In this document: piece by piece, positions 1 to 36,343 of the stretch | Layout: every line of letters starts with the position of its first letter | Numbering within the stretch: position 1 is the first letter of the stretch | Virus record (IMG/VR): IMGVR_UViG_3300046048_000769 | Strand: one strand, 5' to 3' | DNA length: 36,343 bases | Source: a virus | The notes under the pieces: generated by a model | Told to the model about the DNA's origin: nothing | Databases searched by the model: none | The model's input: only the letters and a program-made list of their open reading frames with translations | Program-made: the position numbers and the translations under genes

Positions 1-57
1 CGTCCTTGTGTCCGTGCCGAGGTTGGTCATGTTCTGGTTTTTGTTTTTCTTGCCCAT
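1..57 (-). CDS. 5' end of a minus-strand CDS running off the window (MGKKNKNQNMTNLG...)
   Basis: ATG at 57..55 (revcomp) preceded by a perfect SD AAGGAG (revcomp of 65-70) 7 nt upstream. The ORF stays open to position 1. Confidence 0.4.
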   Translation of the reverse strand, partial: MGKKNKNQNMTNLGTDTRT

Positions 58-68
58 GATAAGGCTCC

Positions 69-725
69 TTAATTGGCAGTCGGGTCGATGGGCGGCGTGA
101 AAGCTCCACTTGTCTCGCCTTTGACCCAGGGTTTTGATTGATATTGTACGCCGGGCGGCAACGATGCCAGACCTGCGGGATAGTTTTTCAGGACTTTATC
201 CTGATATGCATTCGTCTTCAACTCACCAATGATTTCCCTCATTGTAATGAGGTACTCCGCTTCGTAAGCGAACGACCTTGCTACAACTTCCCGCTCGAAT
301 ATCTTCTCATTGTAATAATCCCTGATTTGACTTCCAACAAAAACGACCGCACCTAATTGGTAGATCGGATTCTCGTTACACATTTCGTGCCAGTTCATGG
401 GAACTAACACCGCTGGATTCAACCCTTTGATTCCACTTCCTTCTCGGCGACCCAACGACGCAAAACTCAGCGTCGGAACTTGATCCGTGAGAGCAACCGG
501 AGTCATCTGATTTCCAACCATTTCCCATTCCAGAGCAGCTAGTTTAGCGATCTCCGGGTTGGGAAAAGCCTTCCTCAACATATCCACCGCGAAGGTGAAA
601 TAATCTGCGTTGATTTGTCCGGCAACCCTGACAGGATCATGAAACATCAAGTTGTCGATATGATCCGACTTTTGTGACAATATAGACGCAATGAAAAATC
701 TAAATTTGGGGTCGGACGGGTCCAC
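69..725 (-). CDS. hypothetical protein, 218 aa (GTG start)
   Basis: Long minus ORF. GGGAGA SD 7 nt upstream of GTG at 725. No recognisable motif. Confidence 0.5.
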   Translation of the reverse strand: MDPSDPKFRFFIASILSQKSDHIDNLMFHDPVRVAGQINADYFTFAVDMLRKAFPNPEIAKLAALEWEMVGNQMTPVALTDQVPTLSFASLGRREGSGIKGLNPAVLVPMNWHEMCNENPIYQLGAVVFVGSQIRDYYNEKIFEREVVARSFAYEAEYLITMREIIGELKTNAYQDKVLKNYPAGLASLPPGVQYQSKPWVKGETSGAFTPPIDPTAN

Positions 726-746
726 AACAATCTCCCAAAAAGAATG

Positions 747-802
747 CGGAGACTCCCTGGCCGATTGCTAACTCAGTCCAGAAAGTCTCCGCAGGTTTCA
801 AG
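747..802. promoter_or_regulatory. 10-bp perfect inverted repeat (TGCGGAGACT ... AGTCTCCGCA) with ~36-nt spacer in the intergenic region
   Basis: Seen directly: 747-756 is the reverse complement of 793-802. It lies between the HNH gene stop (810) and the next gene start (725). Confidence 0.4.
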
Positions 803-809
803 AATCTAC

Positions 810-1442
810 CTAATACTGTTCGTCGTTAGGCATTTCCACCATCCAGTAGGCAGCACCCAAGAACTGCTCCCAGGACTTAATCCGGTAGTCGCCCTTGAGT
901 AAGTTGTGAGTCGGTCGCTTCGGCTTGCGGAGCAACTTCATCTTCGCTTCCTCTGGAGTACGGTCAGCCTTGTACGAGTTACATTCTACACAAGCCACAA
1001 CGCAGTTGTCGAATGTGGTCTTGCCGCCCTTGGACTTCGGCTGAACGTGGTCCAGCGTCAACTCCGAGGTCTTCGGCTTGCATCCACAATACTGACAAGT
1101 GTAATCGTCTCGCTTGTACAGCATCCTACGAGAGAAGTGTACCTTGTTGATCGGGTAGCCATCGTACTTCGACAGCACGATAACTTCTGGAACCCGAAAA
1201 ATCAGGTCCACACCCTTGAGGCCACGGGCATTCCCATTCTCATCTACTCGCGGACGCATTTCCGACCAATCGGACCACTCCATCATCTGGAAGGATTCGT
1301 CATCGCAGTTGATTACACGGGCTTTTGGCGTACCGCAAGGATACTCGCTGGCGACGAGTTTGATAGCTCGCTTGGCTGTGCAAACATGAATTGGTTGCCA
1401 GTTACGGTTCAACACCAATACCGGACTTGAAACTGCTGTCAT
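810..1442 (-). CDS. HNH homing-type endonuclease
   Basis: C-x2-C ... H-x-Q/N ... C-x2-C HNH core in the translation (CQYCGCKPKTSELTLDHVQPKSKGGKTTFDNCVVACVECN). Strong SD GGGAGG 9 nt upstream of ATG. Confidence 0.8.
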   Translation of the reverse strand: MTAVSSPVLVLNRNWQPIHVCTAKRAIKLVASEYPCGTPKARVINCDDESFQMMEWSDWSEMRPRVDENGNARGLKGVDLIFRVPEVIVLSKYDGYPINKVHFSRRMLYKRDDYTCQYCGCKPKTSELTLDHVQPKSKGGKTTFDNCVVACVECNSYKADRTPEEAKMKLLRKPKRPTHNLLKGDYRIKSWEQFLGAAYWMVEMPNDEQY

Positions 1443-1565
1443 TGTAATCCTCCCATTGTTCTCTCTATCTATGTGCCTCCGGGTTTGAAAATCTCGGCGT
1501 ACACAGTCTGCATTCCTTCTACAAGGGTAAAGACGCGGAAGTCGGCGAAAGGTTCAGCTAAATCG

Positions 1566-2024
1566 TTACTGATCGTCGATTGACCGAAATTGGGGGGCAC
1601 GATTGGGGTTTTTCGCCCGATATGCCTTCTTGCGTCCCTTTTCGATTGTCTTTTTGTACTCGATAACCTGAAAGTTGATCGCTTCGCACGCCTTTTCGTA
1701 GGCTGCTTTCAATTCTTTGTCGAATTGTTCTGCCTGTTCGAGCATTGCTACTTGCCATCGTTCTTTCACTTCCGTAACGATCTGCTTCTCCCGTTGGGTG
1801 GGATCGGTGAGTTTAGCAGTACGATTCTCTACATGAGTAAGAGCGGTATCAACATCGGCCCGAAATTCCGAAAAAGTTTCCGACACGGCTTCCAACCGCT
1901 GGATCATTTCCTCTTCGAGACGCTCTTGCTCTCTCTGGTGATATTTACTCTTCAACCAGAAAATCACATCAAAAAAAACAGAGATTCCCAAGACAATCGC
2001 TATCGCTGCCACTAGCCAACCCAT
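1566..2024 (-). CDS. membrane-anchored coiled-coil protein (N-terminal TM helix)
   Basis: N-terminal hydrophobic segment MGWLVAAIAIVLGISVFFDVIFW followed by a charged, heptad-like region. Confidence 0.5.
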   Translation of the reverse strand: MGWLVAAIAIVLGISVFFDVIFWLKSKYHQREQERLEEEMIQRLEAVSETFSEFRADVDTALTHVENRTAKLTDPTQREKQIVTEVKERWQVAMLEQAEQFDKELKAAYEKACEAINFQVIEYKKTIEKGRKKAYRAKNPNRAPQFRSIDDQ

Positions 2025-2028
2025 GTCA

Positions 2029-2442
2029 CTATTTCCTCAGTAATTTCAGGTGTCCTGTGATCCTGTCAACGTCCTCAGCATAGTTAGGACCGATACCTAC
2101 GCATGTATTGGTCGGCCCGTCAAAGGTCGTTAGCCCGCTATCGGTAATCAGATGAGCCGTCAAACCCGCGTCCTTGGCCTGCTGATATACCTCCAGTAAC
2201 TCCTCCTCGGACTCCACTTTGAGGACCACCTTTTTGAAAATACCAAGAAGCCACGCGGCCATTTCGGGCGTAACTTCGATATTTGCGGAGTATGTCCCAT
2301 GAGGCGTTTCCGCCAACTTTTCACGGACGATATTACTCAAGCCAGCCAATGCCGCATGACCCGCCTGGGCCATTTTCTTCCCGACATTCGCTTCCTTGAG
2401 GTCATTTCGCCAAATGATGACCTGTTTTACCTCTCTGGACAT
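2029..2442 (-). CDS. pth2: peptidyl-tRNA hydrolase, PTH2 (archaeal/eukaryotic) family
   Basis: VIIWRNDLKEANVGKKMAQAGHAA...GLTAHLITDSGLTTFDGPTNTCVGIGP...ITGHLKLL aligns with conserved PTH2 blocks (human PTRH2: [23 protein letters not shown] ... GIGPGP...VTGHLKL). GGAGG SD. Confidence 0.85.
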   Translation of the reverse strand: MSREVKQVIIWRNDLKEANVGKKMAQAGHAALAGLSNIVREKLAETPHGTYSANIEVTPEMAAWLLGIFKKVVLKVESEEELLEVYQQAKDAGLTAHLITDSGLTTFDGPTNTCVGIGPNYAEDVDRITGHLKLLRK

Positions 2443-2490
2443 ATCAATTCCTCCGAATGAATATTACTCCGCAAACGGCATTTTGTAAAC

Positions 2491-2733
2491 CTACCAGCTT
2501 TTGGAAGGCGTCCAAGAGTCGTCAATGGTGCGGTATTTCGAGGGAATCAACACGGGCACAGGCTCAATTTGACTGAAGCTGTCCAAAGGCATCGGAGGAC
2601 CAGTCACTATCAACTGCGGATAAATTCTTCTGATTAACGGAAGACTGATTCTTTTGAATTGGGCAGGGTCAGCCGATTTATTCTGATTTTCCAGAAGGGC
2701 CTTCACTATTTGTTCTTGTTTATTCATAAACAA
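2491..2733 (-). CDS. small protein with C-terminal KYRTIDDSWTPSKSW tag (W-tag family)
   Basis: ORF ends ...PSKYRTIDDSWTPSKSW*. Also shares an internal LPxIRRIYPxLI block with the adjacent paralog. Confidence 0.55.
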   Translation of the reverse strand: MFMNKQEQIVKALLENQNKSADPAQFKRISLPLIRRIYPQLIVTGPPMPLDSFSQIEPVPVLIPSKYRTIDDSWTPSKSW

Positions 2734-2963
2734 CTCGAAGGCGTCCAGGGATCATCAATCGACCGTCGTGTCGGTGGGACGAAAACATCAGGCACATCGA
2801 CAAAAACGTCAACCAACAGGGGCGGCGTTTTACTATTTGAAGAATAGCGATACTTCAAATAGTAAATCAAGCTCGCGGGCTGCGACAATGGTTGAACCGA
2901 TACGATGTTATTCGCAAGCAACGGCGGATATACCTTCCGCACGTTAGGCAACGTGATATTCAT
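2724..2963 (-). CDS. small protein with C-terminal RRSIDDPWTPSSCL tag (W-tag family, paralog of 2491..2733)
   Basis: ...PTRRSIDDPWTPSSCL*. The internal block LPNVRKVYPPLL matches LPLIRRIYPQLI of its neighbour. Confidence 0.55.
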   Translation of the reverse strand: MNITLPNVRKVYPPLLANNIVSVQPLSQPASLIYYLKYRYSSNSKTPPLLVDVFVDVPDVFVPPTRRSIDDPWTPSSCL

Positions 2964-2964
2964 G

Positions 2965-3306
2965 CTACATTTTACTTAACTCATCGAGGAAGTCTTGGTC
3001 GCACATGGCGGTTTCTTCCTCAATATCCTCATCCCTATATTTTTTACTCAGTGCCTCAAGCTGGCCGACAACGCGAACCTTAGAGGGCATCATCGAGTAA
3101 ATGGTGCCACAGCAAGTGGCTTGGCAAAAGCGATCATCGCCTTCAACACAATAGACTAATTTCCAATCAAGCGGAGCGGCACACTGAAAGCAAGAGCCGC
3201 GTTCCAGAAGTTCCTGGTAATCATACTCGCTCGATCCATGAGGGTTAACCTTGAGGCCCAAATCGACACCTTTATCACTCATCCTCGTTTCCCTGTTTAG
3301 GGCCAA
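2965..3306 (-). CDS. Cys-rich hypothetical protein
   Basis: ORF with CFQC...C-x-C/C-x2-C clusters and an acidic C-terminus. Confidence 0.45.
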   Translation of the reverse strand: MALNRETRMSDKGVDLGLKVNPHGSSEYDYQELLERGSCFQCAAPLDWKLVYCVEGDDRFCQATCCGTIYSMMPSKVRVVGQLEALSKKYRDEDIEEETAMCDQDFLDELSKM

Positions 3307-3487
3307 GATTAAAAGCCTGAGAGAATATAATGGTCTGCAACTGAATCACCAGTTGCAACGCTTCATCCCGATTAAAACCTTGACTACAAAGGTGGTTATG
3401 GTAAGTACCGAGCAATCCGGCGAAATGCTCTAGCATCGCACCGCCTTGCTCAAACGAATGTATCATATTGGCATACTGCTTGTCCAT
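3275..3487 (-). CDS. small hypothetical protein (70 aa)
   Basis: ORF with AGGAA SD. A TATAAT-like hexamer lies ~30 nt upstream. Confidence 0.35.
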   Translation of the reverse strand: MDKQYANMIHSFEQGGAMLEHFAGLLGTYHNHLCSQGFNRDEALQLVIQLQTIIFSQAFNLGPKQGNEDE

Positions 3488-3522
3488 ATTTCCTCACTTT
3501 TTGAAAGACAAACTTATTATAG

Positions 3523-3780
3523 TCAGTCTTCCGCATTCTCTTCGGACTCGGTTTCACCTTTCCACTTCTTCCACCAAGTCTTCATGAATTGCATCGTGAG
3601 AAATGTAACAACAGCGTTGACAAGAGCTTTGGCAATCACATACAGCAGCGGGGCCGCTACCTCAATGTATTGTGCTTCAACTTCTTGTTGATCTTCTAGC
3701 TTTTCTTGCTTTTTATCATCAGTATCCAAAACCCCTCCTATTGGGAAATGCAGTGGAGCCGGTGGGAGTCGAACCCACAA
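3523..3780 (-). CDS. small membrane protein; N-terminus uncertain because it overlaps the tRNA 3' end
   Basis: ORF has a hydrophobic segment (AAPLLYVIAKALVNAVVTFLTMQF) and an acidic tail. The first 27 nt overlap the tRNA at 3754-3837. Confidence 0.3.
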   Translation of the reverse strand: MWVRLPPAPLHFPIGGVLDTDDKKQEKLEDQQEVEAQYIEVAAPLLYVIAKALVNAVVTFLTMQFMKTWWKKWKGETESEENAED

Positions 3781-3837
3781 TCTGGTATGGTCCTCACGGA
3801 TTTCAGCATACCTATTTTCCCATTAAACTACGGCCCC
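3754..3837 (-). tRNA. tRNA-Phe(GAA)-like with a 10-nt insertion in the anticodon loop (putative short intron)
   Basis: Manual fold of the revcomp: acceptor GGGGCCG/CGGCTCC (one G-U pair), D-loop AATGGGA, anticodon stem GGTATG/CATACC enclosing a 17-nt loop CTGAAAT-CCGTGAGGAC (canonical Phe loop CUGAAAU plus 10 extra nt), variable AGATT, T-arm GTGGG-TTCGACT-CCCAC, discriminator A. CCA is not encoded. Confidence 0.6.
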
Positions 3838-4188
3838 GATTTCTTCTCCCCATTGTCGATAAATCTCTTCCATCTTCGGAACACTCAAGCCAACAAATCC
3901 CATGTCCGGCTCGCCGTCTTGCCCTCCAATTCTGCTCAAGGCTTCCGAGTTCATTCGTTCAATAATGTGCTGTGGAGGATCAATCAACTTCGGTATTGCA
4001 TTGAAAGCAAAATGCACAGACTCAAAAGGCAAGTCTTGCATCAAGCGAAACAAGTGCGGAGCCGCTTCACTCCCCATTTCCAAGACAGCCCGATAATCCG
4101 GGTCATCATGCTTGTGAAAAGAGAAATGAGAATTTCTGTTGTGATAAGCCAAAACACGTTCTTTAACTTCGTCATACGTCACACTCAT
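3823..4188 (-). CDS. hypothetical protein (121 aa)
   Basis: ORF whose ATG overlaps the metG stop in an ATGA arrangement. Its TAA stop falls inside the tRNA D-loop. Confidence 0.5.
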   Translation of the reverse strand: MSVTYDEVKERVLAYHNRNSHFSFHKHDDPDYRAVLEMGSEAAPHLFRLMQDLPFESVHFAFNAIPKLIDPPQHIIERMNSEALSRIGGQDGEPDMGFVGLSVPKMEEIYRQWGEEIGAVV

Positions 4189-5864
4189 TTGTTGATCCTT
4201 GGAAACAAAGTTACTTTATCCAAAAGAATAACTGGACCATCCATATCCATGTGTTCCAAATCTTCATCGTGATACATTCTATTTAGATATTTCCAATCCA
4301 GTTTATCTTCGACCTGAGTGAGCGTCAGACTTGCATCATGGGTGAATGGGAAAAACGTCCGATAAATCGTCTCCGACGTTTGCGGCAAAAAAGGTTTCAA
4401 TAATACACTCACCAAACGCAAACAAGAAACGCAATTTCGCAAAACTACTGCCAACTTGGTTGCTTCCTGATCGTTGTTTGCAAGCTCCCAAGGTTTCATT
4501 TGTTCAACATATCCGTTGCAATTGTCCAGAAGCTCCCACACCATTTGTAAGGCATGATTGTATTCATAGGCTTCAACATGCAGCTTGTAACGATCCAGCC
4601 ACTCACTGCTGGCCCATGACACCTGTCCGCTCCTGGCATATGGATTTTCACTGTCGTTGAGTCGAATTTCCGTCCTGGGAATGTAGGGCAGCGACCTGTC
4701 AAAATACTTGGTAATCATCGCGTTTACGCGGCTCACCAAGTTACCCAGGTTATTGGCCAAATCAGCATTGTAAACATCAACAAAATGCTCATAGCTGAAT
4801 TCGCTATCGTCGTGATAACGACACTTGGCAAGAAAATAGTATCGGTAAGCATCGACTCCGAATTGTTCGACAATATCAGAGGGATTCACAAAGTTCCCAC
4901 TTTTGGCGATTTTCGCCAAATTATTGTCTTTTCGTTGATAGAGAAAGCCATGAGCGTAGATTTTACGCGGCAAATCAATGGCCGGACCATCATCGAAAGC
5001 GTCGTTGTAGGCCATAATCATGGCAGGAAAGATGATACAGTGAAAGCGGGTAATGTCTTTCCCGATCAAGTGGCAATCAGCAGGCCACCATTTTTTGAAT
5101 TTTTGATGATCGGCACCAAACCCAATGCCTGTCAAATAATTGAGCAATGCGTCAAACCAGACATAAATTACCTGAGAATCATCCCAAGGAATCGGAATTC
5201 CCCACCCCTGATTTGTGCGACTGATGGAAATATCTTCCAGAGGACCGTTCAGAACGCTCATAACCTCGTTGTAACGGCTTTCTGGCTCAATCGTGAGTTC
5301 TGATACGGATTTACCGTCCGGCCCTACACGACGATGCAGGAGCTTCAGAAGCTCTTCTCGGAATTCACTCAGAGCGAAGAAATAATTTTCTTCCTCAACC
5401 TGCTCAATTTGCAAATTCGGGTGATTTGGACATTTGCCGTTGGTGAGCGAGTTTGGAGTTTTGAACTCCTCACAACCGTTACAATAAAGGCCAACATAGG
5501 GTTTTTTGTAGATATACCCCGCTCGGTACACAGTTGAAATAAATTCGTTCACCCCTTGGTGATGACACGGCTCCGAAGTCTGAATGAAATCGTCGTTGGA
5601 AATATCCAACTGTTTCCACACTTCCTGAAATCGACGGGCCATATCGTTGACGTATTTCTGCGGTCCTCCCGATCCAGGCTTTGCCACGGCTGCTGCGACT
5701 ATTTTTTGAGTATTTTCGTCATTCCCCATCAAAAAATAGACATCATCCCCGCACATGCGGTGCCATCGAGCCTGCACATCAGCACCGAGTTTTTCAAAAG
5801 CGGTGCCAATATGCGGCAACGCATTTGGATAATCAATCGCACAAGTAATGTAAAACTTACTCAT
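4185..5864 (-). CDS. metG: methionyl-tRNA synthetase, core enzyme (no C-terminal dimerisation/tRNA-binding extension)
   Basis: Class I Rossmann N-terminus (YITCAIDYPNALPHIGTAFE), a Zn-knuckle C-x2-C...C-x-N-H insertion, a KIAKS (KMSKS-like) loop and an anticodon-binding helical domain. Length 559 aa. Confidence 0.9.
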   Translation of the reverse strand: MSKFYITCAIDYPNALPHIGTAFEKLGADVQARWHRMCGDDVYFLMGNDENTQKIVAAAVAKPGSGGPQKYVNDMARRFQEVWKQLDISNDDFIQTSEPCHHQGVNEFISTVYRAGYIYKKPYVGLYCNGCEEFKTPNSLTNGKCPNHPNLQIEQVEEENYFFALSEFREELLKLLHRRVGPDGKSVSELTIEPESRYNEVMSVLNGPLEDISISRTNQGWGIPIPWDDSQVIYVWFDALLNYLTGIGFGADHQKFKKWWPADCHLIGKDITRFHCIIFPAMIMAYNDAFDDGPAIDLPRKIYAHGFLYQRKDNNLAKIAKSGNFVNPSDIVEQFGVDAYRYYFLAKCRYHDDSEFSYEHFVDVYNADLANNLGNLVSRVNAMITKYFDRSLPYIPRTEIRLNDSENPYARSGQVSWASSEWLDRYKLHVEAYEYNHALQMVWELLDNCNGYVEQMKPWELANNDQEATKLAVVLRNCVSCLRLVSVLLKPFLPQTSETIYRTFFPFTHDASLTLTQVEDKLDWKYLNRMYHDEDLEHMDMDGPVILLDKVTLFPRINK

Positions 5865-5881
5865 CGGAACCCTACATAAAG

Positions 5882-6373
5882 GTGATGAAAACTTTCTGGC
5901 AATGGATCATGAACGAAGGCGGTCGCCGCACGGGAGCAAAGCTGTCTCTATACCCGCTTGCTTACGGCGATATTGGTTTGTACCCTCCGGGTGAATACAT
6001 CACTCATGGAGCAGATGCAATCTATTATCTCAGCCAAGAAGATCGTAAATATTACGGACAATCGGGGCCACCCTACAATGTTCTTCATTTGAAGGTAGAT
6101 TACCCTGAAAATGAACATCCATCATACAAATTACCGGCTGACACGTCTACACAGTTCAAGCCGATCATTATGCCGGATGACTCGACTCAGCCGAAGAAGA
6201 GATACTACACGCCAGATGATCTCGATCTAAACCAAGACCCAGGCAAGTGGGGCGAGAACAAGCGAATGCCTTCTGATGATCCTACCAACACATGGAAAAA
6301 TCTTGGGGCGGGTCGTGCTGGTACGCCCGGTGTACTCGTTGGAGACGATTCACCTGATCCAAAAGGTGGCTAA
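5882..6373 (+). CDS. Pro/Tyr-rich low-complexity protein (only plus-strand ORF with no competing minus ORF)
   Basis: 163-aa ORF with repeated YPPGEY / YY / P-D-D motifs. No long minus-strand ORF lies under it. The SD (AAGGTG) is poorly spaced. Confidence 0.35.
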   Translation: MMKTFWQWIMNEGGRRTGAKLSLYPLAYGDIGLYPPGEYITHGADAIYYLSQEDRKYYGQSGPPYNVLHLKVDYPENEHPSYKLPADTSTQFKPIIMPDDSTQPKKRYYTPDDLDLNQDPGKWGENKRMPSDDPTNTWKNLGAGRAGTPGVLVGDDSPDPKGG

Positions 6374-6434
6374 GGAAAAAGATTGCAAGCCCAAAAGAAT
6401 CAGCACTAATATCAACAAAACTATCGGCACCCAA

Positions 6435-6641
6435 TCAAAAGATTCGTCTCCTCTTCGGTCGCCGTGATTCCCGGAATTCTTCACGTTCCTCCATTTCACA
6501 TTCATCAAGCGGAATGCCCGTATCACTGCCTTCAATTTGGACGTAGTGCCTACCATTGGACTCGCCTAAATATCCGACGATTACTACTGGCTGATCTCCT
6601 TCCTTGGCGTGCCAGATTGCTTTACCTCGATTGACGGTCAT
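6435..6641 (-). CDS. small protein with Arg-rich C-terminus (68 aa)
   Basis: ORF with GGAGA SD 5 nt upstream of ATG. Confidence 0.4.
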   Translation of the reverse strand: MTVNRGKAIWHAKEGDQPVVIVGYLGESNGRHYVQIEGSDTGIPLDECEMEEREEFRESRRPKRRRIF

Positions 6642-6700
6642 GTAATCTCCAAGTAGTATCGGGTGCCATATATAGACACTACTACAAGTAAGACAGTTTG

Positions 6701-6742
6701 CAAAACAAAAAAACGGCCTGCGAACCGAAAGCTCGCAGGCCG
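6701..6742 (-). terminator. Rho-independent terminator downstream of the DUF2934 gene
   Basis: Perfect 10-bp stem CGGCCTGCGA/TCGCAGGCCG (6714-6723 / 6733-6742) with a 9-nt loop. On the minus strand it is followed by TTTTTTTGTTTTG (plus-strand A-run 6701-6713). Confidence 0.65.
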
Positions 6743-6772
6743 TCTGTCATTCAATCAGACGTTAGGGGATCA

Positions 6773-7060
6773 TCACTTCGTCGTAGTCGAAGTGGTCGTC
6801 TGAAGCTCTTGCTCGGCTTCCAGCCAGTATTGGCTGCCGTCGCCGTTGGGCCGGGGTTCGCCCGCCTCTTCTGCCTTCTTGCAGGCTTCTTCCCACTTGT
6901 AGTAGGCCAACTCACGAACCTGAGTTGGGCAAGGGCCTTCGCCCTGCGATGAAAGCGTCTGCGTCTGGTTCTGGTTCTTCTTCTTCTCTTCTTTAGCCAC
7001 TGGATTGCCTCCTAGAGTGAGCCTTCTAATGAAACGAAACACACTGAAAATGTCAGTCAT
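6773..7060 (-). CDS. DUF2934-like small protein
   Basis: RELAYYKWEEA...PNGDGSQYWLEAEQEL matches the DUF2934 signature (R-x-AY-x2-WE...G-x-DW-x2-AE-x-EL). Strong AGGAGG SD, and a TATAAT hexamer lies just upstream of the SD. Confidence 0.6.
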   Translation of the reverse strand: MTDIFSVFRFIRRLTLGGNPVAKEEKKKNQNQTQTLSSQGEGPCPTQVRELAYYKWEEACKKAEEAGEPRPNGDGSQYWLEAEQELQTTTSTTTK

Positions 7061-7089
7061 AACCTATCCTCCTTGAGAGAATTATAGGC

Positions 7090-7437
7090 TCACTGACGAC
7101 CAAAATAGCCGGAATACAGGCCCTTTCTATCACCTGCGTCACGCGGCCCCGCGTTGCTAATACGCTCCGCGAATATGCACTGTTCGCCGACAAATGTCAA
7201 GTTAAATTCGCTTTCACAATTTTCACACATGACATTTTGCGACATGCCGCCAGAAGGCCCGGATAGCAACCCGCCCTGTTCACAATCAGGACAGGTCACA
7301 TACCCTTGGGCCAAACCACTGATGAAATGCCGTTCTTCCTCGGTCAATTTTTCGTGAGCCTCAGAAGAACGGTTGACGATACTACTCCCCATCGACCGAA
7401 GTCCTCGACAGAGTGTTACTGTTACGGTTGGTGCCAC
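7090..7437 (-). CDS. Zn-ribbon protein (CPDC ... CENC); true start probably the internal Met near 7392
   Basis: Two C-x2-C pairs. The annotated start overlaps the MVP 3' end by 55 nt. Confidence 0.45.
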   Translation of the reverse strand: MAPTVTVTLCRGLRSMGSSIVNRSSEAHEKLTEEERHFISGLAQGYVTCPDCEQGGLLSGPSGGMSQNVMCENCESEFNLTFVGEQCIFAERISNAGPRDAGDRKGLYSGYFGRQ

Positions 7438-15787: not shown

Positions 15788-16416
15788 AACAAAGCCTGCT
15801 CGCGGTCAGTTTGCTCTGCGGCTTCTTTTTTCTTGGCGGCTTCATTCATGACTTCAGACAGAGGTTCGCCGTCCTCGAAGTTTTCTGGAATGTATGCCTC
15901 CGGGGCATCGTTGGTTTTGGTGACAGTGCCTCTTTTTCCGAAGAGATCAAGCATCTTCTTCAGCATTGTGGCAATATATCTTTCCGTTTTCGGATGGAGA
16001 TATGTCTCAGGATTGCGAAAGAAAACGCTCTTGCCCTGCATACAGGCTTCACAACCCAAAACAATTATCCCCGCCATATGGCGTAGGCCCATGTCGCCCA
16101 TATTCAAAACTTCAATCGACTTGGGCGGATCAGTGCGGTCTGCTGGATCGAATGCCTCCTGCCATAAATGACGAAACAATTCTCCCTTGCTTATCCACTC
16201 CCATTGCTTCTGTGTCATTTCCGACATACATCGGATCGTATCCTGGGGATCAACCTCGACAAACTCAGGAACTTCTACTTTGAGTCCCTGCTGATGAACA
16301 ATGACACAAAAATTGGTTGCGTTCTCGATCTCATGCTCAGTCTTAACCGGCTCGTCGTCAACGATGTGTGTGGTTACGATTTTGGTCATCCGACAACTCC
16401 CTGACAACGCGAACAA
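15637..16416 (-). CDS. hypothetical protein with an ABC/AAA_21-like 'E-x-x-LHP' signature
   Basis: FFRNPETYLHP resembles the D-loop/His switch region of RecF/SMC/AAA_21-type ATPases. No clear Walker A was found. Confidence 0.45.
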   Translation of the reverse strand: MFALSGSCRMTKIVTTHIVDDEPVKTEHEIENATNFCVIVHQQGLKVEVPEFVEVDPQDTIRCMSEMTQKQWEWISKGELFRHLWQEAFDPADRTDPPKSIEVLNMGDMGLRHMAGIIVLGCEACMQGKSVFFRNPETYLHPKTERYIATMLKKMLDLFGKRGTVTKTNDAPEAYIPENFEDGEPLSEVMNEAAKKKEAAEQTDREQALFWLQCMEPEKAIVQLNGERLTVGRITEEVNNNTDIGRWFIDQYVRLRDGS

Positions 16417-19235
16417 AGCTCTCTAGTCTCAACAGTTCGCTTCCAACAACGCTGACACTTAGCCTGACTGCTCAATACGATCTTGAATTGATCTCCCTGA
16501 ACGTCGAAAGTGGTCAACGCCTCCTGTTGAGTTGAAGGCTGATATTTGCTCACGCCGAACCAATCCTCAACACCAAAAAACGTCTTGCCGTTTGACTCAA
16601 CAAACACGTCCAATTTATCGCTGACTTTCTTGTCTTTTTTCAAGAGATCGAAGGCCACGTTAAACGAGTCCAGAGCTTCCTGCCAATAGTCAATATCGTC
16701 TGCCAAGACATGCGGGGTGGACGCAACAACCTGCAAAGGCTGATAAACGAGGTCAAAAATATCTGGCGATTTCGGCTGCAATCCAATCACATCCAACACA
16801 AACCAATAGGGACAATGACCCAAAACTTCTGCTGCTGTATAGGTAAACAATGGAGCGACCAACCCCAACATCGAACGCAGCAATTGAAACACCGTATACT
16901 GTGCGGAATTTCGTTCTTTTCGATTGCCGCAATAGAGACGGTCCTTAGCAGCACTCATCCAGATACCACTCAACTCGGCATGAATGAAATCATTCAGCAT
17001 GTGTGTGCCACGACAGAAGTCGTATTCGGCATACAAACGATGAATATCGCCAAAGACTTCGCTGGCTTTGCTCAGAATCCAAAAATCAATCGGCATCAGG
17101 TCTTCTTGCCGAACCGTGTCGTGAGCCTTTGTCCGCAAAGAAAGATTTCTTTCACTGTCCAAATTGGCAACTAAATAACGCAACGTATTTCGCAGCTTCC
17201 GATACCCCTCTGAGCAACGCTTGAGAATTGGATCGCTCAATCGCATTTCACGGGTGTAATCCGTCGTTGCCACCCAATAACGAAGAACCTCTGCTCCATA
17301 TTGCTTCAATACGGTTTCAGGTGATACGACGTTGCCTTTTGACTTCGCCATCTTTTCGCCCTTCTCATCCACCACGAATCCGTGGCTGATGATCTTCTTG
17401 AAGGGTGCCTCTTTGCTGATCGCCAGTCCAAGCCACAACGAACTCTGAAACCAGCCGCGATGTTGATCGCTACCTTCGCAGTACACGTCCGCAGGTCGTG
17501 TTGTGAGCGAATCAATGAAGCTCCAACTCAATCCGCTGTCGAACCAGACATCGAGGATGTCTTCAACCTTCTCGAAGTCATCTGGCTTGTACTTGTAGTG
17601 TTCCGGCAAAAAGCTCTCGACGGGAAGCTCCCACCAGCGTTCTGTATCATTGTGGATTTGAGCGGAAGTCGCCGCCAAAATATCCTCGAAGAACCATGCT
17701 CGCCCCGTCTTCTTGTGACGGAGAAAAGCAATCGGCACACCCCACGCTCGTTGACGACTGATACACCAGTCTTCGCGGTCCTTCACCATCGCCATCAAGC
17801 GGTTCTTCGCCACTTCTGGAACGAAGGTCGTATTCTCCACAGCATCAATTGCAGCGGGACGCAGCGGCTCCAGGTCTACATACCATTGATCCGTGGCACG
17901 AAAAATAACAGGCGTGCCCGAACGCCAACAATGAGGATAACTGTGAGTGATTTTCTCTTTCAGCAATAAGTTGCCATAATTCCTCAATGACTCGATGACA
18001 AATTCGTTGCCGAATTTCAGCACATGCTGACCGTCAATAATGCCACCGGGCATAGGCGTATGTTGACGGCCAAGGGCGACATAGACTTCTTGAGTCCAGT
18101 TGCCTCGCTCATCAACAGGTTGATACACCGGCAAATTGTGCTTCTGACCAACTTGGTAGTCGATAACACCGTGACCTGGGGCGATGTGTACGCAACCCGT
18201 ACCAGTGTGCATGTCTACAAAATCTTCGCAGATTACCGGCACGTTCATATTATGAGCGAGGGGCTTAACACATTGGGTTACTCCGTCCGCTAATTCGCTC
18301 CCCATGACAGTAGCAAACACATCCTTGGCGATGCCTTTTTCCACCATCGCATCAAAGCGTTTTTTTGCCATAAAAACCAACGGCAAAGGCAAGGCTCCAT
18401 GCGGGTGATTCAATACGTTGACTTCAACGGAACACCAACACGCGACATATTCTTCGTCAGGATGAATTGCGACAGCAGCGTTCGACGGCAATGTCCAGGG
18501 TGTAGTTGTCCAAACCAACAATGCAGCTTTAGATTCCCCGTTACGATATGCCGTCCACATATCATGCTCATCAGGAATGATCTTATTCCACAGGCTGGAG
18601 TCCAACTTGATCTCGAACGCCACGTAGACAGCATCGTCTTCCCTATCTTTGTATTCAATCTCGGCTTCGGCCAAAGCGGTCTGCTCGGCCCAGGACCAAT
18701 ACACAGGCTTCTGCCGTTGAAACAGCAAGTGATCCGCAGCCAGTTGACGCAGAGCGTCAAAGATACGCGACTCATTTTGGGGAGCCATCGTGGTATAGGG
18801 ATGATCCCAATCAGCGATGACGCCCAGGGTCTTAAACTCTTCGCGTTGAATATCAAGCTGCTGCTGTGCATACTCGCGGCACTTACGACGAGTGGTCACT
18901 CGATCATCGGATACATCGCGGGCCTTCTTCTCGATAGGCAGACCATGACAGTCCCAACCAGGGACAAATTCCACAGATTGACCGCTGAAGTAGTGCTGCT
19001 TGACAATGAAATCCTTGAGAATTTTGTTCATCGCGTGGCCGATATGAATCGACCCATTTGCATACGGAGGCCCATCATGCAAAACGAAATCAGGGTCATG
19101 GTGCCTCTGACGCCGCATTCTTCTGTATACGCCCCCGTTATTCCACAAAGCATAAACTTCCGGCTCACTGGCCGGAAGATTTGCCTTGATGGGCATATCA
19201 GTTTTGGGTAGTTTTAGTGTCTCTTTGAAACTCAT
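16386..19235 (-). CDS. ileS: isoleucyl-tRNA synthetase (bacterial type, Zn-binding C-terminus)
   Basis: HIGH (PPYANGSIHIGHAMN), KMSKS (KMAKSKGNV), the CP1 editing insertion, and C-terminal C-x2-C...C-x2-C (CQRCWKR...CSRCQ). 949 aa. GAGG SD. Confidence 0.9.
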   Translation of the reverse strand: MSFKETLKLPKTDMPIKANLPASEPEVYALWNNGGVYRRMRRQRHHDPDFVLHDGPPYANGSIHIGHAMNKILKDFIVKQHYFSGQSVEFVPGWDCHGLPIEKKARDVSDDRVTTRRKCREYAQQQLDIQREEFKTLGVIADWDHPYTTMAPQNESRIFDALRQLAADHLLFQRQKPVYWSWAEQTALAEAEIEYKDREDDAVYVAFEIKLDSSLWNKIIPDEHDMWTAYRNGESKAALLVWTTTPWTLPSNAAVAIHPDEEYVACWCSVEVNVLNHPHGALPLPLVFMAKKRFDAMVEKGIAKDVFATVMGSELADGVTQCVKPLAHNMNVPVICEDFVDMHTGTGCVHIAPGHGVIDYQVGQKHNLPVYQPVDERGNWTQEVYVALGRQHTPMPGGIIDGQHVLKFGNEFVIESLRNYGNLLLKEKITHSYPHCWRSGTPVIFRATDQWYVDLEPLRPAAIDAVENTTFVPEVAKNRLMAMVKDREDWCISRQRAWGVPIAFLRHKKTGRAWFFEDILAATSAQIHNDTERWWELPVESFLPEHYKYKPDDFEKVEDILDVWFDSGLSWSFIDSLTTRPADVYCEGSDQHRGWFQSSLWLGLAISKEAPFKKIISHGFVVDEKGEKMAKSKGNVVSPETVLKQYGAEVLRYWVATTDYTREMRLSDPILKRCSEGYRKLRNTLRYLVANLDSERNLSLRTKAHDTVRQEDLMPIDFWILSKASEVFGDIHRLYAEYDFCRGTHMLNDFIHAELSGIWMSAAKDRLYCGNRKERNSAQYTVFQLLRSMLGLVAPLFTYTAAEVLGHCPYWFVLDVIGLQPKSPDIFDLVYQPLQVVASTPHVLADDIDYWQEALDSFNVAFDLLKKDKKVSDKLDVFVESNGKTFFGVEDWFGVSKYQPSTQQEALTTFDVQGDQFKIVLSSQAKCQRCWKRTVETRELCSRCQGVVG

Positions 19236-19546
19236 TATCTCGCCTCAGCGAATCGCTCGCCGCGTTTTTGTTGCAGAAATTTTGCTGCTTGTCGCTTGGT
19301 TGGTTCTTTGCCGTCCAGCCATTCACAAAAAGATTTGTGCATGGGATGGCTGCTGTCGAGCAGTTTTATAGCGGTCACATAATATTCACAGGACTCACAA
19401 TGCGTCCGACCTTTGTCTTCAACACATCCTTGTGTTATTCCCCAACAACCACCGCAATACAAATGATCGTCCAAAGGCATCCAACACCAATCTGGTATTT
19501 GATACCCACTAGATGACAATAAATCATACAGCGGAGAAGTTGTCAT
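19235..19546 (-). CDS. Cys-rich small protein
   Basis: WCWMP...CGGCWG...C-x2-C motifs. Its start overlaps the ileS stop. Confidence 0.45.
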   Translation of the reverse strand: MTTSPLYDLLSSSGYQIPDWCWMPLDDHLYCGGCWGITQGCVEDKGRTHCESCEYYVTAIKLLDSSHPMHKSFCEWLDGKEPTKRQAAKFLQQKRGERFAEAR

Positions 19547-19818
19547 TTCTTCCGAATTACTTCCTGATCTTCGCTGTTGCTGAACTTGCGTAGGATGATT
19601 TCGTGTCCTTCCGAATTGTCCACAATCATTTGGGCAACTCTGCGTAGGCTGTCAACCCTCGCCGGATCAGCAGCAACCAAAGGCATGAAAGTTCCGCCGA
19701 TTGGGGCACCACACACGCCTTCATTCCCATCCTTGTCTTTACTGATAAAAACCCAAAGCTCGTCAATGCTTAGTAGGTGATTGGGAGAACCTACTACAAT
19801 TGGTTTTGGCTCGATCAT
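19543..19818 (-). CDS. hypothetical protein (91 aa) with N-proximal SIDELW
   Basis: ORF whose LSIDELWVF resembles the IDxxW core of the W-tag but sits N-terminally. Confidence 0.45.
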   Translation of the reverse strand: MIEPKPIVVGSPNHLLSIDELWVFISKDKDGNEGVCGAPIGGTFMPLVAADPARVDSLRRVAQMIVDNSEGHEIILRKFSNSEDQEVIRKK

Positions 19819-20264
19819 AATTTCAAAATCTCCGATGTTTTGACCGGGGTTGTTGGATCGTCATTTTGAATCGGACCTACGGGCTGCACCCCGTAACACG
19901 CCAAAACAGCGACGGCTACATGACCCGTGTTTTCCAAGTAGTCGATGAAGTTTCCTCCGTCTTCCCAATCCTCAAAAAAATACTCAGTGGAAAGATTCAC
20001 AATTCCTGTGAGATACAGGTTGCGATAGTTCCTTTTTCGTGGAGCCTCATTAACCCATCGAGACAACAATCGAAATTGATCTTTCATGGACAGAGTGTCG
20101 CCATCGCCGTCCCAAGAAATACTTCCGTCCTGCAACCCTGAGAGCAGCCCCTTCATATCAATTTCGACGGCACGCGGGTTTCGCGGGCCATCCACCCAAA
20201 AGTCGGCGTACCTCAACGAGTCGTCGAACTGGAGTTTTTTTCCGTTAAGAGTAAATTCAATCAT
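19815..20264 (-). CDS. hypothetical protein (149 aa)
   Basis: ORF that is translationally coupled to its neighbours. Confidence 0.5.
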   Translation of the reverse strand: MIEFTLNGKKLQFDDSLRYADFWVDGPRNPRAVEIDMKGLLSGLQDGSISWDGDGDTLSMKDQFRLLSRWVNEAPRKRNYRNLYLTGIVNLSTEYFFEDWEDGGNFIDYLENTGHVAVAVLACYGVQPVGPIQNDDPTTPVKTSEILKL

Positions 20265-21838
20265 TTCAAAGTCACCAATTCAACACTTCCTCCCGTCTTT
20301 CGAGACAGGTCGAAATTTTCGTCGATGAAGTCCATCACCAATTGCGGGTCGATCCGTCTGTTGAACACGATGTTCGGCCCGTGATTATCCAAATACACCA
20401 CAGCGATGCGATTATCTGGAGACAACCCCCGTGCAACTGGCGACGGGAGCAAAAACTCAGCCAAACCATTGGACGTATTTTGCCCACACTGATGGCTGCC
20501 ACACTCGTATTCTCGTTGCGAAACAACTGGAATTGCCTCGACGTTGCGGCCACCTTCTTTCAGCGGGCAATGGAAGTGAACAATACAGTCGAATTCAGGA
20601 TGCTCACTGAAGATGATACGCTGGCTCTGACCGCCAACACTCGGCTTCATCCCGTAGGCAATCACATCGTCTGGACCGTCTGTCTTGATTTTCACCAGAC
20701 CGTTTGACTCGATAGCGTTGAAGTTGGTCTTGCGAATTGAAGTCAAGAACAAATTGTCGGCGATCTTGCACGCAAAGTGCCCGGTGGTAACGCCACGGAA
20801 AGGCTTGTAGGCTCCCTTCTCGATACACCAGTTGACGACTGTCCTGAGACTCTCAGGAACCTCTGCGGAATCCCACGGGACTGCCTCGCCGCCAATAACC
20901 TTGGAACGAGTAAAAGCCCCCTGCGAACGATGCCACGCCATGTCAACGAGTTCTTCGAGAACCTCATCCCGTGTGTAACCCGAACCGCTGCAATAGCGAG
21001 CCTCTTCCGGCGTCACGATGATGTTGTTGCGGGTGACAGTATCGTTGGCCAAGACCAAGTTCACCGATGCCTCTTTGCAGAGGTTAAGGGCAGCGATGTA
21101 TTGTTCGTCCTCCGTCGCCCCGGTCGTTTCCTTAAATGCCACCACGAAAATATCTTTGCGATCCTTGCGGATATGACCAAGTAATTTCTCAGCCGGTTCC
21201 AGAGTTAAAGTCGTGACCCCTTCTCTGGTCGAGATACGTGGCTGATGTTTGCCTGATGGCCCGCCAGTGAAGGTGCCATTGAAATCACAAACGGCAGCAT
21301 TCATGAATATGATCTTGGTTTCCGGTCGAGTCGCCAAGTCTTCCAACAATGCCTTCAAATCCTCGTTGGTTTCAAACCAATTGCCTCCTACTTCACCACC
21401 AACAGCGAGCTTGGACAAATGAAGATTGACTTCCATTTTGTCAAAGCGATTCTTGGCCAGTTGAAACAAACGACGAGCCGTACCTCCATAGGCCGGGGCA
21501 CACAATGCCAAATGGCCTCGCACATGAGACACTGTGCCGCCGCCAATTACATGGACTTGTTTGGTAATCATCGAATCGCTTTCCTGTACAGAGCCTTGTA
21601 ACAACACAAGGCATGAGTGTAAGCGTCCTTCGGAATGCAACCTTCCGACCGTTTGAACGCTGTGATTTGTTGTTCGTAGAACATGAGAGCCATACGCAAA
21701 AAGAATCCGTGATCCACTTGGCGTAAGACTTGCAACCTTTCCAGGCCAACACGAAGTTGAGTGTGGCGACTCATGATCTTGCGAGTAACCTTTGGATTTT
21801 CCAAATTGATGAGGATACCGTTTAATGCAACTTCGCAC
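20261..21838 (-). CDS. fusion protein: N-terminal CoaB/DFP-like domain plus C-terminal class II aldolase/adducin-like domain; true start probably MITKQV at ~21574
   Basis: N-terminal VIGGGTVSHVRGHLALCAPAYGGTA ... IIFMNAAVCDF resembles the CoaB blocks (ITAGPT.E.ID.VR.I.N.SSG ... IFIGCAAVADY). C-terminal KIADNLFLTSIR ... GMKPSVGGQ ... IVHFHCP resembles class II aldolase G-x-S-x-R, P-S-x-E and H-x-H motifs. Confidence 0.55.
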   Translation of the reverse strand: MRSCIKRYPHQFGKSKGYSQDHESPHSTSCWPGKVASLTPSGSRILFAYGSHVLRTTNHSVQTVGRLHSEGRLHSCLVLLQGSVQESDSMITKQVHVIGGGTVSHVRGHLALCAPAYGGTARRLFQLAKNRFDKMEVNLHLSKLAVGGEVGGNWFETNEDLKALLEDLATRPETKIIFMNAAVCDFNGTFTGGPSGKHQPRISTREGVTTLTLEPAEKLLGHIRKDRKDIFVVAFKETTGATEDEQYIAALNLCKEASVNLVLANDTVTRNNIIVTPEEARYCSGSGYTRDEVLEELVDMAWHRSQGAFTRSKVIGGEAVPWDSAEVPESLRTVVNWCIEKGAYKPFRGVTTGHFACKIADNLFLTSIRKTNFNAIESNGLVKIKTDGPDDVIAYGMKPSVGGQSQRIIFSEHPEFDCIVHFHCPLKEGGRNVEAIPVVSQREYECGSHQCGQNTSNGLAEFLLPSPVARGLSPDNRIAVVYLDNHGPNIVFNRRIDPQLVMDFIDENFDLSRKTGGSVELVTLK

Positions 21839-21888
21839 GGTGCGGAGCCAATTGTTCCAGTGTCCAATTTGTGTTCGCGGTCAGTCAT
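21568..21888 (-). CDS. hypothetical protein (106 aa)
   Basis: ORF adjacent to the probable start of the fusion gene. Confidence 0.4.
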   Translation of the reverse strand: MTDREHKLDTGTIGSAPCEVALNGILINLENPKVTRKIMSRHTQLRVGLERLQVLRQVDHGFFLRMALMFYEQQITAFKRSEGCIPKDAYTHALCCYKALYRKAIR

Positions 21889-21889
21889 A

Positions 21890-22531
21890 TCATTCCAACG
21901 AGTAAACGGTGACGTTGCCTACTGGCACCCACAGTTCCTCAATGAGCGTCTCGATCACATCCCAAGAACCACCTGCTCGGTCGGACCCGAATTTGGGCAC
22001 ATGAAACTCGACGCCGTTAGGGAATCGACACACGCCGTTGGCCAATTTCTTCATACAGCAAGCCAATGCCCAATATCGAAGCGGAGTTAAATCGACATGC
22101 GTGCGGCCTCTCGCGGGCGTTGCAATTGTGCCTTGTTGAGCAATCATGTTGGCCACATAAATGTGACCATTCACAGTTTTTTCGTTCTCGAAATCAGGAG
22201 CTTGAACCGACACTAAGCCCAAATTGCCTAGCTCGAATGTTTGATTTTGACTGAAGCTCTGATGCCACCAATCACGATATTGCTTTTCGGCCTCTGGATA
22301 TTGGCGAGCGAGCGGGATCACGAAACCTGATCCCCAACCGCCAATATCGTTGCAGACATGAGCAATGACCTTGGTCTTGGGGCCAGTGGTCGGCATCAAC
22401 TCAAACAGGTTGCCGACCTTATATTCCAGGGTGTTGCCGTTGAAATGTTCTTCGTGAAATTTACTTAGTCCCATCGTCTTGGCCTTCGAGGTTACGTTGT
22501 TTTTCTTCGAGAACAAGTTGCAACATAGCAA
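21890..22531 (-). CDS. macro-domain protein (ADP-ribose binding/processing); likely start MGLSKF at ~22474
   Basis: KVIAHVCNDIGGWGSGFVIPLARQYPE (h-h-x-Vn-x-G-x-mG-x-G-h-a motif) and a C-terminal Gly-rich loop VPKFGSDRAGGSWDV typical of macro domains. Confidence 0.5.
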   Translation of the reverse strand: MLCCNLFSKKNNVTSKAKTMGLSKFHEEHFNGNTLEYKVGNLFELMPTTGPKTKVIAHVCNDIGGWGSGFVIPLARQYPEAEKQYRDWWHQSFSQNQTFELGNLGLVSVQAPDFENEKTVNGHIYVANMIAQQGTIATPARGRTHVDLTPLRYWALACCMKKLANGVCRFPNGVEFHVPKFGSDRAGGSWDVIETLIEELWVPVGNVTVYSLE

Positions 22532-22718
22532 TGTGCTGGCGAAGCCGGTCGATACTCCAACTCTGATATTCGTGGCCGCATGTGCAAGGAGTGTCCCAAC
22601 ATTTCGGGCAATCGCTCAACGCCATGTCATCACCTGTAAAAACGGGGGCATAGCAGCCAGATTGGTCCTCGCAGTCGAACTCGACTCCCGAAGGTCGGTG
22701 GCCAACTATTCGGCACAT
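22461..22718 (-). CDS. small Zn-finger protein
   Basis: CPKCWDTPCTCGH cluster. Confidence 0.4.
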   Translation of the reverse strand: MCRIVGHRPSGVEFDCEDQSGCYAPVFTGDDMALSDCPKCWDTPCTCGHEYQSWSIDRLRQHIAMLQLVLEEKQRNLEGQDDGTK

Positions 22719-22817
22719 TTCATTTTATACATGAAATGTCTTTCCTGGCTTTTAGCCATGCCCCCTAATTTTTCTTACCTGGATAGTACCCCGATGAAAG
22801 TCGGTTGTAAACCAACG

Positions 22818-22840
22818 AAAAAAGGCGGCAACTTGCCGCC
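22818..22840 (-). terminator. Rho-independent terminator after the 22847..23113 gene
   Basis: Stem GGCGGCA/TGCCGCC (22824-30 / 22834-40) with loop ACT. On the minus strand it is followed by TTTTTT (plus A-run 22818-22823), 7 nt past the stop. Confidence 0.6.
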
Positions 22841-22846
22841 TTTCGC

Positions 22847-23113
22847 TCACTCGGCTGCCTCTTTCGCAGCCTCGAACCAGCCTTCTGATTTCAAGCCTTT
22901 GCACTGGCTGCACGACCGTTCTGGAGGGAACAGATAGTCCTCTGGCAAAACCTCGGTCGGAACTCCGCAGTCCGAGCAGTAGAAATACATCGGTGATCCA
23001 GCGTGGAGGCCAGCATTGTCGATCTTTTCAAGTCGTTGAGCATATCGCTTTCGCCGAATAAATTGTTGAACGGCTTTTTCCTTCGCGTATTCACGGTCAT
23101 TCATTTGTGGCAC
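22847..23113 (-). CDS. Zn-ribbon protein (CSDCG ... CSQC)
   Basis: Two C-x2-C pairs ~20 aa apart, followed by a terminator. Confidence 0.5.
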   Translation of the reverse strand: MPQMNDREYAKEKAVQQFIRRKRYAQRLEKIDNAGLHAGSPMYFYCSDCGVPTEVLPEDYLFPPERSCSQCKGLKSEGWFEAAKEAAE

Positions 23114-23217
23114 TCACAATAATGTTCGATGAAGCCTGTAACTGAGCAAGCACCACAATATACACAGAAGTTCGTGCTGCCAACTCCTCAATGGGTGTTC
23201 GTTGGGTTTCGGTCAAA

Positions 23218-23658
23218 TTATTTTATCCTTCTGTATCGTTTGGGAAGTGCTTTTTTCTTGGCCGCTTTCTTAGGAGTTGCTTTCTTGGCGGGAACTTTCT
23301 TGGCTGTCTTTTCACGCGGAAGACTCATGATTTTTGTGGTGAAATCCATTGAGTGTGGATCGACATATTGACTGTCTATCAACTTCCAGCCGTGATCGCG
23401 GAAATGTTTGACCCAACTCTCTAAGTTTCCCATTCCCTCCCCGCACCTGAATGTCTTCATGCGACAAGTGATACAATCATCTAGCTCTCGAACGAATATC
23501 TCCTTTATTTCGTCCTTTTGATATTCGTGAGGATGCACAGACGATGGGCCTACATAGAGCGTCAATCCCTCCCAGGGCTGATAGAAGATTTCAGTTATCT
23601 TAATGAACCAATAGGTTTCATCAAAATAATCGAACCGCTTTATGAACTTACACTTCAT
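23218..23658 (-). CDS. protein with histone-H1-like Lys/Ala/Pro-rich C-terminal tail
   Basis: C-terminus KTAKKVPAKKATPKKAAKKKALPKRYRRIK. N-terminal globular part has C-x2-C. Confidence 0.5.
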   Translation of the reverse strand: MKCKFIKRFDYFDETYWFIKITEIFYQPWEGLTLYVGPSSVHPHEYQKDEIKEIFVRELDDCITCRMKTFRCGEGMGNLESWVKHFRDHGWKLIDSQYVDPHSMDFTTKIMSLPREKTAKKVPAKKATPKKAAKKKALPKRYRRIK

Positions 23659-24848
23659 GACATTCTCTCAAAGGAAAAGTTCCCTTCGACAGCCAGTTTT
23701 TGTTGCAGCCCATACATATCGAGCATTTCCTGCTTGCCGCGTCGATCCCTGATGTTCATGCCGCCATTGGCCAACTCCTTATCGCCAACCACCAACATAT
23801 ATGGGATTTTTTGCTCAGTTGCAAGTGCGATCTTATGTGGAAGAGTATTATTGGACCTGTCGATTTCAACACGAAAATGGCGACTGAGATATTCGTGATA
23901 ATACTCAACAGCTTGGTGGTGTCGATCAGCAATTGGCAGCAAAACCATTTGCACCGGAGCCAACCAGAATGGAAGTTCTCCTTGGTAGTGTTCCAACAAA
24001 ATGGCGATGAACCGCTCGAAGCTACCATAGAACGCCCGATGGATCACAATGGGCATCTGGTCCACGTCGTTGGAATCTGCATATTTCAGATTAAACCTCT
24101 GAGGCAGTTGAAAATCAAGTTGAATAGTAGCTGTTTGCCATTCTCTGTCCAAGGAGTCTTTGACCATAAAGTCGATCTTAGGTCCGTAGAAAGCCCCCTT
24201 GCCTTCGTCGATCTCAAACGACAGCGATCCCATGTTCAAGACAGACTTCAAAGCATCCTCAGCCTGATTCCAGGCTTTCGCTACTCCCATGAATTTCTCT
24301 GGTCTAGTTGACAGCACAGCACGAAGCGACATCCCGAACGCTCGATACACATCCCCCACCATTCCAACAAGCTCAAAGGCTTCTTTCGCAATGGCATCTG
24401 GCTCTGAAGGGATGAAGCAATGGGCGTCGTCCTGGCAAAAAGATCGACAGCGAGTCAGCCCGCCAATCGCACCAGACACTTCGTTACGATGCAACACGCC
24501 TTGATCGTGAATACGATATGGCAGGTCACGATAGCTCCACTGTTTGGCAGCGAAGATGGTCATGTGAGCAGGACAATTCATCGGCTTGAGGGCATACTCT
24601 TCATCGCCAATGATGAACATATTTTCTTTGTAATGATCCCAATGACCCGAAGTTTTGAACAACTCCGGCTTATAGAGAAGCGGAGTTCTGACCTCGACGT
24701 ACCCATTTTTCAGATTGTATTGCCTGATTTTTTCGCTGAGGAGCGAATAGACCGTGTTTCCGTGCGGCAACCAAATAGGGCAGCCCGGCGAAACCGGACT
24801 GAACATAAACAAATCAAGCTGCTGTCCAATTTCTCTGTGATCTTTCAT
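23655..24848 (-). CDS. thrS: threonyl-tRNA synthetase, catalytic plus anticodon-binding domains only (no N-terminal TGS/editing domains)
   Basis: Starts DHREIGQQLDLF (equivalent to ~residue 240 of bacterial ThrRS), has class II motifs 1-3 (FRAE-like HRNEVSG..., GSFERF) and a C-terminal anticodon-binding domain. 397 aa versus ~640 aa for full-length enzymes. Confidence 0.85.
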   Translation of the reverse strand: MKDHREIGQQLDLFMFSPVSPGCPIWLPHGNTVYSLLSEKIRQYNLKNGYVEVRTPLLYKPELFKTSGHWDHYKENMFIIGDEEYALKPMNCPAHMTIFAAKQWSYRDLPYRIHDQGVLHRNEVSGAIGGLTRCRSFCQDDAHCFIPSEPDAIAKEAFELVGMVGDVYRAFGMSLRAVLSTRPEKFMGVAKAWNQAEDALKSVLNMGSLSFEIDEGKGAFYGPKIDFMVKDSLDREWQTATIQLDFQLPQRFNLKYADSNDVDQMPIVIHRAFYGSFERFIAILLEHYQGELPFWLAPVQMVLLPIADRHHQAVEYYHEYLSRHFRVEIDRSNNTLPHKIALATEQKIPYMLVVGDKELANGGMNIRDRRGKQEMLDMYGLQQKLAVEGNFSFERMS

Positions 24849-24918
24849 GATTCATTCACTTTGGATTTTCAGTCTTACAAGACACTACATGGTACTAGAA
24901 AGTTCTAGGTTTGTACAT

Positions 24919-25398
24919 TCATCTTTTAGGTGTGCTGTAAATGTTCGGCGAATCCGGCCAATGATGAAATATTTGATCTGCAATGTACATTCCAGAGTTA
25001 AAACCCTTCAGGTATTCAGGGTTTCCAGAACTTGGCCCTTGGATTCTTGTAGAATTCACTCCTGCCAAAACCAACAATTCATCCATTCCTGTGTTGTTCC
25101 CATCTGGCAAACATTCAAAACCTTCAACAAATCCGTACAACCATTGTCTGGAGTTTCCAGGCCATTCGCCGAAGGCTTCCCAATAAGCGTGTCCAGCAGA
25201 AGCATAGTGTTCATTGCTTCCCATGCCGACACTTCGGGAAGGAATTTTGGCCAAACGCAAATAGGCTTCTTTTACAGATTCAAGAAGCTCTTCGTCTGTA
25301 AAGTCGTAGTGACCATCAATCGTCCGGCGTCTCTTGTGCATCCAACCATTCCTTGACAATATCACCGTGACAATCCAGCGGTTTGCAAAAGCAGCCAA
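24919..25398 (-). CDS. hypothetical protein
   Basis: ORF whose start probably lies at the internal MHKRRR. Confidence 0.4.
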   Translation of the reverse strand: MAAFANRWIVTVILSRNGWMHKRRRTIDGHYDFTDEELLESVKEAYLRLAKIPSRSVGMGSNEHYASAGHAYWEAFGEWPGNSRQWLYGFVEGFECLPDGNNTGMDELLVLAGVNSTRIQGPSSGNPEYLKGFNSGMYIADQIFHHWPDSPNIYSTPKR

Positions 25399-25633
25399 GA
25401 CGTTGCCCTTTCAGGGCCAATACCGCCTTACGAAAGGCTTCGTCTTGCTTGATACGTGCGTGGAAGTAATTTGCAAATAACGCGATACATTCTTTGCGGC
25501 CATAAGTCTTCACCGGAAAGGGATTACCAAGAAAACCGGGATTAGGCGGATCGGGAATTGAATTATCCGGTAAGCGACATATTTTGAAGTCGCATTTCTC
25601 CTTGCGGAAATTCACTATCGTTGTGGTCATCAA
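25316..25633 (-). CDS. DUF4326-domain protein
   Basis: GNPFPV...RKECIALFANYF...GQRLGCFCKPLDCHGD matches the DUF4326 pattern (GNPF/Y...C.C.P..CH.D). Confidence 0.6.
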   Translation of the reverse strand: MMTTTIVNFRKEKCDFKICRLPDNSIPDPPNPGFLGNPFPVKTYGRKECIALFANYFHARIKQDEAFRKAVLALKGQRLGCFCKPLDCHGDIVKEWLDAQETPDD

Positions 25634-26220
25634 ACGATCTTTACATTAAAGGGCATACAAAGACGCGAGCCTTCGCCTTTGAAGGGATAAACAACGTGTT
25701 GCAGCCAAGCCGGGAAAAGGTACATATCGCCTACGACCGGAAGAACAGTTCGCTGACCACAGAAGTCAGCGGTCGCGGGCATATGTCGTCCGAATATAAA
25801 GTCGATACAACCCTCTTTGCTCTCAAGGCTGCATTGAGGCGGAACTTGAAGGTAAACAATTCCAGCCAATAAACCGCCATGTTGGTGAACAGGGTTAAAG
25901 TCTCCTGCTTTTTGCTCAACCAACCAAAGCTGGTCTAGCTCTAGTTTAACACTTTGCGGCTGACCCGACAATTGCTCCATGTATTGGTAAGACAACTTGA
26001 GAAACAATTCAGCGATATTGGGTTCTAATTTATCGACAGGCAAACCCAACTGACGACCCTCGCTCATCTTGCCTGCAAGATATGGAGAATAGTCCTCCGC
26101 AGTTGGAGCGTACTCTTCACAAAAACCTTTTAGATAATCAACAATCCAATTTGGCAAGTGAGCTTTCATCGGACCAACGATGAAAACAGGGTCAATGACT
26201 GCTGAAACTTGCTCCTCCAT
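25630..26220 (-). CDS. 2OG-Fe(II) oxygenase-like protein (TIGR02466/cyanophage-type)
   Basis: NPVHQHGGLLAGIVYL...GCIDFIF...GDMYLFPAWLQHVVYP...SRLCMPFN matches the family pattern (nP.H.H...SGVYY...G.l.F.dP...G.l.lFPSWL.H.V.p....R.SisFN). Confidence 0.6.
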   Translation of the reverse strand: MEEQVSAVIDPVFIVGPMKAHLPNWIVDYLKGFCEEYAPTAEDYSPYLAGKMSEGRQLGLPVDKLEPNIAELFLKLSYQYMEQLSGQPQSVKLELDQLWLVEQKAGDFNPVHQHGGLLAGIVYLQVPPQCSLESKEGCIDFIFGRHMPATADFCGQRTVLPVVGDMYLFPAWLQHVVYPFKGEGSRLCMPFNVKIV

Positions 26221-26221
26221 T

Positions 26222-26791
26222 TTACCTCCAAGGGGGCGGTTCCAAATCCGACGTGTTGTACGGCCCAGGATCGTTTCTCAGAGCCTCGCGGACGGCCATG
26301 CAGACTTCGCCCAACCAATTCGTTCCCTGCCACTGAGAGCGATCTGTGGCCCTCTGGTCATCTTCTCGAAGACCAATACCCCAAATCTTGTCATAAGGAC
26401 TTGCCTCTACGATCTCCTTGTCGCCCGTGCCAAGAAGATATTCCATAAGATGGGGATTTTGACTAAACTTGGCCATGTTTCCTACATAGACAATATCCCT
26501 GGAAACATCGTTCCAACGATCTGCGTCGAAATTCCGAACCTCTCGACCAAGAGCTTTCTGTTGACGAGGCGTATCAGCCTCCATGATTTCCTGCTGAATT
26601 TCTTGGTCCTCAAAGAATTCAGCTTTCTTGGCCATCATGTACTGCTCTGCACAGTTGTACTCAATTCCATCAACCTCAAAAGAGGAATCATGCCACTGAG
26701 AACAAGGACCGTCCCAAAAGAATTCAAACTGATCTCGCTCGTCCATTTCTCTTTCCTTTATCTGACCTGGGGTGCTACGGTTTGAATACAA
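26222..26791 (-). CDS. NADAR-domain protein (YbiA-like N-glycosidase)
   Basis: FEFFWDGPCSQWHDSSFEVDGIEYNCAEQYMMAKKAEFF...KALGREVRNFDADRW...KFSQNPHLMEYLLGTGDKEIVEASPYDKIWGIGL matches the NADAR consensus. Confidence 0.75.
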   Translation of the reverse strand: MYSNRSTPGQIKEREMDERDQFEFFWDGPCSQWHDSSFEVDGIEYNCAEQYMMAKKAEFFEDQEIQQEIMEADTPRQQKALGREVRNFDADRWNDVSRDIVYVGNMAKFSQNPHLMEYLLGTGDKEIVEASPYDKIWGIGLREDDQRATDRSQWQGTNWLGEVCMAVREALRNDPGPYNTSDLEPPPWR

Positions 26792-26852
26792 AAAGTTCTT
26801 CTTTTGGCAAGCAAGCTGTCAGCCCATGCTGATGCATCCATAGAATCTTTCA

Positions 26853-27113
26853 TTATAGCCTCACATAGATTCGCATCGCAATCAAAACGGCAAACCATAT
26901 CGCCCCCGCCACCGTCCCAAACAAATAGGACAGCCCAAGGTAAGGAATGGACGCAACGGCGATTGCTGTAAAGAAACGCTTCGGCTCAGGCAGCCGGTCA
27001 TACTTAGCGTTTATTTCCACCAAGAATTGAGTCAAGACTCTCTCCGTTCTGATACCGATTCCAGACAGCTTCGCAGACAGGTATTTCGCGGTGAATTTGC
27101 TTCCCGCGACCAC
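26853..27113 (-). CDS. small membrane protein
   Basis: C-terminal TM segment. Overlaps the next ORF. Confidence 0.35.
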   Translation of the reverse strand: MVAGSKFTAKYLSAKLSGIGIRTERVLTQFLVEINAKYDRLPEPKRFFTAIAVASIPYLGLSYLFGTVAGAIWFAVLIAMRIYVRL

Positions 27114-27276
27114 CCGGATCGTCTACTCGAATTCGCTTCTTTTTACCACCTTTGAAGCCCCAACCCCAATTCGCCTTGTAGCGATGAGGATGATCCGCCT
27201 CGCGGTAGGTTGTAATGACCATTCTTTTGACGCCTGGAGGTACTACCCTTCCTGTAATTGCACAATGATAACTCAT
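27004..27276 (-). CDS. small basic protein
   Basis: ORF (90 aa). Uncertain. Confidence 0.3.
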   Translation of the reverse strand: MSYHCAITGRVVPPGVKRMVITTYREADHPHRYKANWGWGFKGGKKKRIRVDDPGGRGKQIHREIPVCEAVWNRYQNGESLDSILGGNKR

Positions 27277-27283
27277 GCCTTCA

Positions 27284-28228
27284 TTATAGTGTGGAAAATC
27301 CTTTTAGGCACGAATGCAATCGCTGAAAAAACTCAATACTCTCCAGCTTAACAAGCGTTTCCGACGCCGCTGCTCTTTCGGCTTCTGTTTTGTCAAAAAG
27401 AGCCAAGGCTTCATCGACTTTTTCGCTCAGGTCAGAATAATCAGATTTGCAAAATACCACTTGGCCTATATCCACTGGATCAGGCCATGTGTAGCACCTG
27501 CGATCATGAGAGTTGTGAATGGTTTCTGGCTTAATCAATACGCAACCAAGAGCAACCGCCTCAAAGTCACGACACGAAATAGGACCAAAACCATCTGCAC
27601 AAATTGCCACCTTTGACCTACTGGTTAAATCGACAAAGCTCGTCTTCGACATTCGGCCTTCACGGTCTTTAGACGCACCAACGAGACGATGGATGGTCGC
27701 GGGAAGATTCATTGCTGCCTGTGTCGCAAGATCACGATGAGCAACGACTTTGGGATTGCTATATGTGGCGTAATGCACACACATCAAATCAAAGCATCTA
27801 AACTTGCGATATTTCCCATATTGCTTGAATTGAAGGAAACTATCAACCCACGGAAAACTGTTGATCCCAATGGCGTTGGGACCAACCTTTCTTTGAAAGG
27901 CAGCTATTGACAACTTAGCGGCCCAATCATCGCCGACACGTTTGGCGATATAATCGGGAAAAGGGTTGTCAAATGGCAGCCACGCAACGTAATTGGGATT
28001 AGCCACCCAATCGCAATGATAAAACAACTCGCCTTGAGCGTGAACAAAGACGAAATCCGCTTCGCCAGGAGAGTTTACCCATTCAATATAATCGTTGGGC
28101 ACTTCATCCATGATAAAGCGTTGCCACAATCGACCTCTCTCGTTGCCTTCTGTTTTGCAATATATTTTCATGATTTTATCATAGTAGCCGAGACAGGATT
28201 TGAACCTGAAACCTTCCAGGAGAGGCAC
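27284..28228 (-). CDS. hypothetical protein, possibly glycosyltransferase-like; true start probably MKIYCK at ~28171
   Basis: Long ORF whose annotated N-terminus runs into the tRNA-like gene. The function call is weak. Confidence 0.45.
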   Translation of the reverse strand: MPLLEGFRFKSCLGYYDKIMKIYCKTEGNERGRLWQRFIMDEVPNDYIEWVNSPGEADFVFVHAQGELFYHCDWVANPNYVAWLPFDNPFPDYIAKRVGDDWAAKLSIAAFQRKVGPNAIGINSFPWVDSFLQFKQYGKYRKFRCFDLMCVHYATYSNPKVVAHRDLATQAAMNLPATIHRLVGASKDREGRMSKTSFVDLTSRSKVAICADGFGPISCRDFEAVALGCVLIKPETIHNSHDRRCYTWPDPVDIGQVVFCKSDYSDLSEKVDEALALFDKTEAERAAASETLVKLESIEFFQRLHSCLKGFSTL

Positions 28229-28287
28229 AAGTGGGAACTATAACCCACCCTGCTTCACTGGCTGCTGGACCGTTCAGCTTCTCGGCC
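28185..28287 (-). tRNA. tRNA-like gene (103 nt) with ~30-nt internal insertion (class II tRNA or intron-containing); isotype unresolved
   Basis: Manual fold of the revcomp: acceptor GGCCGAG/CTCGGCT (G1-U72), D-arm GCTG-AACGGTC-CAGC, T-arm TCAGG-TTCAAAT-CCTGT. Between the D- and T-arms lie 53 nt, including the hairpin GTGGG-TTATAGTT-CCCAC, instead of ~23. Confidence 0.45.
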
Positions 28288-28288
28288 A

Positions 28289-28573
28289 TTACCACCATCG
28301 TAAATCCTTGAACGACTTTTCAAACTGATAATCGGGCACAGGATCAAGCCATCGCTCTGCCCAATGCCATTGACCTAAATCCAGGTCAATGCGATAGCAA
28401 TCTTCTACTTCAGAAACCTGTGCAATGACAGCTTCTTGATTGAAGTAGACCCTCATGGAAGCATTGCATTTAGGTGAAAGTTCACACTCTTCTGGCGTCA
28501 GCTTCCGAATGCGAACCTTGTCACCTACCTTAAACTTAGGTTTCAATTGTCGTGACCACCTTATTTTTGACAA
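28289..28573 (-). CDS. hypothetical protein (94 aa)
   Basis: ORF only. Confidence 0.45.
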   Translation of the reverse strand: MSKIRWSRQLKPKFKVGDKVRIRKLTPEECELSPKCNASMRVYFNQEAVIAQVSEVEDCYRIDLDLGQWHWAERWLDPVPDYQFEKSFKDLRWW

Positions 28574-28934
28574 TTAGTCTGAAAGAACTCGCAAATTCTC
28601 CGTTAGTGGGCGGCGTCTCCATTTTTTGAGGAAACTTACCACTCCGAAATTCGTCAATAAGTTCCGCAGCCTTTCCAGAAAGTATGATCTCCCTAACTTC
28701 ATCGAGATCATATCCGAGAACTCGCTCAAAAAACCGAAGAATCGCATGTTCGCTAACAACCGCCTCTTTATCCTTCAGCTTTTCCATCCCGTCTCGGACT
28801 TGTTTGATTTTGCCTTGAATCTCGTTGACTTGCTGGCTGGCCGACTTCTGATCCCTTTGTGCTTCTTGAAGCTCCTTCTGCAAGGTCGTGAGTCGCGTTT
28901 GTAACTGCTTTAATTCGCGGGTTGAGTCTGCCAT
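28536..28934 (-). CDS. coiled-coil protein
   Basis: N-terminal heptad-rich region (LKQLQTRLTTLQKELQEAQRDQ). Confidence 0.5.
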   Translation of the reverse strand: MADSTRELKQLQTRLTTLQKELQEAQRDQKSASQQVNEIQGKIKQVRDGMEKLKDKEAVVSEHAILRFFERVLGYDLDEVREIILSGKAAELIDEFRSGKFPQKMETPPTNGEFASSFRLIVKNKVVTTIET

Positions 28935-28951
28935 AATTACCTCATGGTGTG

Positions 28952-29275
28952 TTACTCATTCAAGGCTTCATGATAATACAAATCCTTGAATTGCTCAAAC
29001 AATTCCCTACCGCCGAAGCGATCCGCTATTTCCCCCAACATCCAGTTCCAACCAGGACGCTCCAACGCCAGCTTCGCAATCGCAAGCATAACAACCTGCA
29101 ACTCCGAGTTGTCAATACAAACACCATGCTCAGATGGAGGCGGGCCTTCCTTTATCAATTTCAATAACGCATCCAACTCATCCTCCACCGAAGTTGAAAC
29201 TAACGTATTTTCAATCATTCGCTGTTCCACACGGTTAATTTCTTGAACCCTGGTCTTCTTTGTGTCTACGTTCAC
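28952..29275 (-). CDS. hypothetical protein (GTG start)
   Basis: ORF only. Confidence 0.45.
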   Translation of the reverse strand: MNVDTKKTRVQEINRVEQRMIENTLVSTSVEDELDALLKLIKEGPPPSEHGVCIDNSELQVVMLAIAKLALERPGWNWMLGEIADRFGGRELFEQFKDLYYHEALNE

Positions 29276-29393
29276 AATCGGTGTTCCCGCAGCAAGTGGT
29301 GCCTTCCCTTTGCCAGCCTACCCATTCGTAGTTGAATTTGCGGCCACAATAATCACAAATCATGCTTATCACGTCTTCTGCCACCGTGTATTC

Positions 29394-29621
29394 CTAAAGC
29401 CAAGTTTCAATGATGTTGGGATCGTCTTCCGGGTGACGATCCATCCTGTGCAATCCCGGTGGAAGTTGACGACGAATATCATCCAACGAATCCCCGGTGA
29501 AATGGTCCTCGGTGATAGTCACCGTGCCTGGACCAATTTCGTTTCTCCTACAAACAAAGACACCAGGGAAATCCCTGGTGCCAGTGCCGAAAACGACCCA
29601 TATATCGAGTTTGCCGCTCAT
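29394..29621 (-). CDS. small hypothetical protein
   Basis: ORF whose start overlaps the frr stop. Confidence 0.4.
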   Translation of the reverse strand: MSGKLDIWVVFGTGTRDFPGVFVCRRNEIGPGTVTITEDHFTGDSLDDIRRQLPPGLHRMDRHPEDDPNIIETWL

Positions 29622-30199
29622 TTCATTCTCTCGATTTTAGCTGCGATAATGTTGTCGATTTCTTGAATGTACTTGTCGGTCATCTTCTGCAAATCATCTT
29701 CCATACGACGAAGTTCGTCTTCACTGAGAAAAGTATCTTTTTTGAACTGCTGCCGAAACTTCTTGCGAACATTTCTGACAGCGACCTTAGCTTCTTCTCC
29801 CAATGCTGAAAGTCGTGCGACCACCTTTTGACGATCCTCTCCACATGGAGGCGGAACGCTGACGACGACTTCGGTTTTTGAAAATACAAATGCCTCAAAA
29901 CCTGCTGCCTTGAGTCCTTTCTCAATGGCAAACCTATTCTGAGCATCGTGTGGCTCAATCCGAATTCGTCCGCCCTGCTTTGACGTTTGGGCAAGGTGCC
30001 CAATCGGCATTGGCTGACCATAACACACAACTCTCACGGAGTCGATCACAGCAGAAGTAATCAATCCGTGTCTGATGCCGACCAATTGGTCCGACAGAAA
30101 ATCAAGAGACTTTTCCATCAAGTCTCTTGGTTCCTTCAAATTATCCCCAGGTACACATTCCAGTTTCCTCCGTTTAGTTCGAGAATTAGTAAGACCCAT
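29618..30199 (-). CDS. frr: ribosome recycling factor
   Basis: EEAKVAVRNVRKKFRQQFKK...LSEDELRRMEDDLQKMTDKYIQEIDNIIAAKIERM aligns with the RRF C-terminal helix bundle (VAVRNVRRDANDK...ISEDD.RR.QDDVQKLTD). The N-terminal arm resembles the RRF beta-domain. Confidence 0.8.
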   Translation of the reverse strand: MGLTNSRTKRRKLECVPGDNLKEPRDLMEKSLDFLSDQLVGIRHGLITSAVIDSVRVVCYGQPMPIGHLAQTSKQGGRIRIEPHDAQNRFAIEKGLKAAGFEAFVFSKTEVVVSVPPPCGEDRQKVVARLSALGEEAKVAVRNVRKKFRQQFKKDTFLSEDELRRMEDDLQKMTDKYIQEIDNIIAAKIERMK

Positions 30200-30218
30200 A
30201 GGTTCCCCTATCTATCGA

Positions 30219-30704
30219 CTATCCGAGTACATCACACACAATTTTGTTCACGTCGTCCAGTTTCGCCCAAAATCGCCTGCCGCGATAATTCGGCTCCGGG
30301 CAATTCTTATTGGTGCGGAACGTAATCGAGTCAAACCCTGATACGCCTCGGCGGATATAAACTCGATCAAACGTCAGAAATGTCTTCTCTGGCAACGTAC
30401 AATGAATGAATGGCGTATTTCGCTTGGCCAAGACCTTGTGGGTCGAGTCCATGTCTTCCATTTGTTCTTCGTCCACGTCGTTGGTGAGGATGCGAATCTT
30501 CGCATCTTCTAACTTGGCGACAAGGCTGTCTCTGGCCTTCTGGTCATAGCTGGCTGACCAGCTATAAGGCACGGATATTTTCTTCTCGCCAACCATACCA
30601 GCGAGCATCGTGCTGTTGCGGCGTTCAAAATACAACTTGAACGTCCAATCTTGGGCCAAAATGATTTGTGACCCCAAATGTGGGATGAATAATTGTTGTG
30701 GCAT
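30219..30704 (-). CDS. hypothetical protein
   Basis: ORF only. Confidence 0.5.
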   Translation of the reverse strand: MPQQLFIPHLGSQIILAQDWTFKLYFERRNSTMLAGMVGEKKISVPYSWSASYDQKARDSLVAKLEDAKIRILTNDVDEEQMEDMDSTHKVLAKRNTPFIHCTLPEKTFLTFDRVYIRRGVSGFDSITFRTNKNCPEPNYRGRRFWAKLDDVNKIVCDVLG

Positions 30705-30762
30705 GTCGAACCTCTTTTCGGTATCCCTGTTAAGGTTAATTCTCCTTCAATCTGACTATGAA

Positions 30763-31305
30763 CTAATCACCTTCATCTATCTCCGGTTTCTCGGCAGGCT
30801 TCTTTTCTTCCTCTTTTTCCCTGCCCTTATACTCTTCGGCGTCAACAATTTCAATAAGGATGTTGTATTTTGTCCAAACAACTGCAACATCCTTATCCGT
30901 TGGGACCGTTTCTTTGGGAATTCCCAAGAACTCTTTACTGCGTCCGTCGTCGAATGTAATTCGTGTGCGGTCGGTGATTTCCAAAGTAACCTGAAGGCCA
31001 CCTTCCTTGGTAGTGAACTTATCCTCGGTCCACGTCTCAACCTTGTCTACGCGACCAATCAAGTGGCCAATTGGCTTGCCTACCTCTTCCTGAAACTCCT
31101 TCGCCGCGTTCTGAAGTGTTGTGACTCGGAGATAGAAAATTCCTCCTATCACACCGAACGTCAAAATGAGTTTGGCAACCATGCCTATTGCATCAGCGAA
31201 CGCTTCGGCTGGACTTTCTTCTTGCCTGTTCATTGAATCTCCAATATCGTCATGATGACCGAGAAGACAACAACTAGAGGCATCACGATACACCACCACC
31301 ACCAT
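30763..31305 (-). CDS. membrane-anchored protein with acidic/Lys-rich C-terminus
   Basis: TM segment MVAKLILTFGVIGGIFYL. The C-terminus is KEEEKKPAEKPEIDEGD. Confidence 0.5.
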   Translation of the reverse strand: MVVVVYRDASSCCLLGHHDDIGDSMNRQEESPAEAFADAIGMVAKLILTFGVIGGIFYLRVTTLQNAAKEFQEEVGKPIGHLIGRVDKVETWTEDKFTTKEGGLQVTLEITDRTRITFDDGRSKEFLGIPKETVPTDKDVAVVWTKYNILIEIVDAEEYKGREKEEEKKPAEKPEIDEGD

Positions 31306-31366
31306 TTCGTTAGCGGCGAAAAATACCTTCGCACGCTCAATTTAACTTCACTCCAAATGAAGCTAA

Positions 31367-31708
31367 TCATTTGATTGCCTTTAAGTCTTCAGCGGAAACA
31401 TTCAATAATCCGTCAATGCAATTTTCCGCGAGCCGCATTAAGTCTTCAATAGTGCATTCCTGACTACCGTACAGGAGGTCCGTCATGTAATACTCGGAAA
31501 ATATGGATTCACCTTGAAGAGACTTCTCGGCAGATTCCTCATCGAACTTCGGTAAGAACCAAAACCAACGACGCCACCAATCACGCCTCAAAATTTCTTC
31601 TTGTATCAAGCGGTCCTTACGCCTCTGACGACTGTTGTGAATTCTCTCCAGAGCTTGCTCGCACAGATCGAGAACCTCTTCTTTTTCCATGACAATGTAC
31701 GACGACAT
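31367..31708 (-). CDS. hypothetical protein
   Basis: ORF only. Confidence 0.45.
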   Translation of the reverse strand: MSSYIVMEKEEVLDLCEQALERIHNSRQRRKDRLIQEEILRRDWWRRWFWFLPKFDEESAEKSLQGESIFSEYYMTDLLYGSQECTIEDLMRLAENCIDGLLNVSAEDLKAIK

Positions 31709-31710
31709 GA

Positions 31711-32031
31711 CTACAAACCAGCTAAGGAAAGAAGTAGGTTACACACAAAGTAAACGAACAAAACAAACATCAAACCCACCCAAAACACGCTTTTGGTTTT
31801 GGTGCGTTCGATGAACTCAACAGCCCTTGTGACTTGATTGGTATCCAAGCCCTGGGTGCCAATGATGTAACTAACCTGGGTATCAGATACTTCTTCACTG
31901 CATATGCGTGCAGCTAAGTTGATAACCTCATCTGGCAGAGCCAGAAATTCGGCTTTGGTCATCTTCCCACTTGGATTGCTTCCACTCACTGTCGATATTC
32001 CTCCTTGAAGGCAGGGTAAAATTGAGTTCAA
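31711..32031 (-). CDS. hypothetical protein with C-terminal TM anchor
   Basis: C-terminal VFWVGLMFVLFVYFVCNLLLSLAGL. Confidence 0.45.
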   Translation of the reverse strand: MNSILPCLQGGISTVSGSNPSGKMTKAEFLALPDEVINLAARICSEEVSDTQVSYIIGTQGLDTNQVTRAVEFIERTKTKSVFWVGLMFVLFVYFVCNLLLSLAGL

Positions 32032-32064
32032 TCCACTCGACTTTAATCGGCAGGCATATGTCCA

Positions 32065-32128
32065 GTGTTATTCTGTCCGGTATTCCCGCACTGGAAATCG
32101 TGATTTTGTCGGGAATCCCCGTGTCCAT
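32065..32128. repeat. two degenerate ~34-bp direct repeats (TYTGTCSGGWATYCCCGYRYT cores at 32071-32094 and 32105-32128)
   Basis: Seen directly. The second copy shares the 9-mer TCGGGAATC with the T-arm-like copies in the adjacent tRNA-like element. Confidence 0.35.
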
Positions 32129-32156
32129 ACTCTACTCCGAAAATAACCCGTTGCAA

Positions 32157-32273
32157 AGTTGACGGAGGGAATCGAACCCACCCTTGCCTGCGGACCTGGA
32201 ACCATCCATTTCGGGAATCGAACCCGACTGGCCTCCCTCTCCGGGAGCCGTGCGACCACTACACTACGTCAAC
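32157..32273 (-). tRNA. degenerate tRNA-like element with an internally duplicated T-arm (possible pseudo-tRNA or tRNA with non-canonical insertion)
   Basis: Revcomp: acceptor GTTGACG ... CGTCAAC (perfect 7 bp), D-arm GTGT-AGTGGTC-GCAC, no canonical 7-nt anticodon loop (CTCCC-GGAGA-GGGAG hairpin instead). Two T-arm-like copies (TCGGG-TTCGATT-CCCGA and GTGGG-TTCGATT-CCCTC) lie 46 nt apart. Confidence 0.35.
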
Positions 32274-32587
32274 ATCGAAGGCGACCATTCCGAATCAATA
32301 TCTCTCTTGGGAAATTCGACCAGAACGTGTCCTTCAAGCCAACAACGAAGTTCATCATTGAATTCAGCCACGCAATTATACGCCCCTGATACGTTCGTTT
32401 CTTTCAGTTCTCGATTGAACGGATATTTCCGCCACAAAATATCCAAATGATAAAACAAATCTCCAGGTGGTATCTGCTGAAACGGAACGCCATTCTTGGG
32501 CGATTCCTCTTTCCACGGCAATTTGGACCTGCCGAAAATATCAACTCTTGATGGAATCTTGCCGCGATTCTGTCCACTCATCGTCAA
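32264..32587 (-). CDS. W-tag family small protein (C-terminal ...KRDIDSEWSPSMLT)
   Basis: ORF. Motif lies at the C-terminus. Confidence 0.5.
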   Translation of the reverse strand: MTMSGQNRGKIPSRVDIFGRSKLPWKEESPKNGVPFQQIPPGDLFYHLDILWRKYPFNRELKETNVSGAYNCVAEFNDELRCWLEGHVLVEFPKRDIDSEWSPSMLT

Positions 32588-32822
32588 TACACCTGTACTT
32601 GGGTCGCGGCCCCATAAGCTCTTTCATACGATCCAGTGCTTCTACGCCCGCTGTATCAAAAAAGCAATTGGCCATGATGTCGTCTGATTTAGCCATGATA
32701 GCATCGACTATTTTCTTGTGCATAGCAGGACCAACGCTCAATATTCTTGGCTCGTATCCCCCTTTTCCATCGCTGACGTTGCAGTTGAACAAGTATCGCT
32801 TGTGGCCTGAAGGATTTTCCAT
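32541..32822 (-). CDS. W-tag family small protein (C-terminal ...KYRCIDDEWTESRQDSIKS)
   Basis: ORF. KYR-x-IDD-x-WT-x-S is identical in pattern to the 2491..2733 tail. Confidence 0.5.
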   Translation of the reverse strand: MENPSGHKRYLFNCNVSDGKGGYEPRILSVGPAMHKKIVDAIMAKSDDIMANCFFDTAGVEALDRMKELMGPRPKYRCIDDEWTESRQDSIKS

Positions 32823-33079
32823 TCTTTGAACTCCTTTTTGTCCTGCTCGTCAACCAGCCACTCTTTGTAATAATGATGTAATCTCGAACCCAAAAAAGCA
32901 ATAATAGCAGTTGTGGAAACGATAATCGCCATAGTCTGATCTCGCCAACAAGTGGCAGCGATGAACATGCTGCCCAAGACCAACCCTAAACAGCGAGTGA
33001 CAAATATATCAGAAAAAACAAATTTAAGTATGTTCATCATAATCTCCCGCTGTGGTAATCGCTCCATTGTGCTTCCCAA
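32738..33079 (-). CDS. small membrane protein (2 TM)
   Basis: Hydrophobic segments. Overlaps the next ORF start, so the boundaries are uncertain. Confidence 0.4.
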   Translation of the reverse strand: MGSTMERLPQREIMMNILKFVFSDIFVTRCLGLVLGSMFIAATCWRDQTMAIIVSTTAIIAFLGSRLHHYYKEWLVDEQDKKEFKEWKILQATSDTCSTATSAMEKGDTSQEY

Positions 33080-33396
33080 AAATCATGATGATCTTCGGCA
33101 CAAGCTCTGCACAAAAAAACAGAACGATTCGGATTTTCACCTTTACCGTCCCAATGATACATCGTTCGTGAATCTTCTAACTCGACGCCTTCTTTGTTGC
33201 CACACCTTTCACAAACATTTGGGTCCATGTCATGAACCATATGCTCGATGCTACCCTTGGAAGGCTCCCATTCTTCATCAATAGATCGAATTCTTTTACT
33301 TGGTTTGTGACGATCAGAATCAGTTAAAGGTCGGCTTCCGACGACTTTTGACCTGATTCCTCGTCCTGACTTTGCTGCCATTTCGATGGCTCCCAT
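33037..33396 (-). CDS. W-tag motif (RIRSIDEEWEPSKGS) followed in frame by a Zn-ribbon domain (CERC ... CRAC)
   Basis: ORF. Here the motif lies N-terminal to the Cys-rich domain, and the ORF's 5' end overlaps the preceding ORF's 3' end in another frame. Confidence 0.4.
   Translation of the reverse strand: MGAIEMAAKSGRGIRSKVVGSRPLTDSDRHKPSKRIRSIDEEWEPSKGSIEHMVHDMDPNVCERCGNKEGVELEDSRTMYHWDGKGENPNRSVFLCRACAEDHHDFWEAQWSDYHSGRL

Positions 33397-36343: not shown

What the first reader, a model, noticed from the sequence alone, without database searches (positions are those of the whole stretch)
2029..30199. Translation-system island: three aaRS, SmpB, PTH2, RRF and RNase HI with no tmRNA visible
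MetRS, IleRS, ThrRS, SmpB, ribosome recycling factor, a PTH2-type peptidyl-tRNA hydrolase and RNase HI, plus tRNAs, all lie within 36 kb on one strand. SmpB is useless without tmRNA (ssrA), yet I could not recognise a tmRNA in this window; the tRNA-like elements lack the MLR/tag reading frame. PTH2 is the archaeal/eukaryotic hydrolase family, whereas bacteria mostly use Pth. This gene set implies the element takes over ribosome rescue and recycling and aminoacylation for Met, Ile and Thr during infection.
Basis: partly seen in the sequence, partly recalled or inferred. Interest (0 to 1): 0.6.

Follow-up and report, generated by a model that had tools for sequence, protein, structure and literature searches.

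The report
Huge-phage translation island with odd tRNA
This is a stretch of a very large bacteriophage genome carrying its own protein-synthesis helpers, which is already known for such phages. It also encodes a conserved alanine-type tRNA look-alike with a blocked anticodon loop that may act in ribosome rescue.

Summary
The genes are real and intact, all on the minus strand: PTH2, MetRS, SmpB, IleRS, ThrRS (catalytic and anticodon-binding domains only), a divergent RRF and tRNA-Arg(UCU). The RNase H-like gene lies at 35495-35935, outside the stated interval. ARAGORN and Rfam at curated thresholds find no tmRNA.

The window is a whole 36-kb metagenome contig. It is syntenic with 181-346-kb phage-like contigs. 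Such translation islands are already described for huge phages (aaRS, RF, RRF, SmpB, tmRNA, PTH2). Only 1 of 30 large SmpB-bearing viral loci had a tmRNA within 10 kb of smpB, so "no tmRNA here" is the norm. SmpB keeps the conserved columns of bacterial SmpBs and most likely uses host tmRNA, or a phage tmRNA encoded elsewhere.

The interesting part is the tRNA-like gene at 3751-3837:
- It is conserved in six lineages, with 12 of 25 base pairs showing compensatory changes.
- G3:U70 and A73 (alanine identity) are invariant.
- The anticodon loop is 19 nt, carrying a stable mini-hairpin.
- A related RNA in another huge phage sits 184 nt from a PTH2 gene.

It may be a tag-less mini-tmRNA, an insertion-bearing tRNA or a decoy. 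This is unresolved.

The parts
2029..2442 (-). PTH2-type peptidyl-tRNA hydrolase (137 aa)
   Evidence: Pfam PF01981 101.6 bits over the full profile. TIGR00283 97.7 against a cut-off of 82. phrog_1866.
3751..3837 (-). Conserved alanine-identity tRNA-like RNA. It has a cloverleaf with G3:U70 and A73, a 19-nt 'anticodon loop' (YUGAAA, then a 3-bp hairpin capped by a GNRA tetraloop), and no encoded CCA.
   Evidence: Rfam tRNA 49.4 bits (gathering 29), with 19 nt in place of the 7-nt loop. Rfam tmRNA model 33.2 bits (gathering 47). Six homologues: 25 pairs, 98.7% paired, 12 with compensatory changes, 0 of 500 shuffles as good. RNAalifold predicts the same structure independently.
3823..4188 (-). 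121-aa ORF of unknown function. Its stop codon TAA (3823-3825) lies inside the D-loop of the tRNA-like RNA.
   Evidence: Sequence read directly. Homologues P0121-P0125 precede the RNA in L005, L008, L012 and L013. P0125 in L011 lies about 3 kb downstream of that lineage's RNA.
4185..5864 (-). Methionyl-tRNA synthetase (559 aa)
   Evidence: TIGR00398 418.8 against 336. Motifs are HIGT, as in the Planctomycete MetRS P0033, and KIAKS. Best cellular relatives are Planctomycetota, at about 50-52% identity.
14802..15257 (-). SmpB (151 aa)
   Evidence: PF01668 186.5 bits; NF003843 193.7 against 130. 88% identical to the L005 homologue. The central region, the DKR motif and the C-terminal tail are kept.
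16386..19235 (-). Isoleucyl-tRNA synthetase (949 aa), full length with editing domain and C-terminal zinc finger
   Evidence: TIGR00392 780.8 against 621. HIGH motif at residue 64, KMAKS, and CxxC...CxxC at the C-terminus.
23655..24848 (-). Threonyl-tRNA synthetase, catalytic plus anticodon-binding domains only (397 aa); no TGS or editing domains
   Evidence: TIGR00418 465.5 against 384, model positions 171-549 of 565. phrog_18916 positions 242-616 of 643. Sequence.
29618..30199 (-). Divergent ribosome recycling factor (193 aa)
   Evidence: PF01765 119.2 bits. TIGR00496 105.2, below its cut-off of 149.
32157..32273 (-). Second non-canonical tRNA-like RNA (117 nt). It has a perfect 7-bp acceptor, a D-arm, a T-arm, and about 46 extra nt in the anticodon region that include an extra T-arm-like hairpin.
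   Evidence: Rfam tRNA 33.3 bits (gathering 29), with 59 nt in place of 13. Default ARAGORN misses it. ARAGORN -i calls it 'tRNA-Ser(gga)' with a 35-nt intron and a poor stem. Conservation could not be tested.
34588..34662 (-). tRNA-Arg(UCU)
   Evidence: ARAGORN. Rfam tRNA 71.9 bits.
35495..35935 (-).
   Evidence: PF13456 55 bits, PF00075 26.4 bits. phrog_531 'RNase H'.

Best explanation
The window is part of a huge (probably more than 180 kb) bacteriophage genome. It carries a conserved translation-support island.

The inferred mechanism is that the phage keeps the host ribosome pool working for its own late protein synthesis, especially when the host shuts down or attacks its translation apparatus:
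- It supplies its own MetRS, IleRS and an editing-less ThrRS to charge tRNAs.
- SmpB enters ribosomes stalled on broken mRNAs.
- PTH2 hydrolyses released peptidyl-tRNA.
- RRF splits post-termination or rescued ribosomes.

SmpB conserves the columns that are invariant in the bacterial SmpBs it was aligned with. It therefore most probably works with a canonical tmRNA supplied in trans. That tmRNA would be the host's, or a phage copy elsewhere in the genome.

The island also encodes a conserved, structured, alanine-identity tRNA-like RNA whose anticodon loop is occupied by a stable hairpin. It is under selection, and I read it as a non-decoding part of the same rescue and recycling toolkit.

What is shown: gene identities, intactness, synteny, and RNA structure and conservation. 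What is inferred: every functional step.
For: - Gene identities exceed curated cut-offs.
- There are no internal stops, and catalytic motifs are present or match the cellular subfamily.
- The same gene order is found in JAANMV010000001.1 (345,913 bp) and ERZ24794640 NODE_635 (181,713 bp). It runs SmpB ... DUF3307-PRTase-cpYpsA-MVP-like-MetRS-RNA-Gp23-like-PTH2-HNH.
- SmpB is 88% identical between window and relative, against 70% for MetRS, which indicates strong purifying selection.
- SmpB keeps the DKR motif, the tail and the columns invariant in bacterial SmpBs.
- PHROG families exist for PTH2, SmpB, MetRS, ThrRS and RNase H.
- The literature reports aaRS, RF1/2, RRF, tmRNA and SmpB in huge phages (PMC7162821), and PTH2 across jumbo phages for rescue of jammed ribosomes (PMC7824862).
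- Only 1 of 30 large SmpB-bearing viral loci has a tmRNA within 10 kb of smpB.
- RNA covariation is strong.
Against: - No structural or replication hallmark gene lies in the window itself. Viral origin rests on relatives, on gene style, and on 40-residue Gp23-like peptides.
- No complete genome of this clade could be scanned. A phage-encoded tmRNA elsewhere is neither shown nor excluded.
- RRF is below the NCBIfam cut-off.
- ThrRS lacks its editing domain.
- MetRS and IleRS carry KIAKS and KMAKS in place of KMSKS, so full activity is not guaranteed.
- The host is unknown. Planctomycetota is only suggested by MetRS similarity.
Confidence: 0.75

Rival explanations
1. Tag-less rescue module. The Ala-tRNA-like RNA (3751-3837) is the dedicated partner of the phage SmpB, a mini-tmRNA without a message. 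The proposed steps are:
1. Charged with alanine through G3:U70, it enters the empty A site with SmpB and EF-Tu.
2. It accepts the stalled peptide.
3. There is no reading frame to resume on, so the peptidyl-RNA is released by RRF/EF-G-driven drop-off, or by the short RF1-like protein of the relatives.
4. PTH2 then hydrolyses it.

Ribosomes are freed without tagging phage proteins for degradation.
For: - G3:U70 and A73 are invariant in all six lineages while neighbouring pairs co-vary.
- There is no normal anticodon loop.
- The clades sampled over the syntenic region (window, L005, and the L008 contig via P0128) encode SmpB, and window, L005 and L008 encode PTH2. RRF was seen only in the window, because the relatives' loci do not reach that region. 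L005 and L008 also carry a domain-1-less RF1 homologue.
- The related RNA L149 has a stemless, tmRNA-like D region. It scores 40.5 bits with the TLD-only model and lies 184 nt downstream of a PTH2 gene in a 239-kb viral contig.
- RNAs that are only the tRNA-like domain of tmRNA (TLD-only) are abundant in viral contigs: 95 distinct in a truncated scan.
- There is a precedent in phage DS6A (PMC4131195).
Against: - The window RNA has a true tRNA D-stem, supported by two compensatory pairs, and a coaxial anticodon stem. In tmRNA that space is occupied by SmpB (from my knowledge of the TLD-SmpB structures, not tested here).
- It lacks the UUCGAC and GGAC junction signatures of tmRNA.
- With the TLD-only covariance model it scores 20-33 bits, no better than ordinary tRNAs at 20-30.
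- Co-occurrence with SmpB could not be tested in the L011/L014 and L149 lineages.
- No SmpB, PTH2 or RRF lies near the other 164 loci recovered in the two TLD-pattern scans.
Confidence: 0.25
2. Insertion-bearing ('intron-containing') tRNA gene, of the kind reported in Lak megaphages. The 9-11-nt hairpin is removed or tolerated, and the product decodes.
For: - It is a tRNA by the Rfam gathering score (49.4 against 29).
- In the numbering of L013 and L011, the insertion sits exactly between positions 37 and 38. That is the canonical intron site.
- ARAGORN in intron mode yields a clean cloverleaf in all six lineages.
- The window holds a second tRNA-like gene with a larger insertion.
- Devoto et al. 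report 'enigmatic introns', including one in tRNA-Phe(GAA), and state that they may be common in large phages (bioRxiv 10.1101/356790).
Against: - No bulge-helix-bulge motif is present, and no splicing endonuclease was seen.
- The homologous-position model gives anticodon GAA in five lineages but AAA in L011.
- ARAGORN's GAG model needs non-homologous excision points: 35/36 in five lineages against 32/33 in L011.
- Either anticodon conflicts with the alanine identity and the tRNA-Ala-like body. The best non-self hits of model R1 are tRNA-Ala.
- The hairpin keeps a stable tetraloop (GNRA or UUCG) through evolution, as expected of a part that functions in the mature RNA.
Confidence: 0.25
3. Decoy or inhibitor. 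The RNA mimics an alanine tRNA or the tmRNA tRNA-like domain. It would titrate a host factor, such as host SmpB, AlaRS, an anticodon nuclease or another tRNA-targeting defence, without taking part in translation.
For: - Hudson et al. state, citing Mao 2009, that a TLD-only molecule strongly inhibits tmRNA, perhaps by titrating SmpB (PMC4131195).
- Jumbo phages are known to counter tRNA-directed defences (PMC7824862).
- The conserved U-turn-like YUGAAA presents an anticodon-loop-like face.
Against: - A phage that encodes its own highly conserved SmpB is unlikely to aim at blocking SmpB.
- No nuclease or defence partner was identified.
- G3:U70 conservation argues that charging matters.
Confidence: 0.15
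4. The contig is a piece of a bacterial chromosome or a large plasmid, not a phage, and the genes are ordinary housekeeping copies.
For: - No capsid, terminase or tail gene lies within the 36 kb.
- Most proteins have bacterial homologues.
- Al-Shayeb et al. note that some large plasmids carry similar gene suites.
Against: - Genes are interleaved with many small ORFs that lack Pfam or PHROG matches. They also sit among HNH endonucleases, Gp23-propeptide-like peptides, NADAR, DUF4326 and a 2OG-Fe(II) oxygenase of phrog_81.
- The aaRS are 50% or less identical to any named cellular enzyme.
- ThrRS is truncated, and PTH2 takes the place of Pth.
- The distant relatives L014 and L149 are IMG/VR viral contigs.
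Confidence: 0.04

Closest known systems
Translation-gene repertoires of huge and jumbo phages (Al-Shayeb et al. 2020, PMC7162821; Iyer et al. 2021, PMC7824862)
   Same: Several aaRS, tRNAs, RRF, SmpB, release-factor homologues and PTH2 in place of Pth. These are accompanied by NADAR, DUF4326, SLOG, RlaP and Thg1 genes. Contigs are 180-530 kb.
   Different: No tmRNA lies in the 36 kb or in about 60 kb of relatives' loci. The ThrRS lacks editing domains. An alanine-type tRNA-like RNA sits between MetRS and PTH2.
tmRNA (Rfam RF00023) with SmpB
   Same: A 7-bp acceptor with G3:U70 and A73, and a T-arm GGGUUCGACUCCC. The RNA is encoded in a genome that also encodes SmpB. It overlaps an upstream ORF, so that 5' processing would leave a non-stop mRNA, as noted for Carsonella smpB/ssrA (PMC4131195).
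   Different: There is no mRNA-like region, no tag frame and no pseudoknots. A real D-stem and an anticodon-type stem are present. Score is 33.2 bits against a gathering score of 47. CCA is not encoded.
Phage RNAs that are only the tRNA-like domain of tmRNA (TLD-only): mycobacteriophage DS6A (Hudson, Lau and Williams 2014), plus the family seen here in IMG/VR and in Streptomyces phage Bordeaux
   Same: About 80 nt, with G3:U70. A short helix in place of helix 2 is capped by an A-rich 5' bulge and a CC/GG mini-hairpin (UGAAAUCC-loop-GGAC). They are phage-encoded. L149 links the two types.
   Different: TLD-only RNAs have a stemless GGUUUCGAC D-loop and a GGAC junction, and often an encoded CCA. 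The window RNA has none of these, and it scores like an ordinary tRNA with the TLD-only model.
tRNA genes with 'enigmatic introns' in Lak megaphages (Devoto et al., bioRxiv 10.1101/356790)
   Same: A huge-phage tRNA gene that is longer than normal because of an insertion in the anticodon loop. The insertion is highly conserved. A second case in the window has an insertion that itself looks tRNA-like.
   Different: The insertion here is only 9-11 nt and forms its own tetraloop hairpin. The acceptor identity (Ala) does not fit any anticodon that excision would give. The Lak sequences could not be compared, because no supplement is held.
tRNA-Ala(UGC) of phages
   Same: The acceptor GGGGNNG, the D-arm GUAGUUUAAUGG.A.AA and the T-arm are nearly identical to tRNA-Ala genes of unrelated IMG/VR phages. 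These are the best non-self hits of model R1.
   Different: The anticodon arm is 13 nt longer and has no UGC anticodon.

Membership tests
tmRNA (RF00023) | tRNA-like domain with a G3:U70 acceptor and a T-arm | tested here: met
   GGGGCCG/CGGCUCC with G3:U70 and A73. The T-arm matches the tmRNA consensus.
tmRNA (RF00023) | mRNA-like region with a resume codon, a tag ORF and a stop codon, plus pseudoknots | tested here: not met
   Only 44 nt lie between the acceptor and the T-arm, where the model has 310. ARAGORN reports no tmRNA or tag peptide.
tmRNA (RF00023) | Score at or above the Rfam gathering threshold (47 bits) | tested here: not met
   33.2 bits.
TLD-only phage mini-tmRNA (family defined here, alignment A6) | Stemless D-loop ..GGUUUCGAC.. 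and a GGAC junction before the T-arm | tested here: not met
   The window RNA has a D-stem GUUU/AAAU (GCUC/GAGC in L011) with compensatory changes, and AGAUU before the T-arm.
TLD-only phage mini-tmRNA (family defined here, alignment A6) | Scores above ordinary tRNAs with the family covariance model R2 | tested here: not met
   Window 29.1 bits and relatives 20-33, against ordinary tRNAs at 20-30 and true members at 40-52.
TLD-only phage mini-tmRNA (family defined here, alignment A6) | Short helix capped by an A-rich 5' bulge and a CC/GG mini-hairpin | tested here: inconclusive
   The resemblance is visible by eye (UGAAAUCC-GUGA-GGAC against UGAAAGCC-loop-GGAC). The motif is short, and the first scan required TRAAA. 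In the unbiased scan 31 of 95 members have it.
tRNA (RF00005) | Cloverleaf scoring above the gathering threshold (29 bits) | tested here: met
   49.4 bits for the window, 45.8-48 for relatives.
tRNA (RF00005) | Seven-nucleotide anticodon loop presenting an anticodon | tested here: not met
   19 nt in place of 7. Default ARAGORN reports an impossible 4-base anticodon.
Archaeal/eukaryal-type intron-containing tRNA | Insertion at position 37/38 | tested here: met
   Canonical numbering of L013 and L011 puts the hairpin between A37 and N38.
Archaeal/eukaryal-type intron-containing tRNA | Bulge-helix-bulge motif (3-nt bulges flanking a 4-bp helix), with a splicing endonuclease available | tested here: not met
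   The structure has a 6-nt 5' bulge, a 3-bp helix and a 1-nt 3' bulge. No endonuclease domain was found in the scanned ORFs.
Alanine-accepting tRNA (AlaRS substrate) | G3:U70 wobble pair in the acceptor stem, with A73 | tested here: met
   GU in 6 of 6 lineages while pairs 5:68 and 7:66 co-vary. Actual charging cannot be tested here.
SmpB (PF01668 / TIGR00086) | Full-length beta-barrel with central region, DKR motif and basic C-terminal tail | tested here: met
   Profile positions 1-139 of 143. Scores are above cut-offs. The alignment with bacterial SmpBs shows no deletions, and the tail runs 12-16 residues after DKR.
Bacterial threonyl-tRNA synthetase (TIGR00418) | N-terminal TGS and editing domains plus the catalytic core | tested here: not met
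   Only model positions 171-549 are covered. The protein starts at the catalytic domain. The catalytic core itself is above the cut-off.
Ribosome recycling factor (TIGR00496) | Score above the equivalog cut-off (149 bits) | tested here: not met
   105.2 bits. The Pfam RRF domain is clearly present at 119 bits.

The most novel reading that the evidence does not exclude
The alanine-identity tRNA-like RNA is a message-less partner of the phage SmpB. Together with RRF, PTH2 and (in relatives) a short RF1-like factor, it would form a self-contained, tag-free ribosome-rescue pathway. The stalled peptide is transferred to Ala-RNA, the peptidyl-RNA is released, and PTH2 hydrolyses it. The phage would thereby free ribosomes without marking its own proteins for degradation. 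The widespread viral RNAs that are only the tRNA-like domain of tmRNA would be simpler versions of the same trick, using host SmpB.
Probability: 0.22. Interest if true: 0.8.

Novelty: new variant of a known kind. Interest (0 to 1): 0.5.

Why it matters
As a gene island this is an ordinary, already described feature of huge phages. It adds one more clade, possibly one infecting Planctomycetota.

The RNA is what could matter. It is a strongly conserved tRNA look-alike that should be charged with alanine but cannot read a codon in the normal way. It is encoded beside MetRS and PTH2 in a genome that also has SmpB and RRF. It may be a minimal, tag-less relative of tmRNA. In that case trans-translation could be reduced to peptide transfer followed by hydrolysis. 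That would also explain why phages carry PTH2.

The side observation is that about 80-nt RNAs consisting only of the tmRNA tRNA-like domain are common in viral contigs. If confirmed, it points to a large unannotated class of phage RNAs acting on ribosome rescue.

Tried and rejected
- **GenBank phages, DNA.** Megablast of 25 kb found nothing. tblastn of MetRS and SmpB found only distant or contaminant hits.
- **IMG/VR, SmpB.** Peptide-pattern searches with one or two SmpB sequences found nothing. A 29-sequence alignment was needed.
- **IMG/VR, RNA arm.** An exact-arm pattern found nothing. My first broad pattern hit only ordinary tRNA-Ala genes.
- **Bacterial genomes.** The window-type RNA pattern gave 0 hits in 185,579 species genomes.
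- **tmRNA beside smpB in other huge phages.** ARAGORN and Rfam gave nothing in L015, L016, L018 and L021-L023, and 1 of 30 loci overall.
- **Window RNA as a TLD-only member.** Model R2 does not separate it from ordinary tRNAs. I therefore do not file it there.
- **Structural motifs.** I considered a kink-turn and a bulge-helix-bulge reading of the arm. Neither fits the bulge sizes, judged by eye.
- **ARAGORN's 'tRNA-Leu(gag)' call.** Not accepted as the identity. The excision points are not homologous between lineages, and the RNA lacks the long variable arm of bacterial tRNA-Leu.
- **Unknown ORFs.** A PHROG scan of ten of them gave only the Gp23-like peptide.
- **Literature.** A search for the relative's accession numbers found nothing. 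The Lak paper's intron table is not held.

Full report
**1. What is in the window**

All long ORFs lie on the minus strand, many with overlapping stop and start codons. Profile searches identify the following genes.

| Gene | Coordinates | Size | Evidence |
|---|---|---|---|
| PTH2 | 2029-2442 | 137 aa | Pfam 101.6 bits; TIGR00283 97.7 vs 82 |
| MetRS | 4185-5864 | 559 aa | TIGR00398 418.8 vs 336 |
| SmpB | 14802-15257 | 151 aa | Pfam 186.5 bits; NF003843 193.7 vs 130 |
| IleRS | 16386-19235 | 949 aa | TIGR00392 780.8 vs 621 |
| Class II synthetase | 23655-24848 | 397 aa | ThrRS by TIGR00418, 465.5 vs 384 |
| RRF | 29618-30199 | 193 aa | Pfam 119 bits; NCBIfam 105 vs 149 |
| RNase H-like | 35495-35935 | 146 aa | RVT_3 55 bits, RNase_H 26.4 bits |

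- The ThrRS covers only profile positions 171-549 of 565. It begins at the catalytic domain and lacks the TGS and editing domains.
- The RRF is divergent, since it falls below the NCBIfam cut-off.
- None of these ORFs has an internal stop.
- MetRS has HIGT in place of HIGH, but so does the Planctomycete MetRS P0033. Its KMSKS motif reads KIAKS.
- IleRS has HIGH, KMAKS and the C-terminal zinc finger.

ARAGORN finds tRNA-Arg(UCU) at 34588-34662, a 'tRNA-???' at 3753-3837, and no tmRNA. Rfam finds no tmRNA at gathering score.

**2. Where it comes from**

The window is a complete 36,343-bp JGI metagenome contig. Its own MetRS is on record with that contig length. It has no close DNA match among GenBank phages.

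The nearest relative is NCBI contig JAANMV010000001.1 (345,913 bp). Its MetRS is 70% and its SmpB 88% identical to the window's. The gene order is the same: SmpB, DUF3307, phosphoribosyltransferase, cpYpsA, a vault-like protein, MetRS, the tRNA-like gene, Gp23-like peptides, PTH2 and HNH. A second relative is an ENA contig of 181,713 bp.

These contigs consist of many small same-strand ORFs without known domains. A 79-aa ORF (2724-2963) matches the propeptide region of T4 Gp23 and phrog_138. A more distant relative of the tRNA-like gene lies on a 527-kb IMG/VR viral contig. I therefore accept a huge-phage origin.

The best cellular MetRS hits are Planctomycetota at about 50-52% identity. This only hints at the host.

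**3. Is the gene set unusual?**

It is not.
- Al-Shayeb et al. report up to 15 aaRS per huge phage, release factors 1 and 2, RRF, tmRNAs and SmpB (PMC7162821).
- Iyer et al. report PTH2 across jumbo phage groups 2 and 3. They interpret it as rescue of ribosomes jammed by host anticodon nucleases. They also describe NADAR, DUF4326, SLOG, RlaP and Thg1 in such phages (PMC7824862).
- PHROG families exist for the PTH2, SmpB, MetRS, ThrRS and RNase H homologues.

**4. Is SmpB without tmRNA a paradox?**

It is not.
- The SmpB belongs to a clade of unnamed 141-150-aa SmpBs, 60-88% identical to it, found on contigs of up to 602 kb.
- Three such contigs have no tRNA or tmRNA within 10 kb of smpB.
- IMG/VR holds at least 242 SmpB loci. 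Of 30 large ones examined, only L063 had a canonical tmRNA within 10 kb.
- The phage SmpBs align without deletions to bacterial SmpBs. They keep the DKR motif and a basic tail of 12-16 residues.

They should therefore recognise a normal tmRNA tRNA-like domain. The simplest reading is that the phage SmpB uses host tmRNA, or a phage tmRNA elsewhere in a genome roughly ten times larger than this window. I could not scan a complete genome of the clade.

**5. The tRNA-like gene at 3751-3837**

This is the unusual item. It has the following features.
- A 7-bp acceptor, GGGGCCG/CGGCUCC, with G3:U70 and discriminator A73.
- A D-arm and T-arm almost identical to phage tRNA-Ala(UGC) genes.
- An 'anticodon arm' consisting of a 6-bp stem, a 5' bulge CUGAAA, a 3-bp helix UCC/GGA capped by GUGA, and one 3' bulged C.
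- No encoded CCA.

Rfam's tRNA model gives 49.4 bits (gathering 29), with 19 nt where the 7-nt loop should be. The tmRNA model gives 33.2 bits (gathering 47), using only the acceptor and T-arm.

Homologues exist in five other lineages: L005, L008, L012, L013 and the distant L011/L014. Default ARAGORN misses three of them.

On the six-sequence alignment, 98.7% of cells pair and 12 of 25 pairs show compensatory changes. No shuffle out of 500 does as well, and slid registers collapse to 40-57%. RNAalifold predicts the same structure on its own.

G3:U70 is kept in 6 of 6 lineages, while pairs 5:68 and 7:66 and most T-stem pairs change. The mini-hairpin loop switches among GUGA, GAAA, GAGA, GACA, a triloop and UUCG. 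All of these are stable caps.

The RNA is therefore functional and under selection, and by the established AlaRS identity rule it should accept alanine. That last step is inferred.

The stop codon of the upstream 121-aa ORF lies in the D-loop in five lineages. RNase P processing would therefore leave that mRNA without a stop codon. The same situation is noted for Carsonella smpB/ssrA (PMC4131195).

**6. What could the RNA be?**

*(a) A message-less tmRNA relative.*
- Hudson et al. list mycobacteriophage DS6A as having a 'TLD only' tmRNA. They note that such a molecule inhibits tmRNA, perhaps by titrating SmpB.
- BLAST of the window RNA hit an unannotated 81-nt RNA in Streptomyces phage Bordeaux and its relatives. 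This RNA is a clear TLD-only molecule, with tmRNA model score 33.5 bits and the D-loop aligned to the tmRNA consensus.
It yielded 95 distinct RNAs of 66-86 nt, all with intact acceptors and G3.
- The structure of this family has strong covariation: 7 of 7 helix-2 pairs are compensatory.
- In bacterial genomes, only about 15-22 of the first 120 hits were genuine.
- These RNAs share with the window RNA a short helix capped by an A-rich bulge and a CC/GG mini-hairpin.

However, the window RNA has a real D-stem and lacks the UUCGAC and GGAC signatures. With the TLD-only model it scores 20-33 bits, like ordinary tRNAs at 20-30. True members score 40-52. I therefore do not file it in that family.

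A linking form exists. L149, on a 239-kb viral contig, has a stemless D region and scores 40.5 bits with the TLD-only model. Its arm (AUGAAAUCC...GGGAC), T-arm and acceptor are nearly identical to the window family. It lies 184 nt downstream of a PTH2 gene that is 47% identical to the window's. None of the other 164 loci recovered in the two TLD-pattern scans has PTH2, SmpB or RRF nearby.

*(b) An insertion-bearing tRNA.*
- In canonical numbering the hairpin sits between positions 37 and 38.
- ARAGORN in intron mode produces a clean cloverleaf in all six lineages.
- Devoto et al. describe conserved 'enigmatic introns' in huge-phage tRNAs, including tRNA-Phe(GAA).
- The window has a second tRNA-like gene at 32157-32273, with about 46 extra nt.

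Against this reading:
- There is no bulge-helix-bulge motif.
- The homologous-site model gives GAA in five lineages and AAA in L011.
- ARAGORN's GAG anticodon needs different excision points in different lineages.
- Any of these anticodons conflicts with the alanine-type body.

*(c) A decoy for a host factor.*
This cannot be excluded.

**7. Most likely mechanism**

For the island as a whole, I commit to the standard model. The phage maintains and redirects host translation. It charges Met, Ile and Thr tRNAs itself. It rescues ribosomes stalled on damaged mRNAs through SmpB. It recycles peptidyl-tRNA through PTH2 and ribosomes through RRF. Every step is inferred from homology. Confidence is 0.75.

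Within that model, the partner of SmpB is most likely a canonical tmRNA supplied in trans.

The reading that the alanine-type RNA is itself the SmpB partner in a tag-free pathway is attractive. The relatives also carry a domain-1-less RF1 homologue just beyond the window's left end, and L149 is linked to PTH2. The tRNA-type D-arm weakens it. I give it about 0.2-0.25.

**8. Verdict**

- The 'missing tmRNA' is not surprising.
- The island is a new member of a known kind.
- The conserved Ala-type tRNA-like RNA is a new variant that deserves an experiment.

Noticed in passing
IMG/VR loci L101-L265 (e.g. L112 5908-5987 minus strand; L154 7634-7712 minus strand); Streptomyces phage Bordeaux MN369757.1 = L020 1481-1561: A large family of 66-86-nt RNAs that are only the tRNA-like domain of tmRNA. 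Each has a G3:U70 acceptor, a GGUUUCGAC D-loop, a 5-7-bp helix capped by a small hairpin, a GGAC junction and a T-arm. They are unannotated in GenBank phages, and the searchable literature mentions only DS6A. They are strongly enriched in viral over bacterial contigs, and covariation supports the fold.
   Followed up: partly
window 32157-32273 (-): A second non-canonical tRNA-like gene of 117 nt. It has a perfect acceptor GUUGACG/CGUCAAC, a D-arm and a T-arm. About 46 extra nt in the anticodon region include an additional T-arm-like hairpin (UCGGGUUCGAUUCCCGA). Rfam tRNA gives 33.3 bits. Default ARAGORN misses it. Conservation was not tested.
   Followed up: partly
window 7382-10123 (-): A 913-aa protein with a major-vault-protein shoulder domain (Pfam 83.7 bits). 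It matches rat MVP residues 465-804 at E = 4.6e-16. It is conserved in the relatives (903 and 886 aa). A vault-shell homologue in a phage is unexpected.
   Followed up: partly
window 3823-3837 (-): The stop codon of the 121-aa ORF 3823-4188 lies inside the D-loop of the tRNA-like RNA. This overlap is conserved in five lineages. 5' processing of the RNA would leave the ORF's mRNA without a stop codon.
   Followed up: partly
L005 15882-16514; L008 13886-14563 (just beyond the window's left end in the synteny): The relatives encode a 210-225-aa release factor 1 homologue that lacks domain 1 (prfA model positions about 107-343 of 361, below cut-off). An RlaP nucleotidyltransferase follows it.
   Followed up: partly
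L149 6010-6742 (-) (IMGVR_UViG_3300015263_000944, 239 kb): A PTH2 gene is followed 184 nt downstream by an Ala-type RNA. This RNA is intermediate between the window's tRNA-like RNA and the TLD-only family.
   Followed up: partly
window 10194-12155 (-) and 25316-26791 (-): Two clusters are linked to NAD/ADP-ribose or nucleotide chemistry. One is cpYpsA SLOG + phosphoribosyltransferase + DUF3307. The other is DUF4326 + 2OG-Fe(II) oxygenase + NADAR. Both gene kinds are known from jumbo phages.
   Followed up: no
window 20261-21838 (-): A 525-aa protein combines a DFP (pantothenate-metabolism flavoprotein C-terminal) domain with a class II aldolase/adducin domain. Both matches are weak (27 and 25 bits).
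   Followed up: no
L011 5912-8132 (ENA k141_1531274; same as IMG/VR 527-kb contig L014): In the distant lineage, the tRNA-like RNA sits directly after a Thg1-like gene. It is also near a 294-aa catalytic-domain-only GluRS/GluQRS-like protein and a TnpB-like gene.
   Followed up: no
window 4185-5864 and 16386-19235 (-): Both class I synthetases have an alanine at the third position of the KMSKS motif: KIAKS in MetRS and KMAKS in IleRS. MetRS HIGT is shared with cellular Planctomycete enzymes.
   Followed up: partly

Follow-up and report, generated by a model that had tools for sequence, protein, structure and literature searches.

The window, that is, the whole stretch of 36,343 nucleotides of huge-phage DNA analysed here (IMG/VR record IMGVR_UViG_3300046048_000769), carries on its minus strand a pair of small genes located between a zinc-ribbon-like gene and the gene for the peptidyl-tRNA hydrolase PTH2 (2029..2442, minus strand; Pfam PF01981, E 4.1e-29). 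ORF-A (2724..2963, minus strand) encodes 79 aa that begin with MNITLPNV and comprise a capsid N-block, a linker and a short motif, the W-tag, reading RRSIDDPWTPS (2736..2768, minus strand). ORF-B (2491..2727, minus strand) encodes, from its ATG, 78 aa that begin with MNKQEQIV and comprise a delta-domain remnant (LLENQ), a partial N-block and the W-tag YRTIDDSWTPS (2503..2535, minus strand). The ATG version is that of the JGI gene call (P0003); an alternative TTG start at 2733 would yield a product of 80 aa (2491-2733). The TGA stop of ORF-A and the ATG start of ORF-B overlap as ATGA, and the ATG of ORF-A follows the stop of the upstream gene with a spacing of 1 nt. The sequence-only reading had described a tandem pair with shared internal blocks; both minus-strand ORFs are in the ORF list exactly where it had placed them, and the blocks, LPNVRKVYPPLL and LPLIRRIYPQLI, were both recovered. 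An exact-sequence look-up of ORF-A found no record.

The shared internal block is real, but its description was incomplete, as it turned out to be the conserved N-terminal block (N-block) of the T4-type major capsid protein; therefore, the gene described as merely tagged is a capsid-protein fragment. Indeed, the Pfam Gp23 profile (PF07068) matches ORF-A with E 5.6e-10 and 39.6 bits (gathering score 24.4), aligning residues 5-44 to profile positions 9-48 of 376, and precomputed PF07068 matches exist for the orthologs of both ORFs. The major head protein family phrog_138 is matched by ORF-A with E 1.2e-9 and by ORF-B with E 0.037. The N-block of ORF-A (TLPNVRKVYPPLLANNIVSVQPLSQPASLIYYLKYRYSSNS; 2832..2954, minus strand) shares 63% identity with a full-length huge-phage capsid protein over residues 62-102 of the latter, ORF-B matches the capsid protein at residues 39-75 (59% identity), and the family profile (A2) matches approximately residues 97-134 of T4 gp23. 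The block of ORF-B (FKRISLPLIRRIYPQLIV; 2605..2658, minus strand) is partial, about 10 residues (ANSILSVQPM) having been lost after it relative to the ortholog. Only ORF-B retains a piece of the cleaved delta-domain, and many ORF-B-type members retain [LM]-x-N-E, as at the presumed maturation site of full-length capsid proteins. The full HK97-type fold, with its E-loop, P- and A-domains (~450-520 aa), is absent from the 78-79-aa products. Since the match is confined to profile positions 9-48 and AF2 modeling of ORF-A gave no fold (pLDDT 64.6, pTM 0.22), ORF-A and ORF-B are fragments and not capsid proteins.

The proposed paralogy, with internal block and tag in common, is borne out by ortholog-aided alignment and profile-profile comparison. 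Plain BLASTP aligns only the tags of the two ORFs (E 2e-4), the outcome that the sequence-only reading had itself named as speaking against its claim; this restriction reflects the low sensitivity of the method for short sequences. When orthologs from one relative were added to the alignment, the similarity ran from the N-block to the tag, and hhalign comparison of the ORF-A and ORF-B profiles gave a probability of 98.9% and E 1.4e-17 over 59 columns, covering ORF-A residues 2-77. The ORF-A ortholog (P0001) is 67% identical, and that of ORF-B (P0002; 90 aa) has the full N-block and a Pfam Gp23 match. The slot upstream of PTH2, its conserved downstream neighbour, is kept across five contigs, with the same gene order in L001, L004, L114 and L115. 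Its content varies: two N-block genes in the window and L001, one in L114, one together with an unrelated tagged gene in L004, and three tagged genes in L115. The suggested tandem duplication thus stands as far as paralogy is concerned, but it is old, and the number and kind of genes in the slot are not fixed. The two capsid-fragment minigenes, which are translationally coupled, each join the N-block, the best-conserved N-terminal part of the capsid protein, to the tag through a short, variable linker.

Whole-ORF comparison with the L001 orthologs gave pN of 0.18-0.29 and pS of 0.6-1.0, synonymous sites being saturated. For the N-block, pN is 0.20 and pS 0.74 in ORF-A, and dN/dS is ~0.09 in ORF-B. 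The tag of ORF-A (RRSIDDPW) differs from that of the L001 ortholog by 0 nonsynonymous and ~6 synonymous changes (pN 0.00), and the ORF-B tag has pN 0.10 and pS 0.69. The comparison of tag and body proposed in the earlier reading thus reveals a tag conserved at the protein level despite saturated synonymous sites. These substitution patterns indicate that the N-block and the tag are both under strong protein-level purifying selection. Neither the neutral evolution nor the disrupted frames expected of pseudogenes or debris were found, the frames being intact in five contigs.

The tag consensus, [aromatic or R]-R-x-I-D-D-x-W-x-x-S, spans roughly 10 residues and lies 7-16 residues from the C-terminus. 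The window contains 10 matches to R.ID..W..S, every one of them on the minus (coding) strand, versus 0.08 per shuffle. As had been proposed, the tag is kept in both copies of the pair and extends beyond one locus: eight copies are found ~30 kb away in a main cluster of eight W-tagged ORFs (31928..35562, minus strand), where they span 31,973-35,370 (31973-32002, 32276-32305, 32565-32594, 33259-33288, 33384-33413, 33538-33567, 34872-34901 and 35341-35370, all minus strand). One member, of 166 aa (34860..35360, minus strand; VRNIDQPWEQS, tag at 34872-34901), carries a C-terminal capsid fragment, its residues 82-111 matching capsid protein residues 430-459 (E 2.5e-5). Another, of 93 aa (32541..32822, minus strand; YRCIDDEWTES), carries a fragment of a gp32-type SSB (phrog_1192, profile positions 118-160, E 0.1); its L098 homolog, in which the tag is N-terminal, matches phrog_1192 with 3.8e-5 and Pfam gp32 with 0.013. 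In a 124-aa member, the tag is kept in close homologs and absent from distant ones; AF2 predicts a folded domain with a low-confidence tail that contains the tag, and a Foldseek search of this protein against the PDB returned no significant match. Most other tagged ORFs remain orphans in Pfam and PHROGs. An eleventh, short form, FRSIDDQ-stop, ends a 152-aa protein (1566..2024, minus strand) with a hydrophobic N-terminus and a heptad-like, coiled-coil-looking body, the orthologs of which end with FRSIDDE (L001), QWRSIDDK (L114) and HRSIDDE (L115). The tag is a portable add-on, present on at least nine other small proteins of the window phage.

The tag copies use different codons for R (CGN/AGR), I, D and S, and the motif is therefore kept at the level of the protein, not as a repeat in the DNA. 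These synonymous differences, CGN versus AGR among them, and the change at all six synonymous sites of RRSIDDPW relative to the ortholog led us to reject a repeat of DNA or RNA (a promoter, an RBS or the end of a mobile element) as its source. Short, conserved at the protein level, located in an unstructured context and portable among unrelated proteins, the tag has the properties of a SLiM. One form of the tag peptide is KKYRSIDDPWEQS, and the window phage's own is PTRRSIDDPWTPS. Homology to the capsid "DNPW" segment (T4 gp23 STDNPWNEM) is unsupported, as capsid proteins of the cognate huge-phage type read NKDMPEINL there, without W, and a likeness to a chromodomain strand (YLVRWKGYDSEDDTWEPEQ) is not significant (E 0.68). 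The T4 late promoter (TATAAATA) has 0 sites in the window. No maturase-type Pfam match, as expected near RiPP precursors, was found among the neighbouring proteins scanned, and the tagged "cores" are conserved structural-protein blocks or folded domains, unlike the short hypervariable core of RiPPs.

Judging by sequence searches, tagged protein fragments are widespread in uncultured huge phages. Back-translated YRSIDDPW(E) retrieved 24 loci, with 10 exact-pattern matches on one 532-kb contig; the flavour WRDITEPWEP gave 0 matches in IMG/VR. On the capsid protein, the tagged ORFs correspond to residues 38-103, 223-306, 248-313, 312-364, 390-444 and 428-469, and none of them represents the variable insertion domain. 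Other tagged cargo includes the SSB fragment, zinc-ribbon-like and orphan proteins, and a prohead-protease-like domain (head-maturation protease, phrog_207, 2.2e-15) with a C-terminal tag; P0068, P0079 and the L098 SSB fragment have the tag at the N-terminus, whereas elsewhere it is at the C-terminus. In another lineage, an alternative tag, KV[DN]WxKEGF-COOH, is found on capsid fragments in tandem clusters, and further lineage-specific tags are RWKVQDRW and the T4 CTS-like MKTYxEW. Among 136 small N-block proteins, the W-tag is found on 64, the EGF tag on 16, RWKVQDRW on four and KTYxEW on three. The capsid protein of L100 and the fragment in the same genome are only 58% identical, and thus the similarity does not stem from recent gene conversion. 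No cultured or annotated relative emerged when 25 kb were compared by megablast with 50,697 phage records. Tblastn with the minigene matched exactly one place per record (943/943), that place being the true capsid gene in each of the matches listed, implying that those records have no separate minigene. The 595-kb LR756511.1 has the capsid gene and no tags within 20 kb on either side of it, and a search among relatives for a co-occurring MVP-like protein gave no confirmed match. In the literature searched, we found no description of tagged capsid-fragment minigenes and no mention of the tag sequences.

As a tentative explanation, which we favour while placing it somewhat short of an even chance, the minigenes may encode unstructured two-module peptides, a capsid mimic plus an address tag, that are delivered to the assembling head in the manner of T4 internal proteins with a capsid targeting sequence (CTS) or of gp67. 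The products would act as unstructured two-ended adaptors: the tag would dock them to one common partner, and the capsid-derived segment would engage the normal binders of the same segment of the capsid protein. The tag would then be a head-addressing signal, like the T4 CTS or the tails with which scaffolds and proteases bind the capsid C-terminally. Taken up by the prohead during its assembly, the peptides would behave like gp67-type core components or internal proteins, touching the shell or being packaged and then ejected. If so, T4-type heads would have a second, C-terminal targeting code and a new kind of component, core or internal, built from pieces of the capsid protein, which would bear on the nucleation and sizing of capsids holding 300-900 kb of DNA and provide a ready-made tag for cargo loading.

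T4 internal proteins are diverse and have only a CTS in common (PMC3012670), which was experimentally defined as MKTYQEFIAE (PMC8442874) and delivers them into the scaffolding core (PMC3012670; PMC8442874). Like IPI, IPII and IPIII, the tagged proteins are diverse and mostly small and share one short terminal peptide, and their genes lie away from the head cluster in a phage whose head is of the T4 type. Moreover, in related contigs, N-block minigenes and genes next to them begin in some cases with MKT[YF]xEW, which matches the T4 CTS. This link to the head is seen in minigenes that start with MKTY[NT]EW and in L118, where the ORF after the N-block minigene begins with MKTFKEW and the next ORF contains MMTFREW; elsewhere, CTS-like N-termini are found in members P0062 and P0128 and in the window ORF 5885-6373. 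Since such N-termini and W-tags occur in the same genomes (the window and L118), the W-tag is not simply this lineage's replacement of the CTS. Furthermore, unlike the CTS, the W-tag differs in sequence, is usually C-terminal and has neither an adjacent I/L-x-E cleavage site nor any other consistent protease site in its surroundings. ORF-A and ORF-B lack an N-terminal stretch of ~10 aa resembling MKTYQEFIAE and followed by a gp21 site, their shared motif being C-terminal. The tagged cargo is to a large extent made up of self-derived fragments of conserved proteins, a trait not known from T4 internal proteins.

A further parallel is T4 gp67, an essential core protein of 80 aa, residues 2-48 of which are similar to the gp23 delta-domain (35% identity; E 0.002, in a one-sequence database), the match stopping where both have the FL[IT]E[GA]E cleavage motif. 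By this resemblance, gp67 is a small head protein mimicking part of the capsid protein. The [LM]-x-N-E motif retained by many ORF-B-type members likewise points to the head. Unlike the minigenes, gp67 resembles the cleaved delta-domain and not the mature N-block, its gene lies between the portal and protease genes, and it has an acidic tail where the minigenes have the W-tag. Like gp68 a small prohead-core protein, gp67 showed no homology in sequence to either ORF; the pair occupies another gene position, has no acidic tail and includes a delta remnant in one member only.

Similar capsid-binding C-terminal tails occur in the HK97 protease, the herpesvirus scaffold/protease and the 80alpha scaffold/CpmB, and likewise the tagged prohead-protease-like domain, itself a link to the head, has its tag at the C-terminus. 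A tag common to the C-termini of scaffold and protease can be dismissed in L100, where the scaffold and active protease end without it. Encapsulin cargo-loading peptides, likewise short, mostly C-terminal and found on unrelated cargo, attach to the inside of an HK97-fold shell (PMC8346489); the W-tag has no sequence similarity to known loading peptides. Family 4 A-domain encapsulins are free-standing genes of ~100 aa for a partial HK97-type capsid protein (PMC8346489), as the minigenes are free-standing genes for part of such a protein. Family 4 products, however, are folded A-domains paired with enzymes in Archaea and Bacteroidetes, whereas the minigenes are blocks of 25-85 residues, predicted to be unfolded and carrying an address tag. 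Against head addressing count the tag-free ends of the L100 scaffold and protease, the usually C-terminal position of the W-tag, its occurrence alongside CTS-like N-termini and the surroundings of the minigenes, which are translation genes (MetRS, PTH2, RF, SmpB, RRF) and not a head module. The SSB fragment, the zinc-ribbon-like proteins and the protein with the hydrophobic N-terminus are cargo that a role in the head does not predict.

A setting among translation-rescue genes (PTH2, RF, SmpB, RRF) would suit an alternative that we regard as unlikely, in which the peptides are cytoplasmic immune decoys, or "bait-and-tag" adaptors: the fragments would mimic short, conserved motifs by which host sensors recognise abundant phage proteins (capsid, SSB, protease), and the tag would hand the sensor to a common phage or host partner, where it would be inhibited, sequestered or degraded. 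Only conserved parental blocks are represented, never the variable insertion domain, and the tags are lineage-specific, as co-evolution would predict. Going by its position in the alignment, the N-block appears to coincide with the Gol peptide, the conserved first-quarter segment of gp23, whose T4 coordinates we take to be about 93-122. Gol is a 29-residue segment in the first quarter and most conserved region of gp23; it binds domains II and III of EF-Tu and activates the Lit protease (PMC3014915). More generally, the capsid protein is a frequent trigger of defence, Lit and CapRel sensing it by way of short motifs (PMC13581612). Unlike the minigenes, however, Gol is part of the full-length capsid protein with no gene of its own, and on its own a Gol-like peptide should trigger a Lit-type sensor and not block it. 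Moreover, no candidate tag receptor or effector was found, versions of the minigene with a CTS-like start suggest the head, and no experimental precedent is known. In a broader and likewise improbable form of this idea, huge phages would carry a "bait-and-tag" peptide library, with dozens of minigenes joining conserved self-blocks (capsid, prohead protease, SSB) to a lineage-specific tag. Any binder of these blocks, be it EF-Tu, a chaperone or a host sensor akin to Lit, CapRel or Avs, would be caught and passed to a single tag receptor. Such a library would amount to a general programmable anti-sensing (or assembly-control) system made of self-mimicking peptides, and cytoplasmic baits would be the first virus-encoded library of self-derived peptide mimics that blunts innate sensing of conserved proteins.

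We hold it comparably doubtful that the tag docks its carriers generically to another hub, which might be clamp-like, a chaperone, or an adaptor of a protease (the tag then acting, e.g., as a degron). Capsid fragments would then be one kind of cargo among many, such as assembly inhibitors, holdases or dominant-negative peptides against competing phages. The cargo is diverse, the SLiM properties would fit (the tag is brief, lies close to one end of the protein where structure is lacking or predicted with low confidence, and is gained or lost from one homolog to the next), and the short form [W/F/H/R]-R-x-I-D-D-COOH is found on unrelated proteins. Yet this proposal leaves unexplained both the abundance of head-derived cargo and the CTS-like motif on the same N-block elsewhere, and to our knowledge the tag fits no clamp, SSB-tail or ssrA-type consensus. 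Far less probable is a regulatory nascent peptide that tunes coupled downstream genes such as PTH2 by ribosomal stalling or drop-off. The tight ATGA overlap and the conserved PTH2 downstream would be in keeping with it, as would the tag isoleucine, 7-16 residues from the stop codon and thus within exit-tunnel length; the aromatic-x-x-x-D spacing loosely recalls TnaC. However, the distance from tag to stop ranges from 4 to 29 residues, N-terminal or internal tags exist (ORF 33037-33396 as well as P0068, P0079 and L098), full-size folded proteins also bear the tag, and the capsid-fragment cargo is left unaccounted for. The variable spacing and the N-terminal copies led us to reject a TnaC-like arrest peptide. 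Least credible of all are non-functional pieces of the capsid gene scattered by homing endonucleases or recombination and open by chance. Such an origin is brought to mind by HNH endonuclease genes close to minigenes (window 810-1442, and L109), the T4 homing endonuclease gene segD abutting gene 23, and the 10-aa deletion in ORF-B. It is already contradicted by low pN at saturated synonymous sites with an invariant tag, by intact ORFs with conserved ends in independent assemblies, by the divergence of the L100 fragment and by the recurrence of the same architecture with different tags.

Whether the peptides are addressed to the head or serve as cytoplasmic baits, several hundred database clusters labelled "Gp23" or "hypothetical" are mis-described, and surveys that count PF07068 as a capsid marker will over-count in such phages. 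At E<=1e-3, the profile search retrieved 2659 cluster representatives, of which the best 150 are mostly short.

The window is densely packed with genes, nearly all on the minus strand. As the sequence-only reading had described, it contains two adjacent minus-strand ORFs, ORF-A (2724-2963, 79 aa) and ORF-B (2491-2727, 78 aa from its ATG, 80 aa if a TTG further upstream is the start), both with a C-terminal W-tag (RRSIDDPWTPS at 2736-2768 and YRTIDDSWTPS at 2503-2535, minus strand). The stop codon of the upstream gene is followed by one base and the ATG of ORF-A, the ATG of ORF-B is overlapped by the ORF-A TGA, and a 48-nt spacer with GGAGG inside separates ORF-B from the downstream PTH2 gene (Pfam, 4.1e-29). 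Six-frame translation of the window yielded 10 copies of R.ID..W..S, every one on the coding strand, versus 0.08 per shuffle. Eight lie at 31.97-35.37 kb and two in ORF-A and ORF-B, consistent with the earlier claim that the tag occupies more than one locus; a short form, FRSIDDQ-stop, ends ORF 1566-2024. Since the codons for R, I, D and S vary between copies, the tag is conserved at the protein level.

The two ORFs had also been proposed to be paralogs that share an internal block besides the tag. Pairwise BLASTP aligned the tag alone (E 2e-4), which taken literally speaks against such a block, but BLASTP lacks sensitivity on sequences this short, and profile-profile comparison of the two families overturned the result (98.9% probability, E 1.4e-17, 59 columns, residues 2 to 77). 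Orthologs of both ORFs occur in the same order and context on the 346-kb contig GCA_013328955.1 (L001), and the four-way alignment shares I[ST][IL]P.[IV][RK][RK][IV]YP.L[IM]AN.I.SVQP ... PVP.L.P..R[ST]IDD.W, although about 10 residues (ANSILSVQPM) kept in the ORF-B ortholog are missing from ORF-B of the window. Compared with L001, the window shows saturation at synonymous sites (pS 0.59-0.81) and a pN of 0.18-0.29. RRSIDDPW of ORF-A shows ~6 synonymous and no nonsynonymous differences, and the tag-versus-body comparison suggested in the sequence-only reading gave dN/dS of ~0.06 in the tag and ~0.09 in the N-block of ORF-B. Judged from these substitutions, N-block and tag are both under purifying selection, and ORF-A and ORF-B are real, old genes selected as proteins.

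The shared block derives from the T4-type major capsid protein (MCP). In ORF-A, residues 5-44 score 39.6 bits against Pfam Gp23 (E 5.6e-10; curated threshold 24.4 bits), covering only positions 9-48 of the 376-position profile, and PHROG 138 (major head protein) matches both ORFs. ORF-A corresponds to residues 62-102 of a full-length 474-aa MCP of related huge phages (63% identity), and ORF-B to residues 39-75 of the same MCP, including the LLENQ motif of the cleaved delta-domain. The family profile aligns with residues 97-134 of T4 gp23 in solved structures, so that the N-block would overlap the Gol region, which we take to be approximately gp23 residues 93-122. Gol spans 29 residues within the first quarter of gp23 and is more conserved than any other part of that protein; it binds EF-Tu and licenses Lit cleavage (PMC3014915). 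AlphaFold2 with a 38-sequence alignment predicted no fold for ORF-A (pLDDT 64.6, pTM 0.22); the minigene peptides consist of two modules and have no predicted fold.

Profile searches recovered small proteins of 58-130 aa, well over 100 in number and many of them from contigs of 70-670 kb, in which an optional LLENQ..NE segment is followed by FKRISIPLVRRIYPQLIANKIVSVQPLLGPTGLVYYLRYRYS, an often lysine-rich linker and a terminal motif. An exhaustive search of cluster representatives returned 2659 clusters at E<=1e-3 and 178 at E<=1e-10; the best 150 representatives are mostly short proteins. Among 136 small N-block proteins examined, 64 carry the W-tag [YWF]R.I[DTSE][DE]P[WF]E.[SQ], whose isoleucine lies 7-16 residues from the C-terminus, another 16 terminate in KV[DN]W.KEGF-COOH (the EGF tag), four contain RW[KR]VQ[DN]RW and three K[TP]Y.EW; the 49 without any of these four tags include MCP fragments at contig edges. 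Tag and N-block are independent modules, because the tag may precede the N-block (P0068, P0079). The class is large and widespread, yet none of 50,697 GenBank phage records contains a separate minigene, the literature searched makes no mention of the tag strings, and we found no description of the class.

All five related contigs examined have N-block minigenes in the slot directly upstream of PTH2. The window and L001 have two each and L114 has a single one; L004 has one beside an unrelated tagged ORF, and L115 has three tagged ORFs. The slot lies inside a conserved MetRS ... PTH2 ... HNH ... RF region in each contig (5/5), and in the window, L001 and L114 it directly follows a conserved 113-aa cysteine-rich, zinc-ribbon-like protein (2965-3306, minus strand in the window) with no tag and no family match. 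The translation set is unusually rich for 36 kb, comprising SmpB (14802-15257), RRF (29618-30199), two aminoacyl-tRNA synthetases of class I (16386-19235) and class II (23655-24848), MetRS (4185-5864, called from precomputed Pfam matches of the syntenic L001 ortholog) and PTH2 (2029-2442), all on the minus strand, and two tRNAs. One is tRNA-Arg(TCT) (34588-34662); the other (3753-3837, minus strand, 85 nt, Rfam 49 bits) has a 4-base anticodon 'gaaa' according to ARAGORN, and its fold suggests a GAA (Phe) anticodon loop with a ~10-nt insertion, or an 8-nt loop. A 913-aa MVP-like protein of the window (7382-10123, minus strand), conserved in L001 and L114, has the shoulder domain of the major vault protein (PF11978, 1.3e-23) together with a weak vault repeat, and is conceivable as a putative cage-forming partner for the tags.

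The tag is portable and lineage-specific, and conserved blocks of head proteins are over-represented among its cargo. Back-translated YRSIDDPW found 16 loci in IMG/VR, with 10 exact-pattern matches on a single 532,729-bp contig; tagged ORFs there and at further loci are other MCP pieces, from the spine-helix region (residues 223-306 and 248-313) and from residues 312-364, 390-444 and 428-469. Window ORF 34860-35360 combines MCP residues 430-459 with the tag. None of the mapped fragments comes from the MCP variable insertion domain (~residues 105-222). L100 has a true MCP gene and two fragment genes 4 kb apart, with an untagged delta-domain fragment (MCP residues 3-48); the tagged fragment there shares only 58% identity with the MCP of the same genome, which excludes recent gene conversion. 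EGF-tag phages have tandem clusters of MCP fragments, every one ending in the EGF tag. Cargo other than MCP includes a head-maturation-protease domain (phrog_207, 2.2e-15; Pfam S77, 0.004) seemingly missing, by eye, the catalytic His and Ser, a gp32-type SSB fragment (phrog_1192, 3.8e-5; homolog in window ORF 32541-32822) and many orphan proteins. The tag of the window's 124-aa tagged protein is retained in close homologs of that protein and absent from distant ones. AF2 predicts a folded domain for the protein (pTM 0.73), the tag sitting on a tail of low confidence, and Foldseek matched it to no known fold. The 119-aa ORF 33037-33396 (minus strand) carries RSIDEEWEPS in its N-terminal half, before a conserved zinc-ribbon-like domain (phrog_12292, 1e-18), and shares 73 nt with the preceding tagged ORF, which is read in a different frame. 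The short form [W/F/H/R]R.IDD(x)-COOH ends several unrelated proteins at the same loci. Among W-tagged cargo of L122/L126 (a 156-aa ORF) and L091/L105/L120, one protein has a ..VDGLQRLSA.. motif reminiscent of ParB or DGQHR-type domains, and no Pfam match; others are N/W/P/G-rich and of low complexity (..NSWGNTPSGGWPRLDNPYVP..).

We tentatively favour a reading of the W-tag as a head-addressing signal, because of the T4-type head module of minigene phages (gp23-type MCP, gp21-type protease and scaffold), the precedent of the T4 capsid targeting sequence (CTS), CTS-like minigene starts, gp67, and the protease-like cargo together with [LM]-x-N-E, which many ORF-B-type members retain as at the presumed MCP maturation site. 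Through the tag the peptide would dock to a common partner, and its block of MCP origin would engage whatever binds the same block in the real MCP. T4 internal proteins are diverse, their only common feature being the CTS MKTYQEFIAE, through which they are loaded into the scaffolding core (PMC3012670, PMC8442874). Some N-block minigenes start with MKTYNEW or MKTYTEW. On the 2.7-kb contig L118 (273-958 and 2246-2674), three consecutive small ORFs carry MKTYNEW, MKTFKEW and MMTFREW in turn, the first two at the start codon and the third at an internal position, preceded by two Met codons. The first of these ORFs, an N-block minigene, also has LRPYSEWRNENI at its end, and the contig further encodes a W-tagged ORF (..YRSVDDQW..) and ClpS. 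In T4 (L117, NC_000866.4 102781-106510), residues 2-48 of the small core protein gp67 and 191-246 of gp22 align weakly with the gp23 delta-domain (E 0.002-0.003, against a single sequence), both matches stopping at the maturation-cleavage motif or close to it (FLIEGE in gp67, FVTEA in gp22, FLTEAE in gp23). Window ORF 5885-6373 (plus strand, 162 aa) is a candidate CTS-bearing internal protein, since its start, MKTFWQWIMNE, closely resembles MKTYQEFIAE, including the I/V-x-E-type end; its L001 and L114 orthologs start with MKTFWQW[LV][IV]NE.

Against a head role, the minigene locus lies among translation genes, the tag is missing from the scaffold and active protease of L100, and some cargo, namely the SSB fragment and a protein whose N-terminus is hydrophobic, has no obvious link to the head. 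CTS-like and W-tagged proteins also coexist in one genome, and the W-tag is therefore a separate signal. Of the two main rival readings, that the peptides serve as cytoplasmic bait-and-tag immune decoys seems doubtful to us, and docking of the tag to another hub is likewise improbable. A nascent-peptide regulator is very unlikely, and gene debris, set beside the selection on both ORFs, more unlikely still. Packaging of tagged peptides in the head is put forward as a proposal. The nearest known systems are the CTS-tagged internal proteins and gp67 of T4, the Gol peptide, encapsulin or scaffold-type capsid-binding tails and truncated A-domain encapsulins, but in none of them is a portable address tag joined to self-derived capsid fragments. 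The minigenes are akin to small phage proteins addressed by a terminal tag, with a cargo that is unusual.

Clusters of tagged capsid fragments were also seen on L120 (CAVSYW010000005.1, 933,350 bp) and L119/L121 (JAYVUD01). These contigs are binned as Acidobacteriaceae and Chloracidobacterium MAGs, which is either a hint at the host (Acidobacteriota) or the mis-binning of an exceptionally large phage genome.

What the first reader, a model, noticed from the sequence alone, without database searches (positions are those of the whole stretch)
3754..3837. tRNA-Phe(GAA)-like gene with a 10-nt insertion inside the anticodon loop
All arms fold canonically, but the anticodon stem GGTATG/CATACC encloses 17 nt: CTGAAAT, a textbook Phe loop, plus CCGTGAGGAC. 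The extra 10 nt can form a mini-hairpin TCC-GTGA-GGA with a GNRA tetraloop. Bacterial and phage tRNA introns are normally large group I introns. Introns this short, 3' of the anticodon, are an archaeal/eukaryotic feature that depends on a splicing endonuclease. Either this phage or its host uses an unusual tRNA-processing route, or the gene is a non-decoding tRNA-like RNA.
Basis: seen in the sequence. Interest (0 to 1): 0.65.

Follow-up and report, generated by a model that had tools for sequence, protein, structure and literature searches.

The report
Phage alanine tRNA-like mini-tmRNA gene
The odd "phenylalanine tRNA with a mini-intron" is more likely a conserved phage gene for a tRNA-shaped RNA that accepts alanine but cannot read codons, a relative of the tag-less mini-tmRNA of mycobacteriophage DS6A that is thought to interfere with or replace the host's rescue of stalled ribosomes.

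Summary
An 84-nt tRNA-shaped gene lies on the minus strand at 3754-3837, with a 17-nt loop (CUGAAA-UCC-GUGA-GGA-C) closed by a 6-bp stem (Rfam tRNA 49.4 bits).

The "tRNA-Phe with a 10-nt intron" reading does not hold.
- The acceptor end is the alanine/tmRNA type (G1:C72, G2:C71, G3:U70, G4:C69, A73). None of 11 phage tRNA-Phe controls has G3:U70.
- Three orthologues in related huge-phage contigs keep the enlarged loop with strong covariation elsewhere. The most distant one has CAAAA, with no U33 and no GAA.
- There is no bulge-helix-bulge motif, and no EndA, RtcB or Rnl gene in the window.

The arm plan is an outer helix, a 5' A-rich bulge, a 3-4 bp GC mini-helix, a short loop and a 1-2 nt 3' bulge. 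The known "TLD-only" tmRNA of mycobacteriophage DS6A shares this plan and the same acceptor stem. So do an unannotated 78-nt RNA in 82 Streptomyces phage genomes and 77-nt RNAs at the same locus in other huge phages. It also resembles the tmRNA H2a/GAA-bulge/H2b junction.

The window also encodes SmpB, PTH2 and RRF.

Best reading: an alanine-accepting, non-decoding, tag-less tmRNA-like RNA. It is a new cloverleaf variant of a known kind.

The parts
3754..3837 (-). Whole 84-nt tRNA-shaped RNA gene (alanine-type acceptor, non-decoding arm). No CCA is encoded.
   Evidence: Rfam tRNA 49.4 bits. Rfam tmRNA 33.2 bits, E 6.6e-10, matching the ends only. ARAGORN. Own CM R1 100.9 bits. Covariation across four orthologues.
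3831..3837 (-). Acceptor stem 5' strand GGGGCCG. G3 lies at 3835.
   Evidence: Pairs with 3755-3761. G1:C72, G2:C71, G3:U70 and G4:C69 are invariant in 4/4 orthologues, while 5:68 and 7:66 covary. G1:C72, G2:C71, G3:U70 and A73 are also invariant in 13/13 family members.
3755..3761 (-). Acceptor stem 3' strand CGGCUCC. U70 lies at 3757. The discriminator A73 is at 3754.
   Evidence: The acceptor stem is identical to that of the DS6A TLD-only tmRNA.
3814..3828 (-). D arm: GUUU / AAUGGGA / AAAU, with G18 and G19 present.
   Evidence: The 4-bp stem covaries: UA changes to CG at two pairs in L133. This feature makes the RNA tRNA-like rather than tmRNA-TLD-like.
3784..3812 (-). The 'anticodon' arm. 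It has a 6-bp outer helix GGUAUG/CAUACC, which encloses the 17 nt.
   Evidence: MFE folds. 3 of 6 pairs change on both sides across orthologues.
3801..3806 (-).
   Evidence: It is CAAAA in L133, ACGAAA in DS6A, and GAAA, preceded by covarying helix bases, in Streptomyces phages. The Rfam tmRNA consensus has a 'GAa' 5' bulge between H2a and H2b.
3791..3800 (-). Mini-hairpin UCC-GUGA-GGA (3 bp plus a GNRA loop). C at 3790 is the 1-nt 3' bulge.
   Evidence: CC/GG is invariant in 4/4 orthologues, and the loop is GUGA, GAAA or CAAGU. DS6A, Streptomyces phages, L137 and L140 have the equivalent mini-helix.
3762..3778 (-). T arm: GUGGG / UUCGACU / CCCAC.
   Evidence: 4 of 5 pairs change on both sides across orthologues.
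14802..15257 (-). Phage-encoded SmpB (151 aa, with the basic C-terminal tail). It is a possible protein partner; this is inferred, not shown.
   Evidence: Pfam PF01668, E 3e-55. It is also present in the syntenic relative L001.
2029..2442 (-). PTH2 peptidyl-tRNA hydrolase (context: ribosome rescue and recycling module).
   Evidence: Pfam PF01981, E 4e-29. It is conserved near the RNA in L001, L084, L133 and L137.
29618..30199 (-). Ribosome recycling factor (context).
   Evidence: Pfam PF01765, E 2e-34.
4185..5864 (-). MetRS gene, one small ORF upstream of the RNA. This gene order is conserved.
   Evidence: Pfam. The order MetRS, one ORF, then the RNA is seen in the window, L001, L084, L133, L137-139 and L140.

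Best explanation
Window 3754-3837 (minus strand) encodes a conserved, tRNA-shaped RNA. It is very probably charged with alanine by the host AlaRS, because it has G3:U70, A73 and G1-G4 as in tRNA-Ala and tmRNA. It has no anticodon loop. In its place is a bulged arm of about 10 bp: a 6-bp helix, a 5' bulge CUGAAA, a 3-bp GC helix, a GNRA loop and a 1-nt 3' bulge. The 'GAA' is part of a conserved A-rich bulge and is not an anticodon.

The RNA belongs with the tag-less (TLD-only, CDS-less) tmRNA-like RNAs of phages, whose described member is in mycobacteriophage DS6A. It differs from that member in keeping a true D stem and a 5-nt variable loop.

Inferred mechanism: the gene is co-transcribed with the MetRS operon. 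RNase P and 3' processing plus CCA addition mature the transcript, and AlaRS then alanylates it. The RNA then acts on stalled ribosomes or on the trans-translation machinery. It may compete with host tmRNA, for example for SmpB, EF-Tu or empty A sites, so that phage products are not degradation-tagged. It may also give tag-less rescue together with the phage's own SmpB, PTH2 and RRF.

Shown here: the structure, its conservation, the alanine identity elements, the loss of decoding features, and the family resemblance. Inferred: charging, partners and the effect on trans-translation.
For: 1. Structure and conservation. The gene scores 49.4 bits on Rfam tRNA. Orthologues occur in L001, L084 and L133, always after MetRS plus one ORF. 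The alignment gives 98% paired cells and 11 of 25 pairs with double changes, and 0 of 500 shuffles reach the observed value.

2. Alanine identity. G1:C72, G2:C71, G3:U70 and A73 are invariant in 13/13 family members. As a control, G:U at 3:70 was found in 13/14 phage tRNA-Ala, 0/11 tRNA-Phe and 4 of about 310 others. BLAST hits to the 3' half fall on annotated phage tRNA-Ala genes.

3. Not an anticodon. L133 has CAAAA-GCC-CAAGU-GGU-C in the same 17-nt loop.

4. Family.
- CM R1 finds the DS6A TLD-only tmRNA at JN698994 28478-28557. It has an identical acceptor stem (GGGGCCG/CGGCUCC) and the same arm plan.
- It also finds 77-nt G3:U70 RNAs at the same locus in other huge phages (L137-139, L140).
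- It also finds a 78-nt element in 82 Streptomyces phage records, where the arm helix covaries.
- In Rfam E-value mode the window RNA, the Streptomyces element and L137 all hit tmRNA RF00023 end-to-end, at 33.2, 41.6 and 24.6 bits.

5. The Rfam tmRNA consensus has H2a, then a 3-nt 5' bulge 'GAa' with a 1-nt 3' bulge, then H2b. This matches helix/..GAAA/NCC...GGN/N/helix.

6. Context. SmpB, PTH2 and RRF are in the window. An RF-like gene and RlaP are next to it in L001.

7. Literature. [quoted passage not shown] PMC11915505 says the same in substance.
Against: - The window RNA has a covarying 4-bp D stem, A26 and a 5-nt variable loop.
- It lacks the tmRNA hallmarks: the '..GGAUUCGAC' D-loop analogue and 'GGAC' before the T stem.
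- It scores higher as tRNA (49.4 bits) than as tmRNA (33.2 bits, below the gathering score of 47), and the tmRNA match covers only the acceptor and T arms.
- In tmRNA, SmpB occupies the space of the D stem and anticodon arm, which this RNA fills itself. SmpB binding is therefore doubtful for the cloverleaf form.
- The resemblance to the H2a/H2b junction rests on a short motif.
- There are only four cloverleaf-type sequences, and three of them are close relatives.
- Some relatives lack any such RNA after MetRS (L085, L135).
- There are no expression, charging or binding data.
- I could not scan the rest of any related genome for a standard tmRNA.
Confidence: 0.58

Rival explanations
1. It is a pre-tRNA-Phe(GAA) whose 10-nt insert (UCCGUGAGGA, or a shifted register) is a mini-intron. 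An unknown phage or host endonuclease plus a ligase would remove it to give a 74-nt decoding tRNA.
For: C32-U33-G34-A35-A36-A37 is a perfect 5' part of a Phe loop in the window, L001 and L084. A73 fits PheRS, and G20 is present in two of the three (L001 has C20). Relatives carry RNA-repair genes: RlaP and an RF-like gene in L001 and a Ro60-like gene in L085. The same window holds a second tRNA-shaped RNA with a long insert.
Against: G3:U70, G1-G4 and A73 would make a spliced product an Ala acceptor that reads Phe codons. L133 keeps the insert but has no U33 and no GAA. The insert is conserved rather than drifting, and its size and position are fixed. There is no bulge-helix-bulge and no anticodon-intron pairing. 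No EndA, RtcB or Rnl domain was found in about 50 window ORFs. The same arm plan occurs in RNAs that lack a D stem and cannot be decoding tRNAs (DS6A and Streptomyces phages).
Confidence: 0.05
2. It is an alanine-charged, non-decoding tRNA used away from the ribosomal A site. It could be an Ala donor for a tRNA-dependent transferase (cell wall, lipid or protein alanylation). It could be a sponge for AlaRS or EF-Tu. It could be a decoy for a host tRNA-targeting defence nuclease.
For: The acceptor and T-arm minihelix with G3:U70 is sufficient for AlaRS (established knowledge). Decoding features are lost. The phages concerned are rich in translation and RNA-repair genes that point to conflicts over tRNA. 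Many neighbouring ORFs have no known function.
Against: No Fem/MurM-like, MprF-like or L/F-transferase-like domain was detected in the window. This reading does not explain the conserved bulge and mini-helix plan shared with a tmRNA-derived RNA. It does not explain the tmRNA-type hits. No anticodon-nuclease target loop is preserved.
Confidence: 0.17
3. It is a decaying tRNA pseudogene. A tRNA-Ala or tRNA-Phe suffered a 10-nt insertion and has no function.
For: The folding energy is unremarkable (z = -1.08). No own promoter or terminator was detected. The gene is absent from some relatives.
Against: Compensatory changes occur in all four stems across contigs whose MetRS is only 50-70% identical. 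The insert is conserved with GNRA-preserving changes. G3:U70 is invariant. The position is conserved.
Confidence: 0.03

Closest known systems
TLD-only (CDS-less) tmRNA of Mycobacterium phage DS6A (tmRNA Website tmID 11587; Mao et al. 2009, as cited in PMC4131195 and PMC11915505)
   Same: It is phage-encoded and about 80 nt long. It has an identical acceptor stem GGGGCCG/CGGCUCC with G3:U70 and A73, a canonical T arm, no tag reading frame and no pseudoknots. Its central arm follows the same plan: a 6-bp helix, a 5' bulge ACGAAA, a 4-bp ACCG/CGGU helix, a tetraloop and a 2-nt 3' bulge.
   Different: DS6A has the tmRNA-type D region (..GGUCGAC) with at most a 3-bp pairing, and only 3 nt before the T stem. 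The window RNA has a covarying 4-bp D stem, A26 and a 5-nt variable loop, which makes it a true cloverleaf. The window phage also encodes its own SmpB. DS6A is a 60-kb temperate phage, whereas the window belongs to a huge-phage lineage with relatives of 346-462 kb.
Standard bacterial tmRNA (Rfam RF00023) with SmpB
   Same: It shares the Ala acceptor identity and the T arm. Its H2a / 'GAa' 5' bulge with 1-nt 3' bulge / H2b junction resembles the arm. An SmpB gene is present in the window.
   Different: The window RNA has no mRNA-like domain, resume codon or pseudoknots. It scores 33.2 bits against a gathering score of 47, and only the ends align. A D stem is present, and the 'GAC...GGAC' junction is absent.
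Mitochondrial (jakobid) and some plastid tmRNAs that lack a tag reading frame (Jacob et al. 2004; PMC11915505)
   Same: They show a reduction to a tRNA-like domain that co-occurs with SmpB. They are presumed to help with non-stop ribosomes without tagging.
   Different: They are of organellar, not viral, origin. No sequence comparison was made here.
Bacterial tRNA-Ala
   Same: It shares the G1-G4 / G3:U70 / A73 acceptor, the cloverleaf with D stem, the variable loop and the T arm. The 5' half of L133 (GGGGACGUAGCUCAGUGGUAGAGCG) is close to canonical tRNA-Ala (the comparison with the E. coli sequence is from memory).
   Different: The window RNA has no 7-nt anticodon loop and no NGC anticodon. 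It has a 17-nt structured loop instead.
Archaeal/eukaryal intron-containing pre-tRNAs (BHB or anticodon-intron helix, position 37/38)
   Same: The insert begins after nucleotide 37 in three of four sequences, and its size (10 nt) is near the lower limit of such introns.
   Different: There is no bulge-helix-bulge and no anticodon-intron pairing. The insert is conserved. The context is bacterial phage, with the nearest cellular relatives of the MetRS in Planctomycetota. No splicing endonuclease or ligase was found.

Membership tests
TLD-only / CDS-less tmRNA-like RNA of phages (DS6A type) | Alanine acceptor identity: G3:U70 with A73 (plus G1:C72, G2:C71) | tested here: met
   Invariant in 4/4 orthologues and in 13/13 family members, including DS6A. 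The control shows specificity for tRNA-Ala.
TLD-only / CDS-less tmRNA-like RNA of phages (DS6A type) | No tag reading frame, resume codon or pseudoknots; total size about 65-85 nt | tested here: met
   It is 84 nt, and every nucleotide is accounted for by four stems and a 17-nt structured loop.
TLD-only / CDS-less tmRNA-like RNA of phages (DS6A type) | Central helix with an A-rich 5' bulge and a short capped helix (an H2a/H2b-like stub) in place of an anticodon stem-loop | tested here: met
   The same plan is seen in the window, L001, L084, L133, L137, L140, DS6A and Streptomyces phages. The tmRNA consensus has the 'GAa' bulge.
TLD-only / CDS-less tmRNA-like RNA of phages (DS6A type) | tmRNA-type D region (unpaired, ..GGAUUCGAC) and a direct 'GGAC' link to the T stem | tested here: not met
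   The window RNA has a covarying 4-bp D stem and a 5-nt variable loop. These model positions are deleted in the tmRNA alignment.
TLD-only / CDS-less tmRNA-like RNA of phages (DS6A type) | Binds SmpB and/or inhibits trans-translation | not testable with these tools
   Only context is available: SmpB is encoded at 14802-15257. The literature statement concerns a similar TLD molecule.
Standard tmRNA (RF00023) | Reaches the Rfam gathering score and has an mRNA-like domain with a tag CDS | tested here: not met
   It scores 33.2 bits against 47, and 310 model positions are replaced by 44 nt. ARAGORN finds no tmRNA in the window.
tRNA-Phe(GAA) | 7-nt anticodon loop with U33 and the G34-A35-A36 anticodon, conserved among orthologues | tested here: not met
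   The loop is 17 nt. GAA and U33 are absent in orthologue L133.
tRNA-Phe(GAA) | Acceptor stem free of identity elements for another synthetase (no G3:U70) | tested here: not met
   G3:U70 is present. 0/11 phage tRNA-Phe in the control set have it.
tRNA with an archaeal/eukaryal-type protein-spliced intron | Bulge-helix-bulge (3-nt bulge, 4-bp helix, 3-nt bulge) or an anticodon-intron helix at the splice sites | tested here: not met
   The fold gives a 6-nt bulge, a 3-bp helix and a 1-nt bulge. No complement to GAA lies in the insert.
tRNA with an archaeal/eukaryal-type protein-spliced intron | Splicing endonuclease (EndA/Sen) and ligase (RtcB/Trl1/Rnl) available | tested here: inconclusive
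   None was found among about 50 ORFs of the 36-kb window. The window is the whole contig but only part of a genome probably larger than 300 kb, and the host is unknown.
tRNA (RF00005), generic cloverleaf | Acceptor, D, anticodon and T stems, with U8, A14, G18, G19 and the T-loop GUUCRA | tested here: met
   49.4 bits against a gathering score of 29. All four stems covary.
Group I intron in a bacterial or phage tRNA | Catalytic core of about 200 nt or more | tested here: not met
   The insert is 10 nt. There are no Rfam intron hits.

The most novel reading that the evidence does not exclude
The cloverleaf form may be a 'self-decoding' alanyl-tRNA, an all-RNA equivalent of tmRNA plus SmpB. In all four cloverleaf sequences the 3' strand of the mini-helix (GGA or GGU) is followed by exactly two nucleotides (C37, and C38 paired to G32) and then the 39-43 strand. 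It therefore sits exactly where anticodon positions 34-36 would be. Its partner strand (UCC or GCC) would then be a built-in 'codon', capped at the wobble end by a tetraloop and joined back to position 32 by the A-rich linker. The arm would have the length of an anticodon arm already bound to its codon. Such an RNA could satisfy the decoding centre only when the A site holds no mRNA. It could add alanine to stalled chains without SmpB and without a template, possibly repeatedly, which would give Ala tails.
Probability: 0.07. Interest if true: 0.88.

Novelty: new variant of a known kind. Interest (0 to 1): 0.5.

Why it matters
If the reading is right, tag-less tmRNA-like RNAs are not a curiosity of one mycobacteriophage. 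They would be a recurrent phage tool, found here in three settings:
- a lineage of huge phages that also carry SmpB, PTH2, RRF and several aminoacyl-tRNA synthetases;
- at least 82 cultured Streptomyces phage genomes, where the gene has never been annotated;
- phage DS6A.

This points to phage control of ribosome rescue and of degradation tagging during infection. The Streptomyces phages make the idea directly testable in the laboratory.

The cloverleaf variant links tRNA-Ala and the tmRNA tRNA-like domain in one molecule, which bears on how tmRNA-like RNAs evolve.

It also corrects an attractive but wrong inference. There is no evidence here for archaeal-type mini-introns in bacterial viruses. 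Annotators should be aware that ARAGORN labels such genes 'tRNA-???' with a Phe-like anticodon.

Tried and rejected
- Close relatives in public phage collections. Megablast and blastn of the region against INPHARED found nothing at E 1e-5. A MetRS-based scan and exact loop scans of IMG/VR found no relative. All 68 hits to CTGAAATCCGNRAGGAC were coding-sequence chance matches.
- Pattern scans of metagenome and GTDB genome contigs returned only the already known JAANMV010000001.1 contig plus chance hits.
- A scan for the conserved D-arm sequence found only unrelated phage tRNAs such as Gly and His.
- Y RNA / YrlA idea. It was prompted by the Ro60-like genes in L085 and in StarPlatinum, and I rejected it. 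The RNA ends lie at the acceptor stem rather than at a Ro-binding stem, and no Rfam hit was found.
- K-turn and sarcin-ricin-loop mimicry of the arm. I considered both from the sequence. The 3' strand G-GNRA..GGACC resembles 23S ACGAGAGGACC. I dropped both because the 5' strand does not fit and the motif varies among family members.
- A trans-acting stop codon (the UGA in CUGAAA). I rejected it because the strand polarity relative to the P/A sites is wrong and UGA is absent from L133.
- MetRS as the charging enzyme through the CAU in the arm's 3' strand. I rejected it because CAU is absent from L137, L140 and DS6A.
- The promoter and terminator scan was uninformative.
- Literature searches for short tRNA introns or expanded anticodon loops in phages gave nothing relevant.
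- Mao et al. 2009 is not held in the library.
Full report
**1. The observation**

Read 5'-3' it is:

GGGGCCG UA GUUU AAUGGGA AAAU A GGUAUG CUGAAA UCC GUGA GGA C CAUACC AGAUU GUGGG UUCGACU CCCAC CGGCUCC A

- ARAGORN reports 'tRNA-??? (gaaa)'.
- Rfam tRNA scores 49.4 bits (gathering 29), with 19 nt where the 7-nt loop should be.
- The MFE fold reproduces the 6-bp stem, the 6-nt 5' bulge, the UCC/GGA helix with a GUGA loop and the 1-nt 3' bulge.
- Stability alone is unremarkable (z = -1.08).

The description is correct.

**2. Genomic setting**

- The window is a whole 36,343-bp metagenomic contig.
- It carries a translation island:
  - MetRS (4185-5864)
  - PTH2
  - an HNH endonuclease
  - a major-vault-protein-like gene
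  - SmpB (14802-15257)
  - IleRS
  - a ThrRS-like class II synthetase
  - RRF
  - NADAR
  - RNase H
  - a normal tRNA-Arg(UCU)
- The nearest cellular MetRS sequences are from Planctomycetota, at about 50% identity.
- Syntenic relatives are contigs of 72-462 kb, which is the huge-phage range.
- No EndA, RtcB or Rnl domain was found in about 50 ORFs.

**3. Orthologues**

Walking from MetRS homologues gave three orthologous RNAs, each lying after MetRS plus one small ORF.

| Locus | MetRS identity | Loop and notable features |
|---|---|---|
| L001:11919-12001 (JAANMV010000001.1, 346 kb) | 70% | same loop; tetraloop GAAA |
| L084:1379-1461 | 62% | loop ...GAAA...; one C·A mismatch in the stem |
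| L133:9937-10019 | 50% | G-CAAAA-GCC-CAAGU-GGU-C-C |

- On the four-sequence alignment the cloverleaf gives 98% paired cells.
- 11 of 25 pairs change on both sides, and 0 of 500 shuffles reach the observed value.
- Slid controls give 39-57% paired.
- G1:C72, G2:C71, G3:U70, G4:C69 and A73 never vary, while 5:68 and 7:66 covary.
- The 17-nt loop is kept in size and plan.
- In L133 it has no U33 and no GAA.

**4. Identity**

- The first five acceptor pairs and the discriminator match those of tRNA-Ala and tmRNA. This rests on established knowledge of AlaRS identity, in which G3:U70 is the major element.
- In a control set of about 330 distinct phage tRNAs from the loci fetched, G:U at 3:70 occurred in 13/14 tRNA-Ala, 0/11 tRNA-Phe and 4 of about 310 others.
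- A spliced product with a GAA anticodon would therefore be an alanine tRNA reading Phe codons.
- The insert is conserved, the BHB motif is absent and L133 lacks GAA.
- Taken together, these points make the intron reading very unlikely.

**5. The wider family**

- BLAST of the 84-mer against INPHARED gave an unannotated element in the tRNA arrays of Streptomyces BE-cluster phages as its best hits. That element is 78 nt long and has this layout:
  - acceptor GGGUCUG/CAGAUCC with G3:U70 and A73;
  - no D stem;
  - an 8-bp helix;
  - a GAAA bulge;
  - GCC...GG(A);
  - a T arm.
- It is present at full length in 82 records and is never annotated.
- Its helix covaries while GAAAGCCGACAAUGGA is invariant.
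- StarPlatinum also has a normal tRNA-Phe, several tRNA-Ala genes and a standard tmRNA, so the element is a separate entity.

A covariance model built from the four orthologues found three further groups:
- 77-nt G3:U70 RNAs one ORF downstream of MetRS in other huge phages (L137-139 from a 462-kb contig, and L140);
- the Streptomyces element;
- a single hit in mycobacteriophage DS6A at 28478-28557.

In Rfam E-value mode the window RNA, the Streptomyces element and L137 all match tmRNA RF00023 end-to-end, with the middle of the model deleted. The scores are 33.2, 41.6 and 24.6 bits.

**6. The known precedent**

- The tmRNA literature lists 'Mycobacterium phage DS6A (TLD only)'.
- The 2025 database paper repeats this and lists CDS-less tmRNAs in mitochondria and some plastids (PMC11915505).

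The DS6A RNA is:

GGGGCCG CAAUGGUGGUCGA CCGCCG ACGAAA ACCG CACG CGGU AC CGGCGG CAC GCGAG UUCGAUU CUCGC CGGCUCC A

Its acceptor stem is identical to that of the window RNA. Its arm follows the same plan: an outer helix, a 5' bulge ending in GAAA, a 3-4 bp GC helix, a short loop and a 1-2 nt 3' bulge. All family members fold this way.

The Rfam tmRNA consensus, seen in the alignment of E. coli ssrA, has a 12-bp H2a, a 3-nt 5' bulge 'GAa', a 1-nt 3' bulge and then H2b. The window's CUGAAA-UCC...GGA-C therefore looks like a truncated H2a/H2b junction. The 'textbook Phe loop' is best explained as this A-rich bulge.

**7. What is different here**

- The window-type RNA has a real, covarying D stem, A26 and a 5-nt variable loop. 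It lacks the tmRNA 'GAC...GGAC' junction.
- It is therefore a cloverleaf, and it scores better as tRNA than as tmRNA.
- In tmRNA, SmpB fills the space of the D stem and anticodon arm. Here RNA fills that space.
- Membership in the DS6A-type class is met for acceptor identity, absence of a tag and arm plan. It is not met for the D region. I file it as a new variant of a known kind.

**8. Mechanism**

Shown here:
- a conserved structured RNA;
- alanine identity elements;
- no anticodon loop;
- kinship of plan with a phage TLD-only tmRNA;
- co-location with SmpB, PTH2 and RRF.

Inferred:
- The RNA is processed from the MetRS operon transcript, since no promoter or terminator of its own was found.
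- It receives CCA and is alanylated by the host AlaRS.
- It acts on trans-translation by competing with host tmRNA, so that phage products are not tagged.
- It may also give tag-less rescue together with the phage SmpB, with PTH2 and RRF clearing the products.

I put about 0.58 on this tmRNA-related reading. I put about 0.9 on the weaker claim that this is a non-decoding, Ala-type tRNA-like RNA rather than a tRNA-Phe with an intron.

| Rival reading | Confidence |
|---|---|
| Ala donor, sponge or decoy outside the A site | 0.17 |
| Mini-intron | 0.05 |
| Pseudogene | 0.03 |

**9. Most novel reading not excluded**

- In all four cloverleaf sequences the mini-helix 3' strand is followed by exactly two nucleotides and then the 39-43 strand.
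- It therefore occupies positions 34-36, and its partner strand would be a cis 'codon' capped by the tetraloop.
- The arm then has the length of an anticodon arm bound to its codon.
- Such an RNA might be accepted only by ribosomes with an empty A site, without SmpB.
- This is geometry read from the sequence plus inference, not evidence (probability about 0.07).

**10. Limits**

- Only four cloverleaf sequences are available, and three are close relatives.
- No complete related genome could be scanned for a standard tmRNA, tRNA-Phe or AlaRS.
- The host is unknown.
- There are no expression data.
- The similarity to the H2a/H2b junction rests on a short motif.

Noticed in passing
window 28185-28287 (-): A second tRNA-shaped RNA of 103 nt sits in an intergenic gap. 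It has acceptor GGCCGAG/CUCGGCU, a D arm, a T arm and a bulged arm of about 46 nt ending in the 8-nt loop UUAUAGUU. It has no G3:U70. ARAGORN and Rfam miss it; CM R1 found it (26.4 bits). It is conserved in L149:12074-12176, with compensatory changes in the acceptor, the T stem and the inner hairpin. Its function is unknown.
   Followed up: partly
window 32157-32273 (-): A 117-nt candidate tRNA-like element with acceptor, D arm, a pentaloop 'anticodon' arm and two T-arm-like hairpins (CGGGUUCGAUUCCCG and GGGUUCGAUUCCC). It lies in an intergenic gap. It is not detectably conserved in L149 and has no Rfam hit. It may be spurious or a fused remnant.
   Followed up: partly
L109:1479-1556 (Streptomyces phage StarPlatinum MH576965 87769-87846) and 81 other INPHARED records: A conserved, never-annotated 77-78-nt Ala-type (G3:U70, A73) tmRNA-TLD-like RNA lies inside the tRNA array of BE-cluster Streptomyces phages. 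These phages also carry a standard tmRNA, a Ro-like protein, an RNA ligase and a polynucleotide kinase.
   Followed up: yes
L131:18091-18207 (= L109:1800-1916), L113:7122-7247, L121:3655-3779: Streptomyces phages also carry unannotated 117-126-nt tRNA-like genes (Rfam tRNA 33.6 bits) with an insert of about 45 nt in the anticodon region, between tRNA-Leu and tRNA-Phe/Gly. They could be a tRNA with an unusual insert or another tRNA-like RNA.
   Followed up: no
L132:246-333 (Curtobacterium phage Nonagon PQ868950): A gene annotated 'tRNA-OTHER' is 88 nt long, with a structured insert of about 23 nt in the anticodon loop and an encoded CCA. It has A3:U70, so it is not the Ala type. This suggests that enlarged anticodon arms recur in phage tRNA-like genes.
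   Followed up: no
window 3823-4188 (-) versus L001:11587-11918: The 121-aa ORF upstream runs 15 nt into the RNA gene. In L001 the orthologous ORF stops 48 nt earlier, yet the downstream nucleotides still encode the same peptide (SVPKMEEIYR.WG.EIG) in another frame. This points to a frameshift or assembly error in one contig, or to a conserved overlap.
   Followed up: no
L001:15882-17776; L085:1-237: Relatives carry a short RF-like protein (PCRF plus RF-1 domains, 210 aa) next to an RlaP nucleotidyltransferase just beyond the window's end. Another relative carries a Ro60-like vWA protein. These are RNA-repair and ribosome-rescue themes.
   Followed up: no
window 7382-10123 (-): A 913-aa protein has major vault protein shoulder and repeat domains (PF11978, E 1e-23). 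It is conserved in L001 and L002, which is unusual for a phage.
   Followed up: no
window 4185-5864, L001, L084, L133, L137-140: The gene order MetRS, one variable small ORF, then the Ala-type tRNA-like RNA is kept across MetRS identities of about 50-70%. The RNA is absent at that place in L085-087 and L135-136. The reason for the linkage to MetRS is unexplained.
   Followed up: partly
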